64,000 nucleotides of DNA from Raillietiella orientalis (lineage: Eukaryota): positions 2,604,001 to 2,668,000 of the forward strand of contig JAYWIR010000032.1 in assembly GCA_036172245.1 (NCBI GenBank), in the 5' to 3' direction. The notes under the pieces were generated by a model that saw only the letters and a list, made by a program, of their open reading frames with translations, was not told where the DNA came from and made no database searches. Shown one piece after another: positions 1 to 64,000 of the stretch. Made by a program: the position numbers and the translations under genes. Within the stretch, counting starts at the first letter, position 1. Each line of letters begins with the position of its first letter.

Positions 1-529
1 AGAAGCCACCCCACCGGAAACTCCGTGGCTCGTTATGGCGCAAGCCCCAGTGCAAGAAGAGGAAGACGTCTTGCTTCCATGCAAGATGAAACACCGAACC
101 GTTTAAACAGCAGGGAGAAATTATAAGTTCCTCGGGGGCAACCCCAAGAACTTCTCCCCACCGAAGTAATCCCTTTGCTGAATCACGAGGAGTGGCGGCA
201 TCCGCCAGCTCGCTCGTGTCCCATTCGCCGAGTAGTTTCGCTCTTCCTGCGATGGTGTAGAAGAGCTCCCACCTTGCCGGTTGGCCGCTGTCTTCTCGAA
301 CCTCGAGTGCAGACAGTGCTTCGGTGAGGGGCGTGGCGGCCAGGGAGGTAAACTTCACCTCTTCCTGCATGACATCTTGGAGTGGCCAAGGTTGAAATTG
401 ACGCAGGGGGCGAAGATCTTCACGGCTCATTCCTAAGAATGCAGCATAGGAATCAATAGATTCCTGCCGCCAAGCATTGTAGTTTATTGGGCTGCAGGAA
501 ATCTACCTATTTACTTTCAACAGTGTGGC

Positions 530-1400
530 GAGTTGCCTCAAAGGATACTCAAATACCTGTTTCCCGTGATGCATGCCTGGCACAAGGAAAGAAGTCCTTC
601 ACTGCCGGCACACCTCCGTAAGAGAATGCGCGCAGGCGCACACAGAGAAGTCCATGGCTCGGCACACAGTGCGAGCATTCGGAACTGCACCTGCAGTCCT
701 CTTCTCTCCATCGTAAGGATGCAAAGGCCAGCATTCCGACGAGGAGCCGTCAGGTCTTTCAATCGGATCCTGGATCGCGCCGGACCCCAGAGAGGGTTCC
801 TTAGCAGGCATTTTGCCCGTTCTTTGGCCGCGTAGGGGGGGTCCAAGACAAAAAACAGGGGTCGGAGGAGAGGGGCCACGAAGGTGTTTCAAATAGCCGC
901 CGTTCCGGCAAGGTAAACTTGCCATTAGTGAACGGACTTGCGGCCAACTCTGCCTTACGAAGGCAGTCCGACCACGCCTCGGCAGCGCCGAGGTCGCCCA
1001 GCGGAACGCCAAGGTACTTGAAGTACCTTGCCGTGGAGATCCCCAGGCGGATCCAGTCGGACTGCCCCTTCCGCGACGCTCCTACAGGAACGACCACGCT
1101 CGTCTTCCTGTTCACGCACACGCCCGCTCCCCGTTGAACCAGTTCGAAAAAATCTTCGACACTGGACACCGGGCTGGATATGGCGAGCAGAGGAAGCAGG
1201 TCATCTGCATAGGCAGCAACGGCAGGCGTTCCCGGTCAAGAGCTCGGCAGGTTGGCCAGCGTCAGCCTGTAAGTCCTCAGCACCAACTCAAAGAAGATGC
1301 TGAAGAGCAACGGGATTCAACTGTCGTCTTGCCTGATGCCCCTGCGTACGGGAGTACCGTACACGTGGCAACCGCTAAAAGAAATGCAGGTTAGCGCGTG
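530..1400 (-). mobile_element. Degenerate family-1 LINE ORF2 fragment (RT C-terminal half)
   Basis: VEDFFELVQRGAG...YFKYLGVPLGD and RIRLKDLTAPRRNAGL are homologous to the intact ORF2, with frameshifts. Confidence 0.85.
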
Positions 1401-1598
1401 ACGCCAGCAAGCGCGCAAGTACTTTAAAAGTTGCGCTAGGAGACCCAGGCGTTCCAAGAGCTCCAATAGGAGTCTTTGGTTCACGCAATCGAACGCCTTG
1501 CTTCTGCAGGGTGGACGCGTTTTGTGGGTGCTCCTCGATGCCGAGAACCCGCTCTACTTAGCGAACTGGTCAGTGGTTCAGTGATCGCTCAGGCAGCA

Positions 1599-2640
1599 AT
1601 GCCTGACACGACCACCAGTGAGTGCCAGGGGGCGGTGGCCACGTTGCCCCCAGAGGCGATGGAGGCGGGGGCATCCGCCCCACGGAATCGGTCCCCGCTG
1701 CAGCGCGGGCGTGGAGCGCCGTTGTGGCGGCGTCATCTCCTGCAGCCGCGGCGGAATTATCTGCCTACGTGGAGGAGGGTTATAACCCCTCACTTCTGTA
1801 CAAGGTAGGCAATTTGTACTCTGCCGAGAGCGCGCGCGAATTTTCAAAAGGGATGCGCGCTCTCAACGTACAAGAGGAGGAGCTCTGCGAGATGACCATC
1901 CGCAGCGGGGGGCAGTACGTGGAGGTGATCTGCAAACAGTCAGATTTGGTCCAGCGTCTGCTCAAAACCCCCGTGGTGATGGGGAAACGCAGGCTCCTCC
2001 CCATTACGAAGGACCGCAGTATGGTGGTCCACCTGTTAGGAGTAACCGCACGGATGCGTGAAGAAAGCGTAAGCGCCGCACTGGAGCAATACGGGACGGT
2101 CCATGCAATGTGGTCCAAACCTAGTCCCTTTGTGGACTATACCGGACTGCAATGCGGGCTCACGACTGCACGCGTCACCGTCTGAGAGGACTGTTCTCTT
2201 CCTCACAAACTGGTGGTCGGCGGCGAAACCGTAGACCTCTGGTATGTGGGGAAGCCCAAATACTGTGGCTTCTGCAACACGTCGGGCCACCTCGAAAAGA
2301 GGTGCCCCTACGTGCAGTGCCAGGTGTGCGGGACGATGAGCCACACGCGGGAGGTGTGCCCAAAAGCAGCTGTGCGCGTGGTGTCCTCGAGGAACCTCAA
2401 AAAACGTGCCCGACTGCTACAAAAAAGGCTGGCGGAGAAAGTTGTCGCAAAAGCTGTGCCACCCGCGCTCATGGCCCAGGCCACACCCGAGACCCCGGCA
2501 AAGAACGCCGAAAAGGTCCAGGGAATCGGCCAGGAGCCTGGTTGGCAGGTGGAAACGGCTAAAAAAAGTAAGAAGGAGAGAAGGATAGAGAAGAAACTCG
2601 CATAACAAAAGAAAAAGCAAGAGGGTAGCGAGATTATAAA
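1599..2640 (+). pseudogene. Family-1 LINE ORF1, disrupted and 3'-truncated by another insertion
   Basis: YNPSLLYKVG...IRSGGQYVE and WYVGKPKYCGFCNTSGHLEKRC...CQVCGTMSHTREVC. Frameshift near the start and TGA at 2183-2185. Confidence 0.88.
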
Positions 2641-2657
2641 AGAATGCAGCGTCGTCG

Positions 2658-3760
2658 TTTATTACCCGGTTGTGCCGGAACGTTTATTATTAAAATCATC
2701 TGGGAACTGTGTTCCCAGGCAAGGGAAACAGAAGATGGGGAGAATGGTTCCCGACACGCAGGCCGGGCACACTGAGAGTTCGGAACGGAGGGAGGGGACA
2801 ATAAATAAATAAATATGGGGGGAGGGTAGGGATGGGGGTCTGCAGTTCAGCCGTTCCTATTCTCAGAACCGGCGGTGAATGCCGGCAATCTCCGTCCTCA
2901 ATTCTGCGCCAAGGTGTGGCCACCCGGCAGCCATGCCCAGATTGCAGGCTGCACTTTTGGTGACTGCTGTTGGGACCGCACCCAGCTGCAATACGTGGCG
3001 GGCCATGACACTGGCGCGGACGCAGCAGATGAATGCGACGACCGCTCCCAGATAAAGACCAACACTCGTGAAGAAGCGGCGCATCCAATCCATTGCGATG
3101 TGTCCGGGGTGCAGGAGAGCTGAAGACAGCCGCCTCAACAGCTTCTGGAGGGCACCGCATTCAAATAGTAGATGCGGAAGCGATTCCATCGCTCCGCATG
3201 CTGCACAGGTCGGGGCCACAACTCCCCCGGAAACCAGGTGCGCGCGCTGGTTGCAGTACAGACCCAATGCACCAACAGCAAAACGTGCTGTTTCCACCGA
3301 AGGGGGAAGACAGTCGCGTACAAGCACGGAGAACGAACCACAAGTTCTTCGGGGGGCACCCCGAGGAGCTCGCTCCACCGGAGAAGTCCCTTGGAACAAA
3401 GGCGAAGCGTGGCAGCGTCTGCCAGCTCGCAGGTCCTCCAGCCGCCCAGAAGCCGGGTTTCGCCCGCGATATCGCAAGCGACCTCCCACCTCGCCGTTAG
3501 GTCACTGTCGTCTCGCACCATCAGTGCAGACAGTGCTTGGGCGAGGGGCGTAGCGGCTAGGCGTGTCCGCTTGTCTCGGTGTTCCAACACCTCCCCTAGT
3601 GGACATTATGGGGAAAGGTTCACGCAACGGAGTTCCAAACGGGACACATCCTTTTGCGCTGCCTAGAAGGATAAGGGTTCCTGCCTCCAGGCGTAGAGGT
3701 TCGTCGGCAAGCAGGAGATCCACGAAGAAGGTCCGATGTGATGCGAATGTCCGGCTGTAA
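2658..3760 (-). mobile_element. 3' portion of a family-1 LINE
   Basis: LLRWSELLGVP...PLRWKQ and CAACGAMESLPHLLFEC. Terminal AATAAA and hairpin at 2664-2688. Confidence 0.85.
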
Positions 3761-5297
3761 GGGTTTCTTTTCCAGAGCGTTGACCTCGCCTACGGGCAAT
3801 ACGTCCAGCTAATCCTGAACTCTTCCAGAACCAGTTGTAGCCATCTTGCTTTGCTCTCACCGCAGGCAATTTCCAAGCGCTACCTGCAAAAAGCAGCTAG
3901 TCCAGGGGGGGAGAGATGCGATAGCCCTCTCCCGTGTGGGCCACCAAATCCTCGATCGCATCACCCACTAAAAATGAGGACCACGGACTTTTCCCTTATG
4001 CATTTGTTTGGTTCCATAAGAAACGGCGAAGAGTCCATCGTCCCTTATTCCCGTTCTGGCAAGTTGGTCGCGAAGAAAAGATTGCGTGGACTCCTATGAG
4101 TTGCCGTCGCTTGGTAACCGGGAGGAAAGGAAACTGTGGAACTTTATTTCTTTTCGGTTTTCGAGATTCTTATACTGGAGGAACAACTTGTTGTGCCACA
4201 CTAAAAGGACCACTCTTTGTCTTGGCAATTGGAGGTCCTTCGTACGATACTGCGAAGAATACACTGGTAAATGCGGGAAGAGAATAAGGAATAGTCTCGC
4301 AGTGTCCACGGGGTGTCGCTGACAATAAGGGAGGTTCAGAGAGCTAAAAGCTGAGATGAAAATCCGAAGGTCTCCGATTCAAAGACGAGCATGACCGCTT
4401 TCGATGGATCTTTGAGTCTCAAATGCAACCAACTCTTGACGTTCCCGCAAGGCTTGGACAATTCACCATTCGATGAGGAGTTGCGCCTCTGCCTTTATCC
4501 GAGTTTATGGCTTACCTGGGTTGCATTCTTCTCCACTGTTGCTTCGAACCGTTCGTTCGTTCTCCCTTGCACAGCCGGTCAAATGGAGCCAAGCCGCCTG
4601 ATGGACAAGTGGATCTTCAGTTTCCCTCTTTTCCATTTCTTTCCCGATACTTTATTTCCCTTCCTGGAACCTTCCGGCCTGGTTGCATACCACTTTGAAA
4701 CAGGCTCATTCAGCTGCAGGCTGCGAGTTCCATCGGCCGTTTTTTCCCCCTTTTCAGTAGATCACCGGAAACAGTCAGTGCTGTTCATCCTTGCAATCAC
4801 CAGTTGCAAAGGCGGAACTGCATTGGAGATCACCTCGCGTTTCAGAGTACACTCTTCGAGCCACGCCGCATGCGACTAATCTCTCCGTGGCCTTTTCTGG
4901 AAGTAACATGTCTGGAAAGGAGACAATCTGCTGCCGGAGAATAAAGAAGAACCTGCAACGGAAGCTGGATCCAACTTTGACAAAGGCACCACGAAACCAT
5001 AAACAGTCATTTTATCAGTACCAAGTAATTTACAATCACTTCTCTTCCGAACTCGAAGGACTCCTTACGAGAAGAAAACTCTGAGGTGCTTGCTGTCCTC
5101 TGATCTCTCCCAGCTGCCTTCACACTGCACTAATATCTTGCCCTTAACAATAGCCGTAATCTTTACTGGTATTCCGGAAAACGGAACCACTTTGCTTCTT
5201 CAGGCTGTTAAACAGACGACCGCAACATCATTTCCGAAAACATGAAGAGAAGGAGAATGGAACACTCATATCTCAGCAACAATCGTATGTGTACATT

Positions 5298-8200
5298 GAA
5301 GGGTAGCCTCCGTGATTCTCCCCAAAGCAGCACAGGTCTGCCCCGGAAGCAACAAGGTTATTGGCACTTGTGATAAGAGCGCTTCGGTCACAGTCTGGCC
5401 AGCAGCTTCGCGCCTGCATTCCTCGCTAGGATGCGATATTCGGCCCCGACGTTGCGCACCTCTGCTTCTTCAGGGAGCACAGGAGCTCTGTCTCAGCGGA
5501 ACGATGGTTTCCGCATCTGGCTCCCCAACCTGTGCAGCTGGAGACTCATCTCTACTGAGGAATTCGGCATGCACGCCTCCCATTCCACAAATCAGGGGTT
5601 GGAACAACCAGGAGAGCGAGCGAAATACCGTCCGGCGAGAAGCTCTTACCTGCACCGCCTCTTTCGTGATATCCTCGGAGCGAAGCAGCACCGCCCCGGG
5701 GCGTTTCCGGATGCACCGCTGTAACGCTGCTTCCCAGCAGCAAGAACGCTGCCGTTTTCCTTTTGACATGACTGACCCATCGGGAGGAAGCAACGCTCTT
5801 CGTTCGGAGATGGCACCTGTAATTGCTAGGGAAGCCCCACCACGAGGACAGCTAAACGGCATCTTCCCTTGCAGACTGAGCACACAAAAAACGGCACCTT
5901 ACAGGCGAAGGTGATGGGTCAAGCTGTCCGCGGAGTAAGGTCAAGAAATTCTTTTCGAAAAAGCAGTCCTTCAGAGCAGTCGCTATGTGCTACCGCTAGT
6001 CGCCATCACTTCCGGCGCTATCCCACCTGCTGCCAAACGGGACAACCTTCCGATTGCCAACCTCTCATCTTCTTGCGTAGAGACGACGCCTTTAAGACTA
6101 GAAAGGTAACAGTCCTTGCGTGGGCGCCATTCTTTCCGTCACTCTCCGCTTCCTTCTGGGAAACCGTAGAAACCCAGGTGACCAACGGTACGCATGAAAT
6201 CAACGTCAGAGTTCAAATTGCTGATGCTGGCGTAACGCCACAGCTCGTCGGGGTATGCAAAGTGGCAGGAGATCCACTTGCTTCTCCTGTTTTCCCAAGG
6301 AATCGTCGATCTTCCACGGTGGAAACATTGGAGCCTTCGAGTGGTCGCAACTCTGAGGCAGCAACGAAGCTACATCCTGGCAACCGAATACGCGCCAGGG
6401 GATATTGCGCGCGGGTAGACACCACATCTGCCAGCTTTAATTTCCTGCCTTCAAGGCTGTCGTTTCGTGTAGGAAATGAGGTTCCTCTGTCATCATTGAC
6501 CAGAGAAGGGATAGTCATTCATTCCCACCTGCGACCGAAACTTTCTCTTGGAGCCGGGAAGCTCTTCCCTTCTTTCCCTTATAGTGCCTTGAGGATACAT
6601 TGGCCACATATTCCGAAGGCTCTTTTCATCCTTGAAAACCGGGTCAGAATCGGTTGATAGCGACAAAACAGGAGCGCTCTGAGGCCTGAGCACCATCATG
6701 GCTGAGTGCAGCACAGTGGACGGAGAGCGCAGCTTCAGAAAAGCCACTCCCCTGGCAACGAGCCCCCTCTGTCGAAATTGGCGTTCCGATGGAATGCGAA
6801 AAGAGGAGCTCGCGGCTACCCTGCATAAGGTGCATAACAAGCGGCGCTACCGGTACTGATTTCTTATTCCTCCCCCCCTCACCATGGTGACGATCGTTCT
6901 CGTTTCTCTACCGTGCCTTCTATCCGCTCTAAACAGCGCTCCTCATTAAAAGCCTAATTCGCGGCACCTGCGGAATTGAGAGGGGAATATGGTTTTTCCC
7001 GGTTTCGAGTTGTCCGTCCTGGAGCCAGGGCCATGCAACGGTCGGGTGGAAACTCTTCCGTGCCCTGACCTTTTGGCGAACGGAGCTTCCTGTGCGTATG
7101 CCCGTTACGGCTGGCCAAGGAGGACGTGCCGGTGTCGGAAACGCTATCTGGTCACTCCACATCGCGACTGCGCCTCAGCGTTGCCTTACTTCTTGCCACG
7201 AGCGAGGTTTCTTGGAGCAGAGACAGCCTCTCCTGCTGGCATCACTAATGCAGTAGGTCAGAATCGCCACCCCGTCTGTGAATCCTAGAACTTGCGGTCA
7301 ACTGTAACTACTGAGCACAGTTGCGGAAAGCTCGCGAAGCGCACAACTTTCTGTAAAGCGACGGCGGTCTCTCAGTCACAGCCTCGAGGGAAACCCAAAT
7401 GTCCTACTGAAGCGCTATGCATCTAAGTGTGGAAATCGGGTCTGAATCCCTACTCTGGAGTTGGAGAACCTCCGATGCAACTCGGAAGATTTACAAGCTC
7501 GCCGCTGTTTCCATTCCTACAGTCCCAGGCGCACTGTGGGCTAAGGCGCTCTGCAGTTTAGCACTCCCTCTGTCAGAGGTTTTGCATCGGCTGCCGACAG
7601 AGATGTTTATTCGAGGGATGGCTGGCAGCAGACATTTATGAATGAGGAACCAGAGACCAGTCATTTCTCGCGACAGGAGCAAACACAGTTTCGCGTGAAA
7701 TTTGGAATGCCTGTTTCCATGGGGACTGGAGACGATAGAAAAAAAGAGGGAGTGAAAAAGAAGCGCTTTGGTGGAGCATGCATTCCTGCCGTATTGAGCG
7801 CTTCTCAACGCTAGCAGCTGTCGCTTCCGGGATGCGAGAACCAGGAGAGATACTCCTTAGCCGGTACCCTCCACAGCAGACAAGTATAACGGTTCCCGCC
7901 TGTCAAAAGAAAGAAAACTTCAAAGCCTTCGAATCCGAAAAAATGGTTGGTGCTTTTGGTTACCCTACTGAGAAGGAGATAGACACGGAACGGATGGGGC
8001 GCCGAAGAAACGCGAATCCATTCTTTTTTCCAGGGTTCAGCAAGAGGCATCTGAGCGACTGATACAAGGAAGAGAGAGATGGTCATCCACGCTTACTCGG
8101 CCTTCAGGGAATGGGCGAGACGCTCTGAAGCAGCCGCATTGGCACGTCAAGGCTGCTTCCGAGATCAACACGGCGATCGCTGATGGGAACGGCCGCAGAG

Positions 8201-11200
8201 ACAAAGAATACCATGTCCGTCGCCACTTCCGAGGTACGAAAGATATGAGATCCCTTTCCTGAAGTCCTTGGCTGTATTTCGTCTTTATAGATTTGCTTTC
8301 AGATTGCAGCAGCATGGCCGCAACCCGAGAGCGGCTGCTAACATCTCCGAAATGAAAGCCGTCTCCTGGCCCTCGCGACAGAAACGCAGCTTTTTAGGGA
8401 CCGCCGTCTTCTGCGTAAGACAGACGTAAGAGTTCTCTACAGTGATCGAACAACGAAGAAAAGTCCTCACTTTTCGTGCCACTGAGCTTTGCGGCCCCCT
8501 CCTGAACAATTTTCAGCTTTACGGCGGAGTGTCGCACGAGCGGGCAAGGTGATGTGCTCCCGGAAGCAAAACAACTGTCAAGACCCTCATGCACAGTTCT
8601 CTCCCCAAGAGTGATTGCTGGCTATAGAGGTTCGGCACATGAGGACTAGCAAGAAGAGAATTCTCTTCTTGATGATGCATCATTCAATCTCTTTCATGAC
8701 TGCATCCCAGTTCGGGAAGAGAGGTGACATTCAGAAACGAAAACTGTTGAAACACCTGCAAAGATCCTGGAAGTTTATCCCGGAGATGTTGCGTTTTGTC
8801 TCTATAAATGCACTCCACTTGCCTCGAGGAAACACTCAGCCGTAGGCGGACCGCTCCTAATCTTTGTCTGCTCCTCAGTGCGTCGATTAGACATCCCATC
8901 GCCTCCGTCGGCATCCACATGTGGACGTTCACCGCATTCTTTTCCACGTTGATAGCCGTTTCCTGGTAAGGATGCGGGAGTTTCCTTCTTGAAGACTCGC
9001 ACCTCCCCACGTATTTCCCTAGGGCGGCTACATCGTCGAATAAGGAAGAAACCTTTAGACTTTTTTTCAATCAGGTGAGTGCATATCCCTTATGAGTCTC
9101 TCACACTACCAGAACACAGGACTTCTACTTCCTGGAGGCGAATTTGGGAACTCCGAAGGTTCTCCTTCCCTTTTCCCTCGATGCTGGAATGTACTCGAGT
9201 GTGGTCGCGTTGAGCTTCTGCTGCCCAACTCCGTATTGCAGTGGGTGACCCTGGCGCGCGCGACTGCACTTTCCATGTTTGCTTTTCCATTGCAGAGCAT
9301 CGCCCCAGAATCAGGGTCGTGGATTCCAATACCTTTAACTTCCAGAAAGTGGACAAAACGAAGGTTTTTGGGACGGAACACCAGTCTTTCGTCGGGAATG
9401 ACACACTCCAGGTAATAGCTTTTTCCAGGTTGAGCGTCATCCTTGGAGAAGTCGATCTCACGCTAATGGGTCCAGCTGCAGAGTAGCCGTCATTGACGAC
9501 GTCGAGTTCTGATGCTCTGTATTTCCATTTCTTCGGAATGACTATGCGCGGTTTGTGTGTGCACGAAGAGCAGAAGCACCTTCCTGAGAGTGTAGCGTTT
9601 TTCTTCCTGTTTTTCCCCGGTGGCAAGTGAACTCGGTAGCCATGGGTTTGAGAGCGTTTTTTCCTCCACGAGCAGAGGAATCGGAATGCGCACGTAAATC
9701 CAGAAACACCGAAAGGGTTTCGCGCGCACTCCGACGAATGCATGCATTTGACAGCGTCTTCTACGAGGGATGGTTGGGATTCCAAAGGGCAGTGTTTTCG
9801 TGAAAGCTTTTTAAACTGCTCGAGAAAGTAAGGACATGCAGATAACCGCCGTTCTTACATTCATTACAGGTAGACACCGAAAGTCACAGTAAATCTTCCT
9901 TCTTTCCCCCGTCTGTTCCGATGAGAATTCTTTCAAGTTATGGGCCACAAAGAAACAACCCGATCCCAAATCTTCGACCTTACTTGGGTTTTTTCCCCAT
10001 TAACAAGCTCTTCCTCAAGAAAATCATTCAACAAAATCGGCTTCCTTCTTTGAAGATGACCGTGAAGCTGCGTAGGTGAGAACACCCTCTGGCCGGTTGA
10101 TCGAGGTGTCCTGACGTCAATTGCAGAGGGGAAGGTGGATGGCTTGCTCTGACCTCAGGGGAGTCAGTCTCTGCAAAACGGGATGCATCCGTGAAGCTCA
10201 CTGGTGGTAAGGACCAGAAGACCTATTCGCTCAAAGCTCACAGGTGAGATTCTTTCCTTCACGACTTTTTTGATAAAATGGCCCTACTGGTGGGCAAATG
10301 CGCACGGCAGCACTTTCTGCATTTACCACCGAATGAACTCATTGCCCCCATTCTCTACACGGTACCCACTTTTAGTCTGATCACACATCACACACAGCAT
10401 TCTCTGTCGAAGGAGATTTCCCCTTTGTGCACGAGCAAACCCTTTTCGGTAGCCGCGAAAGATTCCTTACGTGAGCGTATCCTCTTTTAGAAAGCAACCG
10501 CCGACCTTTGGTGACCCCTTTTTTTGCTGATAGGGGAGCGCTTACCACAGGGATGGCTAAATGACTTGCTTACACCCATCAGATTCTCATTTGCTCCTCT
10601 GCTTCCAGCCTCAGCATAGAAGTAGACAGGAAGGTGACACATACATCAAAAGGCATCACGGCTCACCTTAAATTGGACACCTTCTTGGCTGAGGCTCCGG
10701 AAAAATTTGTGAGGGATTTGTTAACCGCATTGGACCCCAGATCAAGAAAAAGCCAATCTGGGTTGCAAGAAGTTGGTCTTCAATGACCTTTGACTATTCA
10801 CTGTGGAAAATTCCATTTCAGATCAACTGCACACCGAGAAAGAATCCCCTCGTGCACGTCTCGATCACACAAAAATACAAAATCCCGTTGGATTTCGGGA
10901 GCTACCACTTCAAGGTAACGCTTCTTCCTTTTTTTCTTTTGTGTGGCGGTCTTCTTGTTAAATCGGCCTCTGAATCGCTGCGATCGCTCCCGGGTGCAGG
11001 GGACCTGAGCGAACGGGGGAATCCCCGTGTCCCTGATTCGTGTCCTCAAAGTCGCAGCCCCGATCTCATGAATGACCGGTCAACTGGTTGGGTGAATTTG
11101 TCTGAGGGAGCGCTGGCGGTGTCATGGAACACGGGAGGAAACTGCGAGCACAACCACAGCTGGATTTCATCCGCTTGAGCTCATGTCCACCATTCCGCTT

Positions 11201-13033
11201 CTCCTCAGCCTCAGTTGCCCGAATTTTGCGATGCATCTTTCCCACGAAGAATTTTCTGGATTTCTCCGTGTGTGAGGCTCTACAGCTCGAGCTGTTCAGT
11301 AGCCCTCAGGCACGTTGGGTGAAGCCGCACCTATTTTCCGCAGAGAGCAGCGGTGGGCCTGCAGGGACATCTGGTGCTTTCCCGGAAGGGGCTCCTATTT
11401 ATTCCCCATGAGATTTATGGGGTGTTACGGTGCGGGAGAAGGGCGAGCAAAGAGCAGCCATGCATGCTCCCTGAAGTAGGTGGACGTCACTCCCAGCTAA
11501 TCCTTCTCGAGTTCGCGCCACTCCAGGAAAGCTTTTGATGTCGATGTTATCTCTTGCAAACGGGGACGTGGGTTCTCCCGAAAAGCATCGTGAAACTGCG
11601 AAGTTGGGATGAGTCTCCTTGGCATTCGCATTCGCCATTTGTTTCTCGCTGCTTGCGCTCGCGCATGCGCGGTCAAACACTTCGCCGAGCTCGCGCGCAA
11701 CTGATGCTGAGCGCAAGGGCAGAGCTTCCGTTGAGAGGATTCGATGTGCTAAGTATCGTCTGATCCACGCAGCGCTCTCGCTCTCTTCTGAAAAAGCGTT
11801 GCTCTTCTATGTTTAACCAATTTTCATGAGGTCGTCATTCGATCCGCTTAGTAGCGTAGAAACCTCATTTTCCTGTAAGATCTTCTCTTCCGAAAAGTTC
11901 CCTGAGACTTTGATTTTTCCAGATAAAGGACAAGTGCTATCTGATATTCATCCCTTCCAAAAGCCTTCAATTTCATCTTTCAACAAGGATTATAGAAGGC
12001 AAACTCGTGGAAGTAGACTTTCAGAAGAATGAACTTCGTTTTGGAACTGATGTGTTGCCTGCGCCTCCCCCGCCTCCGCGGCCTGTAGATCCAACAGCTA
12101 CGGATTTAAATTACTATAGATAACGTCTTGGATTTGAGGATCACCATGTTTTGGGAAGTTCGTTCGGAGTTTGAAAGCACTGATGACAACTCTGCTGACG
12201 CACTTCTAAAATCACGTAGCGGATCGGAATTTGTTTGGAATGCTTCTATTAAAAGAGCACGCAGTTTTTCTGAGTTGTGCAAAATAAACGCATGCTGTCA
12301 GGGATTCGGTCCATTCCAAGGTTTGGATAACGAAAAAGAGTCGCCACTCCTTGCGGTCGACGCAGCACGCATGTTGCGTATTGCCCACAGCATCCTTTTG
12401 TTCTCCACCTCGACGTCCGCTTCGATTCCGCCCAGGACAGCTTCTGCGAATGACCTTTTCTCGCCTTTCCCGCAGAGGCTGCTCGCGCGTGTGGTTGCCA
12501 CACTGAAGCGGTTGATGCTTCGCCTACTTCCTTGGAACGGGTCGGACATCCCTCTTCATGATTGAGGAGGAGGCACCTCTGATCTTCTGCCTTTTTCACC
12601 AGAATTCAAAGTCACGAGGCCATTTGAAATGGAGAATGCATAGTCCTTGCGAAGGAGACGCCGACTTCGTGCGTGGAGTGTGCGTCTTTAGCGCGTCATG
12701 CCTTTGCAGGTGCGTCCGACTTCTCGCACGTGAGTGACTACGTAGAGAAAGGTGACCCGTGGAGTAAATGCGAGGCCGCGGCCGGATGCGGCCATGTACA
12801 GCGCGCGCACACATCATAGGCCTCCGCTGGCTCGCTCTCGCTTTCCACGCATCATTCACGCATCCCAGGATAGCGCCGTTTTTCCGGTGCCAGAGTTCAC
12901 GAGCACCGGAATTAAATATGGCACCTGGATTTAAAGTTTAGTCTACCGCTTAAGCCAGCTGTCTTTGTGTGCGTGAGCCAATCACCGACTTTCCACCTCT
13001 TTGCCGCTGCATAGGGGTGCCCTTCGGACACCA
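5298..13033 (+). repeat. Segmental duplication unit, copy 1 (7.7 kb, contains gene A)
   Basis: Collinear and near-identical to 23295-31030 at a constant offset of 17,997, from gaagggt(a/g)gcctcc to ttcggacacca. Confidence 0.95.
8919..12123 (+). CDS. Secreted pepsin-like (A1 aspartic protease fold) pseudo-protease, paralog A, 9 exons, 371 aa
   Basis: Exons 8919-8965, 9023-9074, 9120-9240, 9296-9411, 9870-10075, 10127-10243, 10609-10771, 10822-10914, 11923-12123. All introns are GT-AG and phases join into one 1116-nt frame. Signal peptide MWTFTAFFSTLIAVSWA. FYFLEANLGTPKVLLPFSLDAGMYSSVVALSFCCPTPYC aligns to the pepsin YFGTIGIGTP...FDTGSSNLWVPS..C segment. Also GNDTLQV, AHLKLDTFLAEAP (for AIVDTGTSLL.GP), INC, and KCYLIF...VEVDFQKNELRF. 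Same exon structure in three paralogs. Confidence 0.9.
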
Positions 13034-14829
13034 GTCAATAGCCGGTGAGGAAGATTCTGTTTCGGACCGGTTCAAGGCAGCACATAAAGTGCTCATTTCC
13101 TGAGAATTTAAACGGCTACACGTGTGGGCAGCGGCGGCGGTCGGGAAGATGGGATGCAAAAGCAAGCAGTGTCAAAACAGGTTCCAGTAATTCGAACACA
13201 CTCTCATGGGAGGTTGGAGAAAGTCTTGCAAAACGCAACGTTTGTTGGAGGGAAATAATGCTAGAGTCTCGGTGGCGACCTATTTCGGCATACAAATCCC
13301 AACTTTTTTGAAATCTCTGACCCGTTAACTCCGTGGCGTTCATTTCAAGAAAGGAAAGCAGTTCGGGTAGCGTTGGTTCCCAACCGAAGACAGAAGTTGA
13401 ACGAAAGGTGCATCCACCCGTAAGTCTCCACATCCAAAATTCCAAAACGGGAGGAAAAAAGGGGATGACAGCCAAAAAAACAATAGAAGTCCTCTGTTTT
13501 GGGGCAGCAATCTTTCGCATCTTTCCGTCTGCACCGGTGTCAAAGCAAAAACTTGAAAAAGTTACGGAGCCGAATGAAGTAAGAAATAAGGAAATGTGAA
13601 TAAAGGCAAGCAAGGGACAATGGTCACTGATGTACGCCGTTCCTCACCTTTCGATCCGGTGCTGCAATTTCCGTCTCATCTTATGGTTACAGATCAGGCA
13701 ATCTGGCAACCGTCTCTATTTAGGTGACTGCCATCCCGGTGGGATCCCTTTGGTGTGTTTCTCTTTTGAGACATGGCATGACGTGATGATAGCGCGGATG
13801 GAAACCAAGCACATGTTGGGCGCTATCCGCTGGTGCAGAAGCGATGGTTCCGCAGTTCTTGGAGGCACCAAAGTGCAAAAACAAATGTGGCGGTCTCGAC
13901 TCTGCTGCCCGTCACGTGTCTCAATTCAGGGATGCCACTCCTGCTAAAACTCCTTGCTGCTACTCGTTTCACATAAAATCCTAGTTGATAAAGGGTTGCA
14001 CAGATTGTTTTCAGCTAAGCGGGAACACAGAAGTATACAGGCAATGGAAAGGAATGAATCGAGTTGGCTGTCATTTGCTCCTCACAAGCGTGGTATTTAA
14101 AAGGCATAGATGGCTCTAAACCCGTTCTTTCATGACATCGTCGCTTGCGTGAGCAGACCCCGATCTGAAACATTCTTGTTGTCATCCTTTTCTGCTCCTT
14201 ATTTTATATTTGTCTTCCACCTTATCTAGGGCGCAGAGCCTATTAAGGAAAGTCTTGTGAAGCGCTGCAAATTCCCGGATTCGGCTGAAAGACTTGGAAG
14301 CGCCGCTCCAGAATGTTGGTTTTGGCATATAAACCTCAGAAAAGATCGCATTAAGACTCCAAAGTGGAAAGAAAGCGATCGACTTTGTTGGTTCCACAGC
14401 TGCTCGTCATTGGTCGACGTGGGTCACCGAAGGAATCTGAAGTCGCATCAACCGCCACCATGGTAGAATTTACCCTTTTCCCCCGGTGTCCTCTCCCGCG
14501 GCTTCACAGCTGGGGAAAAGTTCCGTCCGATGATGTCGAAGCGGCCATAAGTTTCAAGAGCAGATCATGGGCATATTGTCAGCCAAGCTTTCCCTGTACG
14601 CTCTCAGCCCCAACTGCAAGTAGGTACAAAAGAGAAGGGAACTCAGGCAGTTCTCCCTGCCTTATGGTGCGCTGCACCAAAACATCTAGCACTTTTTCTC
14701 TGCTGAAAAAGACATCTATTAAAAGATTGCGACAGCAGGAGAATAGGTAGATCTTTAAGGCGGCCTAGAAGCCTATGCGACCAACGAGCTTCTTCTTGAG
14801 CTCCGATCTCCTATCTCGAAGAATTGTCA

Positions 14830-15720
14830 ACCGTCGAGTGCAGTTGAACCGTGTCGAAGAGCAGCGAAGACAGAAAAAAAAGCATTTCCAGGATCCTTGG
14901 CAAATGGTAACGACCGTAAAGGAAGGCAGAACCTTTGGAACAAATCTACTGGCCAGTAGCCAATAGCTTTCTTTACCGTAGAAAAAACCTCGGTAGCGCG
15001 TTCGTGGGACAAGTTTTTAAGGAGGCCATTCTCGCCGAATAGGTGGCAATGGATCCTGAGACATTTCATTTCGAGGTGCCCATTGGCATCCAAGTGCCCG
15101 CAGTAGTTGGGCTGACTTACGTACCAGAAGTCGTCCTTCTTGCTGGCGATGTCAAGTTATTGGGGGAGCCCAACGTTCTCGTGCACTGTAACACGTGCTT
15201 CAGCCATCCCGCTGAAGAGCTGGTTCAAGCTCTCGAACATTCGTGCGTTGGGCCGTATACTGGGCACCCTTTCGTATTTTCAAAGCTTCGCATGTACGGC
15301 AGCTCGACCCATACAAAGAGTGACTCTTGTTAGGCGGACAAATACGGATTTGTCCACTGTCATAGAATAAGTCTTCCTACGTTTAGCCTTAAGGTAGACC
15401 CTTATGAGGCGTTCTGCAAGAGTTGCATCCTTGAAAGTCACTTCCCCGCTCTGATACCCGCTTAGGATGGATGGAGTGACCGTGAAGACCTTAACGACCT
15501 CTCATCTTAGTTCGTGCAACGCCTTCTAGACAGAGCGTGCAGTATTTCCGATGAACGGGGCATTCACTTTGTAGACAAAAAACGGCCTGTTCCCACTTGC
15601 CTTATACCCCATTTGCTCGGTCATCGCCTCTGCCTCTGGTGCAGCCGCGATAGCGCTCCAAGTGCTTGTTACTGGCGGCGACGATTTTACGTGGACGCTT
15701 ACCTTCTCTTGCACAGGCTA
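14830..15720 (-). mobile_element. Decayed family-1-like ORF1 fossil
   Basis: WSAIAAAPEAEAMTEQMGYKASGNRPFFVYKVNAPFIGNTARS resembles YSAAVAAPSAAAIAEALAYKAYNYNPSLLYKVGRVFDDRVARS. Confidence 0.7.
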
Positions 15721-16029
15721 AAGAGTAATTCTTCCTTCTCCCACGCCGAATTCGATTGCGCTGTCTTGTGGCATGGCAGCCGTTGAACACCGGCGATGCT
15801 TCACATATGCACACACACAGGAGAAAACTCAGAAACTCGGTGTCTCAAGAAAAGCTGGAGCAGGGAACGTCCGCTTGCTCTTGCGCTTCGACATGTCATC
15901 CGATCACCTCAAAGCGTCGATTTTCAAATGGACAATGAGCGCTGTACAAGATCTTGCTATGGCCATAACAACGAACCTGCAACCTGCCATCCCCTCCGCT
16001 ACGACTCACGTCGGCAGAGGAGGGGATGG

Positions 16030-16900
16030 AGAGAAAACAAAAAGAAAAATAAACTGAAAATATAAAAAGGCACTTTGGAAAGCCAGTTCAGTATCACAGC
16101 CGCTTGGATGATTGTCCATTCGTTGCAGGATGCTGTCGTGGTACTTCTGCATGGTCTTCTTGTGTAACCATCAAGAAGCCATGCTCAGAAATTCGAACTC
16201 CATCCTCGATGACATCCCTTTCGTCGTTTGCTTCTTCCTCCACATCACTCATGGCCGCCAGAATCCGGCAGTGGCAGCAGGGAGCTGCCAGCGCTGCGAC
16301 TGTTTGCAGGCTGTGACGCACGACGGAGTCGAAAAACGACCTTGGCAGGGCTGCCAACCGGGATCCGGAGAAATGTTTGAAAACAATTCCAGAAGGACCG
16401 GTGGGCAATACACTCTACTAGAAGGTGCGGGAGTAATTCCCGTTCCCCTTACGGTTGATATCCACAATCATCAGCGTCTAGTGCTTGCCGCGCTCGTTGC
16501 TGGGGAAAACCCCGTGCAACATCAGGAGCCTCGAGTCCTGCCACTTCAAGTGGAAGGGTGCTTTTCAACACCAGCGACACTTCAGGTTATCCGTCGGGAT
16601 ATCGAGCAGCTCGCCCCATCTCTGCACTTCTCGCCGTACGACACTTGGCTACCGTCCTCCGCTACACCGCACGAGGCTGGCTCCTGGGAGTCGAGGAGCA
16701 TTGCCTCGGGTTCCGAGGAGCATCGGGAACTGTTCCCGATATCAGGCTCGCGCCTGGAGAATTTCCTCTTGCGCACCCCAGGTTGCGCCAGGGCTTGGCG
16801 AGCTTTCGCACTGCCATCCGACTCCAACTCGTAGACGTAATGCTGCGCGCCAGTCAGATCTTTCGATTGTCCGCTTTTCTCCTGGCAGCTTAAAGCTCAT
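16030..16900 (-). mobile_element. Decayed family-1 LINE 3' fragment
   Basis: AALAAPCCHCRILAAMSDVEEEANDERDVI resembles AALAALCCVRGIVAAWSDASNEDVDENERDVI at about 61100. Confidence 0.7.
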
Positions 16901-17399
16901 ACAGACTTCGCAGAGGATGCTGCCGGCCGCAGCTTCTCTCTCGTTGAGGGCGACAGCGTCAGCGCACTCGGCTGCGGATGAAGCTTTTTCGTGAGTCCTC
17001 TTTGGTCCGCCGGGATGCTTCTTCACACCGCCTACCTTGATGAGGGCGAAGCAAGAAGGATCCCTTTTCTTCTTCGGCTGTTCCTTCCTTTTCTCCGTCC
17101 GCACTACGTTCCAGTCAGCGTTGAAGTCTTCTAGGGTTCCACTCAAAGGGTCTTTTGGACCCTTGAGAAAACCAGTTGTTTTGTCGCTCAAGGCGCGCTG
17201 CCCTCCGTCGTTTTGATGATTGATTTACTTCCTGTTCTTAAAAAGTCGATAATGTACCAAACAGGCGATAGAATGGGACCAAAGAAGTGCAAAGGAAAAG
17301 TGCTATCCCTTTGTGCGACCTTCCCTTACGAGTGAACTCTTGAACGGAGATACAGCTGCAAAAGAAGAAGGAGTCGAGTTTATCGCTGCCAATGGCAAC

Positions 17400-20300
17400 G
17401 CGGCACAACACCATGGAGACATGCCCACTGGCACTGTGCAATGAGGTAACCGCCGAAGCGTCGGGTAGAATGGCCCGCTCCTATCATACACAACGGTCAC
17501 GGCAAGGCGGCCGAGAAATTTGGACGCGTCGTCCCTTATAATGGCGAGGAAAACAACGCCCTCCTTTGTTGAAATCGAAAGGATCAAACAGCTCGTATCT
17601 GCAACGGATGCGGAGGTCAAAATGGTGACCTTCAAAACAGATCTTTTTAAAATAAACAGCGTACGCTAGATATACGTCTCCTGGCATGGAAGGAACATCA
17701 ACTTTAAAGACATTTAAGCCATAATACCGAGGAGCATTGGCTTCACAATCTACTCGGTAAATGAGGAGCTTCAGGAGATGTCCTGGAGCGAAGGATTGTC
17801 GCAAAAGGACGTCACTCGCGAGGCATGGAGGACGCAAGAGGAACCTCGGTATACCTATTGGAAATTAGCTGCTTCACCAAGCAATAGATCGTGTGGGAAT
17901 TTCTGTCGCAGTACGGTGAATTGCAAAAGGTGTGTCCTTGCAATTGGATGGCGGAGGTGTTCACTGGAGAGGCGATATCCAGAATAAAGCTCCTTGAGGA
18001 GGCAGAAATTTCGAGAGAATTTTCAATATGGGTACTCGCAAAACGTACAAGTGTGTTACTGCCAGCAGCCTACGTTCTGTGCGGGATGCAAGCAGTTTGG
18101 GAATCGAAACTACGCGTCCCCGAGAGGATGCTGTTTTAAATGAGGTCAGCAAGACCATTTCAGCAAAGCACGCACGAGGCCTTCGCAGTGCCATCATTGC
18201 AAACAATTGGGGCACATGAAGAAGGAGTACTCGAGGTTTTCCATGTGACCCGTAGCCCAGGGACTTTACCTACTCCCGCCAGTTCAATGCAAGGACCAAG
18301 AAAGAGGAGCGGAGAAATACAGCGCAAGGGCGGCTGCAATGCTACAGAAATGAAGAAGAAAAAGGAAAAAAAACAAGAAAGCCGCGAGGAAAGAACTCAC
18401 TCCAGTTCCAGCAGTGTCAGAGGAATGGGGCGCAACTAGAGATAGAACCAACAGAAAACCGATCTTGGAAGACACTGCCACCTAGGTGGAGGCCGACCAT
18501 ACCGCAGAACAGGAAAGAGAGAAGGTAAATTTCGCGGCTTAGCACACCATCCATCCAGGATGAAATTTTTTACACTGTCGTGATCGACAGCATGGAAGTC
18601 CAAGTGGAGGAAGTCCTGAAGGCGGAGAAATCCAGGACCACGGCTTTGGAGGATGGAAACCAGCTTTCTGTGAGTTCAACAGAACCTGCTGGCCGTAGAC
18701 CACATTCCAGAAAAGAAATTTTTGCTGAAGACACCACGAACGACGTGGAGTCGGAGAGCAAGAAGAAGGAAGACACTTCTGCCTCTAGGAGCTTACGTCG
18801 TCTCCCAGGCATCAAAAGACGGAGACGCTGAGAAAAAAAAAACATCGCTCATGGCTTGATTCCCGCATGTTTCCGATAGCATCCAGATCGCCTCCTGGAA
18901 CCTGAATGCGATGTGTAACCAGGAGAAGAGAAGCAGGATCACGCGCAACATCCAGCGTGACGACATCATCTGCCTTTGAGAGACTTACGAGACGAGCGAC
19001 CAAATCTGCCGCGAACTTGAACGGCAACTGGACAACAGGCCGCTCGTGAGCCCAAGAGAGAGGCAGACCAAGGGCGCTCATATATTCTTGAGGAATAGTT
19101 TCGTTCACACCGTCCTGGAGCCCTAATCTCCTTCTCCCGGCCGCATCGTCAGAGTTACAATCCGGCGCCGTTTACCTATTCTTGGTGAAAGTGTACGTCG
19201 CCACCTGGAAAAGCATCGGTGTGCGGAGGCTGTGCGCGATCTCCTGCGCAGCGACGCCGCATCAAAGGACATCGTTTCCGTCGTGGGACGACTTCAAATC
19301 GCGGGCATCACGGTCCAGTCGAGGAATACCAGGGAAAGTTCTCGTCTCATAGCTTTCCGAGGATTTCGGACTGCTGTGTTTGACGGCCAGCAACATGACG
19401 ATCGAACACCGTCAAGAAGTCGACAGCCGCGTTCAGGGATTTCGAGACACGCTTGACTCTGCTCCCGGACCACCAGCTGCTGTGTTTCACACTGAGAACC
19501 GAACTTTTTGGAAGAATGCATGCACGGGGGCAGCGCTCATCTGCACGCCCGCCTGGTGCGAAACGCTTTTTTGTCACCAGCAACTGATGGAAACGATCCT
19601 TCGGGACACCAACATCCGCGGGGTCGACGACTGGGACAAGTTGGAGCACACCATCCGCGTATTTTGCAATGAGAAACTTAAAAGCAGAAGGATGAGGCAG
19701 GAAGTGCACCGGGAGCAAAACATCAAAAATCGCTTGCTCTTCAGGCACTAGGACCATTTAAGAGAGCCGGTACGCCTTCCGCAAAGTCAAAGGAGAAGTA
19801 GGCGTGCAGGAAAAAAAAGGAGACGCATGTCTTCTGCATAGACCAGCTAAGACAGACGTCGGCAGAAATCGCAGAGGCGTTCCATCAGCATTTCAGTCTC
19901 CCTCTGAGGAGAACTCAGCGGACGGTTTTCCTTCCACACCTACAGAAGAGACTTACTCGGCAACAGCAGGAAACCGTGTAAGAGGAAATCCTCATGGAAG
20001 AAGTGAAGCAGGTATTCGCAGGGCTCCGCAAGGATGTAGCTGCAGATTTCTGAGCTACAAGGATAAGCGCGCAAGGATTGCGTGCCAATTTTGTACTTTC
20101 AGCGGTATCTTCACGCCTGCCTGCGGTTGTTTCACGAACCGACGCTTCGCATCCAAGAAGAACGGAGGCTTCCCGAGGCGTTCCACGAGAGTAGAGTGAG
20201 GCTGCTTCCGAAGCGAGGAGACCTGACCAAGGTCACCCAACGGCGGCTCATTTCCACCCTGAACAAGGAGTCAAGTGGTTGGCCAGGATCTGGGACAACG

Positions 20301-21540
20301 GCTTGAGCAAGACGCTGCCATCGGGCATCTGCCGAATGCGCACTTCCGCGATGCCTTGACGTTGCATGTCTTACAACGTGAAGTGTGGTCAGGCCATCAT
20401 GGGTTGCAGTCGCTACATCGGCGACTTCCTTTTGCTGGGCTTAACGGATATGGAGGAGGCGTTCGATACCGTGGACCATGCGATGCTGCTGAACATTTTG
20501 AGGAAACTGGGCTACACGGAACACTTCGGCAACTACGTGTAGAAAACGCTCGAAGGGCAGTACTGCAAGGTAATCATCAACGGGCAAGAAACAGCAGCCA
20601 TCCGGGCGAAGAGGGAACTACGCCAACAAGACGCCCTTAGTGCGAGGCTGTTGGTTGTGTACGTGGAGACGATTTTGTCACTGGTGCGCTGTATCGGCCG
20701 TCTGCAAGGAACACGACTAGACGACGACACACTGACGCACCCGGCGTATGCGGACGATCTTCTCTTCTTCCTGAGGGACGGGGAAGATCAGCATGCGTTC
20801 CTCCGTGTCGTCGAGTCCATGAGACAGGCCTGATCTTGAAGATCAACGCCCAGAAATCCAGCAATTGTCCACCGGAATCCGGGATCTCTCCGCCTTCCCA
20901 GAGACAGTATTCCGAGTGGTGGACGGAATCAAGTTCCTGGGAATGCACATCGGCGACGCCTCGGCTTCGCAACACGTATGAAAAGAAATCCTGAGGCAAA
21001 CGGAAGAAGTGGCTGCAAAATACGTCCGACTCGACTTTTGCCTGTAGCAGAGGGCAAACCTGTGGCCCCGAGTTCTCCCTCCCAAAGTGCTCCTCGTAAC
21101 GGTCTTCTGCCGACTGGACGAGCAAACGATCACGCAGGCCGAACAGCTGCAGTGGAAAATACTTTGGAAAGAATTCAAGCCCCGGGTCAGGCTAAATCCT
21201 CTGTGCCGACCTCAAGACAAGGGCGGGCCAGGGGTAAAATTGCTCGGGTGATGCATTGATCTGCTGATCGTGCGACAAACCCTAGATGCTGGCATTCAAT
21301 GGCACGAGTGGTCTCATGCGGCAGGCAGACCCTACAGAGAGGAGAATACAAGTTGCCTACATTGTAAAGGAGAGTACGGCTGCAGCCCCTGTCGAGGTCT
21401 GCTAAAAATTCCGCTTCATGATCCCGAGTTTCAGGCGCTGTTGCGGAATTCCATGATCTCGCCGGGGCGGCGGGGGACGATTGGGTGGTGGGAAGTGACC
21501 CCACCTCCAAAGGCTTGAGATACGTGGTTTTCACGCCTCT
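17400..21540 (+). mobile_element. Dead, near-full-length family-2 LINE (ORF1 and ORF2 with many lesions)
   Basis: QCHHCKQLGH near 18190, IASWNLNAM...IICL*ET near 18890, RVRLLPKRGDLTKV near 20190, HPAYADDLLFF near 20740. Confidence 0.8.
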
Positions 21541-21676
21541 CTCGACTTGACGTGCGGCATTCTCAGGCATTTCCGCCCTTCAACGGACGTAAAACCACAT
21601 GACACACTTTCGAAAAAAAAAACTCTACTTCCAGGAAGCGCACAACTTCCGCGTCCAAACCCGGCCAATGTTCTTC

Positions 21677-24600
21677 ACCCGGATATGCCGGGGCATTTAT
21701 TGTCAAAATTTTCACAAGAGTTCATGATAGAGTAAAAAATTTGTTTCTGTGGTACAACACTCGGTTCTATTACGCTGAGTAGACTTGTGATGAACCGGTA
21801 CGCTGAACGGTGGCGTCCTCTCCATGGGAGAAGTGAAAGGACAAAAGAAAAAAAAAAAAAGGAAAAGAATTCAAAAGGTTGAAGAATTGTTTCTTTAGGG
21901 AGAGGTGGAAAGGGTTTAGAATACTGTTCTCCTGGATCGGTCCCCTGCATTATGTGAAGGATGCCGACAAGTGCTGCTTTTGCATCATTCCGCTGGGACC
22001 ACCTTGTCGCGATCTCCAAAAAGATCGTGGTCCAGTGGGATGGCGTCTTTGCTGCTTTACCCTCTTCTTTGGGCGTTCCAACTTGCAAGGTATCCGCGAA
22101 CACAGCAGAGAACTGCAAGGGTTGAGGCGGGGGGACAATATCTGCCATGAAGAGGCGCCGGAAAGTGTCTTTCGGGTCGCCTACTGGAATATTCATTATA
22201 GACGAGAGTCGAACTCAAGGTTTACCGAGGGCAACACACTCTACTAGGAGATGCGGGAAGATTAGCTTCCTCCGCACTCTTCCCAACAGGCATATACACT
22301 TCCAAGTGAACAGTGAGAAAAGCGTGCTCTGAATAGCATTCCCCCATGTAAAAGAGCAACGCCGTCCCTTGCCACTCCATCGGGAAGGCGCCGCTATCCC
22401 AACACTCTGTAGGCCACTTAACCTCCTCCGAAGGTACTGCGAGTAGATCGTCACAGAGCACAAGTCCTTTAGGCGGGAAGTTCGGGGTCGCAGCGTCCGC
22501 TTACTCCCAAGACGTCCACGCCATTAATGATTTTTTCGAACCTTCGATAAGGCGGGATTCCTCCCACGTCGACGAGTCATCACGGTCTCCATCGTCTCTT
22601 TGAGAGTGGTCAGCAACAGAGCAAGGAACGACGCTTAGCACTGCAAACACCATGGGACGATCGGGACAAGGTGTCGATTGTCTGCTGAAGTAATGTCGCC
22701 TGGGGCGTCTGTCTAGGATCGGTACTGCATACGACCCCGAAGGCGACCGTTTTCGCGAAGATGGTCACGAGAAAAAAAAAGCCGGCTTCCTGCCATGGGT
22801 GTAGAACTCGCATTGCATGTTTTCCTGCCTGCCAGCTTACTTCTCATCACCTATACACACCTCGGTACTTTTCAGTTGGTTTCTCTCCAGTCCGCGGGAT
22901 TACTCTCACAATCAGGTGTACGCAAGCGGCTTGTTATCGTCCCCACTACCGGAGCAGCAGGATTCCAATGACGTCACGAGGGAACTCTCACCAAAAGAAA
23001 CGAAACTTCGATGCGACCGCGACGAACAGCTCCAGTCGCCTGCTGAAGGAAATGTGAATGGAAGCTCTACTCCCACTGTAGGGTCAGCAGTCCAGGAGGA
23101 CGGCCGGGAAACCTTTCGGAAGCAGATACTGATCGCCGCTTTCGACTTCTGTTCTCAAAACAACCGCAAGCGTTTCGGGACTGTTCGCTCCCTATTGAAC
23201 GGCCACGATCTGGTCGCGGAGAATCCAGGAATCTTCCTGACTGTACAGGCGCAACCTTCCGCAACTACAAATGCCGTCGCGCTAGAGAAGAGGAGAAGGG
23301 TGGCCTCCGTGATTCTCCCGAAAATAGCGCAGGCCTGCCCCGGAAGCAACAAGGTTATTGGCACTTGTGATAAGAGCGCTTCGGTCACAGTCTGGCCAGC
23401 AGCTTCGCGCCTGCATTCCTCGCTAGGATGCGATATTCGGCCCCGACGTTGCGCACCTCTGCTTCTTCAGGGAGCACAGGAGCTCTGTCTCAGCGGAACG
23501 ATGGTTTCCGCATCTGGCTCCCCAACCTGTGCAGCTGGAGACTCATCTCTACTGAGGAATTCGGCATGCACGCCTCCCATTCCACAAATCAGGGGTTGGA
23601 ACAACCAGGAGAGCGAGCGAAATACCGTCCGGCGAGAAGCTCTTTCCTGCACCGCCTCTTTCGTGATATCCTCGTAGCGAAGCAGCACCGCCGCGGGGCG
23701 TTTCCGGATGCACCGCTGTAACGCTGTTTCCCAGCAGCAAGAACGCTGCCGTTTTTCTTCTGACATGACTGACCCATCGAGAGGAACCGACGCTCTTCGT
23801 CCGGAGATGGCACCTGTAATTGCTAGGGAAGCCCCACCACGAGGACAGCTAAACGGCATCTTCCCTTGCAGACTGAGCACACAAAAAACGGCACCTTACA
23901 GGCGAAGGTGATGGGTCAAGCTGTCCGCGGAGTAAGGTCAAGAAATTCTTTTCGAAAAAGCAGTCCTTCAGAGCAGTCGTTATGTGCTACCGCTAGTCGC
24001 TATCACTTCCGGCGCACTCCCTCCTGCTGCCAAACGGGACAACCTCCCGATTGCCAACCTCTCATCTCCTTGCGTAGAGACGACGCCTTTAAGACTAGAA
24101 AGGTAACAGTCCTTGCGTGAACGCCATTCTTTCCGTCACTCTCCGCTTCCTTCTGGGAAACCGTAGAAACCCAGGTGACCAACGGTACGCATGAAATCCG
24201 CGTCAGAGCTCAAATTGCTGATGCTGGCGTAACTCCACAGCTCGTCGGGGTATGCAAAGTGGCAGGAAATCCACTTGCTTCTCCTGTTTTCCCAAGGAAT
24301 CGTCGATCTTCCACGGTGGAAACATTGGAGCCTTCGAGTGGTCGCAACTCTGAGGCAGCAACGAAGCTACATCCTGGCAACCGAATACGCGCCAGGGGAT
24401 ATTGCGCGCCGGTAGACACCACATCTGCCAGCTTTAATTTCTTGCCTTCAAGGCTGTCGTCTCGTGTAGGAAATGAGGTTCCTCTGTCATCATTGACCAG
24501 AGAAGGGATAGTCTTTCATTCCCACCTGCGACCGAAACTTTCTCTTGGAGCCGGGAAGCTCTTCCCTTCTTTCCCTTATAGTGCCTTGAGGATACATTGG

Positions 24601-24850
24601 CCACATATTCCGAAGGCTCTTTTCATCCTTGAAAACCGGGTCAGAATCGGTTGATAGCGACAAAACAGGAGCGCTCTGAGGCCTGAGCACCATCATGGCT
24701 GAGTGCAGCACAGTGGACGGAGAGCGCAGCTTCAGAAAAGCCACTCCCCTGGCAACGAGCCCCCTCTGTCGAAATTGGCGTTCCGATGGAATGCGAAAAG
24801 AGGAGCTCGCGGCTACCCTGCATAAGGTGCATAACAAGCGGCGCTACCGG
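21677..24850 (-). mobile_element. Old family-1-like LINE ORF2 fossil with 3' end; the upstream part is duplicated at about 5298-6850
   Basis: The 3' part is clear (DLLAVPSEEVKWP...FPMEWQ, DTFRRLF, AATAAA and hairpin at 21677-21701). The upstream part is only weakly recognisable (ARTVTFL, PSLVNDD, STVLHSAMMVLRP). Confidence 0.5.
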
Positions 24851-27800
24851 CACTGATTTCTTATTCCTCCCCCCCTCACCATGGTCACGATCGTTCTCGT
24901 TTCTCTACCGTGCCTTCTATCCGCTCTAAACAGCGCTCCTCATTAAAAGCCTAATCCGCGGCACCTGCGGAATTGAGAGGGGAATATGGTTTTTCCCGGT
25001 TTCGAGTTGTCCGTCCTGGAGCCAAGGCCATGCTACGGTCGGGTGGAAACTCTTCCGTGCCCTGACCTTTTGGCGAACGGAGCTTCCTGTGCGTATGCCC
25101 GTTACGGCTGGCCAAGGAGGACGTGCCGGTGTCGGAAACGCTATCTGGTCACTCCACATCGCGCCTGCGCCTCGGCGTTGCCTTCCTTCTTGCCGCGAGC
25201 GAGGTTTCTTGGAGCAGAGACAGCCTCTCCTGCCGGCATCACTAATGCAGTAGGTCAGAATCGCCACCCCGTCTGTGAATCCTAGAACTTGCGGTCAACT
25301 GTAACTACTGAGCACAGTTGCGGAAAGCTCGCGAAGCGCACAACTTTCTGTGAAGCGACGGCGGTCTCTCAGTCACAGCCTCGAGGGAAACCCAAATGTC
25401 CTACAGAAGCGCTATGCATCTAAGTGTGGAAATCGGGTCTGAATCCCTACTCTGCAGTTGGAGAACCTCCGATGCAACTCGGAAGATTTACACGAGCGCC
25501 GCTGTTCCCAGTCCTACACTCCCAGGCGCACTGTGGGCTAAGGCGCTCTGCAGTTTAGCACTTCCTCTGTCAGAGGTTTTGCATCGGCTGCCGACAGAGA
25601 TGTTTATTCGAGGGATGGCTGGCAGCAGACATTTATGAATGAGGAACCAGAGACCAGTCATTTCTCGCGACAGGAGCAAACACAGTTTCGCGTGAAATTT
25701 GGAATGCCTGTTTCCATGGGGACTGGAGACGATAGAAAAAAAGAGGGAGTGAAAAAGAAGCGCTTTGGTGGAGCATGCATTCCTGCCGTATTGAGCGCTT
25801 CTCAACGCTAGCAGCTGTCGCTTCCGGGATGCGAGAACCAGGAGAGATACTCCTTAGCCGGTACCCTCCACAGCAGACAAGTATAACGGTTCCCGCCTGT
25901 CAAAAGAAAGAAAACTTCAAAGCCTTCGCATCCGAAAAAATGGTTGGTGCTTTTGGTTACCCTACTGAGAAGGAGATAGACACGGAACGCATGGGGCGCC
26001 GAAGAAACGCGAATCCATTCTTTTTTCCAGAGTTCAGCAAGAGGCATCTGAGCGACTGATACAAGGAAGAGAGGGATGGTCATCCACGCTTACTCGGCCT
26101 TCAGGGAATGGGCGAGACGCTCTGAAGCAGCCGCATTGGAACGGCAAGGCTGCTTCCGAGATCAACACGGCGATCGCTGATGGGAACGGCCGCAGAGACA
26201 AAGAATACCATGTCCGTCGCCACTTCCGAGGTACGAAAGATATGAGATCCCTTTCCTGAAGTTCTTGGTTGTATTTCGTCTTTATAGATTTGCTTTCAGA
26301 TTGCAGCAGCATGGACGCAACCCGAGAGCGGCTGCTAACATCTCCGAAATGAAAGCCGTCTCCTGGCCCTCGCGACAGAAACGCAGCTTTTTAGGGACCG
26401 CCGTCTTCTGCGTAAGACAGACGTAAGAGTTCTCTACAGTGATGGAAGAGCGAAGAAAAGTCCTCACTTTTCGTGCCACTGAGCTTTGCGGCCCCCTCCT
26501 GAACAATTTTCAGCTTTACGGCGGAGTGTCGCACGAGCGGGCAAGGTGAAGTGCTCCCGGAAGCAAAACAACTGTCAAGACCCTCATGCACAGTTCTCTC
26601 CCCAAGAGTGATTGCTGGCTATAGAGGTTCGGCACATGAGGACTAGCAAGAAGAGAATTCTCTTCTTGATGATGCATCATTCAATCTCTTTCATGACTGC
26701 ATCCCAGTTCGGGAAGAGAGGTGACATTCAGAAACGAAAACTGTTGAAACACCTGCAAAGATCCTGGAAGTTTATCCCGGAGATGTTGCGTTTTGTCTCT
26801 ATAAATGCACTCCACTTGCCTCGAGGAAACACTCAGCCGTAGGCGGACCGCTCCTAATCTTTGTCTGCGCCTCAGTGCGTCGATTCGACATCCCATCGCC
26901 AACGTCGGCATCCACATGTGGACGTTCACCGCATTCTTCTCTACGTTGATAGCCGTTTCCTGGTAAGGATGCGGGAGTTTCCTTCTTGAAGACTCGCACC
27001 TCCCCACGTATTTCCCTAGGGCGGCTACATCGTCGAATAAGGAAGAAATTTTTAGACTTTTTTTCAATCAGGTGAGTGCATATCCCTTATGAGTCTCTCA
27101 CACTACCAGAACACAGGACTTCTACTTCCTGGAGGCGAATTTGGGAACTCCGAAGGTTCTCCTTCCCTTTTCCCTCGATGCTGGAATGTACTCGAGTGTG
27201 GTCACGTTGAGCTCCTGCTGCCCAACTCCGTATTGCAGTGGGTGACCCTGGCGCGCGCGACTGCACTTTCCATGTTTGCTTTTCCATTGCAGAGCATCGC
27301 CCCGGAATCAGGGTCGTGGATTCCAATACCTTTAACTTCCAGAAAGTGGACAAAACGAAGGTTTTTGGGACGGAATACCAGTCTTTCGTCGGGAATGACA
27401 CACTGCAGGTAATAGCTTTTTCCAGGTTGAGCGTCATCATTGGAGAAGTCGATCTCACGCTAATGGGTCCAGCTGCACAGTAGCCGTCATTGACGACGTC
27501 GAGTTCTGATGCTCTGTATTTCCATTCCTTCGGAATGACTATGCGCGGTTTGTGTGTGGACGAAGAGCAGAAGCACCTTCCTGAGAGTGTAGCGTTTTTC
27601 TTCCTGGTTTTCCCCGGTGGCAAGTGAACTCGGTAGCCATGGGTTTGAGAGCGTTTTTTCCTCCACGAGCAGAGGAATCGGAATGCGCACGTAAATCCAG
27701 AAACACCGAAAGGGTTTCGCGCGCACTCCGACGAATGCATGCATTTGACAGCGTCTTCTACGAGGGATGGTTGGGATTCCAAAGGGCAGTGTTTTCGTGA

Positions 27801-30800
27801 AAGCTTTTTAAACTGCTCGAGAAAGTAAGGACATGCAGATAACCGCCGTTCTTACATTCATTACAGGTAGACACCGAAAGTCACAGTAAATCTTCCTTCT
27901 TTCCCCCGTCTGTTCCGATGAGAATTCTTTCAAGTTATGGGCCACCAAGAAACAACCCGATCCCAAATCTTCGACCTTACTTGGGTTTTTTCCCCATTAA
28001 CAAGCTCTTCCTCAAGAAAATCATTCAACAAAATCGGCTTCCTTCTTTGAAGATGACCGTGAAGCTGCGTAGGTGAGAACACCCTCTGGCCGGTTAATCG
28101 AGGTGTCCTGACGGCAATTGCAGAGGGGAAGGTGGATGGCTTGCTCTGACCTCAGGGGAGTCAGTCTCTGCAAAACGTGATGCATCCGTGAAGCTCACTG
28201 GTGGTAAGGACCAGAAGACCTATTCGCTCAAAGCTCACAGGTGAGATTCTTTCCTTCACGACTTTTTTGATAAAATGGCCCTACTGGTGGGCAAATGCGC
28301 ACGGCAGCACTTTCTGCATTTACCACCGAATGAACTCATTGCCCCCATTCTCTACACGGTACCCACTTTTAGTCTGATCACACATCACACACAGCATTCT
28401 CTGTCGAAGGAGATTTCCCCTTTGTGCACGAGCAAACCCTTTTCGGTAGCCGCGAAAGATTCCTTACGTGAGCGTATCCTCTTTTAGAAAGCAACCGCCG
28501 ACCTTTGGTGACCCCTTTTTTTGCTGATAGGGGAGCGCTTACCACAGGGATGGCTAAATGACTTGCTTACACCCATCAGATTCTCATTTGCTCCTCTGCT
28601 TCCAGCCTCAGCATAGAAGTAGACAGGAAGGTGACACATACATCAAAAGGCATCACGGCTCACCTTAAATTGGACACCTTCTTGGCTGAGGCTCCGGAAA
28701 AATTTGTGAGGGATTTGTTAACCGCATTGGACCCCAGATCAAGAAAAAGCCAATCTGGGTTGCAAGAAGTTGGTCTTCAATGACCTTTGACTATTCACTG
28801 TGGAAAATTCCATTTCAGATCAACTGCACACCGAGAAAGAATCCCCTCGTGCACGTCTCGATCACACAAAAATACAAAATCCCGTTGGATTTCTGGAGCT
28901 ACCACTTCAAGGTAACGCTTCTTCCTTTTTTTCTTTTGTGTGGCGGTCTTCTTGTTAAATCGGCCTCTGAATCGCTGCGATCGCTCCCGGGTGCAGGGGA
29001 CCTGAGCGAACGGGGGAATCCCCGTGTCCCTGATTCGTGTCCTCAAAGTCGCAGCCCCGATCTCATGAATGACCGGTCAACTGGTTGGGTGAATTTGTCT
29101 GAGGGAGCGCTGGCGGTGTCATGGAACACGGGAGGAAACTGCGAGCACAACCACAGCTGGATTTCATCCGCTTGAGCTCATGTCCACCATTCCGCTTCTC
29201 CTCAGCCTCAGTTGCCCGAATTTTGCGATGCATCTTTCCCACGAAGAATTTTCTGGATTTCTCCGTGTGTGAGGCTCTACAGCTCGAGCTGTTCAGTAGC
29301 CCTCAGGCACGTTGGGTGAAGCCGCACCTATTTTCCGCAGAGAGCAGCGGTGGGCCTGCAGGGACATCTGGTGCTTTCCCGGAAGGGGCTCCCATTTATT
29401 CCTCATGAGATTTATGGGGTGTTACGGTGCGGGAGAAGGGCGAGCAAAGAGCAGCCATGCATGCTCCCTGAAGTAGGTGGACGTCACTCCCAGCTAATCC
29501 TTCTCGAGTTCGCGCCACTCCAGGAAAGCTTTTGATGTCGATGTTATCTCTTGCAAACGGGGACGTGGGTTCTCCCGAAAAGCATCGTGAAACTGCGAAG
29601 TTGGGATGAGTCTCCTTGGCATTCGCATTCGCCATTTGTTTCTCGCTGCTTGCGCTCGCGCATGCGCGGTCAAACACTTCGCCGAGCTCGCGCGCAACTG
29701 ATGCTGAGCGCAAGGGCAGAGCTTCCGTTGAGAGGATTCGATGTGCTAAGTATCGTGTGATCCACGCAGCGCTCTCGCTCTCTTCTGAAAAAGCGTTGCT
29801 CTTCTATGTTTAACCAATTTTCATGAGGTCGTCATTCGATCCGCTTAGTAGCGTAGAAACCTCATTTTCCTGTAAGATCTTCTCTTCCGAAAAGTTCCCT
29901 GAGACTTTGATTTTTCCAGATAAAGGACAAGTGCTATCTGATATTCATCCCTTCCAAAAGCCTTCAATTTCATCTTTCAACAAGGATTATAGAAGGCAAA
30001 CTCGTTGAAGTAGACTTTCAGAAGAATGAACTTCGTTTTGGAACTGATGTGTTGCCTGCGCCTCCCCCGCCTCCGCGGCCTGTAGATCCAACAGCTACGG
30101 ATTTAAATTACTATAGATAAGGTCTTGGATTTGAGGATCACCATGTTTTGGGAAGTTTGTTCGGAGTTTGAAAGCACTGATGACAACTCTGCTCACGCAC
30201 TTCTAAAATCACGTGGCGGATCGGAATGTGTTTGAAATGCTTCTATTAAAAGAGCACGCAGTTTTTCTGAGTTGTGCAAAATAAACTCATGCTGTGAGGG
30301 ATTCGGTCCATTCCAAGGTTTGGATAACGAAAAAGAGTCGCCACTCCTTGCGGTCGACGCAGCACGCATGTTGCCTATTGCCCACAGCATCCTTTTGTTC
30401 TCCACCTCGACGTCCGCTTCGATTCCGCCCAGGACAGCTTCTGCGAATGACCTTTTCTCGCCTTTCCCGCAGAGGCTGCTCGCGCGTGTGGTTGCCACAC
30501 TGAAGCGGTTGATGCTTCACCTACTTCCTTGGAACGGGTCGGACATCCCTCTTCATGATTGAGGAGGAGGCACCTCTGATCTTCTGCCTTTTTCACCAGA
30601 ATTCAAAGTCACGAGGCCATTTGAAATGGAGAATGCATAGACCTTGCGAAGGAGACGCCGACTTCGTGCGTGGAGTGTGCGTCTTTAGCGCGTTATGCCT
30701 TTGCAGGTGCGTCCGACTTCTCGCACGTGAGTGACTACGTAGAGAAAGGTGACCCGTGGAGTAAATGCGAGGCCGCGGCAGGATGCGGCCATGTACAGCG

Positions 30801-31030
30801 CGCGCACACATCATAGGCCTCCGCTGGCTCGCTCTCGCTTTCCACGCATCATTCACGCATCCTAGGATAGCGCCGTTTTTCCGGTGCCAGAGTTCACGAG
30901 CACCGGAATTAAATATGGCACCTGGATTTAAAGTTTAGTCTACCGCTTAAGCCAGCTGTCTTTGTGTGCGTGAGCCAATCACCGACTTTCCACCTCTTTG
31001 CCGCTTCATAGGGGTGCCCTTCGGACACCA
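23295..31030 (+). repeat. Segmental duplication unit, copy 2 (7.7 kb, contains gene B)
   Basis: Direct repeat of 5298-13033 with scattered substitutions and no net indel. Confidence 0.95.
26916..30120 (+). CDS. Secreted pepsin-like pseudo-protease, paralog B (recent duplicate of A), 9 exons, 371 aa
   Basis: Same exons as A shifted by +17,997. Splice sites and frame are intact. About 7 amino-acid differences from A counted by eye (T>I, A>T, F>S, R>G, H>Y, Q>P, G>W). Confidence 0.88.
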
Positions 31031-31039
31031 CTTCGGCGT

Positions 31040-33480
31040 ATTTCGAGAGCAGGGTGAGGCTGCTTCCGAAGCTAGGAGGCCTGACCGAGGTGACCCAACG
31101 GCGACTCATCTCCACACTGAACACGGACGTAAAGTGGTTGGCCAGGATCTGTTTCACCCTTCTGAGCAAGATGCTGCCATTCGGTATCTGCCGATTGCGC
31201 ACTTCCGCGATGCCTTGACGCCGCATGTCTTACAACGTGAAGTGTGGTCAGGCCACCATGGATTGCAGTCGCTGCATCGGCGACAACGTGGTGCTGGGCT
31301 TCAAGGATATGAAGAAGGCGTTCGATACTGTGGACCATGGGATGTTGCTGAACATTTTGAGGAAACTGGGCTACATGGAACACTTCGGCAACTACGTGTA
31401 GAGGAAGCTCGAAGGGCAGTGCTGCAAGATAATCATCAACGGGCAAGAAACAGCAGCCATCCGAGCGAAGAGGGAACTACGGCAACGAGACGTTCTCAGT
31501 TCGAGCCTGTTGGTGGTGCACATGGAGACGATGTTGTCACCGCTATACTATATCGGCCGTCTCCAAGGAATGCGACTAGACGACGACACACTGACGCAAC
31601 AGGCGTATTCGGACGGTGTCCTCTTCTTCCTGAAATACGAGAGGCGTCAGCAAGTGTTCCTTGGTGTCCTCGAGTCCTTTGGAAAGGCCTGGACTTGAAG
31701 ATCAACGCCCAGAAATCCCATCTATTGTCCACCTTAATCCTAGACCTCTCCGCCTAATCGAAGGAAGGATTCCGAGTGAATTCCGAAACAGTCATCGGTG
31801 AACACACATCATCCTGGAATACGGCCTAGAAGTGAGGAATATTGAGAGTGGAACTGTCCATGATCATTCGTTGCTTTCTACGGGTTCTTTGGGATAGCAT
31901 GAAGTGGATATCCGAAAGCCCATGGATGGCAATAAAGGACTGTGAGCAGTTCGTAGTCAGTAGAGGCCTCCAAAAGATGCTACTGATCCGCCTCACCAAG
32001 AAGATGATGGGAAGATTTACAGGGAGCAGTGAGAACTCTGGGCAAATCAGGAATTCAACTGTAGGCGCTTCATCACCACTGCAAATTTCCAGCAAGCCAG
32101 GACGAAGAATCACGACGAGTACGGCGCTCTGTCTGAGGCCGCCATCCGCTACGGATTTCGCCAGAGAAGCGAAGTCACGGGTTGGACTCAAGTTGTTTTG
32201 CCGTCTGCGTAAAGAAGTGGGGACCGGGACGAGGTCGCTGCTCTAGGTCGTTGATTTCCTGGATGCGCGTCATCTCCTGACCTTCACCATCGGTTGAGAA
32301 GAATGTCCCTGTGCAGCCCTCAGAGCCCTCTCTAGTTTGGTTAACCAGTGGGGTGGTTTGATTTCGGTGCTCATAGACAAACACGGAGATTGGGGCAGTA
32401 TTGACACAACATGGAGAAGGATGCAGGCACTGGTGACCAAACGCCGCGTCAAAGTAGTGCTTCGAAGCAAAGAAACATGGAAAGAGGAACCTGATGAGTT
32501 CATCCCGTTCTTCGTGTCGGTTCTGAAAGAAACTTCGATGTAGAAGTTCCAGAGGTCACCGATGACTATCCAGTCATCGGTCACCTGACTGAGAGCAGTT
32601 TGCAATAAATAATGTCATGGAATGCGACTGTTTATATATGTGAGAAAAATGATTGTGAGAGTTAGCAGCAAGATGCTGGAGGTTTGGGAACACCAAGGAT
32701 CTAAATTGTGGATTTTATTAAGCAAAGCTAATTTCCGTGGCACCATAAAGGAAACTATTGAATTAATAGCGGTGGTTCAACTTTAGAATGAGTCGTTTGC
32801 TCATCCTGTTTTTTCTCCTGAGCAATTTTCTCAGAAGCAGCGGTGAATTGTTCAGTCTTTCCAATTTCCTTACTCTGAACTTCGTTTTTTAAAACTTTTC
32901 CAATGCCCTCGAGAATTTTCTTCTCATTCAATTTTGCCCTCTCTTCAGTATCATCTTTATTCAGTGAATTAGGGTCATACAAAGTGCCTTTTTTGTCATT
33001 GGGAAAAGGAACACCTACTTCCCCATTTATAGCAAATATTGTACCAATAGCTGCAGCCACTATTGCAAATGTGGACCAAAAATTAATATTGAAACAGTGG
33101 GAGAGCAGACAGCAAGAAAAATCTTACCTGTGAACGTTGCAATATCAAGAGAATGACGCCCTTGTCATAGTGGCCAACTGCTACGGTGCACGAACAGCGA
33201 ACCTGCAAGCAGTTGGAACACCGTTTAGGAGTGACCTTCCGCCTGTCACTCAAGAAGACCTCCTGATGTTTTATCATGGAGGGATTCTGAGTGATTCCAG
33301 ACTTTGTCATTGGACTGGTAACATGAAAGAAGGACTCTGCATATGGGACTGAAGAAAAGCAGCTCCACGTCCTCACCTGTCCGACACTCCTACAGGATTG
33401 GAGCGTTCCAAAGGCGGCCATCAAAATCCAGTGGTCTACCACAGTACATTGCTGAACTAACCCATTCACTCCAGCACGTT
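31040..33480 (+). mobile_element. Decayed family-2 LINE ORF2 fragment, interrupted by an AT-rich insert
   Basis: Matches about 20190-20920. KSRVGLKLFCRLRKEVG, SIDTTWRR and RSDLPPVTQEDLLMFYHGG match the 36424-38400 protein. Confidence 0.82.
32600..33090 (-). other. AT-rich insert carrying a 5'-truncated ORF fragment (stop at 32755)
   Basis: Two hand-counted 60-nt lines are 33% and 38% G+C, against roughly half G+C in the flanks. The frame FWSTFAIVAAAIGTIFAING...KVEPPLLIQ* has no ATG and shows no similarity to the flanking LINE. Confidence 0.55.
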
Positions 33481-35706
33481 TATTAAAAACTTGAACGGGT
33501 CTGTCCTTCTGACGTGGCGAACGATTGTGGCACTGCCGTCGGACCCTCAGAGGACTCGAAGAACGCGGCATAGCTTCCACTACCTGCCAGGTCACCCTCT
33601 GCGGTGTCAGCAGCGACTTCGGCGTCTCTTCGATCGTTCGCCGCGGTTCGCGGTCGATCGCGGTAACGCGTTCGATTTTCGCCACGCATTGGCGCACGCG
33701 TTCCCTTCGTGTGCTCTCCGCGCCATCGCATCCAGAGGATTTCAATCATTGTTTTCCATCCTTTTCTTTTTTTTTTTATATCTTATGTGGTTAGTCAGCC
33801 TCCGGTCTCAATGCTGCAGCCTTCGGTTGCGCGTGCGCCGCCATGTCCCAACGGAAGTTGTGCTGGTTTTGAGGGCTTCGGGATCACTCGTGGGCCCCCG
33901 ATTGACTCTGGCTTTCCTTGCACTCTCTCTCCTACCCTCTCGCTATAAGGGAAAGAGAGGACTCCTATTCCCTATGGAGCAAATGACCTGGATTCGCTTT
34001 ATTTCACTGCATTCAGGACACGAGACTTCAAGACTCCTCCACTTGGATGAAACTTGGTTGCTCTGAGGCGTCTATTTCTGAAAAATAAAAGTACAGGTCA
34101 GTAACAGGACGTTTGGTCTAGCCATGTTATAAACAAACAAAAAAGAAACTGCCGGGGACCGGCACGCAGACCGATGAGGTCTACTGCAGAGGGGCGAGAG
34201 CAGCAGAAGGCAGCAGAAAGGAAGGAGAATCAACGGCAAAAAAAATAAGACAGGAGAAAAATTGGGAGAGTTCGGAGATGAATCACCGGATGCTAATGGG
34301 CGTCCTCTGCATTTTTATAATGTTGCCAGCAAGTTCCTGTTTTACAGTTCCTAGATGGGACCAATCTCACGCTATTCTCAGGAAGAGGAAGGCAAAACAG
34401 ATGGCGTCCCTGTTCTGCGTCGTTCTGCCCTCTTCTGTCGTCGCTCCATGCGGTCACTGCCGCGTAGCAGCAAAAGTGCTGCTAAAAGTGCGGCCAGCGT
34501 GATGGCGTCGCTCTGGAAGAGGCGCTTCAGAAGATCTCTGGAGCTGCCCTCAGATCCGCAGGAGGAAGGAAAGGCTTTCCCCACATGGAGCGCAGGGCAA
34601 AAAAAACCAAGAGCAGGTGCGGGAGGGACATTCTTTCTACGAAACTGCAGCAGTTGGGACTTTCACTGCCCGCGTCCAATGCTGTCGACGCGCGTTACAT
34701 GAGAGACCCTCATGAAACAACGGGAACGCTGACTCTTGCCGGGGGAAGGAAGCACCGTTCCACCACGCTGGGAGCCAATGTACCAGCTCCCTAGGAATTC
34801 GTAGTAGCTCTCCCCAGCGTAGCAGTCCTGTTCGTGGGACAGTCGGGGTGGAAGCGTCCGTCAGCTCCCGAATTGTCTACGCACCCAGTTGTTTCTTCCT
34901 GTTTTGTATATGAAACGTTACTACCCACCTATCTGGAAGTTTGCAGCCCTTTTCTCCTCCAAAGAATATTAGCGCTGGAGCTAGGGGAGTGAACGACTTT
35001 CCTAGCCTATCCTAACCTAGCCAAACACAGCCGCTGGATGGGCTGCTTCCACTCTTCTGAACGAAAAACCTGCTAACTCGATAAGGCCTTCCTTATGGCT
35101 CTATCGCACCCAGTCCCGTCAAAGAATGCGCGATGTCCCCGAGCAGGCGATCCTTTACGGACCGTCTCTCCGCTTCCGGAGCCACTGTCCGAGCTTGATC
35201 AGACGCCCCCCACTGTCGGTGACAACTTACGAGCGCTGTCCGCTTCCTCCCTCGCCTTCCTCGGTTCCCGAAAGGCGCTGCGTTCCGCGATCCCTCCCCT
35301 GATTTCCGGGGGCATCCTGCAAAAGCAAGAATGGCGGAAGCAAAGACGTTTTCAGGAACGAAGCAACTTCCAGGACCTTCATGCGTGGTTCTCCGCATGA
35401 GTGATTGCTGCCTGTCGAAGTGCTGCGCACACAAGGAACAGAAGAAAAGTCTCTACTTGGTGATCCATCGTTCGATCACATCAATGACTGCTACCGAAAT
35501 AGGGAGGAAAAGACGTATTTCGGGGGGAAAGATCCGTGAACACCTGCAAGAATCCAGGAAAATGATCCCAAGGATGCTGCGTCTTCGTCATATGAATGCT
35601 CCTCAAATCCTTCGAGAAAGTACACAGGCAAAAAGGGAGCGGTCGTTCTCTTTGCCAGAGACGCAGTGCATCGAATCGGAACCCGAAGTTCTCCATCGGC
35701 CTCCAC

Positions 35707-38700
35707 ATGTGGACATCCACGGCATTCTTCTCCGCTTTAATTGCGGTTTCCTGGTAAAAATGCGGGCAGCATGCTTGTAGGTGACTTTCACATTCCCTCT
35801 CGCACTTTCCTAGGGCAGCCACACTTCTTCCTGCGGAAGAAACCTTTCCACTTCGTTACAATAAGGTGAGTGCAGCCTTGCGCCTCCCTCACACTCTTAG
35901 AATGCAGGGCATCTACGTGCTCGAAGCTTCTCTGGGATCTCCGCCTCAACCCTTATCCCTTGCATTGGACGCTACAATGTACTCGGCTGTGGTCTTGCTG
36001 AGCCACTGCTGCCCAACTCCGTATTGCAGTGAGGGACCATAGCGCTCGCGACTAACCTTTCCGTGTTTGCTTTTCCATTGCAGAGGACCGTCTCAGATTC
36101 AGAAACAGGGATTCCGATACATTTCACTTCCACAAAGTGAAGAAAACGGAAATCTTCTGGACAGAATACCAGTCTTTCGTCGGCAATGACTCACTCGAGG
36201 TAATTGCCGACTCGGGATCGAGCGTCAAGAGCTGTTGCATTCGATTCTACGGGAATGGATTCAGCTGCAGAGTTGCGGCCATCGGCGAGTTTCCCCAAGT
36301 CCCACAAGGGGTGGGGTAAATTTATTTTTCTATAAAAATACACTTTTTACATTCACACTCTCATTCACTCAATACAAACACTTTGCACTTGGGAGTCCTT
36401 GGGTTGCACTGGAGTTCTGCTTTTCAGGGGAGGAATCCAGCTGGATGGTCCCGAGCGTCGTCCTCGATCCTCTTCAGGATGAATCGGTACGTCCAGGCGT
36501 GGATCTTTCCACAGTTCCTGATACCGATTTCCCTCTTCAGAAGCCCTTGTAGGATCTCCATCGGTGGTGCGGCTCTCCTGGCTTTCCTCATTTTCCACCA
36601 CCGCACAAGTATGGCGGTGATGAAGAGGGCTATGGTCGTCCTCACCATGGGATTGTAACAGGGAACATTACCATCCCCCTGAAACATCCCGGCGAGGATC
36701 TCCATAACGGACTTGTTGGTAAGTCCTATGATTCTATTCAGGATCAGCCAGTCATGCAGCAATGTGGGACACGTCAAGACGTGAAGTCTCGTGTCGATGT
36801 CTCCACATGCTGTGCAGTCTCGGTCTTCCCGTCTTCCGGTGAAGTGCTGCAATCGTGACCCACTCTGGATTCCTCCATGATAAAACATCAGGAGGTCGTC
36901 CTGGGTCCCCGGCGGAAGGTCACTCCTCCAGAGCGTCGTGCCGATCGCTAGCAGGTTGATGCGATCGCTCCCGTAGCGGTCGGCGGCTTCTTGGAGGGCA
37001 CTGGTGTCTCTTTCGTCCTCCTTGATCAATCTGCGGAGGTTCATTTTGGTTACCCTCGACCACGCGAAGTCGTGGTGGTTAATCCACACCTCGCGGGTGT
37101 GATGGGTGAACCTCCCTAACATCATCTCTATGTACCGAAGTACACGAGAGTGATGTAGGTATCCTCCTCGGCGCCATTCCTGGATCCGTTGCAGGGTAAC
37201 TCTGGGCCGCTGGTAGATCCAGCTTCTCGTGTCCGGAGGGACCGGAAGCATCCAAGGGATCACCAGGATGGACTCGTCCTGCCAGAATTCCCTGCTTCTT
37301 GGCACGATCTTCATCTTGTGCTTTCGCACCAGCCGTTGTTTTCGTCTCCAGGTCGGGTCGATGCTGATCCATTCCCCTGCTCGACCTAGCAGCGCAGTCA
37401 TCAGGCCTTTCGAGTTGTTGAGCAACAACGCGTAGGCCCTGTGCGCCGCATACGGCCAGTCATCCCAGTGTGTGGCTATATCCAGGATGTGTCGCGTATC
37501 CATGATTTCCATGGAATGTGCAGGCGATTTCATCCCGGAACCGCCTTCTTCCCTGGGACGACACAGGGGTTTTAGACGAACTCTTGGGCGATAGTGGCCC
37601 CACAATGTTTTGCGCTGCAGCTTCTCAACTTCTCTCGTGGTTTCTTTATTCATTCTAGCGAAGGCCGCCCCGAAGAGTACTTCTGGAAGAAGTACTCCGT
37701 TCCATAGGTTGGTTCTCCGCTTCATGTTGAAATCCAGTCGAGTGTACTTCGCTGCTTCCTTGGCCGTTTTCCCCAGGATTTCCGTCCACAGCAGCTTCGA
37801 CGCAGAGTCGTCTCCGATGTAGACTCCCAGGTACTTGGCCGTATTCACCGTACGGAATCCACTCCCCGTGAGAGTGGAGAGGTTCAGGATTCCGACGGGC
37901 AAAAGCTGGCTCTTCTGGGAATTGATTTTTAAGTCCAAGCCCTGTTCCATCAGGTCTACCACATCCAGAAACGCTCGTTGATTTCTCTCTCCCTTGATGA
38001 AGAAGAGATCATCAGCGTATGCCAGATGGGTAAGACGCTGGCCATCGATGGTTATTCCATTCAGTCGTCCGCTCTTCTCGATAAAGGACGACAACGCCTC
38101 CATATAGATGACGAACAGCATCGGACTTAGAGAGTCGCCCTGTCGGACTCCTCTTTCCATCCTGATTGCTGCCGTCTCCTGGCCGTTGATCTTGATCCGA
38201 GAGTACTGGTTCTCGAGTACCGCCCTCACGAAGCTGCTGAAGTGTTCCGGAAGCCCTAGCTTCTCCAGAACCTTCAGCAGCATCCCGTGGTCGATGGAGT
38301 CGAAGGCCTTCTCCATGTCAGTGAACACCAGTACCAGGTTCTCGCCGACGTATCGGCTGAGTCCAACAGTGACCTGGGCACACTTGACATTGTCCGACAT
38401 GTGTCGTCCTGGGACTGCACATGTTTGGACCGGAGAGATTAGCGGCCATCAACGACGGCGTCGATCGGTGATATTCTGCATTTCCATCCCTTTGCGGATT
38501 ATGCGCGGTTTCTTCGCACGAAGTGCTGTGGCACCATCGTCACCAAGTTGGGTGCTTCTTCCTGTCCTTGTTCGGGGCCGAGGGTCCTGGAAACCTTAAA
38601 AATGCCAACCGTTATTTTCTTAGCTAGCACGGGAACAGGATCGCGCTAGCAAATCTGAAAGAGTCGGGGCCCTTCTGTGCGCGTTGTCATGGGTGCAAGA

Positions 38701-40945
38701 GTTTGTGCGCGTCCTCTGCCGCATGGCTTGGACTTCAAGGGGAAAGCGCGTTAGTAGAAGCCGAGTCGAGTCAGCGAAACAGTAACAACGTGCGGATGAC
38801 CACCGTCGTAACAGGAATTCGTTTCAGGTCATGACAGATCGAGGTGAGAAATCGGCGTTGCTGCCGACTAGAGTCCCGATACGCGTTGTTTCATCTTATG
38901 AGCCTGTACGCAACCACCCTTACCCAAAAGTAAACCCCTATTCTGGCAGTTTCCCCATCACCAAGAACTACCTAACAGCAATAAGCCGTCAGCAACGGTT
39001 TCCCTCTTTCAAGATGACGGTGAGCTTCAAAGGGTAAGAAGACGCGGCGACCTGATGAGAACCGTTCCATGACGAGATTCGCAGAGAAAGGGGTGGAGAA
39101 CTGACGCTGAGCGCCAGCGACAGCAAAGTGAGGCGAGGTTTCGACGCCACAGTGCATCTCCGAAACGCCAAGGGCCAAAATGGCTATTCGTTCAAATCCA
39201 AAAGGTGAGGTGCTGTTCTTCGGCGTTCCCCCAAGAAAGTTGACCTACTGAAGGAAAGGTGCACCGCCGAGACCGCCGCATGTGCTTGCCGCCGGCTACG
39301 CCCTTTCCCGCTTTGCGAGATGGTTCACACTCGTATTCTGACCTCAGTTCACGCACATTGGAGGTCTTTATGCAGAAAATCTTCCCCGTATAGGGTGAGC
39401 GAATTCTCAACGATCGTCGCAAGAGGTTATCCTTTCCACGTCCACGTTACCCAGCTAGGAAGGAAATGCCGTCCCTCCGAGACAGGAGAAGCTCCAATCT
39501 GTAGATAGGGTGGTCCCTGTCACTGAATGGGCAAGATGACTTGCCGCCAAGAGATGCTCATTCTCGTCTCTCCTTCCAGGATCCAGATATCAACGGAAGA
39601 CGCAGATGTACACGCAACAGAAGATGTTACGACTCACCTGAGATTGGACAGTTTCTTGAGTATCGCTCCTGAGGCTTTCGTAGAGGACCTGGCAGCGGCA
39701 GTCTCTATCGACGCGACATACAAGCATATAGGATTGTTCCGGGTTGGTCCCCACTGACCTTAGAAAATCCATGAGAAAGCGTCATTCCAGGTTAACTGCA
39801 ATACGGAAACCAGTGCTACGGTAGACGTCTGGATCACCGAAAGCTACAAAATCAATTTGACATTTCGTCAGTACACATTCGAGGTGATTCTGCTCTCCCC
39901 TTGGGGTGGGTGTTGTTGCAAGCCTCCGTAAAGACGGCCGCCGATTCGCTGCATTCGCACCTGCCTCATCCCATGCGCAAAAATCCTGAGCTCTCTCTGG
40001 AACCTCTCGTGTCCCTGATTCCAGCTGACCCGCAGCCTCAAACACGTGAATGACTGGTGAACTCGTTGAGAAGAGTTGCCTGAAGAGGCGCTGCCGATGA
40101 CTTCGACCGCTGCGAGCAGGAGAGCAGCTGGATGCCATCCGCGCGACTGCATGTTTCCCTTGCCCCATCTCCCCAGCCGCAGCAGCATGGACTTGGCGAT
40201 GCATCTTTCCCACGAATTATTTTCTCATTCATGTTGAGCGTGGGGCTCCGCTGCCCGGACTGACCAGAAGCATTCGAACGCCCCTCGGGAGGAGCAGAAC
40301 GACACAATGCGGGTACTCGAGAGTAGGTGGACGTCGCTCGCAACCCATTCTTTCCGATGGCGCTTTAATTCCGGAAAGCTTTAAATCTAGATTGGACCCC
40401 TTGGGAATGGAATGTGGGGAGTCCCAGAAAGCATCGGGAGGCTGCCATTTTTGCATCCGCCTCGAAGGTTTCCGCTCCCACCTTATGCCACTCGCGCATT
40501 GTCTTTCTCGCTGCACGCGCACACGCATGCGCGTTTGGTGCCTCACTCGAACACCTCGAAGCACTGCGTGCACGCGACTCTGTAGCCGAGTGCTTGCGTT
40601 CCTTGGAGACCATTCGATGTGCGTGGTGGTCCACAATCCATGCCCCATCCGCTGTCTTTTTTGAATACGCGATGCTTTTGTGCTTTCTCCCTATTAGCTC
40701 GACGTTTACGTTCGATGCACTCGGTTGCGTGAGCAACCCCTTCTCTTGACAAACATTCTCTTCGGACACGTTTCATACGTGTTTCTTCCCTTTAGATGGA
40801 CAACAAATGCTACCTCATATTCTTTGATAGCGATTCCGACGAGTTTGAACTTTCTACGAGTGTATTAGAAGGAAGGACGGTCCAAGTGGACTTCAAAAAG
40901 AACACCCTTTCATTCGCATTGGAATACGCTTCAACGGACGGATGA
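35707..40945 (+). CDS. Secreted pepsin-like pseudo-protease, paralog C, 9 exons, 355 aa; LINE inserted in intron 4
   Basis: Exons 35707-35753, 35814-35865, 35908-36028, 36084-36199, 38828-39033, 39085-39204, 39580-39742, 39791-39883, 40796-40945. Translation: MWTSTAFFSALIAVSWA...GIYVLEASLGSPPQPLSLALDATMYSAVVLLSHCCPTPYC...THLRLDSFLSIAP...VNC...KCYLIF...VQVDFKKNTLSF. Confidence 0.87.
36284..38441 (-). mobile_element. Young 5'-truncated LINE (family 2) inserted antisense in intron 4 of gene C, 9-bp TSD
   Basis: Open frame 36424-38400 with DMEKAFDSID, GVRQGDSLSP, YADD, KYLGV and CTAC...HVLTC. TSD gcggccatc at 36275-36283 and 38442-38450. The rejoined flanks match intron 4 of paralog A. Confidence 0.93.
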
Positions 40946-43639
40946 TGTCTTGGGGTATCGAGAAACCATGGATTTGTGGATGGGTTTCCTGATGGCAGCA
41001 AAGGGCCAATGGCAGCTCTGTTCTTTATGTTCATAACATCCAAAATCGCGTGGAGGACCTGTGTCTGGAACCTCCTAATTTCAACTCTTCGAAGAGCTCG
41101 CTGTGTGGCATAGCAAAGTGGTAATAAATAGATTCTGCTAGGAATCCTGGCCTGACCACGGTAGGGAGAAGGGGGAGAAATGGTCACTCTATATGTGGTC
41201 GCTGCATCACGCAAGTTGCGAGTGGCCAACAACAACCATTCCGTAACCAGGAATCCAATCCTTCTCGTTCACCATTCTGACCTCCATTTTGATTCCTTCC
41301 AAGGCAGCTCTTTCGCATGATCTTTTCTCGCCTTTTTTGCAGAGCCTGCTCGTGAATGGAATTGCTGCAGGCAATCCCATTGAGGCTGCACTTACTACCT
41401 TGGGATGCGTTTTTCCTATCGTTCAATGCATATGGAGAGAGCACCTCTGCTGGATGCGTTTGCATGAGAAGAAACAGTGATGTTCCAACAACACCTGTGA
41501 CCTTGATGTGTCTGCCTGGCATCCCAGTGGTCACGCTGAAGATGTGAGGAGATTGCGGAATCGCTCACTGCGAGGCTCACCTTACCCATCGGCCTTTCGC
41601 TGTAGTCATTCGCGCTTTATCCAAGTGGGCAAGAGTGGCCCTTGGGAATGTTCAACCGGCTCAGCCTCAGCGACCCTCGAAGCGCGACCTCAGAGTTTCG
41701 TGGATTTCAAGCGACGATGCCTGGATGCACACTCCAGAGCGTGGCTCTTGGCATCATGGCATCCAGCACGTTTGCCCTTGGATAAAATGAGGGATGACTT
41801 TTTCCTTTCCCGGGCGCTCTTGGTGTGCGTTCGCCCAACTGTTTCGGGTATCCAGAATTGCCAGTCGTCAGGTATCCTTCTGCAATGACGTGTTGTTATG
41901 GGAATAAGGAATTACCTTTTCATTTTCGATCTCAATTTCGCAGGATGGCGTTGATTCTGTGATCCAAGATGCTCGCTCGTTGTTTTACTGACCATGAGGA
42001 AAAGGCAGCAGGCCGTGTGGATCACTAAATCCTTTGTCCTTTGAAAATTCGTGTGAAGAAAGAGGAAAGGAAAACTTTCGAGCAGGAGGCCGAAAGACAC
42101 GCCGGCGCCGCCACTGCACGAAAAATAGTGGCGCGAAAAGCTGTTCCTGATGCGAAGAGTTGGAATTCCACCCGCATCCGATGGTGCAATGTGTTGCCCT
42201 GAGGACGCTTTGGTAAAGTCTTTCCATGGGCCTCTCTCATCCGACAGAGCACCTCAGCATGGGGGCACCGTCCGTGGAACGCTTGTGAGTCGGCGATGCG
42301 CTGGCATTTCTGACGCAATATCCTGCATCCCGCATGCACGTGCGACAGTGTCTTCACTGTTCTGTAATAAGGCATTGCTTGGGTGCTATCCTCGCTGAGA
42401 CGTCGTGGCATTTCTGACTGCGCGGGAGGAACCGGTGCACCAGCAAGATGGAGACCGGCTCACATCGAAACAGAAAGGAGACGGGCGAGCCAATCAAGAA
42501 GCGAAGGTGGCTTTCTCCACCGCGAGATCCCCAGTTTCTGCCGCTCATCCTTGACATGAAGCCTTCGGAGTGAATTCCGTTCTACAGGAGAAGGGTCTTC
42601 CGTTGGCTAGTGGAATTGGTCACACTGAAGACGCGGTCGGTCACCACACACGCCTTAGCAGTCTCCTCTCCTTCCCAATCTCAATGATGGACGGCGTCCT
42701 CCGTGGTGAGACGTCGGAATCCGGGAGCAGACCACCATCGTCATGAATCCATGCGGGGGTCTCGCTAGCTGACGCTGCTGTTCCAGAGGATCGAACTTTT
42801 TTCATGCACCCTCTGTCTTCATCCATTAAAGACGCCGAGGCTTCTTGTGCGGTGGGCGGCGAGATCTCCAATTGCGCTCCCCCATCAGTATCACCATCGA
42901 GCGCGGAGGGCCGCCCACAGCTCGTCCTCGAATATGAGAGCCTTGGACGGACGGGTTGCCCATCCTTCACATTTTCCTGCGTCCACCGTTTGTTGCACGG
43001 CGTCTCCGTTAGGGGTGACCGACTGAGAGGTCCATGCATCTGCATCCGTCCTCCAGGGAACGCGTTTCGTGTTAGAGAGGTGGACCAGGTTCTTCGGCGG
43101 CACGATGATCCCGGTAGAGTCCCGTGAAGCGACCCTGCTTCGGACTAGCAATCTCCTGCCGCCCGAGAAACCTTTATGCGTGGTAGCAGTAGCTTCCGGA
43201 ATGCGCGAAAAGAGGCAACGGGGAAAGCGTCGGAGATTGTTCGGAGCCGCCGCTCTCCCGGAAAGTCGCCGTCCGCGGTCGCCAGTGGGGCACCGGGAGC
43301 GCTACAACCCTTCCGAGTAGGCAGGCCGCAGTCGGGGAGAGCGAACCCGTACGTACTTCCTGCTAGGTGAGCGAAGACCGAACCCACGAGGATTCCAGGA
43401 AAAGTCAGCCCGCGTCGATCGCAGCGTCTGAAGCGGCATCTGTCGAATTTAGGCTTTTGACCCGAACGACGAAAGGACCGCACAGGAGCTCAGAGGACGC
43501 CTTCCAGGAACCTCCTTATGCCCTGAGGCCTAGCAGCACGTCTCCAACCTCCTGGCGGGGTTGACTAGGCCAGAGTGGCTGCTGTTAGTAGCGCCGTCGG
43601 AATTCCCAGCAGAAGAGTAGGAGAGAGCGCAAGAAGAAG

Positions 43640-44050
43640 GCACCCTAGCAAGGAACCATCGATGACGCAACCTTTGTACCAGCATCGAGCAGAGTTGGCG
43701 AGCTGATTTCCACGAAGTGTTCCTGTGGGATTCCGGGGCTCTCACCAAATTGCGGGAGGATCATCACCGCAAGAGCGAGTGCAAGAGTTCCGCATCTTCC
43801 CTTTTGCCAGCTCTCACGACAACAGCCGCGCCAGTATGCAAACAGGGACTGCATGGCCTGAAGAAACTGGGATCCGCGCATTCCCAACTGTTTCCTTGTC
43901 CTCTCACCATGAGATCATCCACGAAACTTCCCGTTCCAATGTGCGCTGGTTGGTTTCTCTTGAGCGCGTTCAGTATTGGAGCAACGAGCCCCACGTTTAG
44001 AGTCACATTGCTGGCGCTCCATCCTATGGAGCCATGGTCGCTCCGTCCGT
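43640..44050 (-). mobile_element. Possible very decayed LINE ORF1 remnant
   Basis: RPCSPCLHTG knuckle-like remnant only. Confidence 0.3.
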
Positions 44051-44154
44051 AGGTTCCCCGTTTCCTATTCGTTGTGAAGGTTCCAGAACTACAGATATCC
44101 GAATGCCACTTCTGCCACTACCGCTGATACATCCATATCCGTAAAAGAGGGTCT

Positions 44155-45100
44155 TCACCCGTTTGCTAGGGGACGTTCATTTGAATAAAAAAAGGGAGCT
44201 ACAGAAAAATAACAGAGTGCTTATTCCCCTGGGCTGGAAAAAAAACAAAACAAAATGAAAGTTCATTAAAGAAGTAGGCGCTGAATCACAGGATAAAGAA
44301 TAAATTCTCTGCAGCATTTTGGGATTACGGATCAACAAATACATAGTTGGCGTGTGGGAATGGGGGCTCTGGGTTTGCTGCCCATCTTCTTCATCCTCCG
44401 TGAAACGCTGCTGAGCTCCCGGCTGGCTTCCCGTTTCAGATGAGACCACTTGCATGCTTTCCTCAGGGTTGAACATTGCGATGCAGCCTCTCTTCGACGC
44501 CCGTGCAACTCCGGCGAGTATCAAGTGGTGAGGATGCCGCAGACCCAACACAAAGTCGCGACGACGGCGGCAGACAAGAGCCCGTCTTGGCTGAAGAGGC
44601 GAAGCAGATCAATGGGCATACATTCCGGGAGGAGAAGAGTCGATGGTGAGCTTTTCCATTCTGGACGGATGACGCCGCAGCTCATCAGCAGGTGAGGGAG
44701 CGATTCGATCTCCCCATCGTTGACACACTCCGCAGACGCACTCCCCCTCGTCACATGGTGCATCCGTTCGTTGCAGGGAAGACACCAACGCAAGAACATC
44801 ACCATGCATCGTTGACTCCGCACAGGGAGGACAGATAGACACAGAGGATGAACCCAGTGTACTTCCAGGAGCACACTTAATGTTTCGGAACACCGACAAA
44901 GTCCCTTCGCCTGCAAACAGGGCGCAGTCGCGTCGAGTCACACTTTCGTGAAGCATCCGTCCAGGTGTTTTTCATCTCCATCGGTGTGCCAGGAGAACTC
45001 ACACCCTGCCAGTAGGCAACTGTTATGCTTTTCTCATAGGGAAGGCGGCGCTGCGGCCAAAGGTGCGGCGAATCCACGAGCCCACTTGGTCGCCTCGTCG
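44155..45100 (-). mobile_element. Decayed family-1 LINE 3' fragment
   Basis: FLRWCLPCNERMHHVTRGSASAECVNDGEIESLPHLLMSC, with a degenerate terminal hairpin near 44157-44180. Confidence 0.8.
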
Positions 45101-45779
45101 AAGATTAACTGCAGGGCACCCTGCCGAACCGCTGAAACGGAACAAGATCTCCAGGGCTGTTGCTAGTGAGCCGAACCCACGTGTCCACAGATGCCTGCCG
45201 CAAGATATTCAAGTTCACAGGGCGGCACAAGATTCACTCACAGGATTCCAGCCTGAAGACGAGCTGCTTCAGTTACCACCCGGTCTCCTCGCTCCTGCCC
45301 ACCTCCATTTCCCTGAGGAAGCAACGTTCTGCTGGGACTGCGACTGGCTGCAGGGCGTCCCGCACAAAAAGGATTAGCACAACGTGACTGAGGTTGCCGC
45401 TGGGGATGCAAAAATTGCGGCAAAGGGTTCTGAAGGGGACAATAGGACAACATAGTCCACTTACGGGTGCGGCAGAAATTCCCTCTCACCGCATCTGCCG
45501 CAGTTCGCGTTCACACCCCACTGTGTCAAGTGATGCCAGCGGACGTCACACGAGAGATCCCAGTGCAGTAGCAGCAGCGCCAACTCCCGTCACTTCAGGG
45601 GTAGGGTGCGGGAGTCTATGAGCACCGGGGGCCACTGGAAATCTTGCCTCGGGAGTCCCAGTAGCTCCTCCTTCCCAGCAAAAAAGTCCTCGGGGAAGGA
45701 CACTTGGGGTGGCAGCGTCTGTTAGCTGAACCGTCGTCCACTCGCCTAGTCCTTTCCTCCTTCTGGAGATTCCGCTGCT

Positions 45780-46560
45780 GACTTCCTATTTGGCCGCGAG
45801 GCTGCTGCCCATATTTTCCCTGAAAGACAACAGCACTACGGCATGGGAAGCTGTCAATTCGAACTATTCAGTACGGTACGCTTCAATTTTCATTTCGGCG
45901 CGCACGTACTTCTGGAACGTTCAGTTGTTGAAAGAACAGCGCAGTAAACGCAGCATTTGGTCCGGGCTGAGATCGGTTGTGCTACGCTTACGTGCACGAG
46001 GTTTTTTAGAAGCAGGTTCTACCGTTCCAGGGGCAGCTGAAAATCCATATGCCGTTCTTGGCCGGCGTGTCCACCTGCCGCAGGTGCTGTCCTCAGTGGA
46101 GGAGGCTGCCTCGCCGGCGCACAAGGAGAGATCTTACGCTGCAGGTGGCTTACTGAACTGGAAGGCGTGCGGGTTGGCACCAAGTGCTACTTCACCATGA
46201 CATACTGTCCGAAACTGGGCGCAGCGCGGTTGTGGAGGTCTCTATGCGGACCTACGAGGTCCAGGATCCTCCTGAAGGACTTGGCGACTCCATATCGAGA
46301 TGTCAGCTTGGGCATCCAGAAGCTGGACTGGATCGGGAGCCAAGTGCATTTCCAAATGCAGGTACTTTGTGCCAAGCTTTGGACGATTCCGTGGTTTCCT
46401 CCTGCGTGCCTGCTGCTGCGGCTTCGCTTCAGCAGCGGAGGTGCTCTCGCGGCTGCTATACTCCATGCACGCCACGAGCTCCAGCTTTTTCGATTCCCGG
46501 AAATGGATGAATGCAAGCGCTGCGTTCCCGGATCCATCTGCTGCTTTCCCAAGCAGTCCC
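45780..46560 (+). mobile_element. Decayed family-1 ORF2 fragment immediately upstream of gene D
   Basis: RSRILLKDLATPYRDVSLGI...QVHFQMQVLCAKLWTIPW resembles RARWKDLCAPRRDGGLGL...QLQFRTIALVAKLWSASW. Confidence 0.75.
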
Positions 46561-46936
46561 GCACAAGCGAGCACGGAGAACGAGAAGACGCTCCCGGAAG
46601 AGAAACCCTCATGCGCAGTAACTCTTATGAGTGATTGCTGCCTACAGAGGTGCAGCGCACACAGGAAGGAGGGAAAAGAAGTCCCCACTTGGTGATCCAT
46701 CATTCCATCACTTTTTTGACTGATACGAACATCTCGAAGAGGAGTGACATTGAAGACTAAGAACTGCCTAAACACCTGCAAAGGTCCAGGAAGATCATCG
46801 CATGGATGATCATCTCTTCTGCATATAAGCACTCAAGAAGTGCGTCGAGGAAACTCACAGGTAGGAAAAGATCAGTCGTTTTCTTCAGACCGGTGCTGCA
46901 TCGATTCGGTATACGAACGCGTCCATTGGCTTCTAA

Positions 46937-49900
46937 ATGTGGACATCCACCGCATTGCTATCCGCTTTGATAGCGGTTTCCTGGTAAGGATGAGGAAAGC
47001 CTGCATAACACCACTCGCACTACCTTAGGGCAGTCAACATCCCACCTGTAACAGAAATCTATCCTCTGCGCAACATCGAGGTGAGTGCAGCCCATCCAGC
47101 TTCCTCACACTCTCGGCATGAAGGGATTCTACTTGCTGGAGGCTTTTCTGGGAACTCCATCCCATCCCATGCCTGTGCAGCTGGATGCTGGAATGTACTC
47201 CAGTATGGTGGTTCTGAGCCACTGCTGCCCCACTCCTTATTGCAGTAAGTGACCCTGGCGCCCTTGACTGTTCTTTAAGTTGGCCTTTCCATTGCAGAGG
47301 ATCGGCCCAGGTTCAGCAACAGAGATTCCGCAACCTTTATGTTTCAGAAAGTGGACAAAACGAAGGTCTTCGGGACAGAACACCTGTCTTTTCTCGGGAA
47401 TGACACAGTCCAGGTGATCGCTCTCTCCCGGTTCAGCGTCGACAGTTGCGGAAGTCGATTTCACGGGAATGGGTAAAGCTGCAAACTTGCCAGCGAAGAC
47501 GTGCATCGATGATGCTCTGCACTTCTATCCCATTGGAAAACCTTGAGCCCTTTCTCCGCACGACGTCGCTTGTTTCCTACTATTCCTTTTTCGGTGCTGA
47601 GGGTACACGAAAACTGGAAGCTGCCAACACGGTGGGAACGCCGGTACTCGGATGCGCATGCGATTTCGAAAGAGACGGGAATTCGGTGAGTGTTTTGATG
47701 GGTGAAAAAGTTCGACTGCCTCCCTCTGCACCGAATGGTTTGGACTTCAAGGGGAGAGCGTGCTCGTGACAGCCGAGTCGAGTCCCCGAAACGGAGATAA
47801 TATGTGGATAGCCATTGTCCTAAGATGAATTTATTTCAGATCATGAGCGCAGAACATAGGAAATCCTCATTGTTTCCATCAGTTGTTCCAATGCGCGTTG
47901 TATCATCTTATGCACCTCGACGCAACAGCCTTATCCCTCATTTGGGTCAATTCGTCAACAGTTTTCCCATTAACAAGCTCTACCTCAAGGAAATCATTCG
48001 ACAAAAAAGAGTTCCCTCTTTAAAAATGACAGTGTCGTTGCATGGGTAAGGACACACCGACCTGCTGAGAATGGTGTCATGACGTCAATTGCAGACAATC
48101 AGGTGGATTGCTCACTCTGTCTTCAGTCCCATCAAACTCGCTAGAATCGCTTGCTTCCTTGAAGCTCATCGAAGCTAAAGGCCAAAAGACCTATTCGTTC
48201 AAAGTACACAGGTGAGATTTTTTCCTACGTGATTTCTTCGATCAAATAGCCCTACTGGGAGGCAGGAGCGCATGACAGCATCCCCTGAGTCTACCACTTA
48301 CTAAACTCATTTCCCCTACCTGATATAGTACTCACTCCTATTTTGTGCACAGTTAATATATATTGGCCCCCTATATCCAAGGAGCTTTCTCCTTAGTAGA
48401 TGAGCAAACGTTTGACCCTTACAGACCACGGATGCTCCATTCTGTGAACAGGAAGCGTTTGCCATAGGAATTGCCAGATGACTTACCACCAGAAGATGCT
48501 CATTAGTCACTCTCCTTCCAGTCTCAGCATAGAAGTAGACAGGAAGGTGACGCATACATCAAAAGGCATCACGGCTCACCTTAAATTGGACACTTTCTTG
48601 GCTGAGGCTCCGGAAAAATTTGTGAGGGATTTGTCCACCGCATTGGACCCCAGATCAAGAAAAAGCCAATCTGGGTTGCAAGAAGTTGGTCTTCAGTGAC
48701 CTTTGACTATTCACTGTGGAAAATTCCATTTCAGATCAACTGCACTCCGAAAAAGAGTCCCCTCGTGCACGTCGCCATCACCCCAAAATACGAAATCTCG
48801 TTGGATTTCGGGAGATACCACATCAGGGTAACGCTTATTCCTTTTTTCCTTTGTGTGGCGGTCTTGTAAAATCGGCCTCTGAATCGCTGCGATCGCTCCC
48901 GGGTGCAGGGGACCTGAGCGAACGGGGGAATCCCCGTGTCCCTGATTCGAGACCTCAAACTCGGAGCCCCGATCTCATGAATGACCGGTCAACTGGTTGG
49001 GTGAATTTGTTTGAGGGAGCGCTGGCGGTGTCATGGAACACGGGAGGAAACTGCGAGCACAACCACAGCTGGATTTCATCCGCTTGAGCTCTTGTCCACC
49101 GTTCCGCTTCTCCCCAGCCTCAGTAGCCCGAATTTTGCGATGCATCTTTCCCACGAAGTATTTTCTGGATTTCACCGAGTGTGAGGCTCTACAGCTCGAG
49201 CTGTTCAGTAGCCCTCAGGCACGTTAGGTGAAGTCACACCTACTTTCCGCAGAGAGCAGCGGTGGAACTGCAGGGACATCTGGTGCTTTCCCGGAAGGGG
49301 CTCCCATTTATTCCCCATGAGATTCAGGGTGTGTTGCAGTGCGGGAGAACGGCGAGCAAAGCGCAGCAATGAGTGCACTCTGGAGTAGGTTGGACAAGAG
49401 CGCGTATATCCAGGAAAACTTTTCGTGTCGATGGGAATCTTGGCAACTGGTCGGGGGGGGTCCCAAGAAGCATCGCGACGCTGGCATATTGGCATGCAAC
49501 TCGTAGGTGTCCGCATCTCCCTTCTAACCTTCGTTCATGCGAAACAGTCTCTCTTCCTGCTTGCTTACACGCATGCGAGTTTGGTGCCTCATTCGACATC
49601 TCGCCGCACCTGCGTGCAAGTGATGCTGTACGCGAGTGCAGACGTTCCCCCGATCCGCGCCTAATCCGCTGTCTCTTTTGAAAACGCGATGCTCCTCTGC
49701 TTGAAGTGGGTAATCGCAATGTTCGCTTTCGTGGGCAACTCGTTCTCTAGTCAGAAGTACTTCATCAGACTTTTTGCTCTTCCAGTTAAAAGATAAATGC
49801 TACCTGAAATTCATCCCTTCTAAAAGGCTTGAGTTGCAACTGTCTACAGTCTTTCTGGAGAGCACTATAGCTCAAGTTGACTTCGCGAGGAACGAAATTA

Positions 49901-49983
49901 AATTTCATAAGCCACAGGTGGCTTCTTCCCCAGATAAAGATCAAACTTTTCTACCTGCGCCGGCACCGGATTACATAGATTGA
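46937..49983 (+). CDS. Secreted pepsin-like pseudo-protease, paralog D, 9 exons, 370 aa
   Basis: Exons 46937-46983, 47029-47080, 47124-47244, 47298-47413, 47840-48045, 48095-48211, 48522-48684, 48735-48827, 49786-49983. Translation: MWTSTALLSALIAVSWA...GFYLLEAFLGTPSHPMPVQLDAGMYSSMVVLSHCCPTPYC...AHLKLDTFLAEAP...KCYLKF...AQVDFARNEIKF. AATAAA near 50030. Confidence 0.88.
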
Positions 49984-52831
49984 TGTCTTTGAGTCGCGAA
50001 AAACGGTGGTTTTAAGAAATTTGAAAGATAATAAAACAGATAGCAGTCCGCTGTCCATTTTCTCACGCATGTAAAATCTCGTGGCAGCTGTGTGCCCTCA
50101 ATGTGTTTCAAGTTTGGCTCTTTGAACAGAACGGTGTGCTGCATAGTAGTGTGCTGATAAATGGGCGCTCCTGGGGATTCAAGCCTGTCTACTGTTTAGA
50201 TAAGACGGAGTCGTCATGCTCCACACCGTTGCTACAGCGCGCATGCTGCGGAAGGCCAGCTGCAACCATTCCGGAACCACGAAGAAGTCTTTCTCGTTCA
50301 CCATCCTGGCTTCCATTTCGATTCGATCCGAGGCAGCTCTATCGAATGACCTTTTCTCGCCTTTTACGCAGAGGCTGCTTGTGCATGTGGTTGCTACAGG
50401 CAACCCCGTTGAGGCTCCACTTACTCCTTTACTTCTTTCTCCTGCCGCTGAATCCATACCGAGGAAACATCTCGCCTTTTCTTTAAGAAAGGGTTGCTTT
50501 CCAGCAGCAGCTGTAAGTATCACGTGCCTGTTTGCAGCCACGGTGGTCACGCTGATGAGGGTTGTTCATCGCAGCGATGACAGCCTGGATGTGTCTTAGT
50601 TATCCTCAGTCGGTTCTTTGCTACAGTCTTTCGCTCTCTCCGTCCAATTGACAAGAGTGGCCCGCTGAAAAAGTCAAACTTGCTGTGGGCTTGGAAGCCT
50701 CAACGACCCTCGAAGAATGGGCTCAGAGTTGTGTGCATTTCATGCAGTGATGCGTGTATGCTCGATTCAGAACGTGTCACCCGGCAGCAGCACATTCGGC
50801 AAGTTTTCCCTCGGGGCATCGTCGTTAAGAAGTGGAAGATGGGTTTGAACATGGCCACATCCGAGGCATGAAAGCGTTGATGTTAAGCTCACGGGATTAA
50901 AATTTCTGACACCCAACTCACCAAGGAAGAGATCCAAACCAAAGCGCGAAGAATGCTGCTCTGCGGCAGGTTGCTTTGCAACAAGTATCCGATGCTCTGA
51001 GAACCTTCTCTTGCCTCAGTATTGTGTACTCTGAGAGGCTGGACGCGCATCCAAATGGCCAATGGAAATATATCCAAGGAGGCATCTCGCGAAAGGTCAA
51101 GAACCTTGTGCATCTTGCATTAAAATCAGCCAATCGGTACTTGAGCGTTGCTGGAAAGAAAGGCAGCTCTTATGAGGCTGTTGGACGGAGATGACACTGC
51201 CATCGTGGACAATTGCTTCAACATCGCTCGGCATCAGCGTGGAAGGACTGGCATTCGGTGTTCGAGAATTATTGTTCCAGGAGAAAAAGAGGGAGACACT
51301 GGAGGTTTCCTTTCTGGCAAACCTAAGGTTAATTCGCCCGGACTGGTGAGGAATGAAAAAAACAAAAACAGTGGGGTGGCCATTTTTCTCTTGCACGGAG
51401 TTTGCTGATAATGAACCCGAAAAACTCTTTGGAGACATGGACTTGGAACGCACACCAGCGAAGAAATTTCCTTCTTCACTGAGGGCAACCCGCGGGACCG
51501 TGCATGAAGAAAAGAACTGAGCAATCATCCCGATCCAGGGAAGGCTATGGGCTGCGTCGGACACCATCCCGGTTTTAGCGACATCATCGCCTTCGGAGAC
51601 CGCTCGGGGTTCCCGGGTTCCCGGCAGAAGAAAATCTTACAAAACACAGCGCCTGCAGAAGGAAGAAGGATGGAAGATGCACACGCTCCGATGTGCCTTG
51701 ATGACCGATCCGTGTCGAACCACTCTAGGATGGAGTCCAAGGAGCATCCTGTTGGCAACGGTCCAGGCTGCCGGGAGATTGGCTCCGTTATCCGGAGGCC
51801 GCAGAGCAGCCACGTGCTTTCCTTCGTGGCCTTGCAATCGCCGATCCGGAAGACTGGGACCACTTGAAGGAACACATCCGGCGGTTTTGCGTCCTGCACA
51901 CCTCGCCTGCTGCTCCGACCCCGCGGGACAGGGTCCCGGGAACAACCCTGCTGTTCTACAGACGCCCGTATGTAAGCAGTCTGGCCGAATGCGAAATGAG
52001 GGCCGAAGGATGGGATCGGGGTAGAATGCCCTCTGGACGCACAGGACAAGGAACTCGGGGCTTCAGCATAGGTTTTTTGTCCGAATTTTCGGAGCATTTT
52101 TTGTTGGGAAAGTGATGAACCCTCGAGTTCTCGTGGTGGGGCTCTCCGTTTGATTACGTCCTGCCCAATGGGGAAACTGTCGAGTTGCCGCGAACAGGCG
52201 ACGATCGCTTCTCAGCGGACTAAAGGCGGACTCATGCAAGGAAAACAAGAAAACAAAAAAAGACAAAAAAGAAAAAAGTAGGAAACCTTTTTTTTTTTGG
52301 TGGGAGGGGGAGGACAAGAAGGGATCCCTGCTCACTGCTGCTAGACGCTTTCTGCATTCCTTGCAGGATGCCGACAAGTTCGTTTCAAGGTGGAGCCATC
52401 TCGAGGCGATCCTTACGGAGATGCCCAACCAGTGGACGAGATCCGTTTCATTCTGACCACCTCTTGCAAAGTTCCAGGTCACCACTGACGCGCGAGGATA
52501 GCAGAGGACTACGAGGGACGCAGGTGGTGGCAGTGCGTCGCGCACGGAGAAATGTTTGAAAATGTCGCTGGGACGCCAATCAGGATTACTAAGGTCCTCG
52601 AAATGCGATCTTCAAGTGGTCGGATGGCAATCTAGCTGAAGGTGCGGAAAGGTCTTCTCACCGCATCGATCACAATAGGCATTCGCACTCCTCCGTGCCC
52701 AATGATGAAGGCGTGCCTTGCGTGGGATCCCACAATGCAACACCAGCCGCGCCGACGGTCAGACGTGTTTTCTGCGCGCTCCTGACTCGCTCGACTTTAT
52801 TGGTGTAGTGCGGTGCATCAGTGGAAGGGGG

Positions 52832-54433
52832 ATGGCAGAAATGCCTGATCCCGCCACTAGTGAATGTGGGGTGGGGGCCGGGCGAACGTCCCCCGTACCC
52901 ATGGAGATAGGGGCACCTGCCCGGAAAGCTTCGTCCCCCGCGCCGGCGAGGGACTACAGCGCCGCGGTCGCCGCGCCATCTGCAGCGGCCATCGCCGAGG
53001 CCCTGGCCTACAAGGCCTACAACTACAACCCGAGTCTGCTGTATAAGGTAGGCCGGGTGTTTGATGACCGTGTGGCGCGCTCCTTCGAGAAGGAGCTCCA
53101 CCGTTTGAACGTTAACAAGGAGGATCTGCTGGGTCTCTCCATCCGCAGCGGGGGACAGCATGTCGAGTTGACCTGCAAAGAAGCAGGGTTGGCGCAAAGA
53201 CTGCTGCGAACCCCCGTCAGGGTCGAGGGCCGCCAGATCTTTCCTGTCCCGGTGGACAACTCAATAGTTGTCCACCTCCGTGGAATCACCGTGCGGATGT
53301 CACCGAGCGCCGTTAGGGCTGAACTCAGCAAATTCGGCACCGTACACGCGCTGTGGCTGAAGCCCAACAGGTTCCGTACTTATGACGGACTCCTGAGCGG
53401 ACTCGCCGCGGCACGTGTGACTGTGAATAAGGACATTGGGGTTCCCCATAAACTAGTAGTCGACGGAGATTCTGTCGACATCTGGTATCTGGGGAAACCC
53501 AAATACTGTGCGTTTTGTGATGGTACGGGGCACGTGAAGAAACGCTGCCCCAACATCACCTGCCGCAAGTGCGAGGCAATCGGGCACACGGAAGAAGTGT
53601 GCCCCAAAAAGACTTCGCGCGCGCCGGCTGCTGCCGTAGGCGGCACGAACACGAGCAAGAAGCCTGGCAAGACCAAGCCGTCGTCTGAAAATACGGTTGA
53701 CCCGGAGCCAGCCAAAAAGGGCATCCCGACCACCCCGTCTGCAGAAACGCAGGGAACCGAGGTGGAAGGAGGAGAGCCTGGCTGGCAAAAGGTCAGTCCC
53801 AAGAAAAAGAAAGAAAAAAAGGACGTAAATAATAAAAATAAAGTCCCTGCAAAAACCGCGAAACCCGCAAAAAAGCAGGGACTGAAAAAATGCACGGTCG
53901 CACTGGAGCGCCTTGCAGACGCCGAAGTGCCGTGCGAACAGGACGTTGCCGTGTGCAACAACGCTGACAGCCCCGTCGCTGTGCAAACAGCGTCCGAGGG
54001 CTGCGGCGAGGGGGAGAGGCGCGATGACGCGGGCTTTGCAAAAGCCGCCGACGAGCTCGCCGCCAGTCAGCAGCCTCCCGCAAAGGTCGGGAAGAAGGCC
54101 GTTCGACGTCCGGCCGAGAGGAGGGGGACCGGGACCTCGGACTCGGACCCGGAGACCGGACACGCACCATCCGCATCTGCACCCCCGAGGAAGACCGGAA
54201 GGAAAATCCGTAACCCGAGGAGGATCGTCTCCTCCGAGGAAGGGGAATCCTCCGGAAACGAGGGTGCGGCGAGCGTGGGAGAGATGAACACGAGTCCTGA
54301 ACTCCCACGATCGGTCGAGACGGAGCCGATGGAGACGGAGGGGGTCGTCGAGCCGCCCCCCACCGCACAGGAGAAAGCCGGCGTCCCGCCCCTAGGTGAG
54401 GCGGGAGACGCAGCATCACTTTCCCAGCAGTAA
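52832..54433 (+). CDS. LINE ORF1 nucleic-acid-binding protein (probable RRM-like region, two CCHC knuckles, disordered tail)
   Basis: CAFCDGTGHVKKRC and CRKCEAIGHTEEVC. Start at ATG 52832 or 52841; the latter matches the homologous start at 1599. The TAA overlaps the ORF2 ATG (TAATG). Confidence 0.9.
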   Translation: MAEMPDPATSECGVGAGRTSPVPMEIGAPARKASSPAPARDYSAAVAAPSAAAIAEALAYKAYNYNPSLLYKVGRVFDDRVARSFEKELHRLNVNKEDLLGLSIRSGGQHVELTCKEAGLAQRLLRTPVRVEGRQIFPVPVDNSIVVHLRGITVRMSPSAVRAELSKFGTVHALWLKPNRFRTYDGLLSGLAAARVTVNKDIGVPHKLVVDGDSVDIWYLGKPKYCAFCDGTGHVKKRCPNITCRKCEAIGHTEEVCPKKTSRAPAAAVGGTNTSKKPGKTKPSSENTVDPEPAKKGIPTTPSAETQGTEVEGGEPGWQKVSPKKKKEKKDVNNKNKVPAKTAKPAKKQGLKKCTVALERLADAEVPCEQDVAVCNNADSPVAVQTASEGCGEGERRDDAGFAKAADELAASQQPPAKVGKKAVRRPAERRGTGTSDSDPETGHAPSASAPPRKTGRKIRNPRRIVSSEEGESSGNEGAASVGEMNTSPELPRSVETEPMETEGVVEPPPTAQEKAGVPPLGEAGDAASLSQQ

Positions 54434-57400
54434 TGCCGGGACTCGCCACCTGCCGTCAAATACACATCGCCAGCTGGAACGTCAACGGGCTTTGCGATGA
54501 CGGCAGGAGACGAGACATAGCTGCCACCTTGCAAGCCTTCGACCTCGTGCTGCTGCAGGAGATCCATGAGATTTCCGCAGAACATGCGCGGGAGATCGAA
54601 CGGATAGCAGGTGGTCAGCTTATGTGGCGATGCGGCCACCGCCGTACGCGCGGGGTCGCTTTCCTTCTGAAGCCTGCCTTACAACGCGCGGTGCGGAAAG
54701 TTCGTTTCGATGAGGCAGGTCGGGTCGGGCAAATCACCTTCAGGTGGTCCGACTCCATCAATCTCGTCGTCACGAACGTGTACGCGCCGAGCGGCGGTCA
54801 CGCGCGCGTGGAACGGACGGCGTTTTTCCGTGCGTTCAAGCGCGACTGGCTGTCCGAGGCAGGCGCGCGCACGGCGCACCTGATAGCCGGCGATTTTAAT
54901 ATTCGCCTGCTATCAGGTGCGGCGAGGACAGAGGCCACCCCGGTTAACGAGATGTGCGCTGCGGTGCACGCATCCAACTTGTTAGCCGGGGATACCGGGA
55001 TGGAACGGAACGTGGACCACGTCTTCCTCGACGATCACCTGCGCTGTCGCGTGGGCAGGCGAGGTAAGATACAGTTCGCAGTCTCCGACCACTCCCGTGT
55101 GGAACTCGTCATTCGCCCGCGCGACAGGGGGCCCCCCGCGCAGGCGTGGCGTCTACCGGGGGACTGGCTGACCAAGCCAGGCGCAGCGGAACACCTCCGC
55201 GCGTTCTTGCGAGGTTTCAGCCTGCAGACGCTAGACGACTGGGACGATTTGAAGGTCTCGGTGCGAGAGTTCTGCCAACAGTTCCCCATGGACCGTCTCC
55301 CGAAAGGATTTGGAGAAGGTGTTCGGAACGATAGGGCTTACCTGCAGGCCCGTCGTTACTCCCGAACACCAGACGTCCGAAGACTGGCGGAATTTAAAGC
55401 CGGGGCCGAGCGGCAGGCCTGGCAATCGGGGTCGCCCAGCCTGCTGGACGACGAAGGCCAAGAGCACTCAGCCCCGGCAGAGGTGAGTAGCCTAGTGCAC
55501 GGCTATTATTCTTCCCTGTACACCAGGGTGCCTCCGGACCGGGAATTTTCCCAATTTTTGCTTCCGGACGGTGCCCCGGCGATCGGGGAAGAAGAGAGAG
55601 TACGCCTGGACGAGCCTTTCACGATGGGTGAAATCACCACCGCAATCGGGAAGCTCAAAAGGCGGAAGTCACCGGGGGAAGACGGCCTGCCCGCGGAGTT
55701 TTTTCAGTGCTTCGCGGCGGAGCTGGCTCCCCTGGTGCAGCGGCTAACGCTGCTGATCCGGGAGACAGGAGACGTTCCCGCCTCCTTCCGATCGGCACGT
55801 ATGCGTCTCCTACCGAAAGGAGGAGACTTACGGAATCTCAGCAATTGGCGTCCGATTACTGTACTGAACGCGGACGCCAAGCTGGTTGCGAAGCTATGGT
55901 CGGAGCGAATGGGGCGGGTGGCGGAAAGCTTCATCAGCCCGGAGCAGACCTACGCTGTTCCCGGGCGAAGCATGGACGCCAACCTGCTCTTCGCGAACAC
56001 CTGGTTCGAACTTCAAAGAACCAGAATGAATGGAGGGAACAAGGTCGGCAGCCCGATTTGCGGGACGTCCGCTGGTGGTTCGCGGGATAGTCGGGAGAGA
56101 GAAGGGGCCCTCGCGGTCGCTGTCGATTTGCGGAAAGCATTCGACAGTGTCGACCAGGAGCTCCTGCTGGAGCTTCTGGAGCGCTTGGGCTTCCCGGCCT
56201 CCTTATTGGCTTTTCTGCGCTCTTGCTGGCGCGACGTGCTGACCAACATTTCTTTCAGGGGAAGGAACGTGTTCGCTGTGCCGGTGCGCGGCGGGATACG
56301 GCAGGGTGATAGCTTGAGCCCCTTGCTCTTCAGCACCTACTTCGAGTTGGTGCTGAGGGCATTCAGGGAGACTCTTGGTCGCCTGCCGCGCGTGTGCCCA
56401 GGTACACCGGCCTTGGCGGCGTATGCGGACGATCTTCTGCTGCTGCTCCCCATGTCCACCCCGGCGTCGGCGGTCGAAAACTTTTTCGAGCTGCTGCGTC
56501 GCGGGACAGGACTGGAGGTGAACAGAGCAAAGTCGTCCGTTGTTGCAGTCGGTTCCTCGTGGGCAGGGCAGCTAGACTGGTCTCGCTTGGGGATCCCCGC
56601 GGTACGGTACCTTAAGTACCTCGGTGTGCCGTTGGGGGACTACTCCCCAGCGGAACAATGGTCTTGCTGCCTCCAAAAGGCCGAGAGAGCGATCGGCCCG
56701 TTCCTGGATGGCAAGTTCTTCTTGCCGGAACGGGCCGTGCTGTGGAACACTTTCGTGGCCCCCCTGTTTCGCTCCTTGCATTTTGTTTGTCCCCCACCCC
56801 GTGGTGTGAGAACACGTACAAAGGACCTCCTCAGAATCGCCATCTGGGGCAGAGGAAGGCCCCGCGCGCGTTGGAAGGACTTGTGCGCCCCTCGTCGCGA
56901 TGGGGGCCTTGGCCTCCTCACGCTGGAGCGCCTCGAACTGCAGCTGCAGTTCCGAACAATCGCCCTAGTGGCGAAGTTGTGGAGCGCCAGCTGGTGCGAG
57001 CCTGCACGATGCCTGGTTCAGCGAGTCGGCGGCTGCGCGGGACTGTCTACCTTCCTAGCGCGCCGCAAACGCCGGTACCTGTTCCACTGCGGACTGGCTC
57101 TTCGGCGAGTGGCGAAGCTGACCAGGAAGAACACCTGGATCTCCTGCCGGCCCGCGAACGGCACTTCCTGGTTGCAGGAAAGCCTTCGCACGTGGGCCCA
57201 GATTGAGGAAGCGAGCCCGGAGTTGCGGCAGCGAATGCTGCACTCCTATCATAAGAGCCGCTCGCTGCAGGACATCATCGTGCAGCCCGCCTTGAGTGCG
57301 TGGGCTGAGAGGACCTCCCTTGCCACAGCTCTGTCCCACCTCAAGGAACATCTGGGCAGTAGCCAGCCGGCCATGTGAGAGGTCCGGTGTACGATCAGGG

Positions 57401-57999
57401 ACACTGAGAAAGAACAAGGTGGTTGGACCACGGGTCAGCTTGCTGATGCCGCGATCCCAAGTTCCCCACCGAGAGGACTGTTGCGCTGGGGCGAGCTGCT
57501 GTGCATCCCGCGGGATGAACTCGAGTGGCCCCCAGTGCTGAGGAATACTCGGGCCCTCCCCCTAAAGTGGCAGGAGTCGGCGTTCCTGGTGTTGCACTGG
57601 GGACTCCCCAGCAACGCCCGCCGCTCTCATTGGACGAACGGGGTTGTGGACCCGAACTGTGTCAGGTGCGGGGAACGAGAAACTCTCCCGCACCTGCTCG
57701 TTGACTGTGTTGCCCTCCGGCCCCTGTGGTTGCGCTTTGCAACAGCCGTTGGTGCACCCTTGCACGCTCCCAGAGACGTTTTAAAGCGCCTCTTCGTGCG
57801 CGACGCCCTTTCGCCTGCCGCAGCCCTTGCAGCCCTCTGCTGCCTACGAGGGATTGTAGCGGCTTGGAGCACCGCCACTGGTGGACCGAACGATAGGGAC
57901 ATCTTGTGCTACGCCCTGCGCTTCCTGAGGACGGCAGCAAGATGGACCCATCTGGGACACATGCAGTTTGAACTTGCCGGCATCCTGCAAAGCATGTAG
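54433..57999 (+). pseudogene. LINE ORF2 (APE endonuclease, reverse transcriptase, C-terminal zinc finger), about 1188 codons with one in-frame TGA at 57376-57378
   Basis: APE motifs IASWNVNGL, LLQE, NVYAP, GDFN, VDH, SDH. RT motifs KSPGEDG, NWRPITVLN, DLRKAFDSV, GIRQGDSLSP, YADD, KYLGV. C-terminal CVRC...ETLPHLLVDC. ORF-track ORFs 54433-57378 and 57481-57999 share one frame, and the TGA aligns to Trp in related copies (ARWEV, PKWQV). Confidence 0.92.
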
Positions 58000-58689
58000 A
58001 GGACGTCTCCAGCGGAACGTGATCCCTTCCCCAACCCCTCCCTGCTTTTGTAAATAGTGTTTTCTTTTTGCTTTTTTTTCTATTTGTTCCTTCCCCCTCC
58101 GCTGCCGAGTCGACCTTGGGAGCCTGCTTGCTGCCCACTCGGCGAGTTCAGAAGAACATGTTCTGAACACTGTAGGGGCGATAGCCCTACACTTGCTTGT
58201 TTATTTTTTTTATTAAAGAAATAAACGCCCCGGCGCACCCGGGTGTAAAAGCAATGCCAACTGTTGCCACTTCAAAAGGGAAAAGGTGTTACCGTTACAG
58301 CAGGCTGGAGAACACTTGATCTCCTCTGCAGGGATCACAAGCAACTTGCCCCAGAGTAAAAGTATTTTTGGCGGGACACACGGGGTCGCAGCTTCCGTAA
58401 GCCAAGGGTTGTCCACGCTCACAGAAGTTTCTTCCTGTCATGGATGCAGAAGGACACCTCCCACGGTGCCGGAAGGTCTCTGCCCTTTGCATTCTTTCAA
58501 GAGAACAACACATGGGCAAGGGGGGTTGAACAAAACCCACATCAGCTGGCGTGCCTTGAACGCGACCTCCTGCAGCTGCTGAAGGTCGTTCCTGCCTTGC
58601 CTCAGATAGGCGTACACCGCCTTGCTCTAGCCGTAGATCTTTCTCCATGTAGTTTAGCTGATGTCTGAACTCTGCGAGCACCAGAGTCG

Positions 58690-59963
58690 CTTACCTCATT
58701 GTGGGGACTTCAACACCCGCCTGCTGTCGGATAACCAATGGGCGAAGGTGCATCACGTGCAGTTGAGCGAGCTGTGTGCATCTCTGAATGCATGCAACTT
58801 GCTGGCCAAAGAACCTGAGATGCACAATGTCATCGGCCACTCCTTCCCCTACGAGCACTTGTGTTTCTGGGTGGGCAGATGAGGAAAAATGGTATCGGAT
58901 CTGGCGGATTATCCCAGGATAGAGTTCGAGCGACGGCCTCCAGGGAAAGGCCGCCATCAAGATGTGCAGGCTGAGAGACCCGGGAGCTGTGAAAATGCGC
59001 GGCTTCCTTCCTGATTTTGCCGTTTGCAAACTCGAGGACTAGGATGACTTCTTGCACTCGGTCCCCCGCGAATTATGCGAGCAGTTCCCTTAGGACTGCC
59101 TGCCTGCAGGAATCGGGAAGGGGATCCGTAGCGAAAGGGCAGATCCGCAAGCCGACGTTACGCAAGGAACCTTCACGTCCGTCGCCTGGCTAAGAACCGA
59201 ACCGTACAAGTAGAGGAACCGAACAAGCCTGGCAGTCCGCGCCTCTCAGTCTGCTGGATGGCCAGGGCAGGGAACACTCGTCCTCGGGTATGCTGAGGAG
59301 CCTCTTAGGAAAATTTTCTTTCTTTCTTTCTTTACGCGAGCGCAATCCGGAGCGGGACGCCTCGCAGCTCCTGCTACCGGAAGGTGCACCGACGATGGGG
59401 CAGGAGGAGAAGAAGAGACTCGACGAGCCTTTCGCGACTCGTGAGATCACCGCGATCGGGGAAGCTCAAGAGGCGAAGAGCGTCAGGGGAGGACGGCCTG
59501 CCCACGGAGTTTTTCCGATGCTTCCCGACAAAGTTGACACCCCTGGTGCTGAGGTTGACGATGCTGATCCAGGAAACTAGTTATGTTCCCGCCTCATTCT
59601 GGTCAGCAAGGGTGAGGTCCCTCTTCTAAGGAGGAGACTCCAGGAAATTAAGCAACTGGAATCCGATCACCTTGGCGCACGTGAATGACAAGTTGGTCGC
59701 CAAACTACAGCCGGGGCGACTGGGGAAAATGGCGGATTCCGTAAACAGCCCGGAGCAGACTTCCGCTATTCCAAGGTAAAGTATGGATGCCAAACTTTTT
59801 CTCGGCAGCACATGGCTTCAAATACAGAGCGGTGAAAAGGGAAAGGAGGGAATTGTCCACAGCGAACACACACAGTTTGTGTGTGTTCGCTGGGCTGGGA
59901 ATGAACAGCAGGGCGGAGGAGGGAGCCCTAGCGGTCGCAGTCAATTCGCATACAGCGTTCGAT
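58690..59963 (+). mobile_element. Decayed family-1 ORF2 (APE to early RT), cut by an opposite-strand insertion
   Basis: CGDFNTRLLS, LLLPEGAPTMGQEEKKRLDEPF, KLKRRRASGEDGLPTEFF, EGALAVAVN. Confidence 0.85.
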
Positions 59964-60480
59964 TTTCACCCGGAATTCTCCGGGTCGTTTATTAAAAAAA
60001 AAAAAAAAACTTTATAGTAAAAATGTCAGTGTGTCAAGCACGAAGAACCATGGAGCCTGCCAGGACACCGGTTTGCAGACCGGTACGGTCCACCATGGCA
60101 GCAGGGGAAGGGGGAAAAAACAAAAAAAACTAAACAAAAAGAAAAAAAGAGTGGGAGGGTACGGGAAGGGATCACTGTTGCTGCTGGGGCCGCATCATTC
60201 TTCTCAGGAAGCCGGCAAGCGCTTGCTGCATTTGAGGATTCAGTTATGGCCATCGCAACGCCCTCCTCAGGAATTGGGAGGCGCACTGGATGGCTTCCTT
60301 ATCGCGAGGTCCTCCAGTAGCCGTGCTCCATGCGGCGACGACCCCTCGAAGGCAGCACAAGGCCGCTATCGAGGCCGCTGGCCGCAGGGCATCGGCAACG
60401 AAGAGGGCTTTTAAAGCGTCCCTGGGGTTGCCGCAGGGATTCCGATGGCCGCGGCAAAGCGGAACCAAAGGGGCCGAAAT
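59964..60480 (-). mobile_element. Short 5'-truncated family-1 LINE 3' end
   Basis: PRDALKALFVADALRPAASIAALCCLRGVVAAWSTATGGP. Perfect 7-bp terminal hairpin at 59968-59985, preceded on the minus strand by AATAAA. Confidence 0.88.
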
Positions 60481-60489
60481 TGAATAACC

Positions 60490-61526
60490 CAGGAGCAGAA
60501 AATTGGAACCGCCTGCGATTCGGCCCCAACGCCTGCTGCACACTGCGGACCACTTTGGAGTGTCCCGCCAGGAGCACGTGGGCGGAGACCACCCTTTTAA
60601 CTTCGACGCTGCCCTTCCTACGGAGGGCCCTAATCAGCGGCTGGAAGCCGAAGTGGCAAGTCTCCTGCCGTATCGCAGGAAGAGAGCGGAAGATGAGCGG
60701 GTGTACCATGGGAGAACTGACAGACGCCACAACCCCGAGTGCCCTCCCGCGTGGATTTCTGAGATGGGGAGAGCTGCTCGGCATCCCGACGGATGACCTG
60801 AAGTGGCCCCCAGTATTAATCGGATCCAGGTTTGTCCCCCTGAAGTGGCAAGAGTCGGCACTGCTGCTGTTGCACTGGGGTTTACCCTGCAACGCGCGCC
60901 GCTTCCACTGGACGCGGGGAAGTGTAAGGCCTGAGTGTGCCAGGTGCGGGGAGCGGGAGTCGCTCCTCCACCTCATATTGGATTGTGATGCCCTTCGACC
61001 CCTTTGGGAACGGTTCGGGACGACCCTCGGGCTCCCTACGGGCAGTGCACCCGGAGACGTTCTCCGGCTCCTCTTCGTGCGGGACGCCCTGCAGCCAGCC
61101 GCAGCCCTCGCAGCCCTGTGCTGCGTCCGAGGCATCGTGGCAGCCTGGAGCGACGCCAGCAACGAAGATGTGGACGAAAACGAGAGGGACGTCATCCCGT
61201 ATGCGGTCTGCTTCATGCGGAGAGCTACAGGATGGACCCAGCTGGGTACAATGCAGATGGACCTCGAAGAAATCCTGCGAAGGATATACCCTCCTCCCAG
61301 TGGACTGTGATCCCTTACCTTTCCTCCAAACTCTTTTTGCATTTTTCTTGGTTTTTATTTTTCTTTTTGTTTTCTCCCCCATCCCCTTCCACTGCCGAGG
61401 AGAGTCACGCCGGGCTGCGTCCCGGCGTCTCGGCAGGGCCAATGTTGTGTGGTCGTTAGTGGGGCCTTATACCACGTTTTTGTAGAGTTTTTCAAAATAA
61501 ACGCCCCGGGCGTACCCGGGTGGAAA
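60490..61526 (+). mobile_element. 5'-truncated family-1 LINE 3' end with open frame to 61310
   Basis: FLRWGELLGIP...PLKWQESALLLLHWGLP...CARCGERESLLHLILDC. AATAAA at 61496-61501, hairpin at 61505-61520. Confidence 0.9.
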
Positions 61527-61539
61527 CCCCAAATCCCGC

Positions 61540-62200
61540 AGGTAGGCGGTGCAGAGAGAACTGGTCGCAGAACTCCTGGACCGATTGTTTGAAGCGGTCC
61601 CAATCCAGAAGTGTCTGCAGCCTAAAGCTCCGTATGAACGTGCGGAGATGTTCCGCCGCATCCGGAAGCTTCAGCCAGTCCCCTGGCTATCGTCACGCTG
61701 ACGAGGAAGGGCCCCTGTCGCGCGGATGAATCTAGAGCACGATCGGGCGATGGTCGGACAACTCGGACGGTAAATTGCAGCGCCTGCCCACACGAGTGCA
61801 CAGATGCTGGTCAAGGAATACGTGGTCGATGCTGTCCTCCATCCCCGGTTCACTGGTTAACAAATCACAGGTGTACACCGCCGTGCACACCTCGTTGACA
61901 AGATCTCGCTCGTGATTGGGCCCATCTGGTTTCAGGCTAACGTTAAAATTGCCTGCAACCAGATGGGCATACCGCACGCCTGCCTCAGTCAGCCAGTCGC
62001 GCCGGAGGGCAAGGAAAAATTCTTTCCTCGGCCTCCTGTTCGTCAGGTCCGCGCCGCTCGGGGCGTACACGTTCGTGACAATCAGGTCGATGGAGTCGAA
62101 TCACCTGAGAGTCAGCTGGCCGACAAGACCGTGATCGTCGAACCGTACGCTCCGCGCCGCGGCCTCGACGGCTGGCCGAAGCAGGTAGGCGACACCGCAA
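61540..62200 (-). mobile_element. Family-1 APE endonuclease fragment
   Basis: NVYAPSG...RRDWLTEAGVRYAHLVAGNFNV...IDHVFLD...LSDH. Confidence 0.88.
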
Positions 62201-62380
62201 CTTCTTGTTGTTCCACACCGATACCACACCCGCCCTCCGGAGATCCGTTCGATCTCCTGCGCTCGTACAGTGCAGACGTGTTTCCGCGTCTATCCGCTCC
62301 AACGATCGGGCAACTTTGTGCCTCCGTTTTCGCTCGCACTTGTGTGTTCCTGTGCAATCTGCCAAGTAGCATAGTGCAAC

Positions 62381-63620
62381 ATGGCCAGTACACAGGATAG
62401 TGTGGAGGAGCAAGCCACTGGATGCACTTCAGCTGCACTTGAAGTGGCCACAACCTCCGTAATGGTTTCCTCGCCCCCGGTGAGGAGTTACGCCGCCGTT
62501 ACCTCCCAAAGACCAGGACCCTGCGATGCGGAGTTCCAGGCATATGTGTCATCAGGATACATGTCTGCACTCCGTTATAAGGTCAGTGGGCCCCTTAACG
62601 GGAGAATCGGTCGTTAGCTCGATGATGAGCTCGTCCGGATCGGCGTTCGCGAGGAGGAACTCGTTGCCATAATGCCTGCTGGCAGGATGGAATATACGAA
62701 GATTCGGTGCAAGAACGCAGCACTTGTGCAGCGCCTTCTCCGTACGCCGTTGACCATCAATGGCAAGGAAGTCCTGCCTACCGCAATGGACGACTCTTTT
62801 GTCGTTCAATTGTGCGACATCGAACCGGAAATCTCCGACCGCGATGTCGTAAGTGTGCTGGCGAAGTTCGCCACCGTGCACGCTCTGTGGAGGAGGCCAA
62901 ATCCTCTAAAGGATTTCCCCTCTGTCCACATAGGACAAGGCTGCGAGCGGATCACCGTCGCGAACAGGCGTGTTGTGCCTGAGCAGCTGCAGGTGAACGG
63001 CACGGTCGTTCACCTGTGGTTCATAGGCCAGACTCGCGCGTGCGAGCAGTGCAACAAGGATGGGCACCGAATTAAAGAGTGCCCCTCTCCAAGATGCCGC
63101 TATTGCAAAGATTCCGGGCACGAAATCAAAAAGTGCCCGGTACTTGCAAGAAAAAGAGCCGCAGCGGAAATTCGTCGGGTTCAAGAGACCACTGCACGAA
63201 AAGCCGCAGCGGCAAATAAAAAACGTCGTCCGCAAAAACTCGGAAAAAACAACAAGCGATCCGCGGATGAAAAGAAAGCATCCCCGCCCGCAACGACCCG
63301 AAAGGGGAAAGTCACGGCGGGGAAGCCAATTAAAAAGGGGCGCGAGGGTTTGACGCGTGCCGTGCCTTCCCTCTCTGCCGAACTCGCAGGCACCTTTCCG
63401 AGCCAGGAACCAGGAAATCTCCGTAACACCCTGGAGGGAAAGGTAGGAAAACAGGAAGATCGCAACAGTGCGAAGACTTCTTGCCCCGTTCCGTTGTCCC
63501 TTCCGAGTTCCGGACAGCCCCACTGCAGCGCAGGCCCCTCTGCAAAGGCTACGAAAGCCGTACAAAGCAGCGTCGCGACGAGCAAAAGCACGCTGCATGC
63601 AGTCGCCCCATCGCCGACTC
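62381..63620 (+). pseudogene. LINE ORF1 with in-frame TAG (62615-62617), truncated by the family-2 insertion
   Basis: RSYAAV...ALRYKV, LVQRLLRTP, CEQCNKDGHRIKEC, CRYCKDSGHEIKKC. Confidence 0.85.
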
Positions 63621-64000
63621 GGCAGGTTTCCCCAAGTCCCACAAGGGGTGGGGTAAGTTTATTTTTCTATAAAAATACAAAATTTACATTCGCACTCTCA
63701 TTCACTCAATACAAACATTTTGCACTTGGGGGTCCTTGGGTTGCACTAGAGTTCTGCTTTTCAGGGGGAATTCCAGCTGGATGGTCCCGGGCGTCGTCCT
63801 GGATCCTCTTCAGGATGAATCGGTACGTCCAGGCGTGGATCTTCCCGCAGTTCCTGATGCCGATTTCCCTCTTCAAGAGCCCTTGTAGGATCTCCATCGG
63901 TGGTGCGACTCTCCTGGCTTTCCTCATCTTCCACCACCGCACAAGTATGGCGGTGATGAAGAGGGCTATGGTCGTCCTCACCATGGGATTGTAACAGGGA
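63621..64000 (-). mobile_element. 3' end of a second young family-2 LINE copy (runs off the window)
   Basis: Near-identical to 36284-36660 (MVRTTIALFITAILVRWWKMRK..., same 3'UTR and terminus). It interrupts the ORF1 that starts at 62381. Confidence 0.92.

Follow-up and report, generated by a model that had tools for sequence, protein, structure and literature searches.

Four tandem pepsin-like genes with a basic residue at the second catalytic position: candidate secreted, non-catalytic binders in Raillietiella orientalis

Proteins of the pepsin (A1) fold that are inactive have already been described in ruminants, cockroaches and plants. In A1 chemistry, acid-protease catalysis requires Asp215 and the Asp-Thr/Ser-Gly psi-loops, and an inactive A1 protein can dispense with its inhibitory prosegment. 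The TAXI-type proteins inhibit microbial glycanases, and Bla g 2 has both aspartates together with a Tyr75Phe change. Expanded families with inactive A1 members are well established, losses of the C-lobe Asp included; of 13 pepsin-like structures in one review, 4 are inactive through such a loss (PMC11313796).

The window analyzed here, 64,000 nucleotides of one contig, carries four plus-strand genes in tandem, A, B, C and D (Table 1). Like them, the plant proteins TAXI, EDGP and basic 7S globulin retain the N-lobe Asp and have the C-lobe Asp replaced, and those plant proteins are inactive (PMC11313796 Table 1); unlike in A-D, the C-lobe residue is Ser and both G-loop glycines are present (PMC11313796). 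Bla g 2, Per a 2 and Lma-p54 are arthropod, secreted and inactive, with a function that is unknown or a matter of binding (PMC9541408), and A-D are alike in predicted terms; partial-query protein searches found no sequence link of A-D pieces to these three. Modern PAGs are likewise a nine-exon A1 family that has expanded and carries substitutions in the catalytic centre (PMC2682831); unlike A-D, these proteins of the mammalian placenta are near pepsin and retain an exon 2 of 151-166 bp, which corresponds to the prosegment (PMC5486050). From the sequence, we think it fairly probable that A-D are secreted, non-catalytic A1 binders of the Bla g 2, modern PAG or TAXI-EDGP kind.

Table 1. Features of the four-gene locus (positions in the 64,000-nucleotide window)
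Feature	Position	Strand	Remarks
Segmental duplication, first copy	5298-13033	+	7,736 bp; carries A
Segmental duplication, second copy	23295-31030	+	7,736 bp; carries B
TATA-like box of A	8803-8808	+	116 bases upstream of ATG; consensus match only
Gene A	8919-12123	+	371 aa; computed pI 9.7; 9 exons; no internal stop; stop codon present
Gene A exons	8919-8965, 9023-9074, 9120-9240, 9296-9411, 9870-10075, 10127-10243, 10609-10771, 10822-10914, 11923-12123	+	
Motif 1 of A, Asp54-Ala-Gly	9180-9188	+	pepsin Asp32-Thr33-Gly34; Asp54 at Asp32 column
Lys241 of A, Asp215 column	10670-10672	+	AAA codon
Gene B	26916-30120	+	371 aa; near-identical copy of A, 7/371 residues differ; stop codon present
Gene B exons	A coordinates + 17997	+	
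Gene C	35707-40945	+	355 aa; 9 exons; computed pI 6.3; no Pro-rich tail
Gene C exons	35707-35753, 35814-35865, 35908-36028, 36084-36199, 38828-39033, 39085-39204, 39580-39742, 39791-39883, 40796-40945	+	
Gene D	46937-49983	+	370 aa; 9 exons; computed pI 9.5; best match of the A1 profile among A-D
Gene D exons	46937-46983, 47029-47080, 47124-47244, 47298-47413, 47840-48045, 48095-48211, 48522-48684, 48735-48827, 49786-49983	+	
Motif 1 Asp codons, other copies	B 27177, C 35968, D 47184	+	Asp-Ala-Thr in C
Asp215-column residue, other copies	B 28667-28669, C 39641-39643, D 48583-48585	+	Lys in B, Arg in C, Lys in D
Probable gene-conversion tract, D with A/B	48451-49395, counterpart 10534-11485	+	exons 7 and 8 and the first part of intron 8
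5'-truncated LINE in intron 4 of C	36282-38448	-	antisense; 674-aa open frame, RVT_1 E=7e-22

Gene structure and pepsin ancestry

The gene models were drawn from GT-AG junctions, which are predicted; intron 2 of gene D uses an AAG acceptor. As an earlier sequence-only reading of this DNA had it, all four genes have nine exons and intact frames (no internal stop in 4/4), with intron phases 2,0,1,0,2,2,0,0 in each and introns that fall on the identical aligned codon. The signal peptides of that reading correspond to an N-terminal hydrophobic stretch on a separate exon (11-residue Kyte-Doolittle maximum 2.0-2.1), a putative signal peptide. All four genes have a TATA-like box upstream (TATAAG at -113 in D and CATATG at -118 in C, consensus matches only) and AATAAA downstream.

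Kinship with pepsin, which had been claimed from the motifs, is borne out by profiles and introns. Our own A1 profile, made from 36 domains (335 positions) and distinct from that of Pfam, scores D at 29.4 bits (profile positions 19-333 of 335) and C at 22.2 bits, as against 5.9 bits for the best of 1000 shuffles; reversed sequences score below 0 or go unreported. A and B alone reach 4.0 and 3.2 bits, under the best shuffle, and are tied to A1 via their 65% identity with D. A reciprocal profile of A, C and D finds, at 5 bits, 10 of 120 A1 proteins, none of 39 reverse transcriptases and none of 120 reversed A1 sequences. On the opposing side, the HHalign probability is 16% (E=0.0016). Identity to the cathepsin D/pepsinogen-type peptidases (MEROPS A1, PF00026) is about 19%, in a collinear match over nearly the whole mature domain, with Asp32, the first Cys loop and the Cys249-Cys282 equivalents present in A-D.

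The exon plan is also that of the cathepsin D/pepsinogen type: nine exons of similar lengths and equal phases, with the motifs in exons 3 and 7. Exons 1-8 measure 47, 52, 121, 116, 206, 117, 163 and 93, and those of a human pepsinogen-like gene 56, 163, 118, 119, 200, 117, 145 and 99 (PMC5486050 Tables 4-5). The phases are equal at 8/8 introns (PMC5486050), intron 1 being read as phase 2, since Table 5 of that paper prints 0 and 2 for its two ends and the 56-bp exon implies 2. The residues on either side put introns 2-6 and 8 in the same places as in human and intron 7 two codons later; intron 1 is not alignable. The profile scores, intron phases and reciprocal profile rule out that A-D are not A1 proteins. 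Exon 2 is shorter by 37 codons, which fits a prosegment that an inactive protein can do without, and the first Asp lies at residue 54; among 104 references its median position is 84 and its minimum 58.

Pfam and a short profile told against A1 membership: the Pfam A1 family matched 0/16 single exons and 0/9 in-frame read-throughs (unspliced pieces), and an exon-3 profile matched plasmepsin V only at E=0.28. A protein search with it kept 0/528 candidates at E<=10, and exons 5-9 of C, introns included, matched no protein at E<=0.001 among 1.84 billion. Both protein queries were partial and are thus weak evidence that relatives are absent. A metagenome scan gave 66 pattern matches and from them 4 loci, each a short match by chance that no further exon accompanies, and a plasmid tblastn gave just 4 chance matches (E=7). 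A single-sequence fold model of an unspliced part has a pLDDT of 34. With no detectable database relative, and invisible to Pfam exon by exon, such genes would be overlooked by annotation pipelines.

The altered active site and a proposed binding role

Motif 1 reads Asp-Ala-Gly in A, B and D and Asp-Ala-Thr in C, as first described, and its Asp54 aligns to Asp32 with a posterior of 0.95-1.0 in 4/4 genes. Motif 2 too was described correctly, as HLKLDTFL in A, B and D and HLRLDSFL in C, with the AAA codon for Lys at its reported place in A. The central claim, replacement of the second catalytic Asp by Lys or Arg, holds with posteriors of 0.96 (A, B, D) and 0.68 (C), in 5/5 multiple alignments (MAFFT modes) and at 0.77 in HHalign. 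The nearby Asp of LDT/LDS aligns to Gly217. The spacing from Asp215 to Pro is 9 in 120/127 references; here it is 9 from the Lys and 7 from the Asp. Most of the references are insect cathepsin D, a narrow set, and the gap probabilities around motif 2 may be too low as a result.

The damage extends well beyond this residue. With Tyr75 and Trp39 numbered in part after the sequence-only reading, the reported change of the flap Tyr to Phe is upheld for A, B and D (Phe98, posterior 0.88, 0.83 and 0.98) and is ambiguous for C (Trp99 0.54, Phe98 0.18), and the Trp of NLWV is indeed lost, with Val at the Trp39 position. The substitutions relative to pepsin are T33A, S35M/Y, W39V, Y75F, T216L, G217D, G302S and D303T. 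No fireman's-grip threonine and no psi-loop glycine is left: Gly302 of the C-lobe has become Ser (posterior 0.93-0.97 in A, B, D and 0.62 in C), and the hydrophobic-hydrophobic-Gly of the N-lobe has no counterpart, nor is there any consistent Gly, in the A-D alignment. Neither lobe has an Asp-Thr/Ser-Gly. In the N-lobe the Asp is retained in Asp-Ala-Gly or Asp-Ala-Thr; the C-lobe reads Lys/Arg-Leu-Asp in the favored register and Asp-Thr/Ser-Phe in the other. Five cysteines are conserved in 4/4 genes, as is a sequon at Asn108, and Cys206-Cys210 is gone. A-D thus differ from the cathepsin D/pepsinogen type in the basic residue at 215, in the missing psi-loop glycines, grip threonines and prosegment, and in one extra, odd cysteine. 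Because Thr33, Ser35, Trp39, Tyr75, Thr216, Gly302 and the prosegment are all lost, inactivity rests on several changes, and the earlier focus on a single substitution understates the predicted damage.

With the site dismantled and an essential acid turned into a basic residue, A-D probably bind rather than cut. Their ancestor would be an animal cathepsin D/pepsin-type gene, whose proteolytic activity would have been lost before C split from A/B/D. The products would have been retained as secreted, probably glycosylated, two-lobed proteins, with the job of binding a partner (enzyme, peptide, glycan or surface), as is thought for TAXI/EDGP, Bla g 2/Lma-p54 and modern PAGs. We infer secretion, retention of the fold and a binding role, and also a remodelled cleft made of Asp32, a His at 213, Lys/Arg215, Asp217 and Phe219. 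An ion pair of Lys/Arg215 with Asp32 or Asp217, closing the old site, is plausible. Nothing in the window speaks for the decoy or effector role that the sequence-only reading also proposed. The computed pI is 9.5-9.7 in A, B and D versus 6.3 in C and a median of 5.2 in 36 references; the basic copies and the near-neutral C probably prefer different partners.

A more ambitious reading is improbable: A-D would be a branch of a large lineage-specific crustacean family, in which duplication and conversion would have turned prosegment-less pepsin scaffolds into a secreted recognition repertoire, the site being rebuilt as a conserved Asp32/His213/Lys-Arg215/Asp217 with new binding or catalytic chemistry. 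Should the family turn out to be a large set of binders, it would be an independent reuse of a protease fold on a PAG-like scale. An exact-word search of open-access full text found no paper on a crustacean dead-A1 family or on Lys/Arg at 215. Four additional dead pepsins alone change no principle.

Duplication, conversion and constraint

The two copies of the segmental duplication are 98.6% identical (109 substitutions, no indel). At the protein level A and B are 98.1% identical, D is 65% identical to A, and C is 49% identical to A and D; the strong divergence first reported is therefore true of C, partly of D, and not of A/B. The tract that D probably shares with A/B by conversion is 91.7% identical as one block, and 88-97% in 150-column windows versus 45-80% outside. 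Exon 7, which bears motif 2, lies inside it, with 97% DNA identity between A and D, and the Lys residues of A, B and D therefore count as a single observation. Given also the A/B duplication, the number of independent lineages with Lys/Arg is two; four independent occurrences are ruled out on the same grounds. As to the expanding family of the sequence-only reading, the repeat and tract identities support local growth by duplication and conversion.

Estimates of omega (GY94) are 0.46, 0.46 and 0.38, each <1 at p<1e-6, and at the gap rates of the introns each pair should have 11-12 frameshifts, yet there are none; maintenance of the reading frames by purifying selection is thus supported. Strong positive selection across the whole gene is ruled out by the same whole-gene estimate. 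The constraint is modest, since non-coding divergence (K2P 0.43-0.68, about half of dS) is close to dN (0.47-0.49).

Modest constraint of this order (omega 0.38-0.46, dN near non-coding divergence), along with recent duplication and homogenisation, would also suit bulk secreted, storage or matrix proteins (cuticle, shell, egg, gland, seminal), stable scaffolds with no cleft partner whose copies supply dosage. Lma-p54 belongs to the epicuticular surface, and Bla g 2, whose function is unknown, is secreted by a gland (PMC9541408). The motif-2 block points the same way: its 6/8 identity between A and C, in an exon with 19/54, does not stand out among all exon windows (p=0.34; p=0.017 for the fixed window). 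We nevertheless regard a bulk role as unlikely, because the old site has His, Asp and a basic residue in C and A/D alike across dS ~1, and because the paralogues are far apart in charge (pI 6.3 versus 9.5-9.7).

Residual activity, relics and the transposon setting

It is improbable that A-D are still enzymes, whether because a two-residue deletion made the Asp of LDT/LDS the real Asp215 or because Asp32 and His213/Lys215/Asp217 form a rewired site. Asp-Thr/Ser does occur in 4/4 genes, varying as it does in DTG/DSG, and Asp54 never varies. For C, some alignments pick Asp for 215: with C alone, pairwise alignments put Arg there in 2-10 and Asp in 0-8 of 33, mostly neither, and two trials with its unspliced frame put Asp244 or Asp236 there in visibly faulty alignments. 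In A, B and D, however, the posterior of that Asp at 215 is 0.01. The Asp register would moreover turn Gly217 into Phe, and Thr33, Tyr75, Gly122 and Gly302 are gone under both registers. The malarial HAP, with His in place of Asp32, is active with one Asp, but this is the C-lobe Asp that A-D are missing (PMC11313796).

It is very improbable that copies are unexpressed relics, B as a redundant or other-haplotype assembly copy and C as silenced by the LINE in intron 4: omega between A and B is indistinguishable from 1 (7 nonsynonymous and 6 synonymous changes; p=0.16) and the neighborhood is rich in LINEs, but 4/4 copies have open frames and splice sites, with TATA-like boxes and with AATAAA downstream, and the repeat spans only 7.7 kb of the 18-kb spacing, with different flanks.

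The LINE site is empty in A and D, and in C it has a diverged repeat of ~20 bp on both sides. Among the other frames of the window, 6/125 have Pfam matches, all to retroelement domains. The long reverse transcriptase of the window has one close relative (75%, a JGI protein) among 39 matches.

Four tandem gene copies

Four homologous loci, A to D, all on the + strand, emerged from comparing the window with itself and from motif searches in six frames. Spliced at GT-AG junctions, all four give the intact nine-exon genes that the sequence-only reading had proposed, with intron phases of 2,0,1,0,2,2,0,0 throughout. The two active-site motifs (DAG/DAT, at pepsin Asp32, and HLKLDTFL/HLRLDSFL, in the Asp215 region) and the Lys codon of A are exactly as that reading gave them. 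No fifth copy was found in the window by tblastn with the four proteins. Identities are 98.1% for A/B, 65% for A/D, and 49% for both A/C and C/D.

Positions of the gene models and neighboring features in the window
Feature	Position	Strand	Description
Gene A	8919-12123	+	predicted 9 exons, 0 internal stops
Gene B	26916-30120	+	predicted 9 exons, 0 internal stops
Gene C	35707-40945	+	predicted 9 exons, 0 internal stops
Gene D	46937-49983	+	predicted 9 exons, 0 internal stops
Lys codon, A	10670-10672		AAA
Intron 7, A	10772-10821		donor GTTGGT
Intron 7, C	39743-39790		donor GTTGGT
Intron 7, D	48685-48734		donor GTTGGT
C-terminal tail, A	12046-12120		Pro-rich
C-terminal tail, D	49909-49980		Pro-rich
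LINE, intron 4 of C	36282-38448
LINE	52709-57996		two long frames
LINE copy	63619-64000

The intron 7 donor is unusual in A, C and D, and the intron sits two codons further downstream than in human pepsinogen. Its retention would truncate the protein because of an in-frame stop four codons in. Pro-rich tails end A, B and D; C has none.

The duplication that carries A and B spans 7,736 bp; its two copies differ by 109 substitutions and have unlike flanks. Their differences are more frequent in exons (13/1113) than in introns (10/2089; Fisher p=0.045, uneven divergence along the block being uncorrected), and greater in upstream DNA (71/3621).

Descent from the pepsin family

Library searches with gene pieces failed. 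Pfam matched none of 16 exons and gave no A1 family on nine unspliced in-frame pieces, no relatives were found in protein collections or metagenomes, and an exon-3 profile run against the PDB had plasmepsin V as its best, weak match (E=0.28). An A1 profile was therefore built from five viral-contig and four genome-contig loci (gathered by motif) and 120 proteins; 127 of 133 mature domains were retained, then 36 at <78% identity. Against it, D scored 29.4 bits (E 2.5e-11 as one comparison), its match running from profile position 19 to 333 of 335. C scored 22.2, and 1000 shuffles gave 5.9 at best; A (4.0) and B (3.2) fell under that mark. In the reciprocal search with a profile of A, C and D, A1 proteins ranked above decoys (10/120 at ≥5 bits, decoys 0/39 and 0/120), the top ones being tandem two-domain proteins. 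The HHalign alignment covered 311 columns, 19% of them identical, with a probability of 16% (E=0.0016).

Support independent of the profile comes from gene structure. The phases of A-D are those of a human pepsinogen-like gene, whose exons are 56, 163, 118, 119, 200, 117, 145, 99 and 150 bp long (PMC5486050); exon 2 alone differs greatly (52 vs. 163 bp). The missing part is the prosegment, and the first Asp comes as early as residue 54, where 104 references have a median of 84. This points to an ancestor of animal cathepsin D/pepsin type. The proposed pepsin-family membership is thus borne out, and on this evidence A-D belong to A1 by descent.

Among the reference loci, complete genes resembling cathepsin D, with the two catalytic motifs present, occur on five giant-virus MAG contigs of the viral collection (L005-L009). 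Two bacterial genome contigs (L012, L013) encode animal-type aspartic proteases; that of L013 matches Bombyx mori cathepsin D at 99% identity and is probably contamination.

The second catalytic position

A basic residue at the second catalytic Asp, as earlier claimed, is upheld. Forward-backward alignment to the profile assigns Lys241 of A, B and D to the Asp215 column (posterior 0.96, against 0.01 for the rival Asp two residues on) and Arg242 of C likewise (0.68); the motif-2 Asp aligns to Gly217. All five multiple-alignment modes agree on Lys/Arg, and the Asp215-to-Pro spacing, 9 in 120 of 127 references, agrees with the Lys position. Pairwise tests used 33 of 36 references, leaving out three with the motif absent or an X present. 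For D, five of the six settings gave Lys with 28-31 of the 33 references and Asp with at most one; A was unstable (Lys 0-25, Asp 0-2 of 33) and C was split. Two points weigh against the Lys/Arg register: alignments of the unspliced C frame picked an Asp in two trials, and insect cathepsin D makes up most of the reference set.

Over exons 7-8, A and D are 88-97% identical, against 45-80% elsewhere, which gene conversion would most simply account for. Given this shared tract and the A/B duplication, the Lys residues in A, B and D count as a single observation, and the basic residue has two independent occurrences: Lys (AAA) in A/B/D and Arg (AGA) in C. The motif-2 block is identical between A and C at 6 of 8 residues (whole exon, 19/54; p=0.017 for a fixed window, 0.34 for any window), as a core strand would also give.

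Whichever register is taken, Thr33, Ser35, Trp39, Tyr75 and Gly302 are all substituted and the N-lobe G-loop is not recognisable; the alternative register would read Asp-Thr/Ser-Phe. Hence under neither is a working A1 site predicted. These elements follow the definitions in PMC11313796.

Role and upkeep of the genes

The best reading, which we consider fairly probable, is that A-D are secreted non-catalytic A1 proteins that would bind a partner. Computed pI is basic in A, B and D (9.5-9.7) vs. near-neutral in C (6.3), so partners may differ. The basic residue may also form the ion pair with the retained Asp that the sequence-only reading suggested; the sole structure model obtained had a pLDDT of 34. 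It is unlikely that they serve instead as bulk or matrix protein. A residual or rewired enzyme appears still more doubtful. HAP, a malarial protease, is active without the N-lobe Asp, whereas four pepsin-like proteins without the C-lobe Asp are inactive (both from PMC11313796). Of the features of an active A1 peptidase that were tested, A-D show none. That the loci are relics or an assembly copy is very improbable. Omega (GY94) is 0.46 for A/C and C/D and 0.38 for A/D with exons 7-8 left out (each <1, p<1e-6), and indistinguishable from 1 for A/B. Exons hold no frameshifting indels, against 11-12 expected per pair from intron gap rates, alignment gaps being a rough rate. Constraint is thus real but moderate, because non-coding K2P (0.43-0.68) lies below dS (0.86-1.06) and close to dN; gapped alignment inflates non-coding identity (shuffled control 0.40-0.46).

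In every copy the encoded protein starts with a hydrophobic N-terminus and contains five cysteines and a sequon at Asn108, and an AATAAA lies downstream of the gene. A TATA-like box is present in A and D. Five cysteines leave one unpaired, which could link dimers or a partner. Three (residues 67, 68 and 73, exon 3) lie in the first Cys loop.

The feature is real, and inactive A1 proteins are already known as a kind. A-D resemble in kind TAXI/EDGP/basic 7S globulin (PMC11313796), Bla g 2/Lma-p54 (PMC9541408) and modern PAGs (PMC2682831). In open-access full text we found no paper on a crustacean family of this type or on Lys/Arg at 215; subscription papers or supplements may hold MEROPS-type homologue lists.

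Among the transposable elements, the LINE copy that begins at 63619, within the ORF1-like frame of another element, matches the one in intron 4 of C at 94% identity over 383 bp, and the two start from a shared end sequence. A further LINE has two long frames, one ORF1-like of 574 aa and one of 992 aa for endonuclease and reverse transcriptase, its zf-RVT part split off by a single stop; its nearest database protein (unnamed) is 75% identical and the second 27%.

Follow-up and report, generated by a model that had tools for sequence, protein, structure and literature searches.

Stringent hairpin ends and tail-less ends have both been reported within the L1 clade, where the survey in PMC3472496 counts 9 of 233 flowering-plant L1 families and 5 of 15 green-algal ones as having no 3′ repeat; the same account treats as unsettled whether the ancestors of the L1 clade read one particular 3′ RNA structure, a requirement that was relaxed to poly(A) only later. 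For human L1 RT, pairing of the last 4 primer bases is described as mattering most (PMC3649969), and the uniform 3′ junctions of R1 have been attributed to downstream target sequence carried on the RNA (PMC2718515). Here we compare with these systems a LINE lineage found in a 64,000-nt stretch of DNA (the window) that forms part of the 210-Mb genome we searched for motif counts.

A sequence-only reading of the window had noticed five 3′ ends that share AATAAA and a CCCGG/CCGGG palindrome. All five are present where they had been placed (Table 1), and the pattern AATAAAYGNNCCGGN{5,6}CCGGGT matched 5 times in the window and 0 times in 100 dinucleotide shuffles. The positions stood, but the three minus-strand ranges had been drawn 1–5 nt short; those in Table 1 run to the terminal NNAA. 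A degenerate sixth copy was also recovered where suspected, on the minus strand, while the loops, thought to be 4–5 nt, are actually 5 or 6 nt. Across the genome, AATAAAYGNNCCGGN{4,7}CCGGGTG gave 2,018 exact matches compared with 0 for the reversed control pattern, and a pattern with the stem left free gave 2,912 compared with 6 in the reversed control. The motif was present within 4 mismatches at 30/30 loci chosen by ORF2 C-terminus similarity alone. When all collected loci were considered, 125/133 ORF2 C-terminal matches had the motif within 5 mismatches (reversed controls, 1/133), a count that is not independent because many of those loci were first located via the motif. The module is 30 or 31 nt long in 123/125 ends, and the distance from stem to end is constant across subfamilies whose ORF2 C-termini are 28–65% identical to the reference. 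AATAAA sits 24–25 nt before the element end, which is the usual spacing for cleavage and polyadenylation, assuming that this host uses the signal in that way. The motif had 14 matches in metagenomes, none beside a LINE-like ORF and all treated as chance, and 0 in viral contigs; in the window, no Rfam family was matched and Tandem Repeats Finder reported no arrays.

Table 1. Elements, terminal modules and target duplications located in the window
Feature	Position	Strand	Remark
Terminal module of full-length copy, AATAAA-CG-C-CCCGG-CGCAC-CCGGG-TG-TA-AA	58220..58249	+	final element base 58249
Upstream 3′UTR hairpin, subfamily-specific sequence	58171..58191	+	predicted fold; 28 nt before AATAAA
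Full-length subfamily A copy, 5.49 kb	52757..58249	+	98.4% identical to copy L061
ORF1, two CCHC knuckles	52832..54433	+	stop overlaps ORF2 start (TAATG); zf-CCHC E 0.013, below Pfam cut-off
ORF2: APE endonuclease, RT, zf-RVT	54433..57999	+	single in-frame stop 57376-57378
5′ copy of 12-bp target duplication	52745..52756	+	4/12 positions unlike 3′ copy; tracks element tree
3′ copy of target duplication, host type	58250..58261	+	
ORF2 C-terminal part of older host LINE, antisense to inserted copy A	52387..52744	-	
Host ORF2 resumed beyond copy A (about aa 1014-1060)	58262..58401	-	
Terminal module, subfamily 3, 6-nt loop	61496..61526	+	antisense at host ORF2 aa ~305
Terminal module, subfamily 4	59963..59993	-	antisense at host ORF2 aa ~582 (D.RKAFD region of RT)
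Terminal module, older copy	21672..21701	-	
Terminal module, older copy	2659..2688	-	
Decayed terminal module, 5 mismatches	44152..44181	-	
Another decayed terminal module, 6 mismatches	34047..34076	-	behind ORF2 C-terminus
Family-2 terminal module: AATAAA, other predicted hairpin (CCCCA...TGGGG), AAA, no A tail	36290..36326	-	
Second family-2 terminal module	63627..63663	-	antisense within family-2 ORF1

Heavily decayed modules, all in minus orientation, were also seen at 13315-13344, near 15950 and near 52090, the latter two behind ORF2 C-terminal fragments. Separately, the window carries a 7.7-kb direct duplication (5298-13033 and 23295-31030, 98.6% identity). A segment of this duplication (about 8570-9500) resembles an intron-bearing gene family, with 70% relatives lying at 35360-36290 and at 46600-47530 and no Pfam match in the two ORFs tested.

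The element end could be defined from target-site duplications of about 11–17 bp, as had been proposed. Candidates were found in 45/171 ends, and in 38/45 they begin +4 (29 ends) or +3 (9 ends) after GGGTG, the +3 starts being a chance one-base overlap; 4 others begin earlier (tandem copies) and 3 later. A candidate at +4 was present in 37/171 ends compared with 7/167 at a control offset. Because the duplications start there, the element terminus is CCGGGTG-NN-AA, 6 nt beyond the 5-bp stem, and the flagged motif does mark where this L1-group LINE ends, as a conserved 3′ terminus. The ‘few A’s’ that had been noted after the hairpin are real insofar as AA is fixed, but the remaining bases are target DNA. 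Insertions range from 78 bp to 5.6 kb, reflecting 5′ truncation, and in 22/22 short duplication-bounded insertions examined the duplication starts at the element end, these having been selected on that offset. Empty-site siblings of the window’s host, 67–74% identical, confirm the native upstream sequence, albeit not every base. At one further locus (L053, end at oriented position 2174), the duplication candidate lies 5 nt later than usual with AGGCA between; this may reflect a rare case of captured read-through, or else bases lost from the 5′ copy.

Long poly(A) is essentially absent from these ends genome-wide: a single genomic match has 8 or more A’s after GGGTG-NN. In the lineage with a 6-nt loop and a C-starting target word, 97 of the first 100 listed matches (170 in total) run from NNAA directly into C, 2 have one extra A and none has more; this tally was made by eye with a pattern that demanded AA, and therefore leaves shorter ends uncounted. 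Among 125 distinct target starts, 46 begin with A, 79 do not, and 1 begins with AAA. Since 79/125 targets have no initial A, priming cannot ordinarily rely on poly(A):T pairing, and with the tail also absent this route is excluded for most insertions, which bears out the suggestion of poly(A)-independent priming. Four genomic matches have an A run within 22 nt, with a normal duplication at the element end in 3/4. The remaining one (L207), a typical AGCA site, has about 10 extra A’s immediately beyond the element terminus, no target word intervening, and its 3′ duplication copy carries a G-to-A change; the A run fits either polyadenylation of the RNA right at the terminus or slippage at a later time.

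The sequence-only reading had counted a stem lacking covariation among the outcomes that would speak against it, and this was the outcome here. The five stem pairs hardly vary: across 115 ends, 1/575 cells is changed on both sides, and in 20 lineage representatives compensatory changes were found in 0/100 cells. The 5–6-nt loops vary freely, so that the contrast it had noted between a kept stem and diverging loops was nonetheless seen. Because the stem is invariant without compensatory change, the terminal element is conserved as sequence. That it folds as a hairpin is plausible. The closing pair of the 6-nt loops is G-C (10), A-T (5) or C-T (4), and folding z-scores of the five window ends range from -2.9 to +0.1.

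A second hairpin, mostly 20–30 nt upstream of AATAAA, was strong in 43/89 representatives compared with 15/89 and 20/89 control windows. In 20 hand-picked related copies, 90% of its cells pair, and in 24 cells both partners have changed; 0/500 shuffles reached as high a value, a control that is inflated by the relatedness of the set, and slid registers pair at 26–55%. A second group of 8 copies showed the same tendency. In an automatically chosen set the signal was weaker, with inner positions pairing in 72/120 cells and 15/2,000 shuffles as high. The covarying structure is this upstream hairpin, distinct from the flagged terminal stem; the covariation was seen in related GTGG-type hairpins of other subfamilies, not in the copy listed in Table 1. 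We suggest that the invariant terminal module may be a shared, sequence-read processing or positioning element, acting in RT recognition or 3′ processing, and that the upstream hairpin may be a subfamily identity tag.

The elements probably represent a deep lineage of the L1 group. ORF2 matches the Pfam families Exo_endo_phos, RVT_1 and zf-RVT (the last below its cut-off), and ORF1 has two visible CCHC knuckles with weak zf-CCHC matches (E 0.013 and 0.0021). The best PDB match of ORF2 is human L1 ORF2 (E 7e-47), followed by R2 (E 1.5e-15), these being the sole LINE matches there. The features of the broad-sense L1 group (APE-type LINE) are present: an APE-RT-zinc ORF2, a separate ORF1, variable duplications and 5′ truncation. 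Those of relaxed mammalian-type L1 (3′ poly(A) and an A-rich nick site) are absent, and the stringent-type feature of a conserved structured 3′ end is present, with the terminal stem kept without covariation. In RT trees that had neither a non-L1 outgroup nor a named Tx1 protein, one of the two being a quick version, the lineage stands as a separate clade (100/99). Its nearest neighbours, with weak support (83/88), are LINE proteins of land plants, while two fish proteins that carry ZCCHC3-type domains fall elsewhere. The earlier label of ‘Tx1-like’ is unsupported, and no source calls the fish proteins Tx1; the Tx1-clade trait of target-sequence preference is present, as described below for subfamily A. 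Database relatives are 20–35% identical, except for one JGI protein (P0002) at 75%. As this protein falls within family 1, at least one environmental sample must contain the lineage. The ESM Atlas returned generic RT-endonuclease clusters only. Some copies are young and near-intact: 17 other full-length subfamily A copies are 97.3–98.5% identical to L061, and open frames reach 1,225 aa. A GACGTGT motif 5–12 nt inside the 5′ end, followed by predicted hairpins, is common to three subfamilies (window 52762-52768; L083, L084, L086, L087, L100) and is possibly, together with the hairpins, an internal promoter element.

A second family has the same layout. It is 27% identical to family 1 over the aligned part of ORF2 and forms one clade with it (99 in the quick tree, 100/99 in the other), and at 30/30 loci AATAAA is followed by a different predicted hairpin and then AAA, with A runs of 3 or 4. 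Two different 5′ ends occur in this family (L182-L201), one of them seen only with the second target site (5/5); three copies join the first-type 5′ end and flank to the second 3′ flank, perhaps having arisen by recombination.

Insertion-site preference differs from subfamily to subfamily. The 19 closest relatives of the copy ending in the 58220 module all lie antisense at one codon near ORF2 aa 1063 of other LINEs, a single homologous 3′ site. Their hosts’ 3′ flanks are 83–92% identical (66–75% for two hosts), while the 17 full-length elements among them are 97–98.5% identical to a reference copy; because the hosts are far more diverged than the elements, the shared site reflects repeated insertions, and segmental duplication was rejected as the cause of the shared flanks. 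In family 2 the flanks are about as similar as the elements themselves, and segmental duplication may be the source of the shared flanks. Two loci, L074 and L075, may be one duplicated insertion. Preferred ORF2 sites of other subfamilies are at aa ~66, 74, 279, 305, 496 and 582 (antisense) and 165 (sense). In 155 ends, a sample enriched for young clusters, the sequence that follows is antisense LINE coding sequence in 66, sense in 21 and neither in 68. Dispersed copies keep a 4–5-nt subfamily-specific word, not A-rich, right after the end, and about ten different target words occur across the lineage. The hosts form a chain, with subfamily A inserted into subfamily 2 and subfamily 2 antisense at ORF2 aa ~279 of others (window 52745-58261; L061-L079). 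Full-length elements also stand in head-to-tail tandems with only the target duplication between them (L084, L085, L097, L192, L195-L199).

The endonucleases of subfamilies with different targets are about 60% identical. The stretch at ORF2 aa ~195-215, before the IDH motif (window about 54990-55050), is short-looking. Its sequence differs among subfamilies A, 2 and 4, and the loops that follow RCG and YAPS differ as well; such endonuclease loops may play a role in target choice. Two copies sought for near-identical endonucleases with different targets turned out to share another nested insertion and to be missing the greater part of the endonuclease. In the tree, family-2 copies are not grouped by target.

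The 5′ side of the insertions gives a different kind of information. In 18 full-length A copies, the 5′ and 3′ copies of the duplication differ at 30/216 bases, and the 5′ variants follow clades (99/97, 99/99, 83/87) of an element tree from which they had been left out. They do so even where the hosts are only 66–75% alike. Because the 5′ copies follow the element tree, the RNA likely starts inside the donor’s target sequence. In truncated copies the two duplication copies differ at 4/242 bases, these copies having been found through that match.

We tentatively favour a mechanism, resembling that proposed for R1, in which ORF2p is bound by the hairpins while a short read-through of the RNA base-pairs with the nicked target, although we hold it with somewhat less than even confidence. 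If the host uses AAUAAA as assumed, the signal would likely end the transcript a few bases past the element; ORF2p would likely bind the 3′ hairpins, supposing that both fold in vivo; the read-through bases would pair with the nicked target, and copying would begin at the terminal AA without poly(A). At the other end, the transcript would likely carry the donor’s target sequence. Pairing is favoured because the uniform junctions of R1 are ascribed to target sequence at the RNA 3′ end and because R2 acting on an unannealed primer is described as adding non-templated bases (PMC2718515), whereas the junctions here are nearly free of extra bases. The subfamily word occupies the positions of the last 4 primer bases, dispersed sites included; the regular duplication offset, the direct NNAA-to-C junctions and the double-sided changes in the upstream hairpin are likewise in favour. 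Against this, no captured flank was found among the genomic copies examined, an endonuclease footprint alone can give a 4-nt word, and the structural part of the model has to accommodate a terminal stem without covariation, the modest z-scores and an upstream hairpin that is strong in fewer than half of the representatives.

A start that needs no pairing ranks close behind, although we consider it unlikely as such. Here the RNA would be cleaved and polyadenylated at the element end, ORF2p seated on the terminal hairpin would start 6 nt past the stem and so skip the tail, and the endonuclease alone would pick the target. The fixed stem-to-end distance, the long A run straight after the end of L207 and the lack of captured flanks are all consistent with such a ruler, as are reports that a stem-loop helps to set the start of human ORF2p (PMC10830416) and that the endonuclease mainly sets target choice (PMC4494074). 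The clean junctions argue against it when compared with unannealed R2 priming. In addition, human ORF2p is reported to give no product in vitro with only 5 terminal A’s (PMC10830416), and because of that failure a 6-nt spacer would need a different geometry.

Read-through pairing could also be extended such that the RNA carries the donor target at both ends and uses it to choose the insertion site, which we regard as doubtful. The module would then fix the start of copying, the read-through bases would act as a short guide, and each subfamily would inherit its landing site, a block of conserved codons in a sibling LINE, via RNA plus endonuclease. If this RNA-guided reading were true, swapping a few post-hairpin bases would retarget a compact, tail-free, base-precise gene-insertion system.

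Slightly less probable still is an RNA that is not polyadenylated, its AAUAAA-hairpin module making or protecting a discrete 3′ end at NNAA from whose last base the RT copies. The tail is essentially never copied, the strict invariance of the module would suit a host processing factor, and family 2 repeats the layout with another hairpin; set against these, AATAAA stands in the usual polyadenylation range, assuming host use, and the A run of L207 is one exception. We consider it very improbable that the palindrome works as DNA, as a spaced CCGG-N5/6-CCGG protein site or a terminator rather than an RNA hairpin: an uncompensated stem and fixed spacer length would suit this, but the palindrome lies exactly at the duplication-defined junction, family 2 has another inverted repeat in the same place, and the closing pair of the 6-nt loops alternates between G-C and A-T, with C-T in 4.

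The lineage offers a natural series for the question of ancestral recognition: its copies are young, the terminal signal is constant while the upstream hairpin varies, and about ten target words are in use; base-precise L1-type priming without poly(A) also bears on the engineering of site-specific retrotransposons. We found no publication on this lineage or combination of features in a search judged mostly by titles and the openings of abstracts, with subscription journals and Repbase largely outside its reach.

The closest described parallels are L1-clade elements whose conserved 3′ end forms a hairpin, namely LINE1-1_ZM of monocots (monocot 1a) and L1-1_CR of Chlamydomonas (PMC3472496, PMC3747384). 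In those elements, as described, it is the loop that is conserved, and the stem shows compensated variation. The present lineage has an invariant terminal stem with a free loop, and its covariation lies in a second hairpin; L1-1_CR moreover ends in poly(A), which the present lineage does not. UnaL2, ZfL2-1 and ZfL2-2 of the L2 clade likewise have a 3′ stem-loop near the end, bound by ORF2p in the work reported (PMC4176376) and presumably so here. Those stringent LINEs belong to another clade, with short 3′ repeat units and specificity in the loop according to the same source, while the present elements have no terminal repeat and share loops between subfamilies. Drosophila R1 is alike in its site specificity, mostly precise 3′ junction, duplication of about 14 bp, tandem arrays separated by the duplication, and the target sequence proposed to lie on its RNA (PMC2718515). 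It differs in belonging to the R1 clade, in targeting rDNA and in sometimes inserting downstream target bases off-target in that account; such inserted bases were not seen here. R2 similarly has target sequence (upstream 28S) at the RNA 5′ end, giving uniform 5′ junctions (PMC3774820), but is described as using a restriction-like endonuclease (PMC12503042) and an HDV-like ribozyme, whereas the window matches no Rfam family. Insertion into other transposons is known from Tx1 in Tx1D and Tx1-Mar in Mariner-N4_AMi (PMC4494074), and nested LINE clusters from Zepp, by its description in PMC3446292; unlike in those reports, each subfamily here has one main target, mostly antisense, within the coding sequence of sibling LINE subfamilies. 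Human L1 shares the domain order, the best PDB match and variable-length duplications, yet is reported to need poly(A) for binding and for priming at T-rich nicks (PMC10830416, PMC3649969), in contrast to the uncopied tail and non-A-rich words found here. Because other clades and a few L1 families are already known to have LINE ends that are hairpin-marked or tail-less, the end motif by itself is no more than a moderate surprise. Hairpin ends, transposon targeting and nesting are each known, and the lineage is a variant of the known stringent LINE ends.
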